Assembly: GCA_905178155.1 (NCBI GenBank)
Contig: CAJINV010000002.1
Coordinates: 7,594,743 to 7,658,742 of the forward strand
DNA from: Amoebophrya sp. A120
Lineage: Eukaryota; Protista; Dinoflagellata
Length of the DNA stretch: 64,000 bases
Reading direction: 5' to 3'
Shown here: one piece after another, positions 1-64,000 of the stretch
How positions within the stretch are numbered: position 1 is the first letter of the stretch
How the letters are laid out: the number at the start of each line of letters is the position of its first letter
Notes under the pieces: model-generated
Database searches by the model: none
The model's input: only the letters and a program-made list of their open reading frames with translations
What the model was told of the DNA's origin: nothing
Program-made: the position numbers and the translations under genes

Positions 1-3000
1 GTTTCGTGTCCTTCAGGTCGCACGGCATCCCGCCCCGCCTGGCAACTTTCTCGATAACCCGATTCTTGTATTGCGTGCCTGTGTTATCCTGGGTCACAAC
101 TCGCTCCACTACGGTAGAGATCACGATCAGATGATCCCTTCCCTTGCTCATAATCTTACAATACAGGCACTATGCACAACGATTTTTTTCTTCATTCTCA
201 AAGCTGTGGAAACTCCTGAAGGTAATGCATGGAACCCTAGAAGTCTATTCGTGTGCCATTGGAAGTAATCCTCCTCCTGTCAAAAAGAGGCGGTCGCTCT
301 TCTCGACGAGGTGGCTCGTCTTAAAAATGGAGGTCGTCGTGGAACAGTTATCAAATTCAAAGCGAATGAGTAAACAAGTCAGTGCTGTGCGGAAAACTAT
401 TTGCTGGTGCAAGAGAGAGAGGGAAGCTCCCGTCGAGGTCGAGTGGTGTCCATCGATCTGATACACGCCACAGGTGACGGAGCAGTCCGTCCAGTTGGTC
501 CAATTGGAAAATTTGCAGTCCTGGGGCCCGAGACACGGGTGGAAGTTGCAAGACTGTACTTCCTGCAAATGTCCGCTGCACTTCGTTTCCAGCTGCAGCT
601 TCATTTCATTCACGAGCTTCTCCTCCTCGTCCAGCAGCGTTTGTTCGTGGATGACCTTGTGGGCGGACAGAAAGACCGAGATTTGGCCGAGCAGCTTATC
701 GTTCACCCGCAGCGTGCGCTCGCGGGTCTGTGTGCCCTGCCCGCATGGCGCCGTGCAGTTGCTCCAGGGCCCGAACTTGCTGAAGTGGCACAGGTCGTTC
801 TCGTGGACTGACGTGGAACCGGGCTCGGGCTTGGTGAGCTGCTTCAAGAACTTCTCCGCCTTGATTTTGATCTTCAAGTCGTCGTTTAGCTCCTCCTCGG
901 TCAGGTCCGCGTTTCCCCCGGTGTGCGCCACGTCGTGCGGGCACTCCACCACCGCAGAGGAGAGCAGCGTGGCGGGGTGGTCCTGGCAGGGCCGGATCTG
1001 CGCGAGCTCGCCGACGCAGTTCTTCCCCTCGCCGGCCGGCTCCACCGCAATGTAGCGATCCCGCGCGTACACGCTGGATTTCTTCGTCACGTTCCGGAGG
1101 TGCGCGTCCTCCAGTTGCTGGGGCGGCAGATACGGCTTCCAGTCCGACCAGGGGGAAAAACCGCAGTCCTGCGCCTCGGAGCAAATATGGAAGGTTTGAA
1201 AAAACTTTGTTACTAGCGTATCAAGCTAGGGCTGGGGCTGCGAAATATGCAAGAACTTAGTAGAGAGGCGCGTCTGTCTCCATATTCGCCATATATTCAA
1301 CTGAGTTGTTATTTTCTTCACGTATGCCCAACGTACTATTAATTTGCGCATGCCTAGTCTTTGCTGTCGCTGGTCCATCTCCCATCAAAAACTATACTCT
1401 TCTTGTTTACGCTCTTCAAACAAACTTTTTTTCTTCCTTAACAGAAGACCCGGTTGCACTCGCGAAACTCCGTGGTCTCGCCCTCGACGGCCTTGCCGCA
1501 GTGGTTCGGCCACTTCTCGATCTCGCGATGCCGGGTTTGGTACCCCGCATCGCCGCACGTCGCGGAGCACTTGCCCCACGCGGTCCAGTGGCCCCAGGCA
1601 CCGTCCTCGCACGCACCAACGCAAGGATGCTGGTTGCACGCAGCCTACAAACAATTTTCAAAAAACAGCGATTGTTTTACGCTCGACCAGTTTGTTGATA
1701 TGGTTAAGAACGGGGTCACAAAATGTCCGACTAAGTCCTCGGGGGACCTGCGTCCCACCCAGCCGGGTGGGCCTTAGGTCCCCTGTGCCTGTCCCAATAA
1801 TTAAGTTATATATGACTCCGCCACAGCTCGCGTCCGCCCATATTGTTTTCTCGCCGTTCGCCTTGTCGGTGTAAATCTGTATTAGAGTCTTGCACTATTG
1901 TACTTGTGCCTCCATTTGTCGCTATTTATCCAAGAAAAGAGCTTATTGGTTATTTGATGGTTGGTGTAAATCTGTGACGCAGAAAATGCACAACTGTTTC
2001 ACAGGAAACTGCAGAAACACTTTTGCATTTTCCGCATCACAGGTCCCTTTTGCGTAAAAAGAGCTTTGCATTTTCTGCATCACAGATTTAACCCACAACA
2101 AAGCATTTTTCTTGGATAAGTGCAGTGCACAAATCTTCTTTCTTGGATAAGTGCAGCAGTGCACAAATACAATAATACATAAAGCTACTGCGTCACAGAT
2201 TGACACCCACAAAAAAGAACGGCGAGAAAACTGGAACGGACGGACGCGAGCTGTGGCGCATTCATAGCTTAGCTCTATATTGGGACAGGGGACCTAAGGC
2301 CCACCCGACTGGGTGGGTCGCAGGTCCCCCGAGGACTTAATCGGACATTTTGTGACCCCGTTCTAAGATAAAGTTAAAGGTGATAGTAGGTCTACTGTAG
2401 ATAAACTTGATTCGAGTTGTAGGCTACGAGCTTCGACTTCATCCTTACCGCGCACGGCGCATTCCGAACCGAAGAAGAACTTGTATTTGCGTGGTAATCT
2501 TCCTAAAGAAAACAAGGAAGCAGCAACTCCTACTTCAATTTTCTCGCATGAAAATCGTGTGGGTCGTAAGTGTGGACCTCTACCACGCTCCATGAAGACA
2601 ACTTCGTACCAGCTCACTTTTGGTTTTCGCGACGCACAGCTTCCCGCCAAAGCGCGGAGACGCAAAAATGTGTCTCGTTCGCTCCCGCTGCCCGCCACCG
2701 CAGGACACCGTGCACGCGGAGTAGTCGGACCACTCCGACCACTGGCAGTCCACTGCGTTCGCGGCGCAGGGGAAAACGTTACAGCCCCTGATTTCCGAAA
2801 GTTGGTTCGCGCAGCCGGACCCGCCGTGCACCGCCTGCTTCGCGATCATGCGCTGGCGAAACTGCTGCCCACCGCCACAGGTCCTGGTGGAGAGGTGAGA
2901 GTTTGGCACGGTGAGAAAAAGATCTCGCATTTTCGCATCAAAGTTTAGTTTATCCACGTCATCAAAGTTGTCCTCGTTGTGTTTACAACAAAATCATCAT

Positions 3001-6000
3001 ACGAAACAGCAACGTTCCCTACCGGCTACATTCGTTCCATTTGTTCCACTGCGCCACGACGCAGTCCTTCGGATTTTCGCACAATGCCATCCCACACTCC
3101 CTTGTTTCCCGAACGTGGCCCAGACACGGTTCCCCGTCGTTTTTGGTCGGCCTCGTGATCCGGCGGGACCGGAACTGCTGGCCGCCACCGCATATGCATT
3201 GCAAAACAAGTATCGTACTCGTATAAATGCATTACAAATTTGAATTTCCTCAGGATGAGAAATAAAATTTGTAATGCTGATTTGACTTAACAAAAAGATT
3301 TGTAATGCATGATTGCAATACGAATACGATACTTTTGCACAGGATACCGCAGGTGCCGGTACAATCGGACCAGTCCTCCCAGTCGGAAAACTCGCAATCC
3401 TGTATGCATTGCAAATATGTCTGGGTCTGGAAGAATGCAACTTGTGATGCTGCATTTGGACTCCAAAAGAATCTGTATTGCATGAGCAGCAAAGGGAGTG
3501 TAGTTTTTGCTGCGGGAAAAGGGAATTTGTCATGCGGAATAGGCATCAAGAAGCCCTCAAGCTCAACAGATCTCTGATGCTAGGGCATGCATCACAGACA
3601 TCATGGCTCATGCAAAACTTGCATGACAAATCTAAAAATCTTCCAGACCCAGACATTTTTGCACTTGATATCCTGCTTGGGGTAGCAATCCGGCTTGCAC
3701 GCGCGCGTCTCGATGCGCGCCCCGTCGATGGTCTTGCCGCACCAGTTCGCGCTCTGTCGCAGGTTTCGCTCCCGCTCCTGCAGGCCCAGGCAGGAGCAGC
3801 TGCCCCAGGGCCCCCACTCGCTGAAGGAGGCGTCCACGCACTCGCAAGGTTCCCGCTTGCAGTGCTTCGTCTGAAATAAAACACGCGTTCTTTTTTTTAC
3901 TTTTAGCCATCCATGTTGTGCACAGGAAAAAACTCGACATCGAAGACACGGTCGTTGGAATTGGTACTTTCACAGTTGATCTTCTCGCAGCACGCGGCTT
4001 ATTCTCGACACAGAGGTCCTTGTTCTCACAGCAGAAGTTTATTCAGCTGCTTCACATCTTATCTACCTGCCCTGGTATTTCTTGTTCTTCTTTCTATCAA
4101 AATCTACTAGGAGAAGCAAGTACATCTAGGGCTACTACTACAACCCCCATCCGGCGGTGCATATATTCATCGTAGTATACCAGATACCTCCTGGAGTGCT
4201 CCATTCGGACAGGATTTCCCGCAGTCTGTGGGGAACTGGTCCAACGAGCGTTTCCGCGTAACCGAACCCGTTCCGCGTATGCATCGCAAAAGTAGTATCG
4301 CACACATAGAATTCATGTTACAGCTTGCAAGAGCATCGCATGACAATACTTCCTTCTATACCTCACTTAAGATCATGTTGGTCAATATTGATTTTCACTT
4401 TCATTACTTTTTCGAAATCTCTATTCAATTTCTGGCAAGTCTTTGTCTTGTAGATCCTTCCCAGGGCAGACATTGACATCCAGGTGGTCTATCTAAATAA
4501 TACTTTTGCGAAGCATACCGCAGGTCACCGAGCAACTGGACCACGCACCCCAGGCGCCGACCTTGCACTCCTTTTCCGCGTCGTGGTGTTCGCAGGAGGG
4601 CAGGTTATCCTCACAAGGCGCGATCTCTTGCAGGGACACCTCGGGGTATTTTTTCATATTTCCACTTGTCTATGCGTCGCGGAAGAGACAGAGGCAGTGT
4701 AATTTCTCCCTAGCCGAGGAAGACGATGCAAGATGATTCACTTCTGTGCTTGGACAGCACAGTGCACCTGCACACAGACGCTACTCAAAAAAATTACACT
4801 GAGTACGAAAAAGGACGAGAAACAGTTTTTTGGTATCTTCTATACATCTCCGCAGCCCTTTGCTTCCGGTCCGTCGGGGTATCAAATGTAAACGTGTCTG
4901 GGTCTGGAAGAATTCACGTTTGTCATGCTTGTCTGGCATGACTCTTAAATCTGTCATGCACGTTACCCAAATGCTCCGTTTTTCTGTCATGCAGAAGCGC
5001 AGCTTGTTATGCAGAATAGGCAACACCTAGGAGCTCCGAAACTTGTCATGCTGAGCCAGCATTTGTAGCCTCATCATGAGACGCCACCCAGCATCACAAG
5101 TTTCCAGACCCAGACATTTTTGCATTTGATACGGGGTACACCTCTACCAATCTGGCCCGCCTCCTCGTTCCGGCGGTCCCGCAGGTGGCAGAGCAGTCGC
5201 CCCATTTTCCCCACTCGACTCCCTATCCTGTGCAAAGGTATCGCAATCGCACTCGTAGTCTTAAACTTAATCGCAGTCGTGCGGCATGACAGTTCCTTCC
5301 TATCCAAAACTGCTGCACATACAAGGGATTTTCAATTTTATCTTTTCTTTGGAAACCAAAATTTGCCATGCGTTTACTACCACTACCAGTACGACACAAC
5401 TTTCGCGATGCGTACCACCACGCAATCCGTCGAGTTTTCGCGCAGCATGGCCTTGTAGGAATCGCGGAGGGCGCAACTTTCCACATTGCACGCCTGCACC
5501 TCCTCCATGGGCACGCCCGCGTCGTGTTCGATCTCCTTCTGGAACTCCGGCGATTCGGAAATCAGATGGTAGTGCTCCTCGGTGAGGTTTTTCCGGCGCA
5601 CGAGCTCCTCGACGTGTTTCCCGTGTTTCTCGTCAAACACGCCGATTTCGTGGCAGCCCTTGCCGCCCCTCGCCGGGTATTGGGTAATGTCCCGGTAGCG
5701 GGAGCGCACGCCGTTGCAGGTCGAGGAGCACATCGTCCAGGAGGTCCACTGGGAGATTCTGCAGTCCTGCGCGCCGGCGTACCACTCGGGACAGTGTTGC
5801 AAATTGCACGACTTGACCTCGACCAGCGCCCCGTCCTCGCACAGTTTGGGGTTTTTCCCGACCGGATTGTCCACGATTTTCCGTGTGCGCGTCTTCTCCC
5901 CTGCGCCGCAGCTGGTGCTGCACTCGCCCCAATCCGTCCACTCCGAGTACTTGCAGTCAACGGTGTGGATTTCCTTGTTAAAGTAGTTTTCCTGGCAGGG

Positions 6001-8207
6001 TTTGTCCAAATTGCACGGCTTGATCTCTTCCAGCGCGATCTCCAGGTCGCGCACCGGCAACGTCGAAGTCGTATTGTTCGTCTTGTTCGCGGCCACAAGC
6101 TCCATCTGCTTGAATCTTTATCCGATGGAAAAGTATCGCCTTGGCCGTGATGATTCCGTACGAAAACGAAGCAGAGAATGAGAACTACTCCACCTGAATA
6201 ACAAGACAAGAGCGTCAACGTCATCTCGTGCAGCAGATCATGACATATCTAATACAACTTGGCAAAAATTTTGCGGCTTGTTATACGTTTCCTAGCTTTC
6301 TCATGCCTTTCGTACACCTACGTGCAGGCGGCTATCTGTGGTCGTGCTATGCGTACTTGCAAGTCCTTTACCAACTTCTCGTAGAGGACCCGCGAGCAGC
6401 TCCGCCCCGAGTTTCGGGGGTACTGCACAATCTCTCGCATTCGGCTGTGTTCTCCGCCCCCGCAGCTGGTGGAGCAGGTCGACCATTCCTCCCAGTCACT
6501 CAGCGCGCAGTCGACCGGCGCGGAAGTGTCCGTTCCCACCGCCCCGGTGTGGCCGTGGAACAGCGACCCGAACAGACCCAAGCCCGAACAGTAGTCCAGG
6601 TACTCTTTGTGGCAGGACCGGGTCTCCTTCATGGGTCCGCTGCAGGGCTTGCCCTCCGGCCCCCGCGCGGACAAAACCACGTGCCGCTCCCGGTAGGACT
6701 GCGGCGTCTTCCCGTTCTTCGCGATCTCCGCGCAGTCACTGACTTCGCACCGCGACCACTCGTCCCACTCCGAGAACTCGCAGTCCACGTTGTAGGTGGT
6801 GCACGTGGAGGTGTCGCAGCGCCGCGTTTCCCGGTCGTGGCCCTTGCACGGGTTGCCGCAGTAGTTATTCTCCTGCTCAATGTACCGCCGGCGCTCCTGG
6901 AGGCCGTGGCAACTGCAGTCCGACCACTCCTTCCACTCCCCGAAGGCACAATCGAGGCATTCGTGCGTTGGGCAGGCCACCTGGGACGAAGCGTCGCACG
7001 CTTGGTACTCGGTCTCCGTCCCGTTGCACCTCAGCTTGGGCTTCTTGGTCCCAGGCCCTGTCTTGCTAGGGGCGGTGCCGTGGGACGAGGACTCGTTCTC
7101 GTCGGAGGAGCTGCTAGAAAAATAACCTTCATCGGAGTCCTCGCTCGTAAGGCGCCGTACGGTTGTCTTCAGTGCCCGTTGCAGGTTCTTCGGAACAAGG
7201 GTGTCGTAGAAAGTGGCAGTTGACTTGTTCTTGACGCCGATCGGCGGGCGCCGTGCGTTATTTCTCGTGCTTTTGTAGTAGTTCCCAGGCTCAGGCTCAG
7301 CAGGGAACATTCTTGACGCCGTTACTGTTCGGGAGCTGTTGTCGATATCGTCAGCCGCTCCTGTCGTGCCTGGTGCAGATGCTGCAGATGACCGAGGAGG
7401 AGATCCTGGTGTGAAATGAATCTCTCCTGCTGCATCAGCTGATCCGGGTGAGGAAACTACGGGTAGGACAGGAGAAGGCGGAGCTACGTCGTCACGCACC
7501 AGCTTCGTGGAACTCGTATCTTCGACCACGTCGACGTCCCGCAGCACAGTTTCGACGACTTCACGGTCTCTCTTTGTGGCAGCTGCAGCTCTACTGTGGT
7601 CTACAAATGACACAGCACCAGCTGCAGTCGGGCCAGCATCACCGTCCTCCATTGAGTCCTCCGCGTGGGGGCGGCTAGCAGCACTTCTCGGTGCATAATG
7701 AACCGTCAAGCCCTCCTCGTCCGCTACTTCTGAGGCACTTGCGCTAGTACGGCTACCAGCAGCTGGAGCGTGCTGTACTAATTCCTGGTCTTCATCACGC
7801 TGATGGTCCCGCTCTTGGTTCGCCTGAAGTTCTTGAGCGCCCTTATTTCTTTCGTTCGTAACGGTGCTGTCCGCAGCAACCCTAGTGGTCGTGCCGGTGC
7901 GCCTTCCCTGCGCTTCCGCACTAGGTGAGGCAGTACTTGTCGATGGTGAAGCTTCCACGTTCCTTGAAAGCTCCGCACCATCACCAAGCACCTGCACGTT
8001 TGCCGATGCAGCTGAAGCAGTGGTTGATCCGCGCGCTGCTGTGGCAAAGCTTTTCGTGCTTTGTTCACCCGTGCGGCTGGTTTTTTTACGTCGCTGTTGA
8101 GCAGCAATGTCGGGCACAACAGGTGGCCCTGGGCCGCGCGATGCTCCAGCGGAAGCGCGGGGACTCGCGGTCGCTAGCAAAGCTGCAATGGACACCACAG
8201 CGGGCAT
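1..8207 (-). CDS. Large multi-exon secreted/surface protein with many thrombospondin type-1 (TSP1) repeats; 3' end runs off the window
   Basis: Repeated WxxWxxCSxxCGxGxxxRxR motifs across minus-strand exons (e.g. 6357-7000, 5416-6105, 5132-5222, 1441-1644, 464-1180). Hydrophobic N-terminus MPAVVSIAALLATA from ATG 8207. Canonical introns 6106-6356, 4640-4845, 2884-3022 and 1645-2609, plus introner introns. Junctions near 3860-4190 and 80-463 not resolved. Confidence 0.9.
1186..1440. mobile_element. Degenerate introner-like intron in TSP1 gene
   Basis: Ends tatggaag...cttcctta form a weak IR. Flanks gcaaa/acaga match 3/5. Removal joins ECNRVFC to SEAQDCGFSPWSDW in frame. Confidence 0.5.
1708..2363. 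mobile_element. MITE with ~150-bp imperfect TIRs and TAA flanks, inside canonical intron 1645-2609
   Basis: gaacggggtcacaaaatgtccga (1708) is the reverse complement of tcggacattttgtgaccccgttc (ending 2363). The IR continues to ~1860 / ~2217. TAA lies on both sides. Confidence 0.85.
3193..3346. mobile_element. Introner, family B
   Basis: tatgcattgcaaaa...ttttgcacaggata; perfect TSD ccgca; excision restores TGTCGGGQQ. Confidence 0.9.
3403..3670. mobile_element. Introner, family A2 (possible GA-AG intron)
   Basis: TIR core tgtctgggtctggaa / ttccagacccagaca; perfect TSD tcctg; excision restores PKQDCEFSDW. Confidence 0.92.
4278..4517. mobile_element. Introner, family-B-like ends
   Basis: tatgcatcgcaaaagta...tacttttgcgaagcata; flanks ccgcg/ccgca; excision restores SVTCGTGS. 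Confidence 0.85.
4880..5131. mobile_element. Introner, family A1
   Basis: tatcaaatg...catttgata with ~30-bp TIR; perfect TSD cgggg; near-identical to 29946 and 50979; excision restores EVYPDGPE. Confidence 0.95.
5224..5414. mobile_element. Introner, family B (decayed); predicted canonical GT-AG intron 5223-5415
   Basis: tatcctgtgcaaa...tttcgcgatgcgta; flanks ctccc/ccacc; GT-AG splicing gives DCVVGVEWGKW in frame. Confidence 0.8.
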
Positions 8208-9036
8208 TTTGCCCCGTCTGTTGCACCGCTGGCGCATTGCGATCGTCGGCCTTCGCAGAGCGACGCGTGGTAGATTTTCCCGCAGCACTACAGAAACACG
8301 AGAAGACAACCAACTTTCATCGAAACACCAATTTTGACATGTTAGCAAACGACCGCACAAACTGAAAGTATCTTGCTGCAATCCCCACGCAAAAACATGC
8401 AACTGCGCGTGCTCCCCGCAAAGAATACTGATCAATGATTTTGCGTGAAGGCTACAAACAAACTAAATCACATTGTACCAAATGCATTCATAGTGTTTCA
8501 TATTTCCATAGATTCCGCTCACGTTTAACATAAAAACTCAAACCTGACGCTCACGCTCAACAACTCTTTGTTCAATATAGAATAAACTGCACGAATGCTG
8601 AAACAAATCCTATATGCACATCGAAATCCAGATGAGCAATCACCGCACCTATCGTGGTCGCGCAACAGAAACCACCAACCCACCTGCCGGTAGTTCTGCA
8701 TCTTCTGTTTTCACACGTCATGCGGACGCTCGAAGAGGCAATACTGCGAGTCGTGGTGGTCATCGATCTGTTACTGTATGTTCGTTCAGCCACAACTTCT
8801 TGCAAATCTTCTGAGGACACTCGCTGAGGATGTACTCCGTCTGTGAAACAAGCAAAAAGGAGTTTATTGCAGACAGTCGAAGACAAATGTTCTAGCTCTT
8901 CTTCTTTACGTAAAGCCAGAGACTTCGTCTACTTCAACTGCAGCCGGATGAAACGAAACCCCTTTTATTTCGTGGAGAGCTCAACAGAAGTAGATGCCAA
9001 GCAAAGTCCGAGCAGCCTCTTGCGCGACGACCTGCT

Positions 9037-11847
9037 TCAATACCCGTGCACCTGCTTGACGATGGAACACACCATGGAAAACACGATCGCGACGTAGAGA
9101 ATCCACAAATTCCAGCTTTTCAGCTCCAGCGGGTTGACCAACAGGCCGAAGTACTCCCGTGCAGAGCGGTTTGCAAACAGCGTCCGCGTCTTCACCAGCG
9201 TGACGTCGAGCAGCAAGTCGCAATCATCCATACCCTGCTTCAACGCCTCGTAGATGTCCCGCTATCCTGTGCAAAAGTATCGTACTCGTATTGCAATAAT
9301 GCATCTTTTTCTCAAGGTAATCTCGCATTACAAATTTTATTTGTCATGCTTAGGAAATTTGTAATTGCATATGCATTTATACAAGTACGATACTTTTATT
9401 GCACTCACAGGATACGCGCTGCGCCCCGCCCATGTTGCCAAAGATCGCTGCCGCCGCGGCCCCCGGACCCGAGGAATAAAAACTGCCAGTACAACTGCCG
9501 TGGGAGTTGCAAACTTGCATGCCCTCGAAATACGCGTCCCGGGCCTCCTGGACACGGCCGAGGAAGAACAAAGCCGCGCCCTTCCGTGCGTACGCCCGTG
9601 GAAAAAGTGGGTTGAAGTGGATTGCGAGCTTCGCGTCGCGTAGCGAGTCGGTGTACTCTGCCAGGTTGGCGTGCGCAGCGGACCGGTTGGAATAGATCGC
9701 GGCGATTTGATTATGGGAAGCAAAAAACCATACAACATCTTCCTTGTCAAGAACGCAATTTTTGTCCTACTTTGTTCATCGTACTGCTGCACGTCAGCGC
9801 GTATAGTTGGTTTATCGTCAAGGCTCATTTATCTAGCGTAGAAGTTTGAAATCAGCGCACGAAGCCGCGAAAGCGAGGATGTAAGGCGAGTGCGGCAGGC
9901 GCAGCCAGGCGTCAGCCTACAACTGAAGCCTACCATATTAATATGTTACCTGGTCAACACTAATGCAAAATAAACTAGGGGACCAAGCACGCGAGGTAAA
10001 GGGCCTTCTACAGCCTTAGTTGGTTTCTTCCGTAGTTATTTCAAGTTCAACACGTACAAATACGTAACCCGCAAATATCTCGGTTGTATCCAATGCGTAT
10101 GAGTAGAAAGACAAAAAGCGTTGAGACTTTGAATCAAGATGTTTTTCCAGCAACATAGTGTTTGTCTTTCTCGTTCTCAGTGTCGACCGCGTCAGCAGAG
10201 CCCCCTGTGGCAGCTGCAGCTGCGCCTTTACACTCATCCGCTTCCCCTCCTGAGGTGGCGGAGGTTGCTGTACTCGTGCCGTTCTGTTCTGCATCCTCAC
10301 TGCCCTGCGAAAAATGTGCAGTTGGCGTCGACGGAGGCAATTGTTGTTCGGACTTTATTTGATGACCATGATCAACACAGGTGGTAGCTCCACCGGCATC
10401 TTCAAGTTCTGCTTGCGTTTCCTGCGACGGCGCGGCGTTTCCTTTGCCCCTTCCACTTGCGTTGTCGCTAGAGGTAGAGGAGGTTGATGAAATTCCTGTT
10501 GTATTGCGGCAAAGTCGTCTGCAGAGAGATGGATCGAGATGAACGGAAGAGAGAAAAGCACTTCAGCAAAACCAAAAGCTGCGCGACGCAGCTTTTGGTT
10601 TTGCTTTGAACAATATGCAAGAAGAAGAAATATCAAAACCGTACGTCAATTACAATTAGACATCGTGAATTGAGTCCACGCCTTGCGTGACCCGTGATGA
10701 GTAAGTACCTGCCTTCCGCTCCTGTTCTTCCCTCTCGAGCGCAATTCCAGCTGCTATGCTCGATGCCTGTCCCAGGAGCGTGAGCGCCTTGGTCCACTGA
10801 ATGATTGCCATTTCCCAGTCCCCGTCGCGGAAGGCCGCGCTCCCCGCCTCCTTCCGCAGCTCCGGCGTGGTCAGGTGTTGCGCCATCTTGTTTGCGAGCC
10901 GCTTCTTCCGCTGAATGCGCTGCCGCCGGTCCTCTTGCTCCTCGGCGCGGGACTTCGGTGACAGACAGCGGAGTTTGTCTTCTCGGGTGGGCTTTTTCGT
11001 CTTCTGTTGCAGCGACAACGCGGTGACAGGAGGGTTCGTGTTTGACGAAGTAGTACTGGAGGTAGTGTTTTCATTTTCACTAGCATCCTTCGCAGTAGCG
11101 GCGACATTTTTGCCACGCTCGGTCCATTCTTGGAATGTTTTCGGCGCGCCATGATCACGAGAAGAGGAAAGTTGGCTGAGGCTGATGCTGCTCTTGTCAG
11201 AAGAAGCGCTTGCGGCCCTGTTTCTATCGTCAGTCGTGGGGGTATCGTGGGGAAATAACGAAACAAGTCTATTTTCTTATTTCGAAAATCGTCGAGTTGC
11301 ATCAATCTTAAAAATTAGAAGTTGCACAGACACGGTCACGGCGACAAACTCTACAACCTCATAGTTGATGCATCTGTCCATGTGTCGTGACACGACTACA
11401 CTACTGATTGAAGCAGACGCAGTCGCAGAGGCCGCCGCCGTGAGCGCATCCGATATAAAGAAGAAGAGAACGGATCTTCCCACTACGATACATCATTGCC
11501 GCGCCTCCTGCGCCTCCTCCCAGCGACAAATTGGACCTCCTGGACGGAAACACCTTGCCAAAGCCACCGGCCTCCAGCGCACTACTTCCACTTTTATTTC
11601 CGCTGGCCGCGGTCTTTTCTTTGACTTTCTGATAGTCAAAAGCGTCCAGTGGGCAATGCTTTAACGGATTTTTTGGTGTGGGCGTTGTAGTTCTTTCCTG
11701 CTGGATCCGCTTCGTTATACAACCCTCGTCGTCCATCCGGGATGGTTCTGAGGGAGGTTGAGACTCTTCTCGTCGGCAAGAGTCTTCTTCTAACACCTCC
11801 AGCAACGGCTCCGCATCGGACGAGTCGGGACGACCAACGGCACCCAT
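9037..11847 (-). CDS. Multi-exon TPR-containing protein with C-terminal hydrophobic segment (5' end uncertain)
   Basis: TPR-like KEAGSAAFRDGDWEMAIIQWTKAL (10790-10865) and FFLGRVQEARDAYFEGMQVC (~9510-9570). C-terminus LWILYVAIVFSMVCSIV before the stop at 9037. Confidence 0.65.
9263..9414. mobile_element. Introner, family B; predicted canonical GT-AG intron 9262-9415
   Basis: tatcctgtgcaaaagtatcgtac...gtacgatactttt...caggata; flanks cccgc/cgcgc; GT-AG splicing gives AQRRDIYE. Confidence 0.88.
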
Positions 11848-12293
11848 ACTTGCTATATTTTGTGGCTCCGCCGGTGGACGAAATTGTACTTGCACTTAGT
11901 ACTTTTCGTACTGGAACGTGATATATGAATGTGTACCCCGACGAAGTGATCACCTATGAATAAAAAAGTGTGCTCCTTCTCTCAGTGCCAGTTCTGGTCT
12001 ACGCTCTTGTACTTACAACAACTGCGCAACTGCGTGCTACTCTTCCGGAACATCGGCACACGGCACGCTCACGCAACACACGCGAAATAAAATAAACGAT
12101 GAGCCGACGTGCCCAGGTTTGTCGCGAAAGGTCAACGCGGTTTCTGTTCTTACACGTGCGTTCCGTTTTATTTCATGAGCCTGCTCAACCACAACGCGTC
12201 GCAACACTGTCACGCCAATTGAATTTAAAAAATTCTCTTTGGTGCGCTCCGTGGAAGAAAGAAGAAGTCTCGCTGCAGATTTCTTGTATATTC

Positions 12294-15200
12294 TTACGAA
12301 ATATCATCGCGATCGCCTTCTATGTCGCTACCATCGTCCCCAGACAGAGACCGCTCGTCGTTCTTCACCGTGCCATCGTAGGCTCTCGGCCCCCCTCTGC
12401 GGCAAATTTCACGGATAATCTCCCAGGCACGGGAATGTAGCGGTGCCGGGCGCCGCTTCGTCGCCGCGCGCCGGTTCAGCGTTTTCCAACGAGCCTTGAG
12501 CACGTCCCGGCTTCGGCAGTTCTCCTTGCACACGGCGGTAGTCTTCAGTCTATCGAAGTCCGCGGCGTAGAGCGGTAGCAGCGGGCTCTTGTTAATCCCC
12601 GCACCGTCGCCTCCGTCAAGTCCGGATGAAGGCACGTCCATTTCCCGTAGTTGGGTAGTAAAATACTGATACTGCCCAAACTGCTCTTTCCTCTATCCGA
12701 AAAAAAATTACCGCAACCGCAAGGATCGATATTACAACAAGTGAACACGAACTGGCATGACAACGACAAGACCCTTCTTCTATCTCGCACAGCCATTTCA
12801 AGCAGTGCCTTCGTAAAAAAAAGCTGCACTTATTGCAACGAGAACGAATCTATGATGCATGTTCTCCGTGTCACAGTTCGACTCCTGCGGTAATAAGTTT
12901 CAATTTGTCTTGCATACCGTCAATGAATACCGGAGTATCTCGTCGTAAAGCAGTTCCATTTCTTGGGACAATTGAGGATCCGGCTTCAAGTGTGGTGGCG
13001 GCTCCACGTAAAGCTTCTTAGTCCCGCCGGATGATTTTTGCGATGCTGCAGACCACGCTGCTTGTCCTTCGGCACCCAAATTCGTTTTCCTTGATGAAGA
13101 GCCCCCTCCTGCTGGTGACAACTCCCGCAACACTTTTTGCTTTCGCCCCTCTTTGTGCCGCATCGCCAAGTCGTGTATTGTGTCACACTGTCGCTTGTTT
13201 TCGCGCAGCGAGTACCAATACTCCGCTTTGCCCACGGCATTCGCCATGGCCGTGTAACATAACAGGAAGTCTTCGCGCTCCGTGAATTCTACACGACCGC
13301 CGCCGCCACGGGGACGACCTCCTGCTGGACGAAGGGCAAGAGGCGGAGGAGCGCCGCCGGGTAGTAGATCTTGATTTTCTTCTTCATCTTTTCCACGGTT
13401 CTTCGCTTCCAAGTCCACCGATTTATCGTTCTTCTGCATCAGAACCAATTCCGAACTCCTACTGCCTCGGCCGCCTCGTCCCTGCTGTGAAAATATCGCC
13501 CCCTCCTTCTGGTCCTCGTCGTGGTGGAGGTTCATGCGCATGCCATTGCCACGTCGTCCCCCTCGTCGCTGCATCATTTTCTGTTGTTGCTGCTTCTGCA
13601 GGTACAGCTCGATATCGCTCTCCTCTTCGTCCTGGTCGTCTTGTTGTTTCGCAATGACCTGCGCATGGATGTCCTCCTCTTCCATGATCACTGGAAATTC
13701 TTCGGTGACTGCCCTTTTTCGACGCCCAGTGCTGGCGTCTTCGTGATCTAATTGTAGTTGTGCCATGGATTTATACCGATTGACTCGATCCATTTTGTCG
13801 TCCAGAAATGACGACGGGCGCATCTGGTCGATGTGCTTGCGCAGGACTTCAGGCCGGACATCGGCTAGCTGTTGTACCGGGAGGACTTCGACTTTTTCTA
13901 GTTTCGCCAGCATCGATGACACTAGCGGTCCTCGGTACAACACTTGATTTGGATCACTTTGGAACCTAGAGGATGCGCCGGCGCTTTCCTTGCGGCTCAG
14001 CCTCATCAAACTGCTCACGCTGTTGCTCAATACGACTTGATGTTCATCAGAATTGTTGACCTCCGGCGCAGCAGCAAAATTATTCGCAGGCCTGGGGCTG
14101 GTAACTGGGTTGAGCAAGGTTGTGCTTTTCGGCGGCGGGGCCGAGGGTGCGCGGGGTTCGCGCTCGTGAGAAGTGCTGGTCTGTGGTTGATGTTGCCCTT
14201 CTTCGGCGTTCTTGTTCATTCCCTCCCGTCGCGGCCCTCCAAAGTGTGGAAGTGCACTTGCACCTCCTGCTCCTTCATCTGCGCTTCGTGGTGCCGGCGG
14301 TGGCTTTTTGGTGAACAAGGGGATCGCAGACGACGATCCTCCAATGGCATCAAAAGACGCAGCTCCTGACGAAGTAGGTGCTGTGCGTGGAAATGGTTTT
14401 TGAAATGATAGCTTCCGCCCTTGCTGCAGCACCTGTCCTCCGGCTGCCGAAGATGCCAGTCTCGGGGGCATTCGTTCTCCCGGTGCTCCTGATGCAGCGT
14501 TCTTGTTCCGCTTGAACGAAGCCTCTCCCTGCAGCTGGTGGTCCTGTTCCAAAAAATCCGCGACATCTGCCGTTTGTTGTATCAGACCGCTTGGAAGTAG
14601 ACCAGCTCTTGTCTCATCTTCTTGACTCGTCCCACCTGCAGCATCACCGAGATCAAGTTGTGACTTCTCCAGGGAGCGGCTCTTGTTGTAGTTCTTCCGC
14701 AGAGCAAAAGCCTCAGCCGTGTTCATATTTCTCGTAGCTGCCCTGCCTCTACTCTTCAGCAAAGAGTTCATTTTAGTGGAACCGAAAAGAAACGAAGATG
14801 ATGCAGCCTCCACTGCAGCTGCTGAAAAATTTCTCTGCTCGCTAGCGGCAGAAGGCTGCTGATTCAAGTTCGGCACACGATCCTCCTTGATGACATTCAC
14901 ATTCGTCGTCGACCCATCTTTGTGCTGGGCAGCAGCCTGCAGCTGCTTCTTGGTATTCATCACTTTGCTTTTCACGTAGCCACCGTGTCCTTTCCTGAAG
15001 CTTTCTTCGATTTTCGCCGCCCATTCCTCTTTCCTCTGGGCCTTTGCCAAAATGTCCGACAACGGGAAGGCAGGCAAGGCGGCGGTTTTGGGTGCGTCTC
15101 CTTGGTGGTCTTTCTCGTTCATTTCTAGCGCTCCTCCCGTCTGAGTCGTAGTTCCGCCAGTTGTTCCCGCGCCAGCAACGACGTCCTTGAAGGGAGATGC

Positions 15201-16943
15201 AGTTTTGCCAGCCCAGCCGAGTGGCCGCCGACTCCGGTTTCCGAGGGTGGGAGCCATTGGTGGGCGTTGAAAGATTCTATTCGAAGACGTCATCTCCAAT
15301 TCATTTTTTTCCGAGACCGAGTCCGCCAAAACCATGGAACTGAGAACATACTCATTGTTGCCAGAGCCTGAGCCCACAGCACCAGTAGCACCTCCCGTTG
15401 CCTGCTTCTGACCATATGGCTGAAACCTTGCTTCGTCGATTTTCTCGACGGGCGACGGCGATGCAGAGGAGGCGAGTGGCCTCGGCAGGTTCCCGTAGCT
15501 GTAACTGAGGCTCTGTCTCCCGTTATTTTTGCTTGGCGGAGATCTGCCTCGCTGCGGCGATCTGGTCAGCCAGTCGCGGCTTTGATGTTGTTTTTCGTCC
15601 TGCTTCTCGTCGTGCAGCTTTTGCGACAGTGTTCCAGCACCACCAAACGGCAGAGACCGTCGCGGCGCAGTTCTTGCGGCGGGCGGCCGCGGTCCACCAC
15701 GTAGGTCCTCGTCCTCACCGTGCTGCAACAACTTTTCTTTTTCTTGGTCCTGCTCCACCTCCACCCTTTTGGTTGCGAGACATTGCTGCACCAGAACGCC
15801 CTCTGGAAGTTTATTTGCATCTGTAAGTCGAGCGGCCTCCTTCTCAAGTACAACATGGAGTCGCTTCGGCGATATATCTTTCATACACCTCGAGGAAGCA
15901 AGGGACTGAGAACGGGATGAAGCATTTCTGTCCTCATCTTTTTGTCCCGTTTTTCTTCTCTTTTCCGGAAACGCGCTGGTCTCGCGAAGTGGAGTTGTTC
16001 TACCCGCTTCGCCAGCCCCTCGTTCTTGCTGCTGCTGTCCCGTGCGGCCGTCGTCCTCTTCGGCGTCGGCACTGCTGCCTCTGTCCCCCGTCGGCGGCCG
16101 GCGCACATTTTTCTTGTAGTTCTGGCTCGCTGCGGAAAAGTATGGCTGGTTTCCGATGATTTTTTGCTTCCTCGTCGACAATTTCATGCCGCTTCGGTCC
16201 GCTGCGGAACGAGACGGCGGCGAAGGCGAAGGCGACGCCGCTGGGGACGACGTTTTGGCTTTGCCTACGTTCTTTGTGTTTATTTTCACGTGGTCCACGT
16301 GCTGGACGTCATAATCTTTCTTGCCGCTCGTCGTCATATCGCCTCCGAGTCCCGAAGCCTGCTCGTCCTCCCGAAGCGCATTTCCACCTGAAGGACCCAG
16401 AGCAGGCGCAGCCGAAGCCAGAGGACGCTGCTCCACCTGCAGCGTAGTGCTGTAGTTCGCTTGCAGCTTCGTCACGTTCGGAGTTGTTGAAGAAACCTTT
16501 TTGTAGTTTCCTCCGTGAGCTGGCCCTCTCGGCGTGCCGGGCCGCATCTCAGAACTTGTTGACAACGCTGCCGTTGGGGCTACTACTGCTGGTGCCGCTT
16601 TTGCATCTTGATCCGCTCGTAGTTGACCGATTTTTGACTCGCCCGGGCAGGACGAAGATGGTAGCTCACCTGCTTGCGCTTGTGCTAAGGCGGGATCCTC
16701 CTCGCGCCGCTCATTTTTTCTCGGGCCCACCACCTCAGACTGGAGCAGCGCGCCTCCTGTAGTAGAAGTCGTCGCTTCATTTGCGGCAGGAGCGACCTGT
16801 TCGGTCACTGCCACTCTTGGCTCCGGAAGAAACCGGAAGCCGAGGTTCCCACTTTTCGCGTTGACATTTCTCACACCAGGAGAATCACCGTGCAAGGCAC
16901 CACGTACCAATAATAGCCGCGTCCGCGGAGGTAGTGAGGTCAT
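12294..16943 (-). CDS. Large low-complexity hypothetical protein (>1400 aa; long exon plus probable terminal exon ~12294-12640)
   Basis: 1347-codon ORF from ATG 16943; GTATGC donor near 12918; downstream ORF 12294-12641. No recognisable domain. Confidence 0.7.
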
Positions 16944-17602
16944 GGCGGTCTTTTTGTCTTCACGCCAAAAAAGGACGCAACTTCTCTGCCCGCCATGCCA
17001 TCGTGGGTAATGTTATGCACGACGGCACGGAGGTCGCTAAAAATCTCAATCCAGAGGCGGCCTCCTTTTGGTTTCGAATCGAAGAACCTTCCCCGCATGC
17101 TATGGCCCCGCCAGGGCCCGCGCCAGGGTCGGCCTCTCCCTCTTGGGAGCCCCAAATCGGGCCCATAGCATGCGGATTGGCATTTTGCTTTTGGCGGACT
17201 TTGTTTTTTTTGTTCTTTTTTGTCAAAATGCCGCATCTTCTGGCCTTCAGTCCGCCTCTGAAATGGCGGATTTTGAAGGCGTCTTTTGCGGGGCCCGAAT
17301 GTGGGGCAAAATGAGGCCCATACCATGCGGATTCGCTGTTTTTTTCGGAGCGCTGCTTTTTGGGCGCCCATTTTTGGGCGCCCCAAATCGCCAGAAACTA
17401 CGGCGGTGGGCGCCTCAGAAGGGCGCCCCTTTTGCCGGCTCCCCTGCGTCGTTTTATCCAGTGCGAGTCGATAGTTTTCGACCGGGCTTGTTTGCTATCA
17501 AAGCCCCGGCCGCTTGATAAATGGAAATTTTTTATGCCCAAAAACACTTTCGGCCGCTTGGAAACTGCCGGTCGTTTTGGATAAGACATGTCAAAAAGAT
17601 CG

Positions 17603-20600
17603 CTAGGTTAGAACGTTCGTGACCTCACTACATACTACACTTCCTTCTTGCGCAGCGACCGGGGTCTTGCTGATGTCAGGAAATAAGTCCTCTACTTCTT
17701 CGCCGGGGTTTTTAATATCATGATCTTTTTGCCCTTGCTGCTTCTGGAGCATTATGCCGCAACCGAGATCTTTATCATCTGTCGAAAGCTGCAGGCCCTC
17801 GGCAGGCGTTTGCTCTTCTACCGGAAGCACTAGAGTGGTAGCACCGATCTGCGAGGAACAAGAAGGCGCGGGAGCAGCTCCTGATGCTGCTAAAACTAAA
17901 TTCTTTGCCGACGATGAGTGGTGCTTTTGTGGTGCCACTGGAGGTTGTTCCACGTTGATGCTCGCCTGAGCTTCAATACCACCTCCACTCTTCATCCGCA
18001 GCTGTTGTTTCTGAAAATCCTGCTCTTCGTTATCGTCTCTTTTTCTACTTCCACCGAGCTGCGCTTGGCGCTTGAGCCAGTCCAGCCAAGAAAACTCCTC
18101 GGCCGCGTGGAGGTCCGAGGCTGCTTTATTTTCACCACTTTTCCCCCCGTCTGCTGCTCCCGTGCTGCTCGTCGCCGGAAATTCCGGCAAGTCTTCCCAT
18201 TCGTCGAGCCCCTTGAAGGGCGGAAAGTCCAGCATGCGCTCCATGTTCTTCCAGTCACCAAAATCCACTTCGTTTCCGGTCTTCTTCAGGTGGGCCAGGA
18301 ATGCAGCATGCAGTTTGGTCGTCAGATTCATGGAGATGGGCAGCAGCGCGCCGGTCAGCGAGTTGGCGACGCACTTACGGAGCAGTACCGGGTTGATAAA
18401 CGTGGGACTTCTGAGGTCCTCAACTCGCTCTACTTCTGCACGAATGGCTACTCTGTAGCGTTCCTCGTCGTGAACCAAAGACGGAGGTGCTCGCTGTGCT
18501 TGCGCTGGTGGGTCAACATCTAATATTTCGCGGTTCTTAATATCTTCATCGTCTTCCAGTCTTGAAACAACGACAGCGCCGGTTGCTGCCAACACGTCCC
18601 TTTTCGCACCTGCCTTCGTCCCCGTAGTTGATCCCTTCACTAGCTTGTTTGGCACAGCAGACCGCTCTTCAGGCGAAGGGGGAGGGGGTCGCTTTTTCGA
18701 CTTCTGGTCGATTTCCGGCGAAGATGGAATGAACTCTCCGTCCACGTACTGTCTTGCGGCCTGCGGAAACCGCCGGCGCATGCCCTCGGAGAAAAGCAAG
18801 TTCTGCCCGTTGGACTCTGCACTGCAGCTGCTCCGTTCGTCGCTGTGCTCGTTGTCGCTGATATTATCTCTCAACATCAGCGGCGGTGGGTTACTATCGT
18901 TTTCGTCATCTTCTTTCGCCGCGTTCTTTCCCACGACTAGCGGCGTACCTGGTGCCGACGCGCCAGATTCGGAGAATGCCAGTTCGATTCGGTCGAACTC
19001 CCCGCGCAGCATTTTCTTGATGGGTTCCAACAAAATGTCGTCGAAATGCTCCTTGCGGTAACGTTCCCACATGTGCAACCCCCAGCACCGCTCCGTGAAA
19101 GCCTTCACAATGATCTCTTCGTTGGAAAACAGCGGATCGATACGGCCGGTGCTGTAGTCATCATAATGACCTCCAAACTTACTCAGATTTGTATTGCTCG
19201 AAGAAGTTGCAGCTCTACCGGACCCCATATCTCCTGCTCGAGCATGTACCTGGTCGTCCATCCGATCCCCTTCCATTTGTAGCGTGCTCAGGTTCAACAT
19301 CTGCGCTCGGACTTGCTGATCGTAGAGCGGAATCAGGTAGTTGTCGACCAATTTCTGCCGCACTTTCAGGTCGGGATCTTCGTCGGCTTCCTCCTTCAAG
19401 GAGGGAAGTAGCCGCTCCTCGCTCGCTTTGCTTTTCTCATTCTTGTTTGTTCCTGCTTGACCAAGCTTGTGTTTGAAATTTGCACTATCGTCTTGGTCCT
19501 CCGCGAGTTCAAAAACCTGGTCCAGGTACTCGTAGAGGATAAAGAAGAGTGGAAAGCAAGTGGAAGAATCGCCAGAAGTACTAGATCCAGCTGGAGGAGC
19601 TGTAGCAGAAGGCATCAAACAGTTGTCGATTTTTCTCAGAACCCGGCACAGCTCGTTGCTGAGCATGTTCTCGTTCCTCGCTGTGGACAAAGACGAGGAC
19701 AATCTTCGTCCTTGTTTTGCAGCGGCAATCCCAGTTGTAGATGACCCTGCTGCTCCAGTTGCAGATGAGCCACCTGCTGGTGCCCCCTTTGCTAGTACTC
19801 CTGCTCCCGGGGGAGAAAACCCCACGCGGAGGCAATGGTGGAGAAACAAGATAGCGAAGAAATTATCGGTGGTGCCATTTGTTGGTGAATGATCGTCATG
19901 ATGTGTTGTTAATCGCCTCTTCCCCTGCCGCAGCCGCCTGTCCTCTTCTTTCAGCCAAGCGAGCTTTTTCCGCAGCTCACCAAAGGGCTCCTTCGGTCGC
20001 GCGCGGCGGTGCAGGTAGGCTTTAGGCACGCCTTCGTTGACGCCCATGTACTTGGAGACAATCTCGCAAATCAACTTGTGCTTGGTCGAATCGCGGAGAA
20101 GCGTCGCGCGGTTGGGAGGTGTAGGAGGCGGGACAGGTGCTGGAAACTTCTCTGCGAGGTCGAGAAAAGCCTGGTCCTGTGGTTCCCGCTGTGTTGGTGC
20201 TGGCCCCGCCGCTGCCGCGCCATCCACTTTTGTAAAAGGTTGCTCTTCTTTATGTTCGACTTGTACTAGCGGTTCTTGCCCCTCTTTTCCATCCTCATCC
20301 TCTACTTTGTCGACCGATGACTTGGCGCTGTGATACGCGGCTGAAGACGAGGACCTACTGGTTTTTCTCCTGACTGATTCACTTCGAACCAGATTTTCAT
20401 TTCGATTTTTCGATGAAAAGTCACCAGAACTTTCGGCTGGTGCAGGATCCCGACCTCTCTTCTTGTTCACGACCACGTCGCGAATGGCATGTAGTTGTGC
20501 AGACAAGGCCGGAGGAACAACCGACTGCGTGGGTTCCAAAAGCTGCGTCTGCTCCACCTGCGCACCACGAGGACCACTTTTTGGTGTCTTTACTTCTTCT

Positions 20601-21913
20601 TTGTGTCGTAAGCTTTCATTTTTCGAAGAGGAACTACAACTACCTGAGCCTGCGACAACTGCGCTTCCTTTACTTCCATGTCCTTTGAAGGTGGGCGGCA
20701 ATGGTGGTCTCGCCGATGAAAAGGATGTAGATGAAGCGCCCCCTCCGGGTCGTGAACCTTCTGCCATTTTCTTCATACTGTTGACTGCCGTGCCAGCGGT
20801 ATTTTGTGCTTCTACTGCGTCATCATGCTCAGTTTTTTTCTTCCCTAGTACGACCGGCATCTGGTGCGCATCCGCGGGTATCAGCCCCTTCTTCGGTGAC
20901 AGAGACACAGAGCTGGCTTTTGGTTTTGCCTTCGCTTTCGCAATGGACGCCACGCCATTGTGTGAAGATGAAGTATATTTTGTAGTTTCCTTATCTGCGG
21001 TGAGAGCGTTAGTGGAATTGCTGTTGATGGTCTTCTTGTTGGTATTTTTTCCCTTATCGACTTGCTGGCCTTTTGAGCTCGAGGAAAAAGATGACGCGGA
21101 GGAATTCTTTATGTCACGGCCGGCCGCGTGATCCTCATGTGATTTATGACCTTCAAGAAGCACACTGCCCTTTATCTTCGTCTTGGTCTTGCTCGAGGAT
21201 GCCGATGCGGCTGCTTCCGAGTTCTTCACCGGCACTACCTCTTTTTTGCCTTTTTCCTTTTTTTGCGCAGCAGCAGGCGCTGCTGGTAGTTGTCCCACCT
21301 TCGCCGTCTTTTTATCGTTGGATTTCTTCACGGCCGCACTTGCTCCTTTCGATGCCGTTTTCTTCGTGGCTACCGTCTTCTTTGTTGAAATCTTTTTCAT
21401 GGATGATTTCTGTTTTTTCCCAACTTTCTTCATAGCTTGCTTCTTCATTTTCACACTGCTTTTCTTCATCGGCTGCGCACCACCACGAGGAACAGACTCG
21501 CCTTTATTGACGTTGCCACTAGAACTCTTGCCTGTAGAGCTACTTTTAGCTTTCTCCTTAGGCCTTTCGCCCCCTTTGCTAGATGAAGATGAAGCACCAC
21601 TACCAGCTGGCGCAGCACCAGCAGCGGCTTTCGTCTTGGCCGCTGGCGCAACTGGCGCTACTGGGGCTTTCGTCATCATCTTTTTCGTACTCTTCATGGC
21701 TGCTGATGCCGCTCTAGTATTTGCGGAGGACTGGGCTTTTCGCGGACGGGAAGATGAAGATGCACCAGTAGCAGTTGCACTCCTCGAACCTGTCGCATTC
21801 GAAGTTCCTCGTCGTGTAGCAGGTCGAGAGGCCGAACGACCGCGATTTTTATCCTTACTGCTAGAACCAGCCACTGGCTTCCGCGGGCGTGGCCCACTTC
21901 CGGGTCCACCCAT
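17603..21913 (-). CDS. 1436-aa hypothetical protein with Lys/Ser/Ala-rich basic N-terminus
   Basis: Uninterrupted ATG-to-stop ORF. No recognisable domain. Confidence 0.8.
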   Translation of the reverse strand: MGGPGSGPRPRKPVAGSSSKDKNRGRSASRPATRRGTSNATGSRSATATGASSSSRPRKAQSSANTRAASAAMKSTKKMMTKAPVAPVAPAAKTKAAAGAAPAGSGASSSSSKGGERPKEKAKSSSTGKSSSGNVNKGESVPRGGAQPMKKSSVKMKKQAMKKVGKKQKSSMKKISTKKTVATKKTASKGASAAVKKSNDKKTAKVGQLPAAPAAAQKKEKGKKEVVPVKNSEAAASASSSKTKTKIKGSVLLEGHKSHEDHAAGRDIKNSSASSFSSSSKGQQVDKGKNTNKKTINSNSTNALTADKETTKYTSSSHNGVASIAKAKAKPKASSVSLSPKKGLIPADAHQMPVVLGKKKTEHDDAVEAQNTAGTAVNSMKKMAEGSRPGGGASSTSFSSARPPLPPTFKGHGSKGSAVVAGSGSCSSSSKNESLRHKEEVKTPKSGPRGAQVEQTQLLEPTQSVVPPALSAQLHAIRDVVVNKKRGRDPAPAESSGDFSSKNRNENLVRSESVRRKTSRSSSSAAYHSAKSSVDKVEDEDGKEGQEPLVQVEHKEEQPFTKVDGAAAAGPAPTQREPQDQAFLDLAEKFPAPVPPPTPPNRATLLRDSTKHKLICEIVSKYMGVNEGVPKAYLHRRARPKEPFGELRKKLAWLKEEDRRLRQGKRRLTTHHDDHSPTNGTTDNFFAILFLHHCLRVGFSPPGAGVLAKGAPAGGSSATGAAGSSTTGIAAAKQGRRLSSSLSTARNENMLSNELCRVLRKIDNCLMPSATAPPAGSSTSGDSSTCFPLFFILYEYLDQVFELAEDQDDSANFKHKLGQAGTNKNEKSKASEERLLPSLKEEADEDPDLKVRQKLVDNYLIPLYDQQVRAQMLNLSTLQMEGDRMDDQVHARAGDMGSGRAATSSSNTNLSKFGGHYDDYSTGRIDPLFSNEEIIVKAFTERCWGLHMWERYRKEHFDDILLEPIKKMLRGEFDRIELAFSESGASAPGTPLVVGKNAAKEDDENDSNPPPLMLRDNISDNEHSDERSSCSAESNGQNLLFSEGMRRRFPQAARQYVDGEFIPSSPEIDQKSKKRPPPPSPEERSAVPNKLVKGSTTGTKAGAKRDVLAATGAVVVSRLEDDEDIKNREILDVDPPAQAQRAPPSLVHDEERYRVAIRAEVERVEDLRSPTFINPVLLRKCVANSLTGALLPISMNLTTKLHAAFLAHLKKTGNEVDFGDWKNMERMLDFPPFKGLDEWEDLPEFPATSSTGAADGGKSGENKAASDLHAAEEFSWLDWLKRQAQLGGSRKRDDNEEQDFQKQQLRMKSGGGIEAQASINVEQPPVAPQKHHSSSAKNLVLAASGAAPAPSCSSQIGATTLVLPVEEQTPAEGLQLSTDDKDLGCGIMLQKQQGQKDHDIKNPGEEVEDLFPDISKTPVAAQEGSVVCSEVTNVLT

Positions 21914-23956
21914 CTTTGCGATAACTTCTCTATCCGTTTAATATAGGGAAGTAAGTTCTTCGTACTACGTACCTGCTCACAAGGAGTTCTTTGCAGCAGC
22001 TGGTGTAATTTATTATACTGGTAAAAATTCGCTCTTGTTTATCACCAAGCAAACACGACAAAGACAAAGGACTCTATGAAAGACGGGTGAAAGTTAGTGT
22101 TCATTCTCATATACGTTCTATTGGGGTCTTCATGCCGGGGTCAAGCGTTACTCTGCCCCGCGCCTGCGTGCGGGGAGAAGAAAAAGAAGGGGAGGTAGAC
22201 CACGACTACGAAGTAGTTGAGTACATACAATCGATATCGATAGCACCAAGCTCGACGATAAGGATAATGTGCTTATGTTTCGACGCGCTTCGTGTATCTT
22301 TGTCAGGCTCAGGACATCTAATTGTGCGGGGAAAATGTCAATGACAAATAAATCGGGGAACGGGAACGCCATGCTTTGACTAAGAATAAATCCACTTGCG
22401 TCTCCACACACAGCTTGTACATGATAAGCATCGATGCCGATCGAGAACATGGGCGTCTCTATGCCTACGCGTCTCTTCTGGCAGGCTCTTGCAGAGTCAA
22501 GTAGTAGTTGTCTCGCTCGTCAAACTCGATTAACAGTAATTACCAACATCAACAAAGTGTAGAAATCTACCGTGGTGGTACAATGAGGGGGGGCTCGGGC
22601 TGCAGCCTCAAATATTTTAGCTTCGTCAGTCTCTCAGCACATTAATGAATAATTTTTCCCTAACGGATCACGCTCGGGGGACTGTTTCTGAAACACAACA
22701 ACAAGGTAGACGTAGAGCTGGCTTCCTGATACAATTTGATAGAAACTACAGGCTGACATCCAGATTTGACACATGATGTGAACTGCGAAAACAGGACGAG
22801 GAAGATGAGCAGGTCTGTAGAACCCCGGTTTTCCTACATCACTGGGTGTACTTGACATGCTTCTTGCGCTGGTAAAGTACAGCAGCTCAGTCGCTAGTAG
22901 CATGTCGCAATTTTCATCTTCATTCATTCCGAGAGCAGGTTGCATTTTCTCTAATCGGTGCATTTTCAACTGGCATTTTCCTGGGTGGTCATTCTTCTAC
23001 TTCGATTGTCAATCAATTGAATACCGGATGAAACAGAAACGCGTCTAAATTTTAACCGATGCTGCGCACGGCTAAAGTACAGTAAAATCTAGTATCGATA
23101 CAAAGTCAAAGTTGCAACCCCAGCCGTGCCAACACTTTTGGTTTTGTTTTTGAAACCTTAAAAGCGAAACCTTCATCTTGCGGAATAACCGGTGGTTATT
23201 CATGTGCTGAATCAAGATAAAACTGAACATAGAGCGGTTATCCACTTTGGATGTCTAAATTTGCTTTCAAACCATCATACCCGATGATGATGCTATCAAT
23301 CGCTAAAAAAGCTAAGATGTCTTCATTGTTAGTTTCAAGTCAAGCTGCTGTCCTGCATGATCTTCATCGGTAGACAGTGCGTTGAGAAATACTAAAACAG
23401 ATTCCGATTGCTCAGACCTGTACATATTTGCCCGTCTTTTTGTCAAAGCGAAACAATGGCTCCTCGTCCTCCTCTGCTACCTGCGTCAAAAGCTATGCCC
23501 AGCAAAATCACCAACTATTCTTTATTGATGTGCAGTGTAAACTCTTTTTTCTTCTATCTCAGTTCTAGTTTTTGTTTTAGTCTCGCCCATCCACAACCAC
23601 AGCTAAGCGTAAGCAGTAGCGAAACAAAGGATGTATTGCAATTTTTCAATTGACTGGTGAGACTGCAAGAAGTATGTTTCCTTTCAACGTCACGCACACA
23701 AATGTGGTGTTGGTGATTTTTCTTGGCATAAATTTCGGAACCGGTTCACTTCGTCGTCCTCGATTTGAAATTGCTGCTGGATGGCCTTCATGCGCTTCTC
23801 GCCCTGTTTGTTGAGTCAAAAAGTGTTTTCGAGCATTTGGATATTTGTAATGATGCAGCCGAATCACCATGATTTTGCAGATGTTGAATCTGAACTTTTT
23901 TTTTCGATAATCACGCGTATCAACACTAGCACTACATTCTCCTTCTACAATACTTA

Positions 23957-26900
23957 CCGTGACGAAGTCCCTAAAACTCTGCTCCGTCCTGTTTGTGTCC
24001 AAGGCGTCCTGTAGCCAAAGCTGCTCTGCTTCCCGCAATCTCTGCGCCAACGGGTCCTCCCCATAGTTCATTCCCGTCATAAACAGCATGTTGCCTGCCT
24101 CCTTGGGCATCTTCGGCCTCCGGATAGTGTTGTCCCCAAGGTCGCCAGCAGCGGACCTGGAGTTAGTTCTTTTGCATTTGCAAATACGCATCAAAATGGG
24201 GCGACAAGGCCAACCTACCTAAGGCGGAAGTGCATCAGGCACCGCAAAACCCGTGTAATTCTCGTTCTCTGTCACTCTCTTGCTCTTCCTCTTGCTCTTC
24301 CGGCACGATCAACGGAAAATAATCTCTACCATGACTAGTTATAAGTCAGAAAACCCATTATTTAATAGTATCCCGCAATAAAAACGAACAATAGAAACGA
24401 AAAACGAAAACGAACAATGAAAACGAAAAACGAAAACAAAGAATGGAAACGAAAAACGAAAACAAAGAATGGAAACGAAAAACGAAAACAAAGAATGGAA
24501 ACGAAAAACGAAAACAAAGAATGAAAACAAAAAACGAAAACAAAGAAACGAAAAACAACAACAATGGAATGCAGACAAAGTGCCCAAGCTTCTAAGCGGC
24601 GACGCCTCGAAACGATGAGGCCTCGAAACGCCGAAGGAAGCAGCGAAGCCTCGAAGCAGCGAAGCCTCGAAACAGCGAAGCCTCGAAGCAGCGAAGCCTC
24701 GAAGCAGCGGAGCCCCGAAGCAACGAAGCCCCGAAACAGCGAAGCCCCGAAGCAGCGAAGCCCCGAAGCAGCGAGCCCTCGAAGCAGCGAACCCTCGAAG
24801 CAGCGAAGCCTCGAAGCCGCAAAGCCTCGAAGCCGCAAAGCCTCGAAGCAGCAAAGCCTCGAAGCAGCGAAGCTTCGAAGCCGCTCAGCCTCGAAGCAGC
24901 GCAGCCTCGGAGCAGCGCAGCCTCGAAGCCGCGAAGCCTCGAAGCAGCGAAGCCTCGAAGCACCGAACAAGCAGCGAAGCCTCGCTCGAACAAGCAGCAA
25001 AGCCGCGAACAAGCAACGAGGGCTCGAACAAGCAGCCAAGCCTCAAACGAGCAGCGAAGCCTCGAACAAGCAGCGAAGCCTCGAACAAGCAGCGAAACCT
25101 CGAACGAGCAGCGAAGCCGCGAACAAGCAGCGAAGCCTCGAAGAACAAGCAACGAAGCCTCGAACAAGCAACGAAGCCCCGAAGCCCCGAAGGAAGCAGC
25201 GAAGCCCCGAAGCAGCGAACCCTCGAAGCAGCGAACCCTCGAAGCAGCGAACCATCGAAGCGGCGAAGCCTCGAAGCAGCAAAGCCTCGAAGCAGCGAAG
25301 CCTCGAAGCAGCGAAGCCTCGAAGCAGCGAAGCCTCGACGCAGCGAAGCCTCGAAGCAGGAGAGCCTCGAAGCAGCAGAGCCTCGAAGCCTCGAAGCAGC
25401 GAAGCCTCGAGGCCCCGAAGCAGCGAAGCCCCGAAGCGGCGCAACCTCGAAGCAGCGAAGCCCCGAAGCAGCGAAGCCTCGAAGCAGGCCGGTGCCAGGT
25501 CGTGGCCAGGCCGGTCGGTGCCAGATCACGGCAAGGCCGGCGCTCGCTCAGGCCACTGCCAAGCCGGTTCCAGATCATGGCAAAGCCAAGCCGGCCCCGG
25601 GTCCGTCGTGGCCAAGCCGAAGCCGGCGCCAAATCAATCATGGCCAAGCCGGGGCCAGATCATCTCATAAGTAACAAAGCCAAGCCGGTGCCAGATCATG
25701 GCCAAGCCGGTGCGGTGCCAGGTCGTGGCCAAGCCGGTGCCAGGTGAATCATGGCCAAGCCTGCCTGCCTGTGCCCGAGCATAGCCAAACCGGTGCGGGA
25801 TCATGGCCATGCCTGCAAGTGCCCGGCCGCGGCCAAGTCGGTGCCAAATCATGGCCAAGGCGGTGCCAGGTCGTGGCCACGCCGGTGCCAGGTCATGGCC
25901 GTGCCGGTGCCCCCCCGATCATGCCCAAGCCGGTGCCGGACCCTAGCCACGCCGGTGTCGGGCCCTCGCCGAGCCGGTGCCCGACCATGCCCGCCCCCCG
26001 CCGCCAGATCGCGGCCCCGCCGGTGCCAGCATGCAAGATGACGGCAAAGGCCAACCTGCCCTCCGCGCCGGCCGGTGCCGGATCGTGCCAAAGCCGTTCT
26101 CCCGCTTTGAAAATCGCCGGCAGATGGGCCTACCTGTGCTGAAGCGCCGACAACGATTCTCCACAGAGAGACGATGAGAAGTGCTACTATTCATCTAGCG
26201 GAATACTATTAAGTCAGCAGGTTACAACTGGACACGGGAAGCGGGATAAGGCTAGTAATTAACGCGATATCAAAAAAACTAAACCTCAAGTATCAAATTA
26301 TACCCAGGATCCGCGTCGGCTGCCCCCTGCTCGTCTTCCAAAGGTGCGTTCTGGACTTGCTTGTAAATGTCCTGAAAGGTCGGGTCCCGGAGGTACTTGT
26401 GAAAGACTAACCTCCTGTCGAACAACTCGCAGGCCTGAATCACGTATCTTAGAAACCAAGGGCCGTCGGTGGGAAGGACGCGGGTACTGGATTTGTGTAT
26501 TAATTTATGAGAGAGTGCAGCAAGCGGTTGATTTCCAGTACTTGGTAAAAAAACGTGGCTTCTCTTCACCACTACTCCGACGGGGCATGGTAACACAATA
26601 AATCTGAATATGAGATCAAAAACTACAAACAGAGAAGCAGAAGTGTAGAAGTAGACGTAGAGGACGACAATAAAATCTGCCACGTGGTCCAGCTCCAGAA
26701 CTACCAGATTCAAAAATCAATTACAATTTAGAAAGACGAGTACGCTCCGGTCCGCTTTTGGTTGAAGGAGAGATCCATGGTGGTTTCCGCCAGTATGATG
26801 TTTTGCTTCTCGCAAAACGACGTCAAGAGCTCGAGCATCGCCGCTTTCAACAAGTGCAGCGGGTACAGCTTGGGCGTGATGATCTGCAGCTCCTCGGCCG

Positions 26901-27617
26901 AGACGTAGCCCGAGGAAAACATGTCTAACCGCAACAGGTCCACCTTGCGGTACACCACCGACCGCGCGAGGTCCTGCACGACCTGCTCCAGCGACTTGGC
27001 TTCGTCCACCTTGATATTTTGCGTGTTTGTCATCACGGAGGACCCCGACAGGGCGGAATTTGACGTGCCACTGGTCGCGTTGAAGTTGGTCGCCACGTAG
27101 GGAACGAAGCACACCGGGGACTCCAGGAAGGTTTGGAAGGAACACTCTCCGTTCCGAGCGGCCACGAGCTTGAAAAATAGAGCCTTATCCTTCAGGGACA
27201 TCTCCTTGCCCCAGCCGCCGCAGGTGTCCAGGGCGTGGATAAATTGCAAGATATCGCAGGATACCGCCGTGGTACCTGATAGATAGAGTGAATAGATGAA
27301 GACTTTTTTTTACCGCATCAAATCGACGTTATGCCTTCGAAGATGGAAGTGCATTTGGTTGCTACAATTCATCGTTGCTGTTGCCTTTCCGAAAAGACGG
27401 AGATGGTCGTCACAAATCCGAAAAGATGCGATGAATTCAATTAGTTGAATATACCGAAAAGCGATATCCACATGGACTCCACCTCGAGCACCGTGCATTT
27501 GGCGCTCTTGTTTCGCAACAAGCTGGCGTTGGCCAGGTGATGGCGAAACTCGCGAAGCTTTTTGAAGACCTGGATCTTCTGCTGATAACGCTCGATCACG
27601 TCGCGGGTGGTATTCAT
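23957..27617 (-). CDS. Multi-exon hypothetical protein, possibly EF-hand-like; both ends uncertain
   Basis: Coding-like exons ~27497-27617, ~26745-27275, ~26304-26580 and 23957-24156. Phase-compatible GT (26303) and AG (24157) join DADPG to SAAGDLGD across the satellite block. Confidence 0.55.
24381..24563. repeat. A-rich tandem repeat, ~26-bp unit aaacgaaaaacgaaaacaaagaatgg
   Basis: About 6-7 directly visible copies. Confidence 0.9.
24595..25487. repeat. Minisatellite, 16-bp unit gaagcagcgaagcctc (two 8-mers), with a gaac-expanded 20-bp variant block at ~24960-25175
   Basis: About 50 directly visible copies. Confidence 0.95.
25488..26090. repeat. Degenerate GC-rich tandem repeat, ~22-bp unit ccggtgccagatcatggccaag
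   Basis: Recurrent ccggtgcca and catggccaag words that decay rightwards. Confidence 0.85.
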
Positions 27618-28705
27618 TGTGCTGTAAAAGTAAAAAGGAAGCGTGTTACAAGAAAAAATCGAGTTAATTTACGTGCTTAGGGTCGTCAGGGGTGTTGTGG
27701 GTGTCAAAGATCAATCAAATTCGTAGTCGAGAAAACAAAATACAGCAATAGAGACCATTTTCTCAAAAATAAACAGACCACGTCCCTCGCCCGGAAGGAC
27801 TGAACAGTCCTTCGAGGTCCGTGCCTGTATCCTACAGTTTCATTTTTGAATAAAGAAAATGGCTTTGAAAATGATAATGAAAATCCAAGAGTCATATTCT
27901 TGATCTGCAAGCCACGCCAGTTCGTAAAGATAAAGTGTCAGGCGATAATATAGAAGACTTCGTATATTATACGAAGTCTTCCTTACGAACAGGAGCGTCA
28001 CTGACACCAGGAGCGAATTCAAAAAGTGCCCACGATCACCACGAGCGAAAAAGGATTCCAGACGATATTTTGGTCTGAAAGCTCCCATGGCTACGACGAC
28101 GACAAAGGCGACTTGTTCACGATAAGTAAGCTGCTCTACCCGCCCACGAGTCGCGACGATAATCTAGTTCGAAACAACAAATGTACCGTTTGTTGTTCTA
28201 CTTGTTCGTCGATGATAATGGCAAGACGCATATACAAGAAGTGCATCTAGAGAAGCACGATCCAGCTCGGACTTCGACTTCGAGGCCCCTTCTTTCATGT
28301 CTCCTGTGGCGTCTCCCGTCTTTGTAACCATGTGACGGAACAGTACTACGAATACATATATCGGAAGCAGGCACAAGGCCGCCACTCCTTCCGAGAATGT
28401 GCATTGCTTGCGTGTGGGATCTTGTCGATCCTAGTATTGACCTCGTCGACTTCTGTATTCTCAGTGGTGAATTCAAAACCGGGTAGGTCCTGCGCAGGGA
28501 CAACTCCGATGCTCACTACCGACGCAAAAGACAAAAAATATTTTTGCATCGGATGTGAGGATCGAAAAAAAATGCGAGGAAACATACTAGCGGGGCTGCA
28601 CGCGTTTCGTTGCTCCACTTGCAAAAGATTCGAATTCGAGTTGTAAGAAGAGGATAGCTAGTACGAACACTGTCCTGCTTTATCGCATACTTTACAATTA
28701 TATTC

Positions 28706-31700
28706 TCATTCGGCGTCCTCATCTTTTTCAAAATTCGGATCGAGCGCGAACTCCTGCATGGGCCTGGGCACCAAGGGTACGTCGTTCGCCATCTCCATCA
28801 GATTGATGCAGGAGTCCTGGCGCTGCTTCTGCTGCCGGATCGACCGAATAAAGTCAACTTCGCCGAACCGCTCCACCTTGGTTCGCCGACGGGCCGGAAT
28901 GGTTATGTATTGATGCATCCACTGTGGCAGCTCGTCGATTTCTGTAGGTGGATAATTATGTGCCCGTTGGCCCATACAACATGGGTAATCAGAAAAGCAT
29001 TTTGCGCAAGAAGATCTTCTAGAAACCCATACTAGACGAGAAGGCAACTACCTTCGTAGGGACTGGCTATCGCATCGAGAACTAGGTCGATTGTCAGCTA
29101 CCCTACTTTCTTGCCCTTAGTCTACTTCTGAGCATGGACAAAGAAATTCGGTCGTGCTTGACCTATACTAGCCCGAACCCATGTCTACCCAGCCGCTGTC
29201 TTCTTGTTTCAGGTGATACTGCTACTGGCATTTCATTGCTTGTAGAAGATAGATATAGTGGTAGTGCCTCTCTTACCGTTGGAAAAAGAAAAAGGAGACG
29301 AGATGACGAGAGAAACGACGAAAGCGTTCAGCGGCATCGACAGATAGCAGTCGCGGAGTATTGCGCAAGGCATGAGTGATGCGATATTAAAGCAGGCTCT
29401 ACACCTATCTTCTACGGACATGAAATGAGAATGACATGAAACAAGAAGAAGCTTCGACTCTAGGAAGTTCTTTTTCACGACACACCCACGACCCAGACGA
29501 GGCAATTTTCTACTTGTAAGAGAGGCACTACACTACTTCATACTCGGGAATCTATGATGAGATTTCGCTCGTGCATTTGAATTCCCGCAGCCATTCATCT
29601 TCTACAGGCAATGAAACACAATCAAAGCAGACAAGAAGACAACAGCATGCTAGAAAATACATTGAAATTCCGATTTCTCTGGAATCGTCACGTAGCGCTG
29701 CATCCACTTTGGCAAGTCGCGTATGTCTGATCGCAAAAGATAAAGATTTCAACAGCATAAAACGCATGACAAAGTTCCAACTTTATCCTTTTTGACGCTG
29801 CAGCGGTGCATTCGCATAATTTCAGAAAAAAAATTTACGAAAACAAAATGACCACACATTCACTAATATACTTCCGACGTTGGGCGCGACCCGATCAGTG
29901 TACTGACCGGCGTAGGTCAAGCCAATGTTGTGCCGTATCTGTGCGTATCAAATGCAAATGTCTGGGTCTGGAAGAATGCATGTTTGTCATGCTTGTCTGG
30001 CATGACTCTTAAATCTGTCATGCTTAACAGACTGCGCAACTCTTAAATCTGTCACGCACGTTACCCAAGTAGAGCTCCACTTTTCTGTGATGCAGAAACG
30101 CAGTTTGTCATGCAGAATAGGCAACACCTAGAAGCTCAGAAACTTGTCATGCTGAGCCAGCACTTGTGGCCTCATCATGAGACGCCACCCAGCATCACAA
30201 GTTTCCAGACCCAGACATTTTTACATTTGATAGTGCGGACGTGATGTGTTGGGGTATTCTCGGGACGTTCTCGTCGTTAATGCCGTAGTTTGTTGGCTGC
30301 ACGCCTAACCGCAGGTAATCGGGCACCTCGTTCACCGGGAGGGGTGGCGCAGCCATCATATTGCCAACTGGATCTGAGAGTGAGACATCGTCATCGATTG
30401 AGCTGTATTTCTCTCCTCTGTCTTTCACAAAACATGATATATCAAAATCTGATGGCATTTCCGTGCTTGCAACTGCGCGTGTGTACTAACACTAAGTGTA
30501 ACAAAACAAGAACATAAACATTACTTCCATCCGCCCCCAACATGGGTCCACCGCCGCCGCCGCCCATCATGCCGGCGCCGCCCGGCATGCCCCCGCCGGG
30601 CATGCCCATCATGCCGCCGCCCATTCCCGCGTCGCCGTTCATGATCCGCGCCACCGTGGAGGACCCGTGGTTCATTAGGCTGGGATGGCCGACCAGGTTC
30701 GGTATGCTCTGTTGCTTGATCATCGCAGCTGTGTCTGGGTCGGCCATGTGGTCTATTGGAAGGGAACCCAGATCGGCGGCTTCGTCGCCCGGGTTCAGAG
30801 AGGCTGTGTTTCATTCGATAAGGATAGACAGTATTAGTATTTCTAATTTATATTTTGTTGTACGCGGGTCGTGTGGTGCCGGTGCGCAGCTCTGTTATAC
30901 AGTCTGGCGTTCTTCGCATTCGGGCATTCATCGCGTTAGATTGTTGCGAAGTCACTTGAGTCCGGGGTACCCGGATATTTGAGAAAACAGACATCATCAA
31001 AAATCAAATATTGTCTTCGTCTTGAACTTCATGGCCGCATCGTGATCGTCTTACAAGAATATACGCAAAGTTTCATACAGTAAAGAGCTGTACCCTTCGC
31101 CTTTTCTTCGGCTTGTCTCCGGGCCTTTTCGAGGGTGAAGTCTGGCCAGACGCCCTGTTTGAAGTCGTAGTGACCCATCCTGCGCTGCCATATGGCGTTC
31201 TCAAACGTTACACTCTCAAGCTCAACTGTTACATGGATTTGTGATGCAAATTAGCCATGCATATCTACACGATCAAGCTGCTTCGCATGACAAGTTCGCG
31301 ACTTGCTAGATAGCATGAGAATCTACGCCAAACCTGTAATGCAAAAGGCGCAATCTTCCCCCTTTCAATTTTGCCACTCTTGCATTACAAATTCACGTAA
31401 CAGTTGAGAATGTAACATTTGAGAACTCCATATGCCACTGGTTCAGGTTCGCACGCTGGCCGCCAAAGGTGTCTGGAATGAGCAGGTCTATGGAAGCGTC
31501 AGGATTGAAATCCTCAAAGTTGAAATAATTTCTCATGCAGAAATTGCAAGGCATGAAGTGCCTCTGTTGCAGGGATTACAAATGAGGCCGATTGTAAGCC
31601 TGTTTCGGGTTTGGAATAGAGCTGCTAAAGTAGCATCACAAAAGGCGCCTTCTGTTCCTAAACAGCATGACAAACCGGTTTTAGACGGTGCCGAAATTTG

Positions 31701-33340
31701 TCATGCGCCGCTGGGAAATTGGGCTTCCGTCTGGTATCGATTTTATGCATTACAAATGATTTCAACTTTGACGATTTCAATCCTGACACTCCCATAAGGT
31801 CCGACACCTCCTTAAACGGCGGGTCGCCGCGGAGAAAGATGTTGGCGCGCTTCACGCGGAAAAACTCCAGGTTTATCCTGCGATTCACGGACTCGACGCG
31901 GTCGTAGTCGTTCCAGAAGGCGAGGGACGGGAATATCCAACAGAAAAAAGCAAGTATGATAGCATATCATCCGTATAAATGCAAAAATGAATACGCAAAA
32001 GTACATAAGGATAAGCTCTCTAGTGTATGCTAAGCAGCATTCCATGGGCTCCTGCAGACGTGTCTTGTATTGGTATTCGTATTTCTTTTTGCATTTACAA
32101 TTGTGATACGCTGGCGGCTTTTTTGATGTGGGATAGGGAGCGAAGACTGCAGGGAGCGTTGGAGGTGGATCAAAGGGTTGATAAGTTGGGAATACCTGCA
32201 GTAGTTTGCCATGTCAGTAGAACAACCATTACGTGCCTCACCTTCATCATCATCTTGTCTTTGCAATACGAATAGGAAAGACGTAGAGCTGCGGACAACG
32301 ACAAGGTTTTAACTACACGACTAGCATACCTGTGACAGAGCTCCACGAAGTCTGCGATGTAGTAGCGGTGCAGTGGGAGTGCCGCAAAATTGATCTCGCT
32401 GGTGGAAAACGACTCGACAGGGCAGTCATCGTACAGAGAGTAGTACTCCGAAAGCTGCGTGCACGTCAGGTAGTGGATGGTCCACGACTTCTATGCAAGA
32501 AAAAAAGACTGCTTTTGTGCATTACGCAAGGCGATTGCGTCTGTCATGCTGGTCATGCATTTTAGGGCTCATTCAAGCGCGTTTTCGTGTACTAGTTAAG
32601 CATGCCAGGTTTTTGCTGTCATGCCGGACAGATTTGTAATCATCATGATATCCCTGCACCGTCAAAACCAAAAAAGTATACACGTACAATCTCTTTTTCT
32701 TACGGTAACTTTACGTCCTTCACGATGATGTAGAACATGGCCTGGCAGAGCTCGACTTTGGAGAGACTGTTGAACTTCAAAAAGATGTACAAAAATTCAT
32801 CCCAGTTGACCACGTCAAAGCAGCCCCCAAACTCGACCAGCCGCTCGAGACATCCTTCGACCCACTTTCTTCGGTGGGGGACCAGGGTCTTCAGACTACT
32901 GGTCGCGACCTCGGAGGCCGTGGTGATGGTGCGGTGCTTGTTTATCAGGTGGAAAAACATTTCCCACCCGGAAATACGAATACCTCATCTTCCGATGCAA
33001 AGTTGTTGTATCGATTTTTTTCATGCGCTCCAATCCGAAAAGTGGTGGCTTGCGCGAATTTTTTTTTTCGTTGATATATGTATACAGATTTTCCCTACTT
33101 CTTGGTATAGTGGCGTGGGAACGTTTTTCCTCAAGATCATATCCTTTTCCGCCTGTTTCAGCTCCGAGAACACCTTGTACAATTTCGCCAGGTGCTTGGG
33201 CATAATCTGCAACTGCATCAGCACTTCCTGCACCTCGGTGGACGGCTTCATCGGTGCGCCCCGCATCACCATCCGGAAAATGTTCCGGAGCGGCTTGGTG
33301 AGCGCCTCCATTTTCAAGCTGTTCTTTGTTCCTGGGGCAG
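28706..33340 (-). CDS. Multi-exon protein with EF-hand-like region and Gly/Met/Pro-rich segment (start uncertain)
   Basis: Exons join in frame after removal of four introners (e.g. YIIVKD-KSWTIHYL, KEVSDL-LIPDTFGG, LNQWQRRMG, TSAQIRH). EF-hand-like FDVVNWDEFLYIFLKF. Confidence 0.65.
29946..30232. mobile_element. Introner, family A1, with internal duplication/insertion
   Basis: Same TIR and body as 4880 and 50979; perfect TSD gtgcg; 287 bp versus 252 bp. Confidence 0.95.
31191..31432. mobile_element. Introner, family C
   Basis: tatggcgttctcaaacgttaca...tgtaacatttgagaactccata; perfect TSD tgcca; homologous to 47755. Confidence 0.93.
31489..31796. mobile_element. Introner, family D
   Basis: ~40-bp TIR tatggaagcgtcaggattgaaatc / gatttcaatcctgacactcccata; perfect TSD aggtc. 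Confidence 0.92.
32492..32707. mobile_element. Decayed introner; predicted canonical GT-AG intron 32491-32714
   Basis: tatgcaagaaaaa...tttttcttacggta; flanks acttc/acttt; internal tgtcatgc motifs. Confidence 0.75.
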
Positions 33341-34829
33341 CTAGAAGATGCGGGACGTAGTTTGCTCCTTTCGGTTCTCAGGATAAGCTTCGATCTCGAT
33401 GGGAGAAGTGGAAGGAGACGCCGTGGTGTTGGTACCGGAGCAACGTCTTCAGAGGTGTTAGGAAAGACAGAGCAGCTGGTACTATTCTTCTTGATCTTGA
33501 TGCCGGTTAGTAAGTACTACAAGGCCTTCTAGAAGATTGACGCGAAGTACGTCCTCGTGGCTCCCCTGGTTCAGATTCTTTATCTTTCCTCGTCTGTCTC
33601 ATCGACGGTGTAGTTGTTGCTCCTCTTTCTGTTACTGTTCATGCAACCGCGCTGCCTGGTTGGACTTTGGACACGACGTATTCAGCAGTACCTGAATTAC
33701 TTAGTCACCCCGAGGAGGCATAGAGAGGGGGCACTGACAAAACAACTACAGCGTCTTCTGCTATTTGTGTTGCGAGGCCAGTTGCTTTGTCCGATGGCCT
33801 TTGATGATTGATGGATTCGATGCTGCTACGCGTTCTCCAGGTGGCGCAGCACAAACCAAAATCCCGTCTTCCGCTCACTCAGAGTTCTCCATCAGCACGG
33901 TTCCGTATCGACGGTTCTCGAAACAGGGGCTCAGCTCTTTCCAATCACCCTGACCGCAGAAAAGAAAAGTCCGCAAGAAGTAGAAGAAGGCTTCCGAAAC
34001 TACTTGAAGTCAACTACGGGTTCTTTATCAGGACTTCGGCGGGCACCAGAGTCAAGTTAGTTGTATTCTCGGGGAACTATATGATTCAGTTGTATTCTCG
34101 GGGAACAAGCGACAGCTATCTGTGCAGGTAAAACAAGCTTCTTCGTGTAGCGTAGTTTTGGTTTTAAGTACTACTGCAAAATTTAAATTGTCACGCTCGA
34201 GTTCGAGTGTCGATTGCTTGCACATTGCACGAAGATCGAAACTTTAGTAACTCATTCACGACATACTTAATTCAATGTTCCACTTTGCGCTCTTGTTGCG
34301 ACAAAACAACTCCACAAAACGAAGAACTTCAACACTTAGCTCAAATTCAAGCGGGTACTCTCACCAACAACTGATAAATCACTCCATGATCGCTCATCAT
34401 CATCTGTCCTCTCACTGTCACTCCAGCTCTCCGAAAATGAGAATGACACAATTATTCTGTCTTTATACTAGTCGAATTTCTCCTCGAGACCACATGGATT
34501 TTGCTTCATTGCGTTTTTTGAAGAATTGCACTTGTGCACGAGAGCGATTTTCTTTCTTGGTGTTGTATCCCTGTTGTGGCGGAAAAAACGATTTCATCCG
34601 CAGAAAAGACCTTTTTGAGATCTTCTTCCTGGGAACACGACAAGGGCACGATTACAATCTGCGCGAGAGGAAACATCGATCGAGCAAACTTCATCTAAAT
34701 CTATGTATCTATCAAACCGTGTAGTGACGTCACTTAACAGCATCCGTGGCGTTGTCAGGTGGACCGCTACTTTTTATCACAACTGAGATTCATTTTTTGA
34801 CGGCGCCTAATAGATTTCATCACTATCAC

Positions 34830-37489
34830 TTAATTTCTCGCGTTTTTCCTATTTTGGTCATCCTTATTTCCCACGAGAGCAAAAGCATCGGAGTAGGCCC
34901 CGCCACCCTTTGCTTGCGTTAACTTGTTGGACATCATCGTTCTGTAGTCGGCTGAAAAGTCTTCCAGCCGTGCGTGGTCCACGTACCACGGTAAATGTCG
35001 GGCCTCAAACTTCGGACCAGCCACGCGTAACGTGTGCCGCACGCCGCGCACCCACTGCGGATTGTGGTAGCTGCATTTCGCCTGGTACATGACCGCCGCT
35101 GTGTCGACGGGGGACACATAGATGTCCAGCTCGTTGGCCGCGATCGCGGCCGCTACCTTCTCAACTTGCACTTGTCGTTCCGCCGGCGTCTTCGACCGCG
35201 TGCCGAAATCCTTTGGGTCCAGATGACCATCGAACCAGGTGGCGCCGTGGTTCAGCTGCCTCGCCCGCAGTAACGCCAGCTCGTACTCGAAGCTCTTCGC
35301 CTCGCCCCGACTGTTTCGCAGGCCCGCGAGATGCTTGCGGAGGGGCTCCAAAGCGGCCTCGTTTGTGGCTGCGAAAAGCTTGGACTGCTGCTGATAAGAG
35401 TTGACGCCGACTGCTCCATGTGTATTTGACGTAGTTGAGGCGCTGGTCGTTGTACTAGGGCTAGTGCTATCGGAAGGCAAAGCATTAACATGTTGATTCT
35501 CGTGAAGATACAATGTGTGAGTCTCGGGCTCGCGAGTCAGCGTGTCGTAGTGGCCGCGCAGCGTCTTCTCAATCGCCGTGTTCCAACTGATACGCGGCCT
35601 GAGAGACTTCTGCACGTCCTCGTGCAGAGAAGTTATTGCTGACGTTCCCTCCTCCACCTCGTTAGACCGTGGTACGCTTGCCGTGCCGTTCACCGCACTT
35701 GCGGCTGCAAAGTCCAGCTTTAGAAGCCAAAACCGGAGCTCTCGATCCAAGACGAGTTTTCGCTGCTTGTCAGATGGTTTTATCGGAAAAGAAACGGCGT
35801 TCTTACCAGGTGCCGCAGAACTGGTCTTCATCTGTGCCACCTCGGACTGGTCATCAAGTCGGAGAGTGACGTCTTCGGTCGCATACGAGCTGAGCTCTAG
35901 TGACCTTCTGCCCCCGATTGTCCGAGCGTATGGACGACCATTTCCACTTGTTGGATCCCCTTGCTCCGCATGATCAAGACCTTCTGCTGGCGCTCTTTGT
36001 CGACTATAAGTTGTATTCATATTCTCATGATCCCCATAGTCAAGAAGATCGCTTTTCCTTTTCGTGACCACCAGCTTTGTGGTGTCTAAATCGTCGAGCT
36101 TCAAGGCGGGCGCGACTTTGAGGATGTGCGGAAACAAGTCCAGCAGGTCGTTGAAGACGTAGAACCACTGCCTGCCCTCCGGAAAGAGCACATCCACGTC
36201 CGACACCACAAACCGCCTGCCGTGTATGTCTGCCGCGTGGGTGAGAACCCCACCGTAGGACTGCCACAAAGCGTAGCACCCGTCGTTGCGGTAGATGCGG
36301 TGCAGCGTGAAGTTCGCCGCTGCTTCCTTATCGCGAGAAAAAAGCGTTTACAGTTTGTTACACATTTGTTGGATTTTCTGCATCACAAAGTTGCTAGACA
36401 TGGCAAATTATCAAACCTGTGATGCGCAGACTATAAGGGAAAACACGAATGACATGAGGTTGGCAAGCGTTTCCTGCATGACAGAGTTTGTCTGTCTTGC
36501 TTGTCTCCGATCAGAGTGTGTAACTGTAACACTTTTTTCTCAGGATATTCCTCGGAATTGTAGTAGTAGTCCAGAAGCGGCGGATACGAACTGTTGTTGT
36601 CAATCACGTGCAGGTTGTAAAAACCGTTCTTGACGAGGTTCCGAATTTTCAACTTCAAAAAATGCAACAAGTTGAAATTCGTCGTGATAATCGGAATGGA
36701 CGCGGGGCGAGTGCGCTCGTGGAGAATGTGCTCATCGGCATGTCTGATACTGATGCCGGGGCCGGGTAAACCGCGGCGCCGACGTCGACGCTTGTTGCTT
36801 ATTATCTCGTCTGCATCGCCTTGTTCATCTCCTGTCGTGACTGGAAGTAGATCTTCCTCGGGGTCGTGCTCCCTCTGCTCGTGGTCTTCATTCCCAGCTA
36901 GCAACCGCAATCGCTCGTCGTCTTCGTCATCTTCTTCTGCCGCTTTCGACACCTCCGCGATGGTTTTTGCCAGAGGGTGGTAGTTCTCGTGCAGTATGCT
37001 ATCGATGCGGGCTTTCGGCGGTCGACCTTTGATAAAAACGGACTTATGTGCCCACACTACGGGTGGCGGGTGGCCGGCGCGAGGGTACGTGACAATGTGT
37101 TTCGTGATGCGATACCCACGGCGACGCTTGCGTCGTGTTGGAGGTAGGGGAGTAGACACATATGGATCATGTGACAGTTCTTGTGCTGCCGCGACCGGGG
37201 GCTTTGACGATGAGTAGAGTGCAAGCGCACATTCCACCAGACTGGTAAAAACAAATCTACCACGGCGACGAAGAAGGCAAAACCACGAAAAACATCGAAA
37301 TATGACGACTGAGGACGTTGACAAGAACGTGGATGTTGCTCTTGACCTGGAGCGTCGCCGCCAATGACTGATGACATGACGATCACATTTGCCCGACGAG
37401 TACGAATTGACTTTCTCCATGGGACGATCGATCTTCACAAAACGGCCAAAGCTTGTTCTACCTCCAGTATGAAAATCGCACGTATCCAT
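34830..37489 (-). CDS. Glycosyltransferase family 2-like (GT-A fold) protein, two exons; start uncertain
   Basis: Motifs IPIITTNFNLL, HVIDNNSSYPPLLDYY, VVSDVDV (DxD), KVAPALKLDDL, PVDTAAVMY and ARHLPWY. Exons are in frame after removal of introner 36329-36547. Confidence 0.75.
36329..36547. mobile_element. Introner (possible GA-AG intron)
   Basis: tatcgcgagaaaaaag...cttttttctcaggata; perfect TSD ttcct; excision restores NSEEAAANF. Confidence 0.9.
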
Positions 37490-37977
37490 CGCATCATTTA
37501 CTGGGGTTGAAAAATCAGCAGGGCGCTTGAACTGCACTGCTATATCCCAAATTGAACTCGAACATCACTAGCGAGGCCAGCCTCTGATAAAAAGATGACA
37601 TCAAACGCGCTCAACATCTGCGGCGCAACCGTAGTTTCTTTCCTTCGTACTTACGAAATAGATCTTCATGTCGTCGTCGCGGCAAGGAGGGTACGAATGC
37701 AGGTTTTTGGGAATACGGATACAGTTTGTGAGGTAGAACTGAGAGTGGCCAGGGAGGAAACGTCGGGGACTCAAGAAGCTTTCTCTGGGCGTGGGAAGAG
37801 ATGAAGTAGGAAATCACAGAAGGTTTTTCTTCTTTATCTTCTACTTGGGCTTTCAATTCTTTCCAGAAATTCTTACGCTTATTCAACACATCGCCAGGGG
37901 GCTCTTCGTCTTGGTGTTTCTGCATCTTCACTGTTCGCATGAAGAGAATATTAAACCGCGCCAGAAGTAGCCGGCCT

Positions 37978-39433
37978 TCAGCACATACTCGCTGTAGCTT
38001 CCTCGATTCTGTATTTGACCCGTGCCCGGTCCTTTTTCAGCTCGATTTTTCCGATGCTGACCTTCCCAATCTTGGCGATGGAATCCACGTGCGTGCCGCC
38101 GCAGTGGCACTCGATGCCGCAGGTGTCCACGTGTCGCACGCCAGCCTTGACGAAGGACTTGATGTTCGGATTTTCTTCCACCAGCGCCGTCTTGATCAGT
38201 TCGTTGCTCGCGTCCTCGATCTTCTGCTGGAGCCCGGCTTTGTCCTTGTTAATCTCGTCCTTCTCTTCCAGGGGGAAAACGTACTCGACGTAGGGCCCGT
38301 CAGGAAAGTGGTAACCTGCGAAAAGGAAGAGGTAAATAAGGTTAAGGAGTCGCGAGCTTATAGTTATAGAGTTTCCAGTTCTCGCAGACCAACATCATCG
38401 ATCCGTCAATGGAACAAGTAGGTCCATGACGATGAAATTGAAATTATCACTCGGTACGGAAAATTTATTGTCGTAGGTATCTGTCACATTTTCTTCTAAT
38501 GTAGTAAGTACCTTTTGCCGGTCGCCACGACTTCATCCCCACTCGCGAGACCGCGACGTCAATCAAATGGCCCGCCGTGTGGAGTCTGGCGTTCAAGAGG
38601 CGCGCTTGGCCGTCGATCTGGAACAGACAGGAGGTGCAGGATTTCCCGACCAGAGAAGTCAACAGGTCTCTCGAGGGGACGCCGGAAGATGAAGAACCGC
38701 CCGCTGCTGCAAGTTCCCCGTCGTGCCAGACGAGTCCAGTTTTCTCCTTGCAATTCCGCACCATGGAAACTGTGAACGTGAAGGTCGTGCCCGCTACACC
38801 CTCTACCTCCATTGTAATCGTGCCCACATCGGTCGGCTGTCCGCCGCCCTGCGCATGGAAAATGGATTCGGACAAAGCGATGCTGCACGACAGTGTAGAA
38901 GTGGGCGTGCCAGTCGCAGTAGTACTTGCTCCGGCTGGAAGCTGTACTCCTAAAATTTTCGCCGGGGCCGAAGAAGAATCGCTTTGGTACTCGTAAACTT
39001 CAGTCCACTTTAGGTCTTCCATGTAAAGGAGCCGCGTTTTCAGCGTCGACTCGTCCTTTTCCTCGGCCAGGAAAACTTCCGGCTGCTCCCCTGCTGGCTT
39101 TGCGGCAGGCTTGTTCTCACTCTCCGCTACGGGTGCGGCTGCAGTTGCGGGCTTGTCGCTCTTTGGCTTCTTGCCGTCGCTTTCCCCGTTTGGGGACGGT
39201 GAGGAATTCGGTTTCCGCGAACCCCCTTTTCCTGATTTCTGCTCTTGTTTCTCAGCATTGTTTCCTTTATTTTTGTCGTCGCCGGTTCCTGGCTGCTTCG
39301 ACTCCTGACACGTTGTCCGTTTGCTCTGCTGCTTTTGCTGAGAAGCCGCCCCAGGTGCTGTCCCAGGTGTCGGAGGAGGCAAGCTTTCCACCAGACCGAT
39401 AGTCTGCAAGTGGTCCTGCGTCAAGGCACCCAT
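37978..39433 (-). CDS. Alanyl-tRNA editing protein (AlaX/AlaXp family), two exons, intron 38316-38511
   Basis: IFHAQGGGQPTDVG plus the zinc-binding motifs RLHTAGHLID (HxxxH) and CGGTHV (CxxxH); canonical GT-AG intron. Confidence 0.9.
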
Positions 39434-40110
39434 TTTGACAAAATTGAATTTGAAAGGTCTTACCGTCTCCCTTGCAGAACACTCTGGCTACGAGAAAGTA
39501 CTGGTTCTCCTTGAATGTTGGCGCAAGTAAGTTGTAGAGCGAATAGGAATGTAGTATCCTGCTGGGAAGATTAAAAACAGGTCGTTGTAAAGTAAAGAAT
39601 TGACTCGAAGCTGCATCAAACTAAACCGACAACACTAAAACCACACACCGGATCGTTGATTTGCATTTGATGTTTTTCCTTTTCTTCGACTTTTAAGAGT
39701 CTTGATCGCACGAGCAGAGCAGCGCCCTTGGCTTCTTCACTCAGACCGGCTACTTGCGTCAGTGGCGGCCGGGATCTCAAGAGCTATTTATCCGACAGTG
39801 ACCACAGACGGGATCATTCATTTCCATTTGTATTGCTGAGTGCGTCAGAAGAAATAATAGAGTGTTCGTGTTGCGGTTCCGGACTCGACGTAAAACGTCG
39901 AAAGGGAAAGAGGAGGGCGACATCGCAAAGACGGGGGCGCTCCGTCGTTAAAACATGACTGAAGACCTTGTCAGTCGTTCACTTACCATGTACCGAAGAT
40001 GAATAAGGCGTTTGGATTGCAAAACTCTTTCCCGTCCAGTCTCGACGGTAAAAAGCCGAGAAGTCTTTAGGCGCTTCCAAGGAATGATCACATGTTGATG
40101 CGCAAACAAA

Positions 40111-43100
40111 TCAGATCTCGAGGGGCGGAAGCGGTTTTCTGCAGGTGGGACATTCCATCTTGACAGACATCCACTGTTCTAGGCAGGCATAATGGTACCA
40201 GTGCCCGCACGGAGCACAAACTGGCACCATACTTTTCCCGCCACCACTGCTCGTAGTCGTGGTTTCATCGGGGGGCTCCACGTCCTCTGCTTGTGGAGCT
40301 GCGGGTAGGTTTGCTCCGTCGGAACTTGCCGGACCGGCGGGGCGGTCCAGTGCAGGAGGTGTCGCAGAAGTGCTGCTATTTCCCTGCAGAGCCATTGCTC
40401 CAACACCTGGCGGGGCACCTGAAGACATACTTGCCGAGGGCGACGTCGTGTCTGCTCCTGAAGTATACGAAGAGGATCCGCCTCGTTCCGCAGTTATACT
40501 GCTCCCTCGAACAAAAATTCTGTTCGTCGCGTTCGAAATCGTGTTGAAGACCATGCTGCTGCTGGAGGGAAAAAGCGCTGCAACGCTGGCGGTCAGCTGC
40601 GACGAACTGCTGCTGCTTCCTCCTGCTCCGTAGTGTCCCGACAAAGCCCGAAAGTCCAGCCGCTCCATGCAAATCACACAATCGTAGTGCTTTTTCACAA
40701 CTCTGCTCGACGTCGTCCTGGGTCGTGCGGGGCTCGGCGTCGAGTCCAGTTCGTGCCGCTTGTTACTTTCGGCGTTGCGGCTTGGCGAAGTAGCACCACC
40801 TCCAGAACTTCTCGTTCCTCCAGAAGTTCGCTCCTCCGCCGAGATGATCGGCTGTCGTTGCTCGCGCGTGAGGGCTTTGTTCGAATCCAGTCCAGTGCGC
40901 GTTGGTGAGAAATTTTCGCCAATGTGGTCATTTGCATTGGTGAAAGCGAGAGCTTGCTCGGTTTGGGCGCGCGGCCGAGACGTGGACGAAGAGGATGTTG
41001 TTGCACCAATGCCAGCGCGTATTTGTGTTGTGCTTTCGGATGTGGATCGGGGCTTCGCGTCGCGGGAGGGCAATTGCAGAGGAGCGCCACTGTTGCTTCT
41101 GGACACAGGAACGTCCAGAACATTATCCATCTCGATTGCGACCGTGTCAGACGAGCTTCTTCCTGAAATACTTGTCGTATGTCCGACAACACTGGCCGAC
41201 ACTGGACGACGGTCGATGTCGAGTGCAGAGGTATTTGTATTTCTCGCCTCGGTCACAGCCGCTTGGTGCTCCTCGTCTCCGCCGTCCGATATTGGCACGA
41301 CATCCGGACTTTCCTCCCCACCCCCCGATGCCGTCTCCTCTTCATCCCCGACTAACGCGTCCTTGGGCGGCGCTCGGTGGTAGTTGTAGACGTGGGGCAG
41401 GCAGATCCAGGGAATGAACCACCGCGCGGACCACTTTCGTTGCGAGTAGAGAATGGACAACTGAACGACGTGCAAGAGGAGGAAGCAGGTGGACAAAAAC
41501 GGGTTCCAACTCCCCCGGCTGTAGTACTCCTTTTCCAACAGCGGAAAGTGCGCGTTCCGCGGCCACATGTCGTTCTTGTCGCAGAACCAAGCACTCAAAC
41601 CAGGCCCCACGCCGCCGATCCCGCCGTCTGCGGCCGCGAGGTAGAGCAAATCGCCGCTCAACCTCGGCAACACCTCCCCGGTGTACGCGTTGAAAGGGCA
41701 GCTGTAGGCGTAGAGGATGGGTAAAACCCGCAAGCAACTCACCCGGGACAAAAAGTTCCAATGAAACGCGTTTTTGTAGCCGTTCTTCACGTTCCAGTAG
41801 ATCTGCGGGACCCAAAACAGCTGCGCGAGCAGCAGGTAGCAATGGTAGTAGTCCGCGAACAGGGAATTGACCAGAAAAATCGTAATCAGCAGAATGGAGT
41901 AGAAGCGCCAATACAGAACCGCGATTTCGCGGCGCAACACCCGCTCCTCCTCCATCACATTCAGATTCTCCGGCTGCCGTCTCCGCCGCTCCGCCCGCCA
42001 CAAATGGAGGATCAGCCGCATCTGCATCGAGGCGAACAGGAGGAACTTGAGGAAGATCACGACGCAGAAGTTGTTGAAAACGTCCGTGTTGGAAGGCAGC
42101 CCTCGGGCGGAAAAGACCAAATACATAAAGGTCTCCACCATGGTGTGCAGTGCGAGGAAGAACAGCGTCGGCAGGTAGATCTGCTCGCTGTGCTGCAGGT
42201 TCGTTATCTGCTTCGCCCACACGGTCATCTCGATCAGGGTTAGGACGTTCAGGAATACGGACAAATTCCAACTTTTGTTCGACTGTCGGGTGCTGTCCAC
42301 TTCGCGGAGCAGAAGTTTCAGCCGGACTTGGTTTAGGTTTTCTGCTGCTGTGTCACCTTTTTCCTTAGAAGTTGTATCCGCCAGCGGTCCGGAGGGTTGG
42401 TGGGCCAGGCAGTCGTAGGAGAAAAGCTCCGCCTTGACGATTTTTTCGTCCGTTTCGCTCCCCGGCGTGTTGGCAAAGCTCGCGGCTGGCCACAGCTTCA
42501 TCTGAAAATTGCAGTCGTGCTTGTTCAGCCTCGGCGGTGCGTTACTGGCGATCGGGGTGGTGCCGTGGTCGCTGCTGGGCCGACTGAGAAAACCCCCCGA
42601 GGAGGCCGAAGACGAGGATCCGGAATCGCCAGAGCCATCGGAGGAAGATTTTTTCATGGGCTGGAAGAGCATGTGCCACAGCCAGGCGGTGAACGACGGC
42701 GGAGGATCGAGAAAGTCGATACGAGGCACCGTGCCGGAAAATAAGATGTACGGATAGGATTTGTTCTTTTCTGGACTAGTTGCACTGTCTTTCTCGTCCG
42801 CCCCGAGGACAGCGGTCTCATCTACCGTTCCGAACGCCGGCACGACTCGCCAGTCCGAGTCTTCGGTGGCGCTGCTGGTCGTAACTTTCCCATCTGCCGA
42901 GCTGATGACTTCCTTCGATGACGAATCTGGGTTCTTCGTTTCGAACTTGGCGCCTTTCAGTACCCCGGAGAGGATCAGCGTGCGTAGCGTATTTCCACTC
43001 CCGCCGTTCGTGTTCCCGTGGAGCATGAGTCGCATGTCCGCGGAGATCAAGCCTGGAAGCACCGAAGTTTTGTAAGCCACATCCATGCGCACGCTCTCGA

Positions 43101-43317
43101 CCGAGTCGAAGATGTTCTTCGAGGAGGAAGCTGAACTTCCAGATGTTGAAGACGTCGAAAGGGGATGCGGGACGCTGCTGTCGTGGTAAATGCCCCGGTA
43201 CTGCGCGCGCGGGTGAATGTGCTCCAGCGATTTCGTCTCTTTCGTGCCACCGTAGAGGAAAAAATCCAGGGCTTGCAGAATGAACAGGCAAATGAAAAAA
43301 CAGGCCAGGGCGTTCAT
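40111..43317 (-). CDS. Multi-pass transmembrane RING-H2 E3 ubiquitin ligase, Tul1/Dsc1/FLY-like
   Basis: Signal-like N-terminus, about 7 TM segments with FWVPQI and WSARWFIP...YNYH motifs, and C-terminal CVICM...PCGHWYHYACLEQWMSVKMECPTCRKPLPP. Confidence 0.88.
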   Translation of the reverse strand: MNALACFFICLFILQALDFFLYGGTKETKSLEHIHPRAQYRGIYHDSSVPHPLSTSSTSGSSASSSKNIFDSVESVRMDVAYKTSVLPGLISADMRLMLHGNTNGGSGNTLRTLILSGVLKGAKFETKNPDSSSKEVISSADGKVTTSSATEDSDWRVVPAFGTVDETAVLGADEKDSATSPEKNKSYPYILFSGTVPRIDFLDPPPSFTAWLWHMLFQPMKKSSSDGSGDSGSSSSASSGGFLSRPSSDHGTTPIASNAPPRLNKHDCNFQMKLWPAASFANTPGSETDEKIVKAELFSYDCLAHQPSGPLADTTSKEKGDTAAENLNQVRLKLLLREVDSTRQSNKSWNLSVFLNVLTLIEMTVWAKQITNLQHSEQIYLPTLFFLALHTMVETFMYLVFSARGLPSNTDVFNNFCVVIFLKFLLFASMQMRLILHLWRAERRRRQPENLNVMEEERVLRREIAVLYWRFYSILLITIFLVNSLFADYYHCYLLLAQLFWVPQIYWNVKNGYKNAFHWNFLSRVSCLRVLPILYAYSCPFNAYTGEVLPRLSGDLLYLAAADGGIGGVGPGLSAWFCDKNDMWPRNAHFPLLEKEYYSRGSWNPFLSTCFLLLHVVQLSILYSQRKWSARWFIPWICLPHVYNYHRAPPKDALVGDEEETASGGGEESPDVVPISDGGDEEHQAAVTEARNTNTSALDIDRRPVSASVVGHTTSISGRSSSDTVAIEMDNVLDVPVSRSNSGAPLQLPSRDAKPRSTSESTTQIRAGIGATTSSSSTSRPRAQTEQALAFTNANDHIGENFSPTRTGLDSNKALTREQRQPIISAEERTSGGTRSSGGGATSPSRNAESNKRHELDSTPSPARPRTTSSRVVKKHYDCVICMERLDFRALSGHYGAGGSSSSSSQLTASVAALFPSSSSMVFNTISNATNRIFVRGSSITAERGGSSSYTSGADTTSPSASMSSGAPPGVGAMALQGNSSTSATPPALDRPAGPASSDGANLPAAPQAEDVEPPDETTTTSSGGGKSMVPVCAPCGHWYHYACLEQWMSVKMECPTCRKPLPPLEI

Positions 43318-44222
43318 CGTCGGCGAGGCTATGTTGTAGTTTGGTGAAACCTTTACACAGACCTGATAGTCAACTCAGCACAACAGAGGAAAAATTAAAG
43401 AAGAGGCAGCTGGTCTAGTTGTACATCAAATCCTTTCAAAATCGGGAACGGAAGTTTTGAAGGGATCGCCGCGCTGCGGAAATCTTTCATGCATGCTACA
43501 TCACTCCCTGTCGTCTTCGAGTCGTCAACATGGGGTGCAACCTTTTCCTTTCCGAGCCGATTTTTTCTGCGTGTGACGCGAACAACAAACTACTTCGTGC
43601 TTTCCTTTGAAGCAGAACTCGCGAGTAAAGAAAAAGCTGTTTGTTGAACCGTTACTGTTCATAGGCGGAAAAACACATAAAATTGTATGCAAAAACTTCA
43701 ACTTGTTCTTGCGACAGCATTATGTCTTGGCGTGGTCCTTCTAAAAACGGGTGCGTGTGCCAAAGGAATTGTACAATATGTTGCACCTGCGCTTTCGACT
43801 ATGTATCTCCATCAGTGAAAAAAAACCGACAGAAGTTTGAGTTCTTTTCTGAAACGATTCATACAACGAACGGACGGAGGGCACTAGGCAACGCCCCATT
43901 CAAAAAAATACAGTAGTACCGCACTTAGATCAAAACTCTTCAAAAGTTTCTTACAGATCACACAGCCACAGCAGCCACGACGGGCCCGCGTGCTTGTGAT
44001 CAACTTGAACTTTCTCGTATGACTGACTAAGCTAACTTACCATAAATTGTGATTGTAGCTGCACGTTGTTATTCACTTTAGCTTCTTATTGACGCCAGGC
44101 TTTTAGTTCTAGAATAAAAGTTCCCTCCGGAATTCATGTATTAGTTGTGCACCCACCGACCCGCCGCCAGCGTGCTGGTGCTCCGGTTCAGCAGCTAAAA
44201 CGCGCCACCTGCTTCCGCCGCT

Positions 44223-47200
44223 TCACCGCCCGAACTTTCGCTTGGCGCCGTAGCACAGGGCCAGTTTTTCCGGACGCACGATGTGGGGCCATTTCTCCTT
44301 CAGGTAATCCATGAGCTCTTCTTCCGCGTTGTGCAGGATTCCAATCTCGTACACGTTCCAGCCCTGCTTCGTCTCCTGCTGCAAGACTTCCTCCCGAAAC
44401 TCGTCCCCGTCTTCGTATTGCAGGCGAATGGAGAGCAGAGTCACGGTCTCTCCGGACGACGCGGCAACGTGCGCCATCAACGGGTTCCAACCGTTCCGGT
44501 CCTGGATGGACACGTCCCCATGCGATTTCACCAACAGCTGCGTAATTTCGATCGCGGTGTCGACCCTGGGCGGTAGTGTTTGGTTCAAGAATAATATGGT
44601 TTTCATTTCATACTAGTGTCAAAAAGTGTGTCCGAAAAATTGCGGTCGTCTTGAACATCATGCGGTCACTGCTGCAATTATTTAGAGACAAATTTTTGGA
44701 AGCGTACAACTCGAAGTTGTTCGACTTGTAGAACATTTACAAATACATAGAAGCGAACAAGAACAAGCAGCCCCGCTACAAAAAATTACTGCAAGCTCGT
44801 GGGTTCCGCGGCCGTTGCGATGAGGTGCAGCAAGGTTCGGTTGTTGTACTCGGGGTACTGGTGATTGATCAAATCCACCCGCAAACACGCGGCATGCTGT
44901 CGGAAAGTGACAAAGTCGCACTTCAACACCGTCTGCAGTGCCGCCTTCTGGTAGTGCTCTTTCACCTTCGGGATGTGGTCGGTCAGCAACCGGATCGCCG
45001 CGTTGGACTTCGCGCCGTACGGCGAAAGTTTTGCGAGCTCCTCCTGCTCCTTCTCTTGCCGTCTCCGTTTTCGCTCCTGCTTCTCGTCGTCGTCCTCCTC
45101 CGGACCGGAGGTTTTTGACCCAGCGCCGTCGTCTTTGGAGCCTGCCTTGGAACTCGTCTGATCCTCGTCCTCGTCGGATTCGTTCAACAGAACTAGGTTG
45201 ATACTTTTGTACAGGGACAATAACGCCGACCGTCCCTCGTCGTTGTTGTTCAAATGCACGCCACAGAGCACCGGGGTCAGCACGACCTTAAACTGCTCGT
45301 CGTGCTTGTTCCGCGACGATTCGGAGGAATTTTCCGTGGCTTCGCGGTTCTCCTTGGGCTTTGGCGGGACGTACTCGGCCAGTCGCATGTAAAAAATCGG
45401 CTGTCCGGAGAACTTCCGGTTGTACGCACGCATGGTGTAACGCACACTGTCGGTGTATCCAGGAAAAAACACCCATCCCCATCCAATTTGTCATGCAAAA
45501 CGTGCATAAATTCCACTATTTTTCATGCAAAAAATGGATGGGGATGGGTGTTTTTTCCTGGATACGGTGGTGTACGCCTGGAGCCGCCCCAGGTCGCGGC
45601 AGACGAGGTGCGACGAGTCCGGAGAGTCGTAAAACTGGAGAGAGGATAAAAATAAAAAACGTTGAGCAGTGCATATCAAAAATAGAAAAGCGATCTATGG
45701 TATGATCATCATCATGTGCCTTTAGATGTTGAACAAAACCGCTAAGTAATTGTCACGACTAGCCCACACGTACCTTTTTCAATCTCTGCCTGGACCACGG
45801 TATGACGGATTCTTTGATCCCCTTCTCCTCCTCTTCTTCCGCTCCCTTCTCTTCCTCCGCTCCGGATTTGAGCAAATCCGCAATCAAGTCGCCGGATTTC
45901 TCCGAACCGCCATCTCCCTTGTTTTCCTCCTCTTCTTCCTCCAAATCTGCGGGGTCTTCCACCGTCTCGTCAGGAATGGTTTCTGACAGTATGTAGTCCG
46001 CCAACTCCTCCGGCGTGAGTTCTTCTTCGATAAAGTGCTGGGTCTGCTTCTCCTCTCCATTGCCACCTGCGGTCGTCCCATTGCCTCCAGCAGCTCCATT
46101 TTCAACGGAGCTGGCCGGGCTGGCGGACGCGATGACCGGGCTTGAGATATTGAGCGTGACTTTCGCCGGCGCACTGGTTCCCGTCCCGTCGTCCAGCATG
46201 GAAGCGAGCGCTTGCTGCTCTTCGGACATGTTTTTGTCGAAGTTTTTGTCCTCCACGGTCCGCGTCACGCGATCCGGGTCCCACCGCACGTCCAGCATCA
46301 ACAAGCTATCCTGTGCAAAAGTATCGTACTCGTACTCATTGCAAATATGCATGACAAATGTTTTTCCGAAGCAGCAGCAGGGAAAACAGCATTACAAATT
46401 CCACTTCCCCTCTTGCCAGCAAAATTTGTGATGCAATTTATACTAGTACGATGCTTTTGCAATGCATACAAGTTCTCCGCGAACAACTTCGCGCACACCT
46501 GCTTCGGGTCCCATATCAAGTGCAAAAATGTCTGGGTCTGGAAGGTTGCAACTTGTGATGCTGTCTTTGGAAGGTAGGAGAAATCTGTATTGCATGACCA
46601 GCAAGAGGAGTTCAGTTTGTGCTACGCGCCGGAGTGGGCGTCTCGCATGCGGAATACGCATCAGAAGGCCCTTTAAAAATCTGTGATGCTAGGCCATGCA
46701 TTACAGGCAGTATGGGTTATGCAAAATATGCATGACAACCCTGGCAATCTTCAAGACCCAGACATTTTTACATTTGATATCCCGGGGCGGGGGATTGAAG
46801 TAGGCCGCGGGCAGGCCGGTTTTCTCGAACTGTTTCCGGGCCTCCTCGCTATCCGGCGGTGGGACGGCGTTTGGAAAGTAGAAGTCGAAGGGCTCGAGCG
46901 GCACCGCGAAATTGCTCGCGGGAACGGAATATGAACTGCAAAAGTATCGTAGTCGTATAAATGCATTACAAATTTCCTCAGCATGAGACATAAAATTTGT
47001 AATGCGGGTTTGCTTGTAATGCATGATTGCAATACGAGTACGATGCTTTTGCACAGAATACGGAAAACTCCCGCTCGCTGGCGTTCACACAGTAATCGCT
47101 GACCCGGGTCAGCGACAGGTTCGTCATGCGGTCGACCATGAAAGTTTCCCCAATGCAGTTGAACTCGAAGTTGTACCGTCCGGCCGTTTGGAGCGAGGAA

Positions 47201-49496
47201 GGACCTTTTATTTATATTTGGTGTTGATATCGACTTTCTGGATTTCAACTCATTGCGTTGCTCTGCAGCGTACTTTTACGACCTCGCCCGCTAGCTCTCT
47301 ATCTCGTTTCGGTTTCCTGGATCATGAAACAAGGATTAACGAGGAGGAGGAGGACGGAGGTGGGCGGAATCGGAAAATAAACTCTTATCTTGTCGTTGAA
47401 ATAGATCTTCACGTTTCCTAGCTTCTAATATAAAAGCCTTACCACCGCGCAGCTTGACGATGCACTTGATTTTTTTCGCCTGTCGGTCGTTTATGATCGT
47501 GTGCGCAGAGGACAACACGTACACGTTGTCCGGATCGCAGGGGCAGTAGACCAGCGTCCCCACGCCGATGAGTTCGGTCTGCGCGTGGTTCGTCAACAGG
47601 GCCACCGCGGCGAAGGCCCGGTTGATCTCGCGCGCCTTCATCCTTACCGGCAACTGGTTCCGCGGATCCACGAAACTCCGGTCGTGCCAGGGCGTTTCGT
47701 TGATGCCCTGCACCCCCTCCAATTTCCGCCGCGTTTTCTTCTTGAGCCGACCGCTATGGCGTTCTCAAACGTTACATTATCAACTGTTACGATGAATTTC
47801 TCATGCAAAAGTGCCTGCAGCCGGCAGATGATCGAGCTGCTGCGCATGACAAACTTCGGAAGAGCTAAACAGCATCTAAATCTTCTGCGCCAAACTTGTA
47901 ATGCAAAAGGCGCAATCTTCCTCCTGTCACTTTTGCCATTCTTGCATCACAAATTCATGTAACAGTTGAGAATGTAACGTCTGAGAACCCCATAACCGTA
48001 CTGGTCAAACTCGGGCTCCGCGTCCGCCTGCTCCATATCCTGTGCAAAAGAAGTATCGCACTCGTAGTCGTACTAATTGCAGTATATGCATGACAAATCT
48101 TCTTTTCAAAGTAAAACAGCATGACAAATTCCATTTCTCAACATGCTGAGCAAATTTGTAATGCAATTTGTACTAGTACGATACTTTAACTTTTGCAGTT
48201 CATACTCCATCTCCGCCTGCCATTGCGCCATGCGCTTCATCTCCTCCTTCTTCGCCGCTTTCTCTGCCTCTTCCTGCTCAATCGCGAACTTCGAACCGAG
48301 AATCTCGGTGTTGTTCTTCGCATCCAGGTCGTAGTCCTTTTTCCAGTTTAACGACTTGTTGACTTCCGGCTCTTTTTCAACGTTTTCGTCCTCGTCGCTG
48401 CTGAACTCCGGCTTCGGTTTATTTGGCTTGAATCCGAATCCGTCGTCGACTTCTTTGTGACGTCGTGCATTTTCGTCTTCTTCGCCGGACGAGGTACCGA
48501 TTTGGAACAGTTGCTGGATTTGCGCGCCCAAAACGTGCTCGGCAAAGTCGTTGCCGCTCGTGTTCGAAACGTTCGCGTTGAACACGTTGTCCACGGCGTT
48601 TTCGTACACATTTGTCAACTATCAAATGCAAAAATGTCTGGGTCTGGCAGAGTCATGCTGTTTTTGCATGACACAGAAGGTCTGGCATGAGAGCTCTAGC
48701 ATCATAGGTTTCGAGAAGCTTCCGCAATGCCGAACCCGCATGAGAAGTCCCCTACTTTGGTGACAGAAAGTGGGCAGCTTTTGCTGCCCATGCATGAGAG
48801 ACTTTTCTGCGTTTCAAAATACGCATCAGAAGTTCGGATCCTTCCAGACCCAGACACTTTTGCATTTGATATCAACCTGGCGATCTCCTGGTCTGCGTCC
48901 TGATCGAGGGTGGAGAGCGGCCCCATCATCTCCACGGCCTTTTCGAACTGGCCCTGGAGGACATTGTCAATGAACTCATCATCCACCTGGTACATCCTCT
49001 TCTTCGCCTCATCGATCGCCGCCTGCGTCTCAGCGGACACAATCACCTTCTCGCGCGGCTTGTGCTTGTCAACGTCGGCGTCGTCGTTTTTCGGGTCATT
49101 ACTTTCATCCTTAGCCGCCGCGGCAGTGCCGAGCGCGGCTCCTGGGGTGGCGTTCCCTTCGCCGTCGCCCTCTGGTGCTGGCGCACCATTGGGGTCTTCT
49201 GCATTCGGGAGCGGAGCTTGTTCTGCGTCTCCTGGTGAAGACTCTGGCGCAGTTTTTTCCCCTTCTGCTGCACCACCCTCATCCGGGGCGGCTTCGTTTG
49301 TCGCCGCATCTGCGTTTTGCGTTTCTGGTGCAGCAGTTGTAGCACCACCGCCAAGAACTCCTGCATCATCTGGTGGTGATGCTGCTTGATCAGCACCAAC
49401 ATCATCCGCAGCTGGGACAGCTGCTGGCGCTGCTGATGCATCTTCCGCTTTTTCTTCGTCACCGCCCTCGTCAGCGCCAGCTTGCTCCTCCGACAT
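44223..49496 (-). CDS. Multi-exon acidic protein with trypsin-like (PA clan) domain and C-terminal ankyrin-like repeats
   Basis: About 11 exons join in frame after removing seven introners and three other introns. Motifs VLSSAHTI, FSGQPIF, VLCGVH; ankyrin-like RTLLHLIA and QDRNGWNPLMAHVAA. Confidence 0.7.
45456..45564. mobile_element. Introner, family E (109 bp, almost wholly palindromic)
   Basis: tatccaggaaaaaacacccatccccatcca / tggatggggatgggtgttttttcctggata; perfect TSD cggtg; excision restores AYTTDSVRY. Confidence 0.93.
46307..46468. mobile_element. Introner, family B; predicted canonical GT-AG intron 46306-46469
   Basis: tatcctgtgcaaaagtatcgtac...gtacgatgcttttgcaatgcata; flanks caagc/caagt. 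Confidence 0.9.
46514..46779. mobile_element. Introner, family A2
   Basis: tatcaagtgcaaaaatgtctgggtct...agacccagacatttttacatttgata; flanks tccca/tcccg; homologous to 3403. Confidence 0.92.
46930..47060. mobile_element. Introner, family B
   Basis: tatgaactgcaaaagtatcgta...tacgatgcttttgcacagaata; perfect TSD cggaa. Confidence 0.92.
47755..47994. mobile_element. Introner, family C; possible canonical GT-AG intron 47754-48001
   Basis: Homologous to 31191; flanks accgc/accgt. Confidence 0.9.
48036..48204. mobile_element. Introner, family B
   Basis: tatcctgtgcaaaag...cttttgcagttcata; perfect TSD ctcca. Confidence 0.92.
48620..48871. mobile_element. Introner, family A2-like, in reverse orientation relative to 3403 and 46514
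   Basis: Family A TIRs; perfect TSD tcaac; right half matches the reverse complement of the left half of 3403/46514. Confidence 0.92.
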
Positions 49497-49916
49497 GGTG
49501 GCAACAACTAGTACAAGTACTTTCTAGTTCTACCAAGAAAAAGATACGAGCATAATTGGTCGTAAAGAAAAGAGTGAGCAGATCACTTCATGATGATCTC
49601 TTGATTACACAAAACAATACGTTTTTGTCATGCTCAACAACAAGGCACGCTAACACATGATTTTTAGTAAAAGTGTTTCTAAATGCGATTTATCAAATTA
49701 CACAGTATGCTGGTGGTCGTGATTCCTACGCGAACAACAAGCAGAATAAGACACCGGCCCGCGCAAAGGACTCTCAGTTTATTTCATTTTGTAGTTTTTC
49801 AATTTCCGGTGAAATTGGAAAAAACAATGCGCCAAACATATTCAGCTATGCTGTTCTTCCTATCCTGATCTGATGTTGATCATGTTCATCGCAAATATCT
49901 TGAACATCACCTTCAA

Positions 49917-51572
49917 TCATGCCTCCGCCCCCACAAAGAGTTGCTTTTGGTTCTGCTGCGACAAAGCCGCGTAGTCTATGGGGACGTCTTTCTCCGCTTC
50001 CGGTACGAACACGGCGACCGCGACGAATATCAGCAGGTACGCGAAGACGAAGGTGATGCAACTCGTCCACCCCGTGGAGGAAAGTTGCGTGTACAGCGTG
50101 TCGATTTTCGACACCGGGTCTTGGACCCACGTAAAGAAGAGCGGGTGCTTGGACGGAAGCCCGAACTCGTTGCTCCACTGCTCGACGCCCAGCCGGTAAA
50201 AGGCGCGGTCCTCGTCTTTTATCAGCCGGAGACCTCAACAGGAACAGATTTACGTAGTTGCATTATGAGTTTCTCTCTACTAACTAGTGTTGGTTCTGAC
50301 GGTATTACATATACACACACGACTTTGATCGAAAACACACACTTTGATTGCATGAAATCGAAATCCACGACGAACAAATCGAATTCCAACCTGCCTTCGC
50401 CACATTGTTGTCCACCTCGCCGCATTTGAATTGATCGCCGCTCGGCTGACAGCAGTCCGTCCCTATTGCCCAGAAGTCGAAGGTGCCGCTATTTGGCAAG
50501 ACTAACCTCGTGGCCTCGCCCTGTAAAGGCTGCCCGACTATTGGAGCCACGCAATACGTCTTCGTATCTCGGAATGCGCGCGCGGATTCCGTTGCTACCT
50601 GACAGAAGTAAGTGACACTTGCGGTCATGAACTGAAGTGCTAAGGCCACTTCACGGGCATGGCCATCTTCTTCATGCTCCACCTTGTCATTTCAATTTCA
50701 GACTCACATGGACATTTCAATCCTGTTTTTTCAGGACCTGTAATCAACCTGTCGTAGTCAATCACCGAAGAAAATTCCAAAAACAAGCTGCAACATGTCA
50801 CTTACCCGCGTTCCCTGTTTAAAGTACAGCACGCCAGCGTCCATGTAGCTTTGTCCTTGCGCGTTTGCAGGGTCGATCAGAACGTAATCCGCCAAATCCT
50901 GGTAGGTGTACCAGTCTTTTGCGTACAGCGAATACAGCGACCTCCCAACCGCGTAACCCCCGATCAACCCCGCGGTCATATCAAATGCAAAAATGTCTGG
51001 GTCTGGAAGAATTCATGTTTGTCATGCTTGTCTGGCGTGACTCGTAAATCTGTCATGCACGTTACCCAAGAGCTCCGTTTTTCTGTGATGCAGAAGCGCA
51101 GTTTGTCATGCAGAATAGGCAACACCTAGGAGCTTAGAAACTTGTCATGCTGAGCCAGCATCTGTAGCCTCATCATGAGACGCCACCCAGCATCACAAGT
51201 TTCCAGACCCAGACATTTTTACATTTGGTAGGTCAGGCCGAGCGACAGCACCGCGTGCCATTTCACGTTGAAGAGCCGGTTTCTGCGCCATTTGTACCCG
51301 ACGAAGGAGAGGTGCCAGAGGTAGAAAAAGACGAACCAAAAGAGGATCACATCGGCGACATGCGGGAGTTCGTGGTAGAGTCGGAAGGCGAGGAGGTAGA
51401 CACACGCGCAGAACACGATTGGCGGCAGAATAAAAACGACCAGAAGTGTCCCGTTGTCGACGGAAAGCTTAAAGAGTGATTTAGGTGGTGGTGGGGAGGG
51501 AGGTTGGGAGGCGCCGGGGGGTGCGGCGGTGGCGCTGTTACCTACAACTCCTGGGGCGGCGCCGTACAACAT
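49917..51572 (-). CDS. Multi-pass membrane protein with Cys-containing lumenal domain (about 4 exons)
   Basis: Three N-terminal TM segments, YCVAPI...DFWAIGTDCC...FKCG region and one C-terminal TM. In frame after removal of introner 50979. Confidence 0.8.
50979..51230. mobile_element. Introner, family A1
   Basis: Near-identical to 4880; perfect TSD ggtca; excision restores LGLTAGLIG. Confidence 0.95.
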
Positions 51573-53381
51573 GGTAGTGGTGAAGGTGTTGCTGAGGTTG
51601 ACAACGCGCTCTGCTAAGAGAAAGTCAAAGTTAGAGCTGAGGTGACATCAACACACTCAGTAGAGGTCGTGCCTCCATAATCAAGCAAGAAGTGCCCCCG
51701 CCCCACCAGCTTCAATTTGTGTCACGCTCCTTCTCATCCTCGAAAGCTCTCGACTGCTCATCGAGGTTGCGCCCTCAGACAGCATGCAGAGAGAATGCTG
51801 CTTGCAGAAGCGCAACGGTCACTCCCTATGGTGTCACATGAAGAACGACGCTTGCATAGTACTCGGCCGACCCCTATAATCGGCTGCTTCAATATCAATA
51901 GGAATGCGCTTCAACTTCTTGCACTTCGTCCTTGGTCGTCTTGCCTAGCTATTACCATCTTGCTTCTGTCCGCTCCACCGTCCGTCCAAAGAGCCGTCTG
52001 CGCCCTGCGACCGGTCACGCTCTGGCTCTCCAGAACAATGAGTCTTGTGGAAATGCACGACCAGAACCAGCTGAAGGGCTCTCATTCAAATTTTCTTACT
52101 GCGCCCTGCTGTGAGCAACAATTGGAAGATGATCTGTCTGGACTGGAACCCGGGCGGCGGGTCACCGGGGTGAAGTCGGGGCCCCTATTTCGCTGGCCAC
52201 CCAATTATTAGCTACGACGCCGCGCCCGCCCGCGTGCCCCCCTGCGGAGGGGCGCCACGGCAGCCGGGCCGGCACCGAAAGGGGCGCGCGCGACTGACAG
52301 GCGCCGGCCCAGGCACGCGCCAAGCCGCTGCGTGCGGACAGGGGGGCTCGGCGCGCCTCGGCACCCGGCGCCACGCCGTCGAAAGATAGTTAGATGGGAG
52401 GCGCCCGGCAGACACTCACAACCAGTGGCGGCCACATTGGCAGAACACGCCCGGCGCCCCACCGGCGCTGCCTGGGCGTCGCCCAATCGCACGGAAACAA
52501 AACCGGCGCGCCGGGCACGGCCGACTCCCTTGGGTAGGCCACCACACACAGACAGAGAACGGGCCGCGGGGCCAAAGCCCACCGCCAAACACTGCGAGGC
52601 ATTCGCATACCGCTGGCCGGTCTCCTTGTGCTCCGTCCGCGGGGGCCCAGTTCTGAAGCAGGTCGCTGGGTGGTCGTTTCTTGAGCCGGCCCGTGCCGGT
52701 CGGCCGTGAGCATCGCCAGGGGCGGGCTTGCGCCCGCGTCTAGGTCTACGCGAAGCTGCAGCCAGGCGCCCCGGCCGCCTTGGCGTCATGGCGGTGCATG
52801 CGCGCCGCTCGTCCTCGCGGCCCGTGAGTTCGGGCGCCGCAATCTGCGCAAAACCGTGTCAGAGTCAGCTCGACGGCCATGAATGCGCGAAGCCAAGAAG
52901 TCGCTTCATCATTTTCATTTTTGTCGATCGCAAAAAACTAGCAGACATGAGAGGAGATGGTCAGTATTCCATATAGTGAGACACAGAAGCAAGCAACGTT
53001 TTTCGCTCGGAGCGGGCGGTTGTTCTCTCCCGTACTGCTATGCGTCGCTCAACTTTGTTGAATTGGAAACGATAGCCTCTGACGACAAATGAAAAAGTTG
53101 TAAGTTTGTAAAGCACTTCGCATTAACAGAGCACTCTGCACTCCCTAAAATCAAAAGCACCTTTTCAAAATACCCGCAACGAAAAAATTGAGGAAGTCGA
53201 ACAGAAAAAATTCCAGATCGGCAACAGCGACGGTCTGAAGCATTGCTGTTGAAACCGCAACTATACACATAAACCGTGAAAATTTGCATATCATACATGG
53301 TGGAGCAATGTTCCTAGCTGATTTTTTACTCTGAGACACAGAGACCCAGCGACTCTGTCACATCATCAAATTCAAATCGTC

Positions 53382-56300
53382 TTAAGAATCGTCCGCATTG
53401 GCCTTTATTTCCTCCTGAACAGCATCCAGCTCCTGTGGCGTCGTGAGCTGTGCGGTGACATGCTCCAGGAAAAAATCAGGGAACGGCACAACATCGTCCT
53501 CCATCGACGAAGATGATCGACAGGCATTCAAGTACTCTTCCTCCTGTATGATCACAACCTCGTCCCACTTCAACCTCTTCGCGAGCAACAGCTGTGCGAG
53601 CCGCTTGCCGTTGAGAGAGTAGAGCGACGCGTCGACGTCGTGCGCCTCTGGCGTTGTCTGGGCAGGATTTCTTCCAACACCACCTTGTTCAGCTGCTCCG
53701 GACAGTCCAGGTGTGGCCCACACAGGCTGAGGCACCGAACACGGCGGCAGCTTCTCTCGTTCGCTGACACAGAACACCAGGAAATGTTGCCCGTCTTGCG
53801 GTTCTGGTGTAGTGTCCGAGGCTTCCGGTGACGCTTCTGCACGATCATTCGTCACCGACGTGCTCCTGTCAACACCTCTCCTTATCCGCTTTTGCAACTC
53901 CAGAATGTTCACGGCAACAGCGCCAACTGTGGGCAGGTAGGTGGTGTTGCACCGCAGAGTTGATGATATTTGCCGCATGATTTCACTGGTCAAGGGAGAC
54001 GGCGGTCCTTGCAATGCAGAGTAAGATGGAGATGAACCCCCGGGTTTTTGTTCTGGATGCAACAGGTCAACAATTTCCTCGCTTTCATCCTGCAACAGAG
54101 AATAATTCTCTGAATCCCCACGATTGTGGCACTTGGACTTCTCGAAATCCGCTGGTCGTGTATGGTCACTTGATTGAAAATGGTCTTCATGATGGAGCGA
54201 CGATGATGCGTCGAGTGTGGAGCCGAAGCTGCTGAAGCTGCTACCTCGACTCCGATCTTCCTCGGGATGGTGATACAGCGAAGCTCTGAACTGCTCGAAA
54301 AACGCCCTCGATACCCGGCACTGCGCGAGGAGAAACGCAAATTTTCTTCTCGTTTCTGCACCCCAACCGGATACGCGGGTCCGCAATTGTGCAGTGACGG
54401 GCGACGAAGAGGCAGGTAATTCATCTTCCGCGTCAAAAACTTCCTGCAATAGTTCTTGCCCTGCGTGTTTTTCTTTCATCTCGTCTGGTGCTGGTGGCAC
54501 TCCGTCTTTGTCTGCTGCATCTTTTAAGTCGTCGCGATCAGAAGCGTCCGCATCCCTTTCAAAATCAGGCACACATCCAAGCACGATATCCTCCAGATCG
54601 GTGCGTGAGAAAGGGTGCAAACCGAGATCGACGACAAAGTCGAAGTATCTCCGCAGTTCCTCCTCCCGCTGCTCGTTGCAGCTCAGCAAGCGCAAAAGCA
54701 CAGTTCTCGCTTTCGCTTGCAGTGCGGTCTTCATGAGGCGGAAGAACTTTACCCCTGATGTTCCGCTGTTAGTCTCAATTTGTCCCGGTGTTGACGGAGA
54801 AGTTCTTGTGTGTACGGAAGCACGACCACGTGTCGCGTGCTCCTGCCGTCGCTGTGCTAGTAGACTAGCCAAATGCCACCACCACACGAGATCGTCGTCT
54901 TGACTGCTGGAAGTTGGGCTAATGGCCGACGCTCCTGCGAGAGAAGGATCGTCGGCGCTGCCGGTAGAAGTTCCGCCTCCGACCTTTGTGTAGTCGTGAT
55001 TTGATGTTGACTTTACTTCAGGTGCTGGACCAATGCTGCGGAGCTTCACAACTTGCGCCAACAACTGCCAAAGAAGCGTGTTGACAATTTCGTCGCTTCT
55101 GACGCTGATGTTCGTGTGCTTTTCTCGTGTGTCCCAATTTTGATGTTCATCTTGCTCTGAAGACTCCGAAAGTAAGTGCTCAACCAACCGGACGCAATTT
55201 AGGGCGCGGAATTCCCGCGCGCGGTACTGCAGCTCGTACCAGAAGCGTCGCCAGAACCTCGCGGAGAAGGGAAGGTTTTTCTCTGAAATGCCGATCCTCA
55301 CCATATCCGGCGGGGCGAGCTCGAAAAGACGGGTTACCAGGTGCCGTTCGAACCTCTGCATACCCTCTGCCGTTTCCAGCAGGGAGAGAGTGGTGGAAGA
55401 TGCGCTCGCTGTAGAAGACCTCTTTGCTCTTGAAGATGAAGACATGCTATTGGTCGCTTCAGGATTAAGACGAGACGCCGCGCTGTTCGCTTCTACTGTT
55501 ACAACGTGCTGTGTGGCTACAGGTCTTCCGAAGTTCCTTGTGCAAAGCAGCAGAACCAAATCCGAGCCGCGAAACTTCGACAGATTCTTCTCACACTGGC
55601 GCCACAAGGCTTGCACTATCGTTTTGTGGGGCACATGATCTACTTCGTCGTGGTGTGGCTCTTGACTTAGCGTCTGTGCTAGATCTTGCCCCTCTTCCTC
55701 GATGTCCTCACGCCTTACGTTCATTTTCTCACCGTTCCGTGTAGAGAACTGACCGCTCGCCGTAGTCGCGGCCAAATTCTGGTACACACAGAAGCTGTGC
55801 AGGAGCATGGAGACGGTTTGCGGATCATTCAGCGTCTCGATCCGCTCCCCTGCCAGGCAGCTAGCAACCCGCTCGAAACACAAGTCCAGCAGCGCAGGTG
55901 TGCAAATCTGCCTCGCTGTCGTGCGCTTAACGGACGATGTGGTGACATTTTTCCCGACGTCTGCTGCAGAAGCGCTCGAATTACCAGCTACATGCCGTTG
56001 TTGCTGCCTTACCAAAACGCTGCAGAGCAGTGCCAAATCCTTCGCGTGAGTCTTGGTATTGCATCGTCGCAGGATGGTGGTCTCGATCAATTTTTGCGTC
56101 CAAAAGGAAAGTTGTGAAACGCACATGGTAGTTGAAGGATGATTTTCAACAGATGAATCGTGACGACGTTCTTGATCTGCTTCATCTGTCGAAAGTCGTA
56201 AAACCTGTGACACGACATGTAGCTCCATCGGCAGTAATTTTGTGACCGCGTTGAGCAGAATGGCCACGTCCGAAATGCGGAAGGTGTGGAGTTTGCTACC

Positions 56301-56867
56301 GGAAACCATGTAGAAGACAAAGTCCTCGGCCCGTGTTGGGTTCGTAGAAGTTGAGCTTGCAGCAATACTAAAGGCACTGCGGCTACTATCCTTGTTGGCA
56401 CAAGTCTCGTTGGTGGACGAAATTTGTTCATGTAGATAGTCGAGCACATGATTACTCGTAGTCGTGTCATTATTTGAAGAGTCTGCGCACCTGTCGCCCC
56501 CCATTGTGCTCGGTTCTGCCCCACCTGTTCCCTGGTCGCATGCCAGTTCTAGCAGGGATTTTCGCATGGTTCCCGTTTGCACCCGCTTCTGCAAAAACTT
56601 GGGCCGTACCTTCCCGAGCAAGTGGCAGAGACTGGCAATGTCCCCCGGCTCGAAATCTTCCTTCAACAGACTGCAGCGGTACAGGTACGCTTGCCAAATT
56701 TCGTCCGGCATCTCCTTGGCGTGGAGGATCTGCTCGCTCGTTTTCGTCTTGCGAAGCAGCGCCGCCCGGAGCTCTGGCATCTCCATCTTGTGAATCTGCC
56801 CGATGGTCGGAAGCCGCAATCTGCGGCATTTCCGCAATAGAGCCTGGTTCATCTGCGACGCTGACAT
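53382..56867 (-). CDS. ~1160-aa helical-repeat protein with putative C-terminal RAP-like domain
   Basis: Single long ORF; repeats such as FEPGDIASLCHLLGK, FRISDVAILLNAVTK and DPQTVSMLLHSF; C-terminal LNGKRLAQLLLAKRLKWDEVVIIQEEEY. Confidence 0.6.
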   Translation of the reverse strand: MSASQMNQALLRKCRRLRLPTIGQIHKMEMPELRAALLRKTKTSEQILHAKEMPDEIWQAYLYRCSLLKEDFEPGDIASLCHLLGKVRPKFLQKRVQTGTMRKSLLELACDQGTGGAEPSTMGGDRCADSSNNDTTTSNHVLDYLHEQISSTNETCANKDSSRSAFSIAASSTSTNPTRAEDFVFYMVSGSKLHTFRISDVAILLNAVTKLLPMELHVVSQVLRLSTDEADQERRHDSSVENHPSTTMCVSQLSFWTQKLIETTILRRCNTKTHAKDLALLCSVLVRQQQRHVAGNSSASAADVGKNVTTSSVKRTTARQICTPALLDLCFERVASCLAGERIETLNDPQTVSMLLHSFCVYQNLAATTASGQFSTRNGEKMNVRREDIEEEGQDLAQTLSQEPHHDEVDHVPHKTIVQALWRQCEKNLSKFRGSDLVLLLCTRNFGRPVATQHVVTVEANSAASRLNPEATNSMSSSSRAKRSSTASASSTTLSLLETAEGMQRFERHLVTRLFELAPPDMVRIGISEKNLPFSARFWRRFWYELQYRAREFRALNCVRLVEHLLSESSEQDEHQNWDTREKHTNISVRSDEIVNTLLWQLLAQVVKLRSIGPAPEVKSTSNHDYTKVGGGTSTGSADDPSLAGASAISPTSSSQDDDLVWWWHLASLLAQRRQEHATRGRASVHTRTSPSTPGQIETNSGTSGVKFFRLMKTALQAKARTVLLRLLSCNEQREEELRRYFDFVVDLGLHPFSRTDLEDIVLGCVPDFERDADASDRDDLKDAADKDGVPPAPDEMKEKHAGQELLQEVFDAEDELPASSSPVTAQLRTRVSGWGAETRRKFAFLLAQCRVSRAFFEQFRASLYHHPEEDRSRGSSFSSFGSTLDASSSLHHEDHFQSSDHTRPADFEKSKCHNRGDSENYSLLQDESEEIVDLLHPEQKPGGSSPSYSALQGPPSPLTSEIMRQISSTLRCNTTYLPTVGAVAVNILELQKRIRRGVDRSTSVTNDRAEASPEASDTTPEPQDGQHFLVFCVSEREKLPPCSVPQPVWATPGLSGAAEQGGVGRNPAQTTPEAHDVDASLYSLNGKRLAQLLLAKRLKWDEVVIIQEEEYLNACRSSSSMEDDVVPFPDFFLEHVTAQLTTPQELDAVQEEIKANADDS

Positions 56868-58061
56868 TTTGATACAAGTTTTCACATTTTTGAACTTCGA
56901 GCAAGATGAAGAGCTTCACGATACTGAAAATTTAGCAACTGCCGCTGCCACGAGGACCGACGAAACATTGTTTGTTTTGAAGGTAGTTGAACGACGAGAC
57001 AATTTTCACCAAGAACAGCAATCCCAAGCAAAATTCATGCAATACGCAGAAGGGGACCAGCAAGGCATCACCACACTGTAGGAACCATAAACAAATCTCG
57101 AGATGTTGATGACTAACCACTAAAATAAGTGTGATGCGCATAACCAAGTTCAAAAAGAGCAGCTTTGGCAACCTAGGTGCTGGATCCATCAACTTCAAGT
57201 AAGATTTTAGAACAGCAGCACCTGGATCTTCCGCACCTTGGAGTACCAATAATCGCACGACGTGATGATCTCTACTAGCGAGATGAAAAGCTGCCTCCAT
57301 ACTGCTCCATCATTGCATCATGAACGGATATGGAAAATCAAGGGCAATTTGCATCGCTCTAAAAACGCTGATCTAGCACTGAGCAGGAAAAGATAAAACG
57401 AAAGGTGTTCACAGAAACGAAAGACGACAGAGAAGCGAAGGGTACGACAAGGAAAAAACTAGACCCGAAGGAGTTGAAAGGCTGGCCGCATTCACTGACG
57501 ATGCTGCGAGGCTACCCAAAAGCACGAAGAAAGTCGCACTGGTGGTAGTCATTGACTCTCGATTTTCTGATTCTGAAACTTGGTGTACAATTTTCTTCGT
57601 GCACGTTCATTCCTGTTGTAGTTGTACTACCAGGTCGTCACCAACAGTAAATGAAGAAAGTCGAAACTTTCGCAACATTTTTGGAATACAGGTTATTGCA
57701 CAGACAGATTTTAAAAACACATCGAACGCTAGTAATGTACGCTCCTACTTCTCTTCCTAACTTCAATATCATTGCTTCTGTAGCACCAACAACGAGACTT
57801 TAACTTTGTCAACGCCAATTTTTTTGAAACGTAAGATACAGGCTAATTTCATGATCTGCATCCCTACCACGGGGGCGAGGCAAATCTTCGTTGTGTGAAA
57901 GTGAAAGGTCATTTTTAGTTGCCAACTTGTGAAACATATAATTTTAAACGTAAAGAGAAACCAGTCGATCAAAACCTACAACATTAGTCTCTTGTCGTAG
58001 TCGATAATGCTCGCATTCACAAAAATTGCTCCTTTCTTCCTCCATCTTCCCTCTCCTTTCC

Positions 58062-59275
58062 TCACTTGACGTCCCTCGCCACGGACCCGAAGTCCGGTGC
58101 GCCGCTTTGGCTCGCCGGCTCGACGGTCGTCGTCGTGCCTCGAGCAGCACTGACGACCGAATTGGGTGGATTTGCTATCATGGACTCCGAGGGTCTCGTG
58201 ATCTTGCCGGGTCCCCGCAAACTCGGCGTCGCCCGGTCCACCAAGGAGCCAGGGGCGGGGGCCATCGTTGCCGTCGAGAACGCGTTTGCCATGGTAACCG
58301 AATGGCTCGTAATCTTCCCGGCATCGCCTGGTACCCGCACACTCGGCGTCGGTCGCTCCATCAGGGAGACCGGGGCCTGCGTCATCGTTGAAAAGGAGCT
58401 CCCGGTCGCCCCGCCGTCGGATTCCCGTACTACCGATCCTTCGGCCTGCTGCTGCGACGCCATCGCAGCCGAGCCGCGGGTCGTTTCGGCGCCGGCAAAC
58501 GGCTGCTTTTCGCCCGCGACCCCGATGGAGGTCGGCTCCGGCACGCCCGCCTGGTCCGTATCGTACAAGTCTCCGTCCACGTCACCCTCGTCCGGCTGTG
58601 TCACCTCGGACGCGATCTATGCAGAGCAAAAATAACACCGTAACTCGTTCTTTCCATATTAATTATATTCATCAAATCCTTGTTCTACTGCACTGCTGCA
58701 GCCGCGATGTTGGGGCAACAGTGACGACTGAGTCTGACGCGCAGACACATGGGGAGGCTATCACTCAATTACTACCTAGTACAGTTTTATTTTTGCATGC
58801 CCAAATTTATAGTCGACATGAGTTGCCATGCTCGACAACAAGGCGGTCAAAATGGGAAGACGAACTAAGATGTTAATGTTTTCGCACAGGATACAATCTT
58901 CTGCCTGCTCAAGACGCAAAACAGCAGCCCGGCGATACACAGTACGATCACCCCGCCAATCACCGGGCAGAACACCAGACAACAGCACATGTTCCAGAAG
59001 AGCTTTTGCTTCTTCGTTGTCTGCGTGTCCACATTCTGGGAGATCGGCTCCGCATGGTGCTCGTTTTTGTTTTTGTCTATCACGACAACTCCGCCCCCGC
59101 GCAGACCGCTGTTCGCGCTCCCGTACTGCATAGTGTAGCCGTATTGGTCCGTGATCGGGTAGCCACTAGTGGGTGAGACGTGGCGCGCAGCCTGTGCGAC
59201 GGCAGCCGCGCCGCCCAGATGCCCGTGGGTTGCCTCGTATTTTACCCATTCGATCGGAGCTGGGGTTTTGATCAT
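58062..59275 (-). CDS. Two-exon hypothetical membrane protein
   Basis: ATG 59275; Cys-rich TM segment CCCLVFCPVIGGVIVLCIAGLLFCVL; exon 2 is in frame after intron 58617-58894. Confidence 0.7.
58618..58893. mobile_element. Decayed family-B-like introner; predicted canonical GT-AG intron 58617-58894
   Basis: tatgcagagcaaaaataac...gttttcgcacaggata; flanks cgatc/caatc. Confidence 0.8.
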
Positions 59276-61589
59276 TTACATTTATGGCTATAACAAAGTG
59301 CGGTCGTGTCTCCTCTTCACCCGAACGAATCGAATACCGACTACTACTTAGCTTGCCGCAGCAGGCATTTCGCTTTTGGTTATTTTCTCATAGTCACAAA
59401 ACACGAACAGGCGGCAAGCTAGCTACAACTATCCCCGCAGTCGGCACCAGCCAACGAGGACCTCCACCTCCAGGAGGACCATGGCCATGCACTTTCAACA
59501 TAATTCATAAAAGATAAACATATTTTGTACTTTCTTCCTTCTTGATTTCGCCCGACTTGCCGCGCCAGACAAAGCGACAACAAGGAAAACCGCTGGTGCC
59601 TTCCACGCGCTGTCCCCACGACTTGGCTCCGTGGACCGGGCAGTTCTGGAAGTTCGTGATGCTCACGGTTGGGCACATGTGCACCCCAGACCAATGACAC
59701 CACTCCGGATTGTGCTCGCATTTCCCGTGAAAAGCGCCATCTGTATGTTGTATCATTTTTGTTTTTCGACGAGTTAATGGTCCTAGTTTGCTGCCTGCAT
59801 CAATCATCAACACCGCAAAAGAATCAAAATTTACTTACATGGCAGTGGCGCCTGCGAGATGGCGTTTTCGTTTATGTCCAAATCGCAATCGAAACACTTC
59901 CCCGTTACGCCGATGGAAATCCCATGCAAAATTGCGGCCAACTGAAGCAGGTGGTGGGAAGAGCGTGAGCTATTAATGGGGGCGGATGAAAATGCAGCTT
60001 TCCGAACCGGTGATCCGCCTCGGAGAGGATCTGGTCTCCGTAGAAGAGATACTGCGCCACACATCTTCTTGGCGGCCGATTCGCTGACAAGGTACGACAG
60101 TTGGCGGTTGAAAAGCTCCAGGGTGATCGTGTAGTTCTTGTTTTAGCGGTTTTTTGCTTTCCAGTATGCGATTCACTATTTTTCCGTCGCGATCGTAATC
60201 GTCTGGTAGTTGTCGCACCGTCACCTCAGTGCTTTACAACAAGGGCCTGCAGCTGCAATACGCCGCGGGACACTAGTTACATCGGAACGCCGTAACGTCA
60301 TTTGTTGTCTAGTTCGTGAGGAAACGTCCTGATTTTCGCGATACATAGATCAGGGGGGAACTCGTAACTTTTACTTATTTCTGCTGGCTGGTTTGTTCAG
60401 ACTGAAGTTTCAACGATCACAACATTCGTCGGTGATGCTACAAGCACAATCTGCACCCAGTGTGGTTGCTAACGAAGCACGCTCCCAGACAAGGGAGGTC
60501 CACCCACAACTGAATTACGATTACGCCCAAAAGTCATCTTCGATCTCCAAAACGACTGAGAAATCCGACATCGATTGCAAAGCGATGGAAATAAATGGCG
60601 ATCTTCACGATAACGAAAATTAGGTTCATCAAGTTGATTTTCACGAGGCGACACGAAACGACTTTGTAACGGCCCTGTCCCTGCAAAAACACCTGCTGGA
60701 CGAAGATAGAAATAGAACGCAGAATCTTCATCTTCTACTTCTACCTAAATGTACTGACTTACTTACGTTTCTCGCTCAAGAACTTGCCGATACAGATGAC
60801 AAGAACGAGGAGCGAGATCAGGAGGAGAACCTACTGTGAAGGCCCTAAAATATCCACCTTTTCGCCCATCTTTTCAAATTTTGGCCAGTTGATTGCTCGG
60901 CGCCCTCGCCGATTATCGGGTAGCGCCTCTTCGATGGCGGCTGCGCGTCCGCCTTTGCAAACGCGTCAAGCCGGGCTGCCCTATTTCTGCCCCGAGGCCC
61001 GGGGCAGAAACGCAAGCCAAACACCCCAAAGAGAAAAGCCACCCAAACGAGCCTCCCAATCATATGAGGCCATGGGCCCTGAGCGCGCCTCTGCTTGCGC
61101 AGGTAAGGAAAGGCACCCGGCAATAGCGACAAACGCGGAAAATGCCCCCGGCCAATTTACCCTCGACAAAGCGCAGCCGAGCGAAAGGCTGCGCCTCCCC
61201 TCTTATCTGCCCCGGCCTGGCTTGGGCCTGTTTCGGAAACAACGCCCGCCGCATCTTCTGCGCAGCTTCCCAAACCCCTAGCGGTTCAGGACTTGGCGCG
61301 CGCCCAGTAAAATGAGGACAGGCGGCGTAGGCTGGGAAACCCGGAAAAGCCAACTGGAATGGGAGGTCTAGGTAGAATAGGGAGGCGCGCACAGACCACA
61401 GCTGTCCGAGAAGCCAAAGGGGTCGAGAGATCTGGGAGACCTGAGGAGCGAGCAACCCCTGACGAGGTGGCTCGTGCTTCATGGCGCAACCTTTTCAAAT
61501 GTGGACACGGCTGAAGCGGGGAAATATACCTCGGGGCGCATTTTTTCAAATCTGAAAACCAACAGGCGAAAAAGTTGCTGTGCTCTCCT

Positions 61590-62310
61590 GTGGTTCTTGA
61601 GATTTGAAAAGATGCCCTTTCAGCATTTTTTCAAATCTGAAGCGCGTGGCCTTTGGCCTGCAAAATTTGAAAAGATGCTGAAGGAGCATCTTTTCCATAA
61701 CGAAGCCACAAGAGACCCGAGCAGTTTACTCTTCTGTGGTTTCCAGGATTTGAAAAGATGCTGAAGGAACATCTTTTCGAATTTCAAAAGGCGCAAAACA
61801 GGAGGGTCGCCTGCTCTTCTGTGCTTTTCAAACTTTGAAAAGATGCTGAAGGAGCATCTTTTCAATTTTTGAAGCCGCAGAAGACGGGGTCGGCTTACGC
61901 GTCTGTGGTTTTCAAAATTTGCAAAGATGCTAAAGGAGCATCTTTTCAATCTTCGAAGCCGCAGAAGAGCCGATCCGTTTTCTGTCCTGAGGTTGCCAAG
62001 ATTCGAAAAGATGCTGAAGGAGCATCTTTTCAAATTTTACATGCCGCAGACGAGGAGAGCAGCTGGCTGTGCTGTGGTTTTCAGGATTTGAAAAGATGCA
62101 GAAGGACCATCTTTTCAAATTTGAGAAACCACGCAAAGGGAGGTCAGCTCAGTCTTCTGTGGCTTCCAAAATTTGAAAAGATACTACCAGCGCATCTTTT
62201 CAAATTTCGACAGCCGCGGAAAGGGTGAGCAGCCTACTCTTCTGCGTGGCTTTCAAAATTCGCAAACTTGCTGAGGGGGCATCTTCGCAATCTTCGGAGC
62301 CACAAAAGAG
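61590..62310. repeat. Hairpin array 1: ~9 palindromes tttgaaaagatgc-N7-gcatcttttcaaa at ~85-bp period
   Basis: Cores start near 61603, 61666, 61749, 61834, 61918, 62002, 62087, 62172 and 62258. Confidence 0.9.
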
Positions 62311-62522
62311 GCAAGCAAACAAATGTCGCCAGAGGCACGGCTTTGCTTACCATCTGGCGACCCGCCAGCTGGAGCGCAAGCCAAAGCCTTGGACTTTCGT
62401 CACCAATTCTCTGTCTAGGCGCACCAAAGAGGTTCCCAAACAGGTTCATCAAAATCCACCATACCATGCGGATTAGGTTAAGTTAATAGCCTCTTGGGAG
62501 ACCTCATCAAAGGGGTTGTCAA

Positions 62523-63065
62523 AAAGGTTGTCAAATTTTGAAAAGATGCTGAAGGAAACATCTTTTCAAAATTTGACAACCTCAACAAAGCAAGTGCTTG
62601 CGTTTTTGAGGTTGTCAAATTTTGAAAAGATGTCTCCTTCAGCATCTTTTCAAAATTTGGAGAGTGAGCAGCCACCTATCAATCAAAATTTGAAAAGATG
62701 CAGAAAGAGCATCTTTTCAAAATTTGGTATTTGCGCTGTTCGGGTTGTCAAATTTTGAAAAGATGTCTCCTTCAACATCTTTTCAAAATTTGGAAAGTGA
62801 GCAGCCACTTATCAAAATTTGAAAAGATGCAGAAAGAGCATCTTTTCAAAATTTGATATTTGCGTTGTTCGGGTTGTCAAATTTTGAAAAGATGCTTCCT
62901 TCAGCATCTTTTCAAAATTTGGAGAGTGAGCAGCCACCTAGCAAAATTTGAAAAGATGCAGAGAGAGCATCTTTTCACAATTTGGTACTTGGGCTGTTCG
63001 GGTTGTCAAATTTTGAAAAGATGTTTCCTTAGGCATCTTTTCAAAATTTGGAGAGTGAGCAGCCA
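62523..63065. repeat. Hairpin array 2: 8 palindromes of the same core, mostly as ~128-bp dimeric units
   Basis: Cores start near 62537, 62621, 62689, 62755, 62818, 62883, 62947 and 63012; two alternating spacer types. Confidence 0.92.
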
Positions 63066-63357
63066 GGTATGACAAGAACGAGGAGCGAGATCAGGAGGAG
63101 AACCTACTGTGCAAACGAGGATCCAAATGTTACACAAGACAGCAGGAATCGGATTCTGATCAGAATCAGTATCAGATCGGCTTCACATACAAGCCACGGC
63201 GTTGTCTGTGCACAGCTGCAACAGGTGATGCCCTCACCACCTGAGACATCACCTCTCTGGTGTCTGATGTCACAAATAGTCCTGTTCCTGTAAGTATGTT
63301 GTTTCTTACAAGAGTCCGCGCTGGCTTTGGTTCATTCTTGCTCCTTCAAATGATCAT

Positions 63358-64000
63358 TCACGGCGAGCTGTCCCACCTGCAGCAGTTGTTTCGATTTGCG
63401 TCCCACGATCGCATGTTCAGACACGCCACGCTGTCTGTGAAGGTCGGACACTTTCCGGCTGGGTCGCGAAAGCTCGAACACTTGTGATCGTCCTTGCAGG
63501 TCAGCGGGCGGTCGGGCGTGGGGTGGATGGTGGGTGGTGCGGCTTGTGTGGTCGCAGTGGGTGCAGCTGGTTGCTGTGGTGGGGGAGGAGGTACAGCTGG
63601 AGGAACAGCTTCGGGCGCTGGTTGGCCTCCGGCCGGAGGCGTCGTTGTAGCAGCGACAGAGGCCTGCGGCGGCTGTGCAATCTGAGGAGCGCCGGGGGGC
63701 GCTGCTGGTGTTTGTTGGGCGACGGGCGGGGGTGCTCCAACAGCTGGTGATGAAACCGCGGGTGCTGGTTGCGCTTGCGTTGCCGCATTACTAGCATCAT
63801 CTGGTCCCGCAGCGCCGGGAGGTAGTGCAGGCAACAGTGGTGGAACCACTCCACTTGATGGCGCGCCTGCGTTTGCAGAGCCGTGATCATCGGCTGAGGT
63901 TCCAGCTGTTCCCACAATGCCGTCCTTGGCGGCGGTGGCTGCCGCACCGAGTACCGCGCCGATGTCTTGCAGCACGCTACCGGCTGATTGCTGTGGTGGT
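63358..64000 (-). CDS. Partial Pro/Ala-rich protein with small Cys-rich module; 5' end outside the window
   Basis: Open frame from the window end; CKDDHKC...CPTFTDSVAC...NCC. It may splice onward to Cys-rich exon-like segments at ~59500-60230. Confidence 0.6.
   Translation of the reverse strand, partial: PPQQSAGSVLQDIGAVLGAAATAAKDGIVGTAGTSADDHGSANAGAPSSGVVPPLLPALPPGAAGPDDASNAATQAQPAPAVSSPAVGAPPPVAQQTPAAPPGAPQIAQPPQASVAATTTPPAGGQPAPEAVPPAVPPPPPQQPAAPTATTQAAPPTIHPTPDRPLTCKDDHKCSSFRDPAGKCPTFTDSVACLNMRSWDANRNNCCRWDSSP

Follow-up and report, generated by a model that had tools for sequence, protein, structure and literature searches.

Introner elements with TAT...ATA ends and 5-bp duplications in minus-strand genes of Amoebophrya sp. 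A120

The window, the whole 64,000-nucleotide stretch of Amoebophrya sp. A120 contig CAJINV010000002.1 that was analysed, carries 22 introner elements of 109-308 bp, spread over positions 3193..58893 and all located in minus-strand genes. A first scan required TA..TA ends, terminal inverted repeats (TIRs) agreeing at ≥12/16 positions and, on the flanks, a 5-bp repeat mismatched at no more than one position; it returned 16 matches, compared with 0-2 per Markov-1 shuffle (n = 20 shuffles); restricted to a perfect repeat, it returned 9 matches, and none in 20/20 shuffles. Searching the window with the elements by BLAST, reading of the sequence and RNA joints extended the catalogue to 22. Each element is flanked by a target-site duplication (TSD) of 5 bp (22/22; 12 perfect, 10 with one or two mismatches), and in gene orientation the ends read TAT...ATA in 19 elements and TAC...ATA in three. 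An earlier note, made from the letters alone, had described 20 elements of this size with TAT...ATA (or GTA) ends and a 5-bp duplication that was perfect in 12; the sizes, ends and duplications are borne out and the number of elements was too low, so that the observation is confirmed and was slightly understated.

The elements are listed below, each in a minus-strand gene, with both copies of the TSD and the evidence at the junction. Joints are those of contigs from four RNA-like runs (X3-X6), all of one sample, whose RNA status is a guess and which may be the data underlying the published annotation.

3193..3346, 154 bp: introner element, family B; TSD CCGCA/CCGCA; TSP1 homologue HSPs span the junction after removal
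3403..3670, 268 bp: introner element, family A2; TSD TCCTG/TCCTG; TSP1 homologue alignment
4278..4517, 240 bp: introner element, B-like ends; TSD CCGCG/CCGCA; TSP1 homologue alignment
4880..5131, 252 bp: introner element, family A1; TSD CGGGG/CGGGG; 93.7% identity to copy 50979; TSP1 homologue alignment
5224..5414, 191 bp: degenerate element, B-like ends, plus-strand GTA end; TSD CTCCC/CCACC; sole copy with a possible GT-AG register; TSP1 homologue alignment
9263..9414, 152 bp: introner element, family B; TSD CCCGC/CGCGC; BLAST and sequence reading
29946..30232, 287 bp: introner element, family A1; TSD GTGCG/GTGCG; joint 29940/30233 skips 292 nt, 4/4 RNA-like runs
31191..31432, 242 bp: introner element, family C; TSD TGCCA/TGCCA; joint 31185/31433 skips 247 nt
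31489..31796, 308 bp: introner element, family D; TSD AGGTC/AGGTC; joint 31483/31797 skips 313 nt
31934..32135, 202 bp: introner element; TSD GGGAA/GGGAG; joint 31928/32136 skips 207 nt, with 4 nt of freedom in its placement; DNA-like contig traverses the element
32492..32707, 216 bp: introner element, plus-strand GTA end; TSD ACTTC/ACTTT; joint 32486/32708 skips 221 nt
32943..33141, 199 bp: degenerate element; TSD TTGTT/TCCTT; joint 32937/33142 skips 204 nt, with 1 nt of freedom in its placement
36329..36547, 219 bp: introner element; TSD TTCCT/TTCCT; X3 contig pieces 34646-36323 and 36548-37451 adjacent in the record
45456..45564, 109 bp: introner element, perfect 35-nt arms; TSD CGGTG/CGGTG; joint 45450/45565 skips 114 nt; annotated protein agrees
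46307..46468, 162 bp: introner element, family B, orientation opposite to 46930; TSD CAAGC/CAAGT; joint 46300/46468 skips 167 nt; annotated protein agrees
46514..46779, 266 bp: introner element, family A2; TSD TCCCA/TCCCG; joint 46508/46780 skips 271 nt; annotated protein agrees
46930..47060, 131 bp: introner element, family B; TSD CGGAA/CGGAA; joint 46923/47060 skips 136 nt; annotated A120 protein points to an intron of 130 nt
47755..47994, 240 bp: introner element, family C; TSD ACCGC/ACCGT; annotated protein equals the model minus 245 nt; X3 record length fits, joint not displayed
48036..48204, 169 bp: introner element, family B; TSD CTCCA/CTCCA; annotated protein equals the model minus 174 nt, joint not displayed
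48620..48871, 252 bp: introner element, family A3; TSD TCAAC/TCAAC; X3 contig piece begins at 48872; annotated protein agrees
50979..51230, 252 bp: introner element, family A1, plus-strand GTA end; TSD GGTCA/GGTCA; sequence only
58618..58893, 276 bp: degenerate element, B-like ends; TSD CGATC/CAATC; sequence only

Removal of elements together with one copy of their duplication restores reading frames in the host genes, as the earlier note had observed. An ORF of 498 aa then runs over nine junctions, six of which are elements, and another of at least 1102 aa runs over ten, seven of which are elements. The full spliced model of this second ORF equals an annotated A120 protein at 1102/1104 residues; that protein carries the name 'unnamed protein product [Amoebophrya sp. 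A120]' and shows 100% identity to the translation of one exon. Homologues of TSP1 align in a single frame over the five junctions at 3193-5414; these junctions rest on homologue alignments because no annotated protein for the TSP1 gene was retrieved within the length ranges searched. Standard gene finders will misread the genes that bear these elements.

The elements are built as MITE-like transposons, with inverted-repeat ends, a TSD whose length does not vary, a high copy number and, at 109-308 bp, no coding capacity. Word depth in the DNA-like run is ~239,000 over the elements and ~45 in unique DNA, and family-A ends recur in public contigs, in at least 185 additional stretches. Across another 517 kb, drawn from related contigs (hereafter the loci), the perfect flanking repeat peaks at n = 5, with 185 cases compared with at most 6 at n = 3, 4 and 6-9, and TAT..ATA ends are present in 213/224 supported elements. 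The TIR profile reads T1 A2 T3 S4, followed by variable positions and A11-14 (T3 in 93% and A11-14 in 77-95% of 44 window ends, with similar values in 208 bait-free locus ends), and the TIRs are family-specific beyond position 14. The interiors share an internal motif, GCATNACAA (GCATNAC), which is common to 17/20 interior-sequence clusters of otherwise unrelated families in the loci and has 71 matches in 19/22 window elements, at 14.8 per kb compared with 0.9 per kb outside. A full-text literature search for the motif together with Amoebophrya returned nothing beyond a primer of unrelated use, and the repeats are not among the text passages of Farhat 2021 (PMC7789003), whose figures could show the motif.

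The fixed 5-bp TSD, the shared ends and the common motif lend plausibility to the suggestion of the earlier note that a single type of transposase mobilises all families, although the enzyme itself was not found among the ORFs searched in the window and the 517 kb of loci. Pfam searches recovered no transposase among 36 window ORFs (TSP1 and RING/DUF2921 only) or among the 137 longest of the 180 locus ORFs of at least 200 aa, which matched host genes only; no TA..TA element of 1.5-12 kb bounded by a 5-bp TSD was detected, and Rfam reported no family at gathering score in the window. One TSD-bounded element of 1104 bp was present in the loci (L028:505-1608), and its ORFs are low-complexity only. 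A possible asymmetry in the decay of the duplications was also considered: 6/12 mismatches in the window adjoined the gene-strand 3' element end, all six of them transitions; the 39 one-mismatch duplications in the loci gave counts by position of 10, 4, 10, 10 and 5, and the pattern was dropped as chance.

At 11 elements the RNA-like contigs skip exactly the element length (L) plus 5 nt, with every displayed joint inside the 5-nt duplication, and 10 of these 11 joints are present in 4/4 RNA-like runs. The same contigs also skip five CT..AC introns, which are GT-AG introns on the minus strand. Three further elements (47755, 48036 and 48620) are backed by the annotated Amoebophrya sp. A120 protein. 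RNA-derived evidence covers 14/22 elements; the other eight are the five at 3193-5414 and those at 9263, 50979 and 58618. Canonical introns do exist in these genes, and ordinary distant GT-AG sites could have been used with the elements as mere intronic passengers; the chance of this is negligible overall, given the L+5 joints in 11/11 displayed cases and the fit of three more elements to the annotated protein, and the reading is refuted for the 14 elements with RNA-derived evidence. Two raw RNA runs with the same species label, X9 and X10, gave 14 reads and one read, all partial and covering repeat ends only, and are uninformative for the locus.

Copy 32943 is excised despite a duplication that has decayed to 3/5 matches. 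Its 5' cut falls at the first base of the element or one before, and its 3' cut 4-5 nt past the last base, giving an intron that reads TA..AA or AT..CA on the gene strand. Removal is not always exact: at 46930 the contigs remove 136 nt, whereas the 130-nt intron of the annotated protein retains both duplication copies, in a register 6 nt off. This copy and 46307, both of family B, lie in opposite orientations within one gene and both are excised, and element orientation is unbiased across the further loci (56 same, 42 opposite).

GT-AG is absent from all six exact gene-strand registers in 21/22 elements, the exception being 5224; at 31489, GT..AG occurs on the plus strand only, the wrong strand for its minus-strand gene. 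The earlier note had counted 14 copies with no GT-AG option, an undercount, and the pairs it had named (GA-AG, GT-CG and GT-CC) are among the possible ones here. The introners of Micromonas, Aureococcus and Polarella are likewise short non-autonomous TIR transposons with TSDs that make introns on insertion, and they supply or co-opt GT/GC/GA-AG for ordinary splicing (Huff 2016 and Roy 2023, as described in passages of PMC11282704 and PMC12130899). Unlike these, in which GT-AG or GY-AG is carried by the element or made by the TSD, the window elements offer a GT-AG register in 1/22 cases and are removed in both orientations.

Excision might instead take place in the DNA of transcribed nuclei, in the manner of ciliate internal eliminated sequences (IESs). 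The IESs of Paramecium have TA-bounded ends and leave one repeat copy behind, features that the window elements resemble. This is scarcely credible here, however, as a DNA-like contig (31769-36402) traverses elements 31934, 32492 and 32943 at a depth of 43.7, equal to that of the neighbouring unique contigs, a comparison in which rare empty sites would be masked by repeat cross-joints.

All 22 elements fold end to end, with 18-30 of the first 30 nt paired to the last 30 nt and a terminal helix that closes at or near the first and last base of the element (22/22). The median folding z-score is -6.9 for the 22 elements, compared with +0.36 for the five canonical introns of the same genes. Wobble pairs in the window number 43 G.U and 30 A.C, and the sense strand is the more stable in 15/22 elements, a weak excess (p=0.067). 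In the loci, the same test on 153 copies gave 124 G.U and 133 A.C, and so no support for RNA-level selection on the stem, with counts that are non-independent since mismatches are shared at family level. The set is what was left of 223 copies once 53 had been dropped for weak strand scores and another 17 for having under 20 Watson-Crick pairs; the gene strand was assigned by a codon classifier that placed 20/22 window elements correctly. The proposal of the earlier note that hairpin and repeat together may guide excision is in agreement with the L+5 joints, excision in both orientations and unbiased orientation in the loci; the G.U/A.C test and the register 6 nt away at 46930 speak against it.

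A different account of the gaps is that they do not reflect splicing, and that a polymerase jumps between the 5-nt repeats across the hairpin, whether reverse transcriptase, as a library artefact, or RNA polymerase. Template switching at a hairpin between short direct repeats is expected to lose the hairpin and exactly one repeat, as is seen here, and all joints fall inside the repeat. Even so, we regard such jumping as very improbable. Retention would shift the frame in the 16/22 elements whose L+5 cannot be divided by 3, and stops occur in nearly all elements, yet long frames persist over 18 junctions, those of the annotated-protein match and of the TSP1 homologues among them; copy 32943 is removed with repeats at only 3/5 matches, and the 130-nt variant at 46930 retains both repeats. 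Passages of Farhat 2021 (PMC7789003) also put the number of such read-supported introns in the tens of thousands.

The elements of the window are already known, in that they belong to the published Amoebophrya introner elements (Farhat 2021; BMC Biol 19:1, PMC7789003). The passages of that paper drawn on here give the A120 inverted-repeat motif as TAT, seven less conserved nucleotides and at least three As; they describe inverted repeats of 8-20 nt that form a hairpin, direct repeats of 3-5 nt that overlap the exon/intron borders (5-bp direct repeats in the legend of Fig. S19) and non-canonical ends. The earlier note had placed the elements among the TIR/direct-repeat non-canonical introns of Amoebophrya, and the fit to the A120 motif and the identical A120 protein uphold this. 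Organism, motif, 5-bp direct repeats, end-pairing hairpins, non-canonical ends, an average of ~240 nt, very high copy number and many families all agree, as does validation by RNA with no GT-AG (at 14/22 elements). Nothing essential differs from those passages; in our data the duplication is exactly 5 bp and the TIRs are family-specific past position 14.

On the machinery of removal, the same passages state that U1 is missing from Amoebophrya and that nearly all spliceosomal proteins are present together with U2, U4 and U6, plus U5 in A120, and they favour a modified spliceosome (Farhat 2021, PMC7789003). Set against this near-complete spliceosome is the prospect of removal independent of it, in which an endonuclease would cut a set number of nucleotides away from the base of the terminal helix, and the exons would be joined by a ligase. 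The lack of GT-AG in 21/22 copies, excision in both orientations, helix closure at or near the element ends and, in copy 32943, a first cut 0-1 nt ahead of the helix and a second 4-5 nt beyond it are all compatible with it. So are the nonconventional introns of euglenids, which share non-GT-AG borders, end pairing, TSD-like border repeats and a suspected MITE origin, and which leave as full-length circles with no lariat, after the conventional introns and possibly independently of the spliceosome (passages of PMC11282704). Euglenids are, however, a different lineage with a different code. In Euglena, CAG/CTG is needed at +4-6/-8-6 and the intron must be followed by a purine (Nomura 2025, PMC12501133), and its signature 5'-N3-CDG ... 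CHG-N5-6/R is missing from the window ends, which read TAT-S...A-run with long helices and have S-M-W at positions 4-6, with G6 in just 6% of ends. Overall, we consider spliceosome-independent removal possible, if rather unlikely.

Taken together, these results make it highly probable that the elements are 22 copies of the published A120 introner elements, whose mobilisation is likely due to a single kind of transposase and whose removal from the pre-mRNA likely reads the hairpin and not GT-AG. A DDE-type transposase, perhaps an integrase-like or a Ginger-like one, would insert them through a staggered 5-bp cut and may bind the shared internal GCATNACAA repeats. Once transcribed, the paired ends would juxtapose both duplication copies, and the cuts would be measured from the base of the helix by a U1-less spliceosome or another machine. 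Both ideas, the single transposase and hairpin-guided excision, already stand as hypotheses in passages of Farhat 2021, which report no transposase in A120 (PMC7789003). The Ginger-like affinity is suggested, as a possibility, by the label of A120 family fam38 in a 2025 PNAS dataset ('Ginger; 5-bp TSD, TA/TA Termini'; passages of PMC12130899) and by its 5-bp TSD. That family shares the genome, TA termini, 5-bp TSD and mostly non-conventional splice sites with the window elements; compared by description only, it differs in being ~808 bp long with Copia/Gypsy-integrase-like ORF fragments, whereas the window copies, at 109-308 bp, lack any ORF of that kind.

A broader reading, which we hold to be doubtful, would unite all families in one TAT...ATA superfamily through the GCATNACAA sites and a single integrase-like transposase, and would see in their removal a third kind of nuclear intron excision. 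Such excision would be symmetric, orientation-blind and measured by the hairpin, with a 5' cut at the first base and a 3' cut five past the last, and would proceed with no spliceosomal recognition of splice sites, with either an endonuclease and a ligase at work or a polymerase that jumps from one pentamer to the other.

Amoebophrya is the clearest case of transposons turned into introns in which the near-universal GT-AG is absent, and the precise removal of tens of thousands of inserts bears on how introns arise and how flexible splicing can be. The window holds no new kind of thing, yet it offers concrete handles on the question of removal. What it adds to the known system is small: the exact 5-bp duplication (185 further copies), excision in both orientations, the internal motif, a copy that pins the cuts and a junction 6 nt off. 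The conserved motif GCATNACAA could guide a full-genome search for the mobilising element. The copies with decayed duplications (32943, 5224, 9263 and 58618) allow unambiguous reading of cut sites, and further handles are provided by 46307 and 46930, in opposite orientations in a single gene, and by the junction at 46930 with its two competing registers.

The window is eukaryotic in character, with about 52% GC and no N, and every stop-to-stop frame of more than 400 aa lies on its minus strand. Domain searches place TSP1 repeats and a DUF2921/RING ligase in these long frames, and the translation of exon 48873-49523 is 100% identical to a stretch of a 1104-aa "unnamed protein product [Amoebophrya sp. 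A120]". A script set to find TA...TA ends with terminal inverted repeats matching at 12/16 positions or more, flanked by a 5-bp repeat with no more than one mismatch, recovered 16 elements, against 0-2 per Markov-1 shuffle (n = 20); with a perfect repeat required, there were nine elements and none in 20/20 Markov-1 shuffles. BLAST within the window, reading of the sequence and RNA joints added six, most of which have a decayed duplication or a repeat with an indel. The final catalogue comprises 22 elements, 109-308 bp long, that lie between 3193 (start of the first) and 58893 (end of the last). The earlier note's description, of about 20 introners of this size between the same outer limits, with TAT...ATA ends and a 5-bp target-site duplication perfect in 12, is upheld well beyond chance; the duplication is perfect in 12/22 and carries one or two mismatches in 10/22. 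In gene orientation, 19/22 elements have TAT...ATA ends and 3/22 have TAC...ATA (end profile T1 A2 T3 S4, then variable positions, then A11-14). Their interiors fall into at least seven groups by similarity, among them three A subfamilies, B, C and several singletons. BLAST finds one family in both orientations within the window. Every one of the 22 folds on itself from end to end, 18-30 of its first 30 nt being paired with its last 30; the median hairpin z-score against dinucleotide shuffles is -6.9, compared to a median of +0.36 for five ordinary introns in these genes.

Removal of these elements from RNA was examined in public sequencing runs. Two DNA-like runs contain 0.86-0.87 of the words searched, and four runs from one sample, taken as RNA by guess, contain 0.55-0.57. 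Contigs of reads were considered for positions 29900-49899, which places elements 3193-5414, 9263, 50979 and 58618 outside this evidence. Among the joints listed for this interval, those at at least ten elements are present in all four RNA-like runs.

Joints in RNA-like contigs (window positions of the flanking bases, length skipped, element).
29940 to 30233, 292 nt skipped, element 29946
31185 to 31433, 247 nt skipped, element 31191
31483 to 31797, 313 nt skipped, element 31489
31928 to 32136, 207 nt skipped, element 31934
32486 to 32708, 221 nt skipped, element 32492
32937 to 33142, 204 nt skipped, element 32943
45450 to 45565, 114 nt skipped, element 45456
46300 to 46468, 167 nt skipped, element 46307
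46508 to 46780, 271 nt skipped, element 46514
46923 to 47060, 136 nt skipped, element 46930
36323 to 36548, element 36329, one further joint, besides the ten in all four runs

At all ten elements the skipped length equals that of the element plus 5 nt, and the joint can be placed anywhere inside the duplication. Also missing from these contigs are five introns with CT..AC on the plus strand, equivalent to GT-AG for minus-strand genes; this is good evidence that the RNA-like runs are cDNA. A DNA-like contig (31769-36402) runs uninterrupted through three elements and the ordinary introns, with a depth like that of neighbouring contigs. Support derived from RNA extends to 14/22 elements, in part not independently of the published annotation. 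Raw RNA runs under the same species label, including run X9 from another sample, contain hardly any reads matching the window and are uninformative for it; the X9 reads that do match cover just the end of element 46514 (46746-46781) before running into unrelated flanks. The X9 sample accordingly appears to transcribe copies of the family and not this locus. Word depth reaches ~239,000 over the common families, against ~45 in unique sequence, which fits thousands of copies, although such depth sums are crude.

When exons are spliced as these joints show, a 498-aa frame spans nine junctions, of which six are elements. For the next gene, a spliced model lacking seven elements and three ordinary introns equals the annotated A120 protein at 1102/1104 positions, and this match backs exact removal at 47755, 48036 and 48620. 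In the TSP1 gene, taking out each element with one duplication copy lets homologues of other organisms align in a single frame over 5/5 junctions; no identical annotated protein was retrieved for this gene in the length ranges searched. Retention would shift the frame in 16/22 elements, and nearly all elements contain stops. The exception to exactness is element 46930, where the annotated protein has two extra residues (SV), corresponding to an intron of 130 nt (46928-47057 through 46930-47059) whose removal leaves both duplication copies in the message, while the RNA-like contigs of the four runs take out 136 nt. There are thus two registers at 46930, at least on paper, and exactness is not universal; the discrepancy reflects either alternative registers or a choice made in annotation.

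Across the six exact-removal registers on the gene strand, GT-AG occurs only in element 5224, and none of the 22 elements offers GC-AG or AT-AC. Element 31489 reads as a GT..AG intron only on the wrong strand and was rejected as such. Both the claim that removing an element with one duplication copy restores the frame and the claim that most elements lack GT-AG accordingly stand, the latter for 21/22. The decayed copy 32943, with AAGGA/AACAA on the gene strand, fixes the joint within one base: the intron is TA...AA or AT...CA, with the 5' cut at the first base of the element or one before and the 3' cut 4-5 nt past its last base. In the four one-mismatch copies with joints, the duplication copy of the 5' exon stays in the message, which is compatible with the 32943 register.

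To extend the sample, public metagenome contigs were scanned with the family-A end, which gave no fewer than 185 stretches; 181 loci from these were kept (517 kb, overlapping). Loci and window have only elements in common. Among 552 TA...TA inverted-repeat pairs in the loci, a perfect abutting direct repeat was found 185 times at length 5 and no more than six times at lengths 3, 4 and 6-9; the duplication is therefore exactly 5 bp, not "3-5". The ends are TAT...ATA in 213/224 supported elements, the majority 100-350 bp long, and the insertion target shows a weak C...G symmetry and no other consensus. Relative to the inferred gene strand the loci elements lie in both orientations (56 vs 42), with no single family significant, and in the window two family-B copies of opposite orientation, 46307 and 46930, share a single gene and both are excised. 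As removal is blind to orientation, symmetric signals at the ends are favoured over directional splice motifs.

Families otherwise unrelated have in common an internal motif, GCAT[G/C/T]ACAA(R)TT (GCATNACAA repeats), which is repeated several times, in both orientations, its first copies lying 30-50 nt from the element ends.

Examples of the internal motif.
4922-4928, internal motif
4936-4942, internal motif
30000-30006, internal motif

In the window there are 71 matches in 19/22 elements, or 14.8 per kb against 0.9 outside (~16-fold); in the loci 17/20 clusters contain the motif, with densities of 8-22 per kb for the larger clusters listed and a background of 2.5. The total is 875 matches in 245 elements. 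One variant, GTAATGC, looks like the genome's canonical 5' splice sites (GTAATG, GTAATT) but is unused by the RNA contigs. Subterminal repeats occur in other DNA transposons, and by analogy the motifs are candidate transposase-binding sites; a role in RNA processing is possible. A full-text literature search, covering the text of Farhat et al. (2021), did not bring up the motif in connection with Amoebophrya.

Two signals in the window did not survive the larger sample. Clustering of duplication mismatches beside the 3' end of the element vanished in the loci, and an excess of sense-strand G.U over A.C in the stem (43 vs 30), suggestive of selection at the RNA level, was null in 153 loci copies (124 vs 133). 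The search for an autonomous element proposed earlier was run on the window and loci contigs: 36 window ORFs and 137 of the 180 loci ORFs of at least 200 aa yielded no transposase, nor was there a long element with these TA..TA ends. The longest duplication-bounded TAT...ATA element recovered (L028:505-1608, 1104 bp, duplication GCAAC) has ends similar to family D and a GC-rich interior with low-complexity open frames only, with no Pfam match.

Amoebophrya, a parasitic dinoflagellate, is reportedly where such introns were first described. The text of Farhat et al. (2021; PMC7789003) reports that >60% of A25 and A120 introns are non-canonical, with 29,850 repeated introns in A120 (17% of the assembly, 1954 families), inverted repeats of 8-20 nt and direct repeats of 3-5 nt; the legend of its Fig. 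S19 refers to direct repeats of 5 bp. It describes the elements as MITE-like, with exon ends possibly brought together by hairpins, and A120 as having no detected transposase and no U1 snRNA. Dataset S2 of Gozashti et al. (2025; PMC12130899) lists 58 introner families in A120, and labels fam38 as Ginger, with a 5-bp TSD and TA/TA termini; the paper notes homology of fam38 to Copia/Gypsy integrase regions and states that the family lacks typical Ginger termini. The system is already known, and the earlier note's interpretation, mobilisation by one transposase type and excision guided by the hairpin and repeat, is reasonable but essentially the published hypothesis (Farhat et al., 2021). The most likely account has two parts: MITE-like elements would be inserted by a transposase making 5-bp staggered cuts, perhaps integrase-like, and removed from pre-mRNA by a GT-AG-independent step reading the paired ends, whether by a U1-less spliceosome or another machine. 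Outside the lineage, the nearest parallel is the nonconventional intron of euglenids. Its CAG/CTG code is absent from the window elements. The exact 5-bp duplication, orientation-blind excision, the internal motif, and one pinned and one alternative register are small new points, leads for experiments and not a new finding in themselves.

The window also carries repeats of other kinds. Between TSP1-coding stretches, a ~660-bp inverted-repeat element (1707-2364) has 83-nt arms that are 95% complementary and ends starting TTA(A)GAACGGGG, with no clear 5-bp duplication visible; these ends resemble the 'TTA + two purines' type, which the text of Farhat et al. (2021) assigns to strain A25 and not to A120. 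At 61654-63065 lies a satellite whose palindromic units (CAAAATTTGAAAAGATGCTGAAGGAGCATCTTTTCAAAATTTG-like) have periods of 66, 85, 129 and 253 bp and form one hairpin each. Dense short tandem repeats at 24381-25982 (periods 16, 26, 48, 57 and 70 bp) show a very strong A-over-T skew of +0.46, and, as 6/6 frames are open there, this region may be repetitive coding sequence.

Follow-up and report, generated by a model that had tools for sequence, protein, structure and literature searches.

Introners and subterminal protein-binding repeats are both known. In the available text of two reports on Amoebophrya sp. A120 (PMC7789003, PMC12130899), its introners have inverted repeats that start with TAT, continue with seven variable bases and then run into As, bear short direct repeats and are removed as non-canonical introns of ~100-340 nt belonging to many families; the accessible portions of the literature treat both their mode of movement and their splicing as open questions. 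Farhat et al. 2021 report, in the text available, no transposase in A120 and argue against a general mobilisation by transposases (PMC7789003). In the available part of Gozashti et al. 2025 (PMC12130899), most of 40 of the 58 A120 rows are given as TIR DNA of superfamily Unknown, and the dataset labels A120 fam38 'Ginger, 5-bp TSD, TA/TA termini'. An internal common motif or its phasing is not described in the available text of either report, and we found no report of the motif presented here in the literature.

A counterpart is the Emigrant MITE, whose subterminal repeats are bound by Lemi1 proteins; in the available text of PMC1636448, which also cites CACTA, hAT, Sleeping Beauty and pogo, these are short motifs that are repeated within the TIR of non-autonomous elements and face either way. 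Emigrant's repeats, however, copy half of the TIR, which is the main binding determinant, whereas the introner motif is phased to the element end and common to families with nothing but TAT and an A-run shared among their TIRs; binding was demonstrated for Emigrant, whereas for the introner motif we infer it. By end chemistry the closest superfamily is IS3EU/GingerRoot (PMC10045372, PMC6839031), which likewise has TA..TA termini and no target sequence preference, but usually 6-bp duplications instead of the 5 bp that flank match and skip length give for the introners. Ginger1/Ginger2 end in TG..CA, unlike the TAT..ATA of the window-type elements.

Elements of the window

The window, the whole stretch of 64,000 nt analysed here, holds 25 short TAT..ATA elements (5,333 nt; list drawn partly by hand), most of which show a 5-bp target-site duplication (TSD). 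Elements and candidates are listed by window coordinates; no strand is assigned to them, + and - refer to motif copies, and 'skipped' means passed over in presumed RNA contigs.

1927..2149, relic with family M ends in a larger foldback insert (~1710-2361); motif + 2034, 2077; outside the earlier note's range
3193..3346, family B; TSD 5/5; motif + 3229, - 3270, 3301
3403..3670, family A (A1), left TIR start in common with family B; TSD 5/5; motif + 3589, 3621 (32 bp apart), - 3443, 3528
4278..4517, singleton with B-like ends; TSD 4/5; motif + 4338
4671..4844, degenerate TAT..ATA candidate with neither a remaining TSD nor a motif; hand-delimited, boundaries uncertain
4880..5131, family A (A2); TSD 5/5; motif - 4921, 4952, 4985, 5005, 5044 (31, 33 bp steps), + 5091
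5224..5414, degenerate element; TSD 3/5; motif + 5284
9263..9414, family B, opposite orientation to 3193; TSD 4/5; motif + 9325, - 9342
12694..12916, degenerate element; TSD 3/5; motif + 12755
29722..29870, degenerate TAT..ATA candidate; minus-strand GT donor; motif + 29764; boundaries uncertain
29946..30232, family A (A2) with ~35 bp internal duplication; TSD 5/5; motif - 29985, 30016, 30086, 30106, 30145, + 30192
31191..31432, family C; TSD 5/5; motif + 31285, 31382, - 31240, 31335
31489..31796, family D; TSD 5/5; skipped (313 nt); motif + 31633, 31665 (32 bp apart), 31747, - 31699
31934..32135, old singleton J; TSD 4/5; skipped (207 nt); motif absent even with one mismatch allowed
32492..32707, diverged element K; TSD 4/5; skipped (221 nt); motif - 32542, 32617
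32943..33141, old singleton L; TSD degenerate; skipped (204 nt); exact motif absent, a single site with one mismatch at 33017
36329..36547, family M; TSD 5/5; motif + 36380, 36476, - 36418
45456..45564, family E, 109 bp, long TIR; TSD 5/5; skipped (114 nt); motif - 45489
46307..46468, family B, opposite orientation to 46930 in the same gene; TSD 4/5; skipped (167 nt); motif + 46349, 46389, - 46427
46514..46779, family A (A1); TSD 4/5; skipped (271 nt); motif + 46698, 46730 (32 bp apart), - 46554, 46682
46930..47060, family B; TSD 5/5; skipped (136 nt); motif + 46963, - 46998, 47015
47755..47994, family C; TSD 4/5; motif + 47844, 47944, - 47897
48036..48204, family B; TSD 5/5; motif + 48088, 48119 (31 bp apart), - 48157
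48620..48871, family A (A3); TSD 5/5; exact motif + 48666
50979..51230, family A (A2); TSD 5/5; skipped (257 nt); motif - 51020, 51051, 51084, 51104, 51143, + 51190
58618..58893, old singleton; TSD 4/5; no motif; outside the earlier note's range

The window elements fit the published A120 introners, with a direct repeat (3-5 nt) at the exon boundary, removal as non-canonical introns and repetition in families. A protein labelled Amoebophrya sp. A120 extends into insert DNA that is also present in one of the related loci, L022 (92% over 37 residues); a homology search with a window gene gave no match in Amoebophrya. They equally show the features of MITEs or non-autonomous TIR DNA transposons, being short, of either orientation and equipped with TIRs and a TSD of fixed length. 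At least nine of the 13 elements in 31300-51299 are skipped in contigs of X1 and X3, which come from one sample and are presumed to be RNA; at all nine joints among those listed the skip length equals the element plus 5 nt, which supports the 5-bp duplication independently of the detector. The raw RNA runs X8, X9 and X10 contributed 14, 1 and 0 reads, too few to bear on splicing. Six families of window elements have 7-160 members, and the best matches of window elements in related loci are 81-91% identical.

The wider set comprises 362 elements from the window and the related loci, whose 36 clusters were reduced to 34 families by dropping clusters 18 and 34 as likely false elements. The 5-bp duplication, exact in 277 of the 362 and matching at 4/5 positions in 85 as imposed by the detection rule, has no sequence preference; in the window, TSD mismatches tended to fall on the base that follows ATA, a tendency that did not clearly recur in 281 elements (20, 13, 7, 10 and 14 at positions 1-5). 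The TIRs are short, and common to all are only TAT, which the detector required, and an A-run, which was no criterion; TAT, seven variable bases and AAA stand at 600 of 724 element ends. The families are not independent, as the 34 share, by inspection, about seven end types. The earlier note had called the bodies not alignable, which is largely so (one of 153 family pairs aligns with motif and TIR masked), except that end modules are shared and swapped between families.

A conserved motif concentrated in the elements

It had been noted from the window alone that gcatgacaa-type words and their reverse complements recur in the introners, and the counts bear this out: GCATNACA has 67 matches (30 plus, 37 minus), against 7.56 ± 2.68 and at most 14 in 100 dinucleotide shuffles. 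Sixty-two of these copies lie inside the 25 elements (11.6/kb), with an exact copy in 21 of them, and the other five are spread over 58,667 nt (0.085/kb), two of them in the family M relic within another insert. The sites first named all exist, those at 3621, 4920, 5091, 3229, 46389, 31382, 47944, 31633, 31747 and 45488 exactly as given; 3299, 31286 and 31666 were off by one (3300, 31285, 31665), and at 36329 and 32492 elements begin whose motifs stand at 36380/36418/36476 and 32542/32617, respectively. A motif-blind detector gave the same picture, with 69 copies in one member each of the 34 families versus 2.9 in shuffled sequence. The motif, whose fuller form is (W)GCAT[G/T/C]ACARATT, is also the top de novo gapped 8-mer, present in 30 of 34 families; the best words of 20 shuffled sets each reached 8-12 families.

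Its density is ~12/kb in family members and ~1/kb in TAT..ATA introns that are old singletons, compared with 0.65/kb in GT-AG introns, 0.22/kb in intergenic DNA and 0.09/kb in exons; the gene parser used recovered 13 of 15 listed joints. Family members are ~18-fold denser than GC-matched GT-AG introns (79 predicted, unrelated, GC 0.43), and the six RNA-supported GT-AG introns (1,057 nt, GC 0.38-0.44) hold no copy, so that the enrichment over composition-matched canonical introns on which the first observation had been made to depend is present. Motif loss in canonised copies had been proposed as a further check; the motif is roughly tenfold rarer in old singletons than in family members, and introns J and L, both skipped, contain no exact copy.

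In families 1-7, compared with the nearest two copies, the fixed motif positions changed at 187/3927 (0.048), the N position at 50/453 (0.110) and other interior positions at 2359/20724 (0.114). The fixed positions are under purifying selection, and N is free and drifts neutrally; copies less than 5% diverged, a weak test of neutral decay after insertion, gave 8/354 versus 32/1036 (p 0.58). This position-specific conservation, 2.4 times below the adjacent N and the interior, makes it very unlikely that the motif has no function and only descends from one ancestral element, in which a 32-bp unit was duplicated in tandem. Such a history would suit the end modules common to several families, the tandem duplications that do occur (element 29946) and the common AAACA that closes some spacers between motif copies, but spacers and bodies have diverged beyond alignment. 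An RBFOX-type site, UGCAUG, was rejected as the identity of the motif on account of its free position 5 and the absence of strand bias.

Strand neutrality

Element orientation relative to the gene was never biased in 10 families (e.g., 52:39, 23:34), nor is that of the motif (303 sense, 346 antisense; 246 elements), and private changes are equally frequent on both strands (115/2601 sense versus 109/2626 antisense, p 0.63). The earlier note had argued from the occurrence of both orientations that a double-stranded-DNA site of the transposase type fits better than an RNA signal. The lack of strand bias and of a strand difference in conservation supports that reading. Orientation alone says little, since insertion occurs in either direction and a signal in RNA would likewise have to be present on both strands.

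It is nevertheless improbable that the motif is a splicing signal kept on both strands for either orientation, be it a branch point or the site of a factor replacing the missing U1. In favour of such a signal, T-N-A-C in the motif resembles the branch consensus yUnAy, and the distance between outward sites and the 3' end is 30-42 nt; weak trends point the same way in private changes at outward sites (8/298 sense versus 18/311 antisense, p 0.07) and in residual sites of old and GT-AG introns (12 sense-3' versus 4 mirror, p 0.08), and U1 snRNA went undetected in A25 or A120 according to the available text of PMC7789003. However, a sense site stands in the last 70 nt of only 94 of 246 elements, versus 110 with the mirror site, outward sites are intact in 22/43 versus 24/46, exact copies occur on the antisense strand only in 46 of 246 elements, and neither the six RNA-supported GT-AG introns nor the skipped J and L have an exact copy. 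Furthermore, the N position is almost never A (1/62), which would give the best pairing with canonical U2. Apart from the weak trends, a branch-point role is not supported.

Helical spacing

The motif sits whole helical turns from the element ends and from neighbouring copies, a positional bias of the kind that the earlier note had suggested looking for. Outward-facing copies cluster 30-32, 40-42 and 50-53 bp from the end. For a period of 10.5 the Rayleigh R of 52 sites is 0.51, reached in 0/5000 jitters, and it is 0.75 for the 31 sites within 55 bp; between related end types the outward site jumps by ~10 bp. Inward-facing sites show no phasing (R 0.05, p 0.92, n 40), and family B ends have inward sites only. 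Direct pairs 31-33 bp apart occur in 16 of 34 families, and in 13 of 34 family representatives versus 2.4 expected (maximum 8 in 2000). The spacers between them are mostly unrelated in sequence; some end in the AAACA mentioned above.

Inverted pairs could instead form stems, in RNA or single strands, that lengthen the terminal hairpin, and predicted RNA folds do pair motif bases at 0.74 of positions versus 0.65 for other interior bases and join 99 of 250 sites to another site; moreover, the arms covary at TIR positions 4-10 in some families. Nothing about a stem, however, calls for the same sequence in every family, and two direct copies at 31-33 bp have no means of pairing with each other. 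Nor is N complementary between the arms (family 1, 7/41 versus 0.44 shuffled; family 5, 0/11; family 4, 0/4), which leaves this explanation scarcely credible.

A candidate transposase site

The motif has the features of subterminal repeats, being repeated, present in both orientations, selectively conserved and placed relative to the ends. We consider it probable, judging from sequence comparisons, that (W)GCAT[G/T/C]ACARATT is a helically phased double-stranded-DNA site of one transposase, or of a transposon-encoded partner, serving many families with divergent TIRs. The double-stranded-DNA reading is further supported by the free N left unpaired between arms, the helical-turn spacing and the decay in old introns that are still spliced. 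Monomers of the putative protein would occupy the phased sites, all on the same face of the helix, and deliver the catalytic domain to the TAT ends. Copies without the motif would stop moving yet remain spliced, which would explain why old introns lose it; with specificity placed internally, TIRs and bodies could diverge and swap, giving many 'families' under one enzyme. The TA termini and 5-bp duplication suggest that this enzyme would most likely be an integrase-like DDE transposase.

Strand symmetry, a free N and helical phasing would suit any DNA-binding protein, and a host protein co-opted by the elements, whether a bending or targeting cofactor or a chromatin factor, could easily serve many families. 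A candidate is an ApiAP2-type factor; the motif resembles TGCATGCA. No transposase was found in the scanned loci or, in the available text, by Farhat et al. in A120 (PMC7789003). We nonetheless regard a host binder as unlikely: the motif is rare in element-unrelated intergenic DNA (0.22/kb versus 0.11 shuffled) and hence no common promoter word, and its phase is set by the element end, which is the cleavage site. The present data do not discriminate between these two kinds of protein, a transposase and a DNA-binding protein of the host.

The search for the predicted transposase covered ~0.4 Mb of loci, which contained no autonomous element or cognate transposase, and 60 long ORFs of the 252 listed, which gave no match to DDE or integrase domains. 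An 815-bp element in L022, considered as a transposase remnant or as fam38, is instead a family C copy with an insert of ~570 bp flanked by 8-bp repeats, and its ORFs have no Pfam or Atlas match; P0122 and P0124 are apparently read-throughs of element DNA. Viral contigs gave no match for a family A end and no relative of P0122; their 35 matches to a 31-33 bp motif pair, none similar to the elements, were read as chance.

Conclusions

One conserved, phased and strand-neutral motif would link families that cannot be aligned into one mobile system. It would separate a signal for moving, internal and lost in old copies, from a signal for splicing, terminal and kept, and may serve as a marker for dating introns and lead directly to the mobilising protein, through pull-down or through searching the genome for long motif-bearing TAT..ATA elements. 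A wider proposal, which we put forward tentatively, is that one transposase system mobilises most of the ~30,000 A120 introners, its specificity lying in the helically phased internal motif and not in the TIR, with TIRs and bodies free to diverge into the 1,954 reported families. If true, the motif would offer both a bait and a search key with which to find the missing enzyme responsible for the largest known non-canonical intron invasion.

Distribution of the motif in the window

The window contains 67 copies of the word GCATNACA, with its one free position N (30 on the plus strand, 37 on the minus), compared with 7.56 ± 2.68 in 100 dinucleotide shuffles; the 9-mer form is present 47 times. 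Of these 67 copies, 62 lie inside 25 short elements that start with TAT and end with ATA or a near variant, giving densities of 11.6/kb within the elements (5,333 nt) and 0.085/kb in the rest of the window; an exact copy is present, once or more, in 21 of these elements, and two of the five outside copies fall in a relic whose ends are those of family M. The earlier note's observation that a gcatNacaa-type motif recurs on both strands of introners is thus real, and its motif coordinates are correct to within one base.

Other features of the window and of two related loci are as follows:

1710-2361: foldback insert in an intron, TIRs of about 80 bp, TAA flanking both sides
24355-26100: three adjoining satellites, units of about 13, 8/16 and 22 nt
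40111-43317: ORF of 1,068 aa with DUF2921 and RING domains
61530-63070: palindromic-unit array (GAAAAGATGC...GCATCTTTTC), spacing 84-85 and 129 nt, not related to the motif
Locus L022, 4528-5342: family C element with an insert of about 570 bp, 8-bp duplication, (TCA)n end
Locus L061, 1561-2313: 753-bp element, family 4 ends, perfect 5-bp duplication

The foldback insert, which by its target duplication we take to be Tourist/PIF-like, contains the relic of family M type, and this holds two motifs. The L022 insert is possibly a truncated non-LTR retrotransposon; the same insert adjoins other element ends in P0122 and P0124, and a protein labelled Amoebophrya sp. A120 runs into this very insert DNA. 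In length the L022 element resembles fam38 (808-810 bp) of Gozashti et al. (PMC12130899). The motif-free middle of the L061 element (about 415 bp) had no Pfam match.

The window elements are 109-308 bp long and more AT-rich than exons; their TIRs are imperfect, and target duplications of 5 bp flank them. The genes predicted around them are on the minus strand. This anatomy agrees with that of the A120 introners of Farhat et al. 2021 (PMC7789003), whose inverted repeat of TAT, seven variable bases and then As is matched by 600 of 724 element ends. Together with the A120-labelled protein that shares insert DNA with L022, it makes A120 or a near relative the likely source organism, a link that runs through element DNA. 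At least 15 joints are listed from the X1/X3 contigs (presumed RNA, two runs of one sample) for 31300-51299, six of them GT-AG introns and nine excising one element plus exactly 5 nt, and among the joints listed 9 of the 13 elements in this interval are skipped, including family B copies 46307 and 46930, which lie in the same gene in opposite orientation. Mismatches at target-duplication positions 1-5 numbered 20, 13, 7, 10 and 14 (window elements and 281 locus elements), a U-shape that may bear on the location of the splice cut.

Recurrence across families and control densities

A wider sample was obtained from 141 related loci (403,876 nt) of one metagenome assembly, fetched by a 21-bp family B end pattern without the motif. 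A motif-blind detector applied to loci and window yielded 362 distinct elements in 36 clusters (false calls: 2 in 361,727 shuffled bases), of which two, likely false, were left out, giving 34 families. Family B is enriched by design (160 copies), and counts are therefore family-weighted or taken from one member per family. With up to 12 members examined per family, GCATNACA was the most frequent gapped 8-mer and was shared by half or more of these members in 30 of the 34 families, compared with only 8-12 families for the best gapped word in 20 shuffled sets, and one member of each family together held 69 copies against 2.9 when shuffled (maximum 8 in 300 shuffles). Its full form is (W)GCAT[G/T/C]ACARATT, A being nearly missing at the free position. 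That the bodies are otherwise not alignable is largely true: masking motif and outer TIR leaves a single alignable pair out of the 153 formed by 18 families, but element ends are modular, about seven types by inspection recurring across several clusters in new combinations, so that the 34 families are not fully independent.

Control classes relied on a gene parser, which retrieves 13 of those 15 joints. Exact-motif density was about 12/kb in family members and 0.65/kb in 79 predicted unrelated GT-AG introns of similar GC (shuffled 0.27; odds ratio 18.5), with 0.22/kb in intergenic DNA, 0.09/kb in exons and no copy in six RNA-supported GT-AG introns (1,057 nt). Old TAT..ATA singletons, defined by having no BLAST hit and with decayed duplications, reach 1.0-1.2/kb in their two larger groups (20 introns each); these introns are predicted except for the singletons J, K and L. 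Among predicted GT-AG introns of the window and loci L001-L080, 32 of 90 start with G followed by TAT (GTAT), and one-mismatch sites persist in the unrelated GT-AG introns at 1.7/kb compared with 0.4 when shuffled; some may therefore be canonised old introners. Residual motif did not differ between GTAT and other donors in this set.

Geometry and conservation of the motif sites

Almost no motif starts less than 30 bp from an element end. Outward sites, which read towards the nearer end, start 30-32, 40-42 or 50-53 bp from it and are helically phased (R 0.51 at period 10.5, n = 52, matched by 0 of 5,000 jitters; R 0.75 for the 31 sites within 55 bp), while inward sites showed no phasing (R 0.05). 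Between related end types the start moves by some ten bases (31-32 or 40-41 for A-type ends, 41 or 50-52 for C-type ends). Moreover, same-direction pairs 31-33 bp apart, or three B-DNA turns, occur in 16 of the 34 families, and in 13 of the 34 family representatives compared with 2.4 expected, their spacers being mostly unrelated. The stretch that separates the A-run from the first motif, at positions 17-30 counted from either end, holds family-specific short tandem words (e.g., TCTGGG-TCTGGA, CCCCCTCCCC, GTTACA twice; conservation 0.89), possibly a second binding element.

Compared with the two nearest copies (families 1-7), fixed motif positions differ at 187 of 3,927 sites, N at 50 of 453 and the remaining interior bases at 2,359 of 20,724; the motif is conserved letter by letter while N drifts. 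In copies less than 5% diverged, motif and interior change at roughly the same rate (8/354 and 32/1036, p 0.58); this fits selection on moving rather than resident copies, although the comparison has little power.

A DNA site or an RNA signal

No orientation bias relative to the gene was seen in any of 10 families tested. Local and locus strand calls agree for 246 of 281 elements, and in these 246 elements 303 motifs are sense and 346 antisense; exact copies are sense-only in 32 elements, antisense-only in 46 and lacking in 8. The branch-point consensus is yUnAy. Because the T-N-A-C of the motif recalls it, a branch-point signal in the RNA was put to the test: 3' sense sites lean to retention in two subsets (p 0.07 and p 0.08), but a sense site lies within the last 70 nt of only 94 of the 246 elements (mirror site: 110), outward sites are intact in 22/43 sense and 24/46 antisense cases, private changes are equally balanced (115/2601 and 109/2626), and introns J and L are skipped yet lack an exact motif. 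In predicted folds 99 of 250 motif sites pair with another motif site, and N is not complementary between the arms of an element.

The earlier note's preference for a double-stranded DNA site is supported by strand neutrality, the free N, phasing and conservation, whereas for its binding by a transposase we rely on inference.

Implications for a proposed mobilising system

The elements have the end chemistry of cut-and-paste DNA elements, and their motif is strand-neutral, conserved by position, helically phased and less dense in old introns. A sequence-specific protein would bind several phased sites and then assemble at the TAT ends; most likely, we infer, it is a transposase. A search of the related loci (about 0.4 Mb), with 60 of 252 listed long ORFs scanned, found no transposase, so that a co-opted host protein may be the binder instead, though this is unlikely in our estimate. 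The putative transposase is probably integrase-like, since TA..TA termini are a mark of IS3EU/GingerRoot (PMC10045372, PMC6839031), and since Gozashti et al. (PMC12130899) label A120 fam38 'Ginger, 5-bp TSD, TA/TA termini'. Placement within IS3EU/GingerRoot was not adopted because the 5-bp duplication found here departs from the usual 6 bp.

Amoebophrya introners (PMC7789003, PMC12130899) and subterminal binding repeats (PMC1636448) are already described, and no report of the motif or its phasing was found in the published literature searched, including parts of PMC7789003, PMC12130899 and PMC9860276. What is new is one internal phased word common to families with unlike TIRs. As it spans such families, it argues for a single mobilising system, which Farhat et al. 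(PMC7789003) had doubted.

Follow-up and report, generated by a model that had tools for sequence, protein, structure and literature searches.

What is the 2.2-kb stretch of non-coding DNA that lies between two genes of Amoebophrya sp. A120, a marine parasite, bounded by a perfect direct repeat and filled with hairpins, and by what route did it arrive there? We address this question within the window, by which we mean the whole 64,000-nt stretch of DNA that was analysed. The insert is a copy of a mobile element, unusual yet precedented as mobile DNA.

Results

The 43-mer ATGACAAG...CTACTGTG occurs in two exact copies in the window, at 60796-60838 and 63069-63111, separated by 2,273 bp from start to start, and is the longest two-copy exact repeat with a spacing of up to 15 kb anywhere in the window. 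No third copy is present in the window at up to three mismatches, and 100 shuffles gave no match. Between the copies lies a non-coding element of 2,230 bp (60839..63068), for which the minus strand is the favoured, candidate orientation; features given below without a strand have none assigned. The exact repeat search recovers both the 43-bp repeat and the 2230-bp insert of the preliminary description. The left target duplication (60796..60838) is purine-rich in 28 of its first 34 nucleotides, and its last two, TG, are also common to other copies of the element, so that the true target duplication measures 41-43 bp. The right duplication (63069..63111) begins with AT, the expected continuation of the adjoining array, which amounts to a 2-nt overlap at this junction. 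The element runs from AAGGCC... on the left to ...CCAGGT on the right, inserted between G and C of the target, and its ends read ...TTTTAGGGCCTT(CA) in the minus orientation and ...GAGCAGCCAGGT in the plus orientation.

The interior is composed of the parts previously described, namely a GC-rich head, a first hairpin array, a linker of about 200 bp and a second array, all of which were found. The family terminus (TGAAGGCCC..., 60837..60900), at which other copies are entered from unrelated flanks, carries the subterminal half-palindrome CATCTTTTCAAA at 60867-60878. A CCCTAAA at 60843-60849, presumably the reverse complement of a TTTAGGG-type telomere unit, is a single copy and was taken as chance. 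The unique head (60839..61480, 642 bp, minus strand) has a GC content of 0.60 and is followed at 61505..61575 by a second, internal occurrence of the left-terminal module (AAATAT..ACC..GCATTTTTTCAAAT) that directly precedes array 1, with a score of 23 against a null maximum of 21 (0 of 500 shuffles equalled it). Array 1 (about 61591..62311) consists of nine units of ~85 bp, the last of them degenerate (period 85, 7.7 copies, 72% matches, GC 0.45); each unit combines a conserved palindrome, with 13-bp arms and a purine-rich loop of 7-8 nt (TGAAGGA), and a spacer that is variable yet weakly self-pairing. A unique linker of 209 bp (62312..62520) leads to array 2 (62521..63068), which contains eight palindromes in alternating orientation. 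Its period of 129 reflects two alternating units of ~65 bp (3.5 copies, 92% matches, GC 0.36), and palindromes 1 and 2 together form a perfect-type palindrome with 63-bp arms. Array 2 is cut off in mid-unit at an apparently copy-specific end, 16 bp past the final hairpin stem.

The hairpins share the core TTTGAAAAGATGC, which matches the window 33 times at up to one mismatch against 0.20 expected; 32 of these matches fall inside the insert. The arms pair into eight complete hairpins in each array, 16 altogether, and one degenerate hairpin at 62259, which is the count of about 17 given earlier. Both arrays fold far better as single strands than their shuffles (z = -10.9, 0 of 20 as good, and z = -22.5, 0 of 100), and the head shows no excess over its shuffles (z = -0.9). 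Within the arrays, the 13-bp arms are far more conserved than loops and spacers, and it is identity of sequence, not compensatory change, that maintains the pairing; a sequence-specific site thus fits better than a selected fold. It is plausible from this pattern of conservation that the palindromes serve as binding sites of a dimeric protein. In the minus orientation no special 3' stem-loop was found (z = -0.17), and the test is uninformative as to orientation. Searches of the literature for the core returned only unrelated work on chickpea and breast cancer.

Contig depth places the insert in a larger family. In the DNA contig set X1 the interior reaches depths of 169-946 compared with 43 for the flank, and in X3 up to 140 compared with 5-7; the interior is therefore present in many copies in this organism's DNA contigs. 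The X1 depth, a rough measure, declines from the head (328-946) to the linker (about 267), as expected if 5'-truncated copies in the minus orientation exist. Unlike flanks enter the element at 60837 in two contigs of X1 and one of X4, and, judged from these contig sequences, at least two other copies and probably a third share this left base; because base and element are shared and the flanks unrelated, the 43-mer is not element sequence. Among the contigs, the right end occurs in no other. The last 26 nt (63043-63068) are covered by no X1, X3 or X4 contig, the bin depths there equalling that of the flank contig alone, and a variable 5' end is thus a statement about absence from contigs, which lose rare variants. 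Some apparent ends inside the arrays (62042, 62792 and 62827; 62489 and 62750) were considered as termini and set aside as unreliable, since alignments break where conserved palindromes meet variable spacers.

The present copy differs from the majority contigs at 22 of 1,257 positions (1.75%). The perfect duplication was rejected as proof of a recent insertion, as two identical 43-mers have a probability of 0.22-0.47 even if the 1.75% divergence arose in place. Three A120 gene fragments, from contigs of 1.05, 13.2 and 3.96 Mb, align with the head at 84-94% amino-acid identity, and the family is dispersed over at least four contigs or loci; within the window, blastn of the insert gives only chance matches (E of 0.12 or more). 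Sequence comparison thus shows that the insert is a copy of a dispersed, multi-copy, non-coding repeat family that is also annotated in Amoebophrya sp. A120. The unclassified non-autonomous element with target duplication that had been suggested gains support from the multi-copy interior, the shared left base and the three A120 copies; the long duplication was observed in one copy.

The same gene fragments are annotated as three A120 'unnamed protein products' on three contigs, and the earlier judgement that there is no credible ORF needs qualifying accordingly: a 140-codon ORF exists and is annotated as an A120 protein, and a coding signature is absent. This minus-strand ORF extends to about 213 codons in another copy. 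The pseudo-ORF spans 61482 to 60845 (minus strand) with a frameshift near 61093 in the present copy; its frame is not preserved between copies and its variants fall 9:8:9 by codon position. Among 1.84 billion representatives it has no relatives beyond its own cluster, the atlas model has a pLDDT of 0.38, and neither the ORFs of the insert nor the 33 ORFs scanned in the window have a match in Pfam. Given the drift of frame, the lack of coding constraint and of relatives and the low pLDDT, a real protein was rejected; the ORF is spurious.

For the route of insertion, we tentatively prefer a non-autonomous element inserted in the minus orientation through target-primed reverse transcription (TPRT), with machinery on loan from a non-LTR retrotransposon whose genes lie elsewhere. 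In that case the defined left end would be the 3' end of the element (...GGGCCTTCA), and a partner retrotransposon would resemble ...GGTGGATATTTTAGGGCCTTCA in its 3' ~50 nt. A plus-strand nick after ...CTACTGTG would prime cDNA synthesis on the element RNA with a 2-nt overlap (TG/CA), the second strand would be cut 41-43 nt from the first nick, and the junction of the 5' end would fall within array 2, with 2 nt overlapping, so that this copy would have a truncated 5' end of its own; fill-in of the stagger would yield the 43-bp duplication. The palindrome arrays would represent 5' repeats of the 'monomer' type, and a dimeric protein may recognise the half-site TTTGAAAAGATGC, whether a transcription-driving factor of the host or the protein that mobilises the element.

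The target duplication (TSD) expected of a TPRT element is present in the copy examined, at a perfect 43 bp of which 41-43 derive from the target. In TPRT, two nicks at variable distance are described as giving long and variable TSDs (PMC8557442), and TSDs are reported for all CRE and R4 LINEs and some R2-clade LINEs; a title cited in the same source calls the R9 TSD 'exceptionally long' (PMC3636483). Autonomous non-LTR and LTR retroelements are reported from Amoebophrya genomes, where the account of putative transposases places them in A25 only, not in A120 (PMC7789003). Against TPRT, a poly(A), A-rich or simple-repeat tail is absent at both ends, as is the special 3' stem-loop looked for in the minus orientation. 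No reverse transcriptase or endonuclease domain occurs among the 33 window ORFs. Also against it, of the 58 A120 introner families in one dataset the 40 covered have TSD calls of 2-6 bp, including two filed as non-LTR (PMC12130899 Dataset S2), and conserved half-site palindromes in arrays are a more usual mark of proteins that bind DNA (transposases, Rep) than of recognition by a reverse transcriptase.

Several established classes fail to account for the insert. Comparison of the termini agrees with the earlier finding of no terminal inverted repeat (TIR), and TIR transposons, MITEs and introners are further disfavoured by a duplication of 43 bp rather than 2-10 bp (3-5 nt in introners). An LTR or solo LTR would fit the initial TG but not the final ...GGT, nor a TSD of 43 rather than 4-6 bp. 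No SINE head derived from tRNA, 5S or 7SL with a pol III promoter was detected (ARAGORN predicted 0 genes and Rfam gave nothing at the gathering score, with only generic miRNA-hairpin matches below threshold), and no tRNA-like part or ribozyme was found in the insert. The hallmarks of Penelope-like elements (an ORF for reverse transcriptase and GIY-YIG, pseudo-LTRs, a hammerhead ribozyme) are lacking, as are those of Helitrons and Helentrons (5'-TC...CTRR-3' and an A^T or T^T site), and a 43-bp duplication is present. As for Replitrons, whose autonomous copies carry a Rep gene (HUH/HUQ, GYxxK), no repeat is common to the first 30 and the last 30 nt, and the window ORFs scanned contain no Rep domain; the only sequence to recur is an arm of the subterminal palindrome, 30 nt in from the left end and 18-35 nt in from the right, and a non-autonomous Replitron relative is possible. 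An ordinary satellite was rejected, the arrays being embedded in a unit with head, linker, family-wide terminus and flanking duplication.

Two origins of so long a duplication had been put forward, crossover integration of a circle and the staggered break of some retrotransposons. The first, in the form of an attP x attB-type integration, is ruled out: other copies carry unrelated sequence left of 60837, so that no crossover through a shared 43-bp core took place, and the 43-mer is confined to one locus in the window. The second is the one we favour. The suggestion of a viral or episomal origin found no backing: the palindrome pattern has 0 matches in IMG/VR, in JGI metagenome contigs or in GTDB genome contigs, the left-terminal 23-mer has 0 in metagenome contigs and a 27-mer from the head hairpin 0 in IMG/VR, and blastn of the insert against phage records gave no match, these being weak tests for eukaryotic viruses.

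The spacer that holds the insert is transcribed and has a minus-strand gene on either side. The upstream ORF, of which the window holds the 3' end (63358..64000, minus strand; Pro/Ala-rich with a Cys-rich tail), stops 247 nt ahead of the insertion site. RNA contigs delimit the downstream gene (57588..60795, minus strand), with exons at 60395+..59839, 59740..59531, 59259..58894 and 58612..57588 and a first ATG at 60064, about 730 nt past the site. A model in which the 43-mer belonged to a short TM-helix exon with a 22-nt mini-intron was rejected, because 60491-60795 and 63069-64000 are spanned by RNA contigs without splicing and the reading frames put the site between genes. Sequence of the head appears in the RNA sets X4 and X6 at a depth similar to that of the neighbouring genes; the contigs carry no strand, and their presence gives no direction of transcription. 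In raw RNA, run X10 contributed 0 reads to 59800-64000, and X10-X12 contributed 20, 6 and 88 reads to 44001-64000, all of them partial fits and almost all at 90-99% likeness; these runs may lack the organism and are no test of expression.

One rival concerns the state of the locus and is compatible with any mechanism of insertion. It holds that the insert is fixed, that insert-free DNA is a shortcut of the assembly, and that insert-free RNA arises by splicing of the insert together with one 43-mer, as a giant introner using AG|GT within the duplicated target; we regard this as somewhat unlikely. An insert-free path occurs in X1 (DNA) and X4 (RNA), where X4 and X6 are spliced RNA and a 1,576-nt contig of X4 crosses the site without the insert. 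Since the 43-bp repeat exceeds the assembly word, which we take to be 31 bases, every 31-mer of the joined form is also found in the filled form, the joint being scored as 'both = 43'; the insert-free contigs that the search for an empty site turned up in DNA and RNA runs are therefore no proof of an empty allele. A cut shifted by +35 would give a minus-strand GT..AG intron with donor TAG|GTTCTC and acceptor CACAGTAG|, but such a placement is open to every 43-mer in which ACCT occurs, as it does by chance in about 15%, and the donor GTTCTC is unlike the GTAAGT or GTACAA of neighbouring introns. Amoebophrya introners are described as being spliced and as bordered by direct repeats (PMC7789003), and the window has an example of precise removal in its own 252-bp TIR element with a 5-bp repeat, absent from an X6 RNA contig; reported introner repeats, however, are of 3-5 nt and come with inverted repeats that the present element lacks. 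The site is moreover spacer or UTR rather than coding exon, and X1 retains flank-to-head junctions of other copies and none for this locus. The 252-bp element is a MITE at 50979-51230 with 30-bp TIRs; the 257-bp skip over it (50973->51231) had been read as an insertion polymorphism, a reading withdrawn because X6 consists of RNA and, in Amoebophrya, elements of this kind are introners that undergo splicing.

A second rival, which we consider unlikely, is a non-autonomous transposon that moved as DNA in the plus orientation, through a transposase either of the Rep/HUH type (Replitron- or Helitron-like) or of an unknown kind. The left end would be the site of initiation and the right end a 'fuzzy' stop behind one hairpin among many; the palindromes would act as signals for binding or termination, and the long duplication would stem from non-canonical resolution. 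One end is indeed defined and the other apparently copy-specific, the right end lying 16 nt past a hairpin stem in a final 100 nt that fold strongly (z = -7.45), and the arms are conserved above the spacers. Replitron-1 and Replitron-N1 of C. reinhardtii are described with defined left ends, fuzzy right ends and variable TSDs, and hairpins as general in Rep transposons; the same source presents HUH transposons as canonically without TSD, with variable TSDs in C. reinhardtii Replitrons only (PMC10288648). The terminal TGAAGG equals the loop of the array 1 hairpin (GATGC-TGAAGGA-GCATC), with a half-palindrome 30 nt inside, but about 24 nt separate it from the right arm of the hairpin, and a 6-mer match may be chance. 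Short direct terminal repeats, 5'-TC/3'-CTRR ends and an A^T or T^T target are missing, and the window has no Rep, helicase or transposase domain. A120 transposases go unreported in the account of PMC7789003, yet many A120 introners are filed as TIR elements in PMC12130899.

Capture of extrachromosomal repeat DNA, a circle or fragment of the family arrays, during repair of a staggered break with ~43-nt fill-in and no dedicated machinery is very unlikely. The 2-nt overlaps at both junctions (TG left, AT right) are as in end joining, one end lies within a tandem array, and the target, with purines at 28 of 34 positions, may be prone to breakage; a left end shared to the base with two or more further copies at unrelated loci is not what random capture predicts, 43-nt overhangs are unusual as a break product, and the family occupies at least four contigs or loci. 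Misplacement of the insert by the long-read assembler into a truly insert-free locus would agree with the insert-free path in X1 and X4, with several sites (e.g. 60919) that show only the other letter in all four runs, and with the absence of any X1, X3, X4 or X6 contig across either filled-form junction, but is highly improbable, as a repeat misjoin does not make a second perfect and unique 43-mer exactly at the family terminus and contigs are expected to lose such junctions along with rare variants and short low-depth bridges beside high-copy repeats.

Discussion

Human SVA with its VNTR and mouse L1 with its 5' monomers exemplify L1-dependent composite elements and monomer-bearing LINE 5' ends, with TSDs of about 4-20 bp and a poly(A) tail. 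The insert resembles them in being non-coding, multi-copy and dispersed, with a unique 3' part that has tandem arrays upstream, one defined and one apparently variable end and a target duplication; it differs in its missing poly(A), its TSD of 41-43 bp, its palindromic units and its host, a syndinian dinoflagellate. Long duplications through widely staggered TPRT nicks are found in the restriction-like-endonuclease LINEs CRE/SLACS, R4, R8 and R9, which are described as autonomous and specific to spliced-leader genes or rDNA (PMC3636483), whereas the insert occupies a unique spacer, has no ORF and belongs to a family whose other copies have unrelated flanks. Penelope-like elements offer a likeness in their variable TSDs, frequent 5' truncation and tandem or inverted internal structure, and occur in protists (PMC8557442), but the insert has no RT/GIY-YIG ORF, pseudo-LTR or hammerhead ribozyme.

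Chlamydomonas Replitrons and non-canonical Helitrons share with the insert a defined left end, an apparently imprecise right end, hairpins near the ends and variable TSDs, and the group is reported to have abundant non-autonomous derivatives in algae and protists (PMC10288648); unlike Replitrons, the insert has no short direct terminal repeats, RG target or Rep gene in the window, and its TSD is 43 bp. The satellite-carrying non-autonomous Helentrons of oyster are similar in dispersing short satellite-like arrays as cargo (PMC7492417), but Helentrons have no TSD and have characteristic termini that the insert does not match. Closest in host are the introners of Amoebophrya, likewise strain-specific and non-coding, with hairpins, border direct repeats and insert-free RNA (PMC7789003; PMC12130899); some A120 families are flagged 'palindromic' (40 of 58 rows, PMC12130899 Dataset S2). 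As described, introners are mostly 100-800 bp long, with terminal inverted repeats of 8-20+ nt and 2-6-bp repeats, and lie in coding genes (PMC7789003; PMC12130899), whereas the insert measures 2.2 kb, lacks TIRs, is bordered by a repeat of 43 bp and occupies a spacer.

Amoebophrya genomes are reported to hold thousands of mobile introners, whose mode of spreading is described as unresolved, and repeats that are mostly unclassified (PMC7789003; PMC12130899). Against this background, a bolder proposal, which we think doubtful, is that the insert is the first member to be described of a new kind of syndinian element that uses staggered breaks of ~40 bp, carries about 16 palindromic 13-bp half-sites as a landing pad for its mobilising protein and, the duplicated target supplying AG|GT on both sides, is spliced out as a 2.27-kb, TIR-less giant introner harmless wherever it lands. 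The clean signature of a long perfect duplication, a family-wide end and an apparently copy-specific end points to widely staggered nicks, and if the whole family shares it, it would provide a handle on the enzyme by which these parasites' non-coding DNA is moved. The half-site TTTGAAAAGATGC is a concrete candidate target for a sequence-specific DNA- or RNA-binding protein, of value in a lineage whose known regulatory proteins are very few. Should splicing be the source of the insert-free RNA, the introner idea would extend to elements that are ten times as large and lack inverted repeats.

Structure of the insert

The 2,230-bp insert (60839–63068) is bracketed by two identical 43-mers (60796–60838 and 63069–63111), and the preliminary description of these as a two-copy repeat was borne out: the window contains exactly two occurrences of the 43-mer, with no third copy at three or fewer mismatches, and no match arose in 100 shuffles. 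When the whole window was compared, it proved to be the longest exact two-copy repeat with a spacing of up to 15 kb. The insert is composed of a head (60839–61480; 642 bp, GC 0.60), a first palindrome array (~61591–62311; period 85, 7.7 copies, 72% matches), a linker (62312–62520; 209 bp), and a second array (62521–63068; period 129, 3.5 copies, 92% matches) that ends mid-unit at the right border of the insert. The left-terminal module is repeated directly ahead of array 1. The target contains a purine-rich tract (60796–60829; 28 purines among the 34 plus-strand nt), and its GGAG and GAGGAG runs look like the purine-rich hairpin loops of the element, TGAAGGA and AGAAAGA. A lone CCCTAAA lies at 60843–60849, 5 nt within the defined end; this heptamer is the reverse complement of a TTTAGGG-type telomere unit, and because it is present in a single copy it is probably due to chance.

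The palindrome core TTTGAAAAGATGC matches the window 33 times at no more than one mismatch, with 32 of these matches within the insert (expected, 0.2), and its arms pair into 16 complete hairpins and one degenerate one, in keeping with the ~17 described beforehand. Compared with shuffles, both arrays show much stronger single-strand folding (z = −10.9 and −22.5), an excess that is absent from the head (z = −0.9). In an alignment of the 17 hairpins, paired cells amount to 87%, a level reached in 7 of 500 shuffles; the pairing rests on near-invariant arms and covariation is weak, with double changes at five pairs that mostly reflect a single between-array difference. Pairwise identity in array 1 is 0.87–0.88 for the arms, 0.70 for the loop, and 0.59 across 51 columns of spacer (p < 1e-4 by permutation), and the 13-bp half-site is therefore the constrained or homogenised feature. 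Such a pattern would be expected from a sequence-specific binding protein, probably dimeric, which we infer. Unit orientation alternates along array 2, whose units 1 and 2 form a palindrome with 63-bp arms. The terminal TGAAGG of the element is identical to the hairpin loop, a 6-mer match that could have arisen by chance.

A dispersed family with a shared terminus

That the insert is a copy of a mobile element, as proposed earlier, is upheld by its multi-copy interior, a family-wide terminus, and dispersed loci. In one set of DNA contigs (X1), depth is 43 at the flanks vs 169–946 in the interior of the insert, and in a second (X3) it is 5–7 vs up to 140, both by a rough measure; the two sets agree on roughly several to a few dozen copies. 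The majority contigs differ from the window copy at 22 of 1,257 positions. Two X1 contigs and one contig of spliced RNA (set X4) match the element rightwards from 60837 and carry unlike sequence to the left, which identifies 60837/60839 as a family-wide terminus and assigns the 43-mer to the target rather than to the element. A 2-nt overlap is present at each junction: the TG at the left is common to other copies, and the AT at the right corresponds to the expected next bases of array 2. Judged by bin depths, the final 26 nt before the right 43-mer are covered by no X1, X3, or X4 contig. Three A120 fragments, members of the protein cluster matched by the head ORF, lie on contigs of 1.05, 13.2, and 3.96 Mb and are collinear with 61482–60881; together with the other copies, they place the family at no fewer than four loci. 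The match of the head ORF to an A120 protein (see below) makes the host Amoebophrya or a very near relative, which the small shares in one marine-plankton and one estuary metagenome fit; Amoebophrya is a marine syndinian that parasitizes dinoflagellates.

State of the locus

A 31.6-kb X1 DNA contig and a 1,576-nt X4 RNA contig join 60795 to 63069 without a single flank difference. These insert-free contigs look like an empty site but do not prove one, because the 43-bp repeat exceeds the assembly word behind them, which we take to be 31 bases in agreement with the 31-letter rule of contig matching, and every word of the joined form is thus also contained in the filled one. A short bridge of low depth that leads into a high-copy repeat is the type of path that assemblers remove, and filled-form junctions were seen in none of the runs. 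Splicing could also account for the joined form in RNA: GT..AG ends on the transcribed strand result from one placement (cut +35), and Amoebophrya splices out repeat-bordered elements, according to the sections of PMC7789003 consulted, a case in the window itself being the 252-bp TIR element at 50979–51230. Identical 43-mers are expected under in-place ageing with P = 0.22–0.47, so their identity is no proof of recent insertion. The locus may be polymorphic, or the insert may be fixed, with the insert-free forms due either to splicing or to an assembler shortcut. Misassembly that wrongly placed the insert here is unlikely, as it would not duplicate a unique 43-mer perfectly and place the copy precisely at the family terminus.

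Contigs of spliced RNA (X4 and X6) skip minus-strand introns of 98–281 nt, described as GT..AG. From the exons assembled in these sets, the first ATG of the downstream gene is at 60064, and the stop of the upstream ORF is at 63358, which places the insertion site in a ~1-kb transcribed spacer or UTR between two same-strand genes. Placement of the 43-mer within a small TM exon was discarded, the site being outside the coding exons and frames so assembled. On the minus strand of 57588–64000, RNA contigs run unbroken from the 3′ end of the upstream gene through the ~1-kb spacer towards the 5′ part of the next; the genes of a unidirectional cluster could be joined by read-through, or the assembler could have fused UTRs that overlap. 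An X6 contig also skips 281 nt at 58613–58893, with ends that are not GT..AG on either strand (plus: CG..TA) and a 476-codon frame open across the joint; non-canonical introns are described in Amoebophrya, and this is a candidate for one.

Coding capacity and origin

The preliminary description saw neither a credible ORF nor a terminal inverted repeat, and both statements hold. A 140-codon ORF on the minus strand of the head is 91% identical to an A120 'unnamed protein product', and was rejected as a gene: its frame is not kept among related copies (P0086 stops as the window copy does, and P0087 continues in another frame), and the 26 variants between copies fall on the codon positions 9:8:9. 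No relatives beyond its own cluster emerged from a word-indexed search or from an exhaustive phmmer search of 1.84 billion representatives, the PDB gave no match, and its atlas model is unfolded (pTM 0.15, pLDDT 0.38). Terminal inverted repeats, LTRs, and short direct terminal repeats are all absent from the insert ends; the palindrome arm alone recurs, subterminally. The insert contains no tRNA, no hammerhead, and no Rfam family at the gathering score (generic hairpin matches fall below it), and none of its ORFs has a Pfam domain. Searches with the palindrome, terminus, and head hairpin gave 0 matches across IMG/VR, JGI metagenomes, GTDB genomes, and phage records, where eukaryotic viruses are poorly sampled, and thus lend no support to the viral or episomal origin suggested beforehand.

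Mechanism of insertion

Our favoured, still tentative reading is a non-autonomous retroelement inserted in minus orientation through target-primed reverse transcription (TPRT), because a long perfect duplication, a precise family-wide end, and a copy-specific end inside a repeat form the pattern of TPRT and autonomous non-LTR elements are reported in Amoebophrya genomes (PMC7789003, sections consulted). The element would have its 3′ end at 60837/60839 and a truncated 5′ end inside array 2, and the palindrome arrays may, by analogy, take the role of 5′ monomers. Comparable arrays are the 5′ monomers of mouse L1 and the VNTR of SVA. A target-site duplication (TSD) of exceptional length has reportedly been described for R9. 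In the portions of the sources consulted, variable TSDs are attributed to two nicks at variable distance (PMC8557442), and TSDs, very long ones included, are known in CRE, R4, and some R2-clade elements (PMC3636483). Against TPRT, the insert has no tail at either end and no 3′ stem-loop, no partner element was found among the window ORFs (33 scanned with Pfam, none with an RT or endonuclease domain), and the binding-site-like arrays suit DNA-binding enzymes better. Also against it, a TSD is seen at a single copy only.

The main rival, in which a Rep protein or transposase moved a plus-oriented DNA element, is less probable and in our view doubtful. The left end is defined and the right ends are fuzzy in Replitrons of C. 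reinhardtii, which also have hairpins and TSDs of variable length (PMC10288648), but the terminal repeats that define Replitrons are absent from the insert and other Replitron families are without TSDs (PMC10288648). Putative transposases are reported in A25 and not in A120 in the part of PMC7789003 consulted. Capture of repeat DNA during break repair is very improbable, as it leaves the shared terminus unexplained.

Other features of the window

A 252-bp MITE-like element (50979–51230) has 30-bp terminal inverted repeats (93%), a GGTCA 5-bp direct repeat on each side, and four internal GTTTGTCATGC motifs. An X6 RNA contig lacks exactly this element and one repeat (a skip of 257; window 50974–51235), and its copy number is very high (summed depth 541, up to 11 variant contigs). 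Most likely it is a published Amoebophrya introner element, resembling a 252–260-bp, 331-copy family in the consulted rows of PMC12130899 Dataset S2. More copies or termini of the same inverted repeat, TATCAAATGCAAAAATGTCTGGGT / CAGACCCAGACATTTTT.., occur as exact repeats at 48620–48643, 3644–3663, and 5105–5124.

Summed RNA-contig depth is high (94–198) over 46300–48200, with several non-canonical skips; an 'opposite strands' joint at 46449/48071 is matched by 69 raw reads of RNA run X12 with partial fit and 90–95% likeness. A gene that is conserved or repeated, and common to another organism of that run, may lie here. The stretch 24500–25700 (GC 0.59, strong AT skew, frames open in several phases, 20–30-bp exact repeats AAGCCTCGAAGCAGC...) resembles a tandem coding repeat of low complexity, and has a weak, below-threshold Cornifin-like Pfam match. 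Pfam domains in the window ORFs include TSP1 and DUF2921/RING; identity between the RING protein and its closest named relatives is only ~25%. Two minus-strand ORFs (245–1225 and 6318–8462) carry thrombospondin type-1 repeats (TSP1_spondin, TSP_1), adhesin-type domains known in apicomplexan relatives.

Relation to described elements

The sections of PMC7789003 consulted do not name the family, and the 40 of 58 A120 introner rows consulted in PMC12130899 Dataset S2 include no long TSD, all being 2–6 bp. A literature search found the palindrome core in no relevant paper in print. The family may already stand in the supplements of PMC7789003 or in the last 18 A120 rows of that dataset. We class the insert as a non-autonomous mobile element that stands out by its palindrome arrays and the unusual length of its duplication; mobile DNA in this host lineage is poorly understood.
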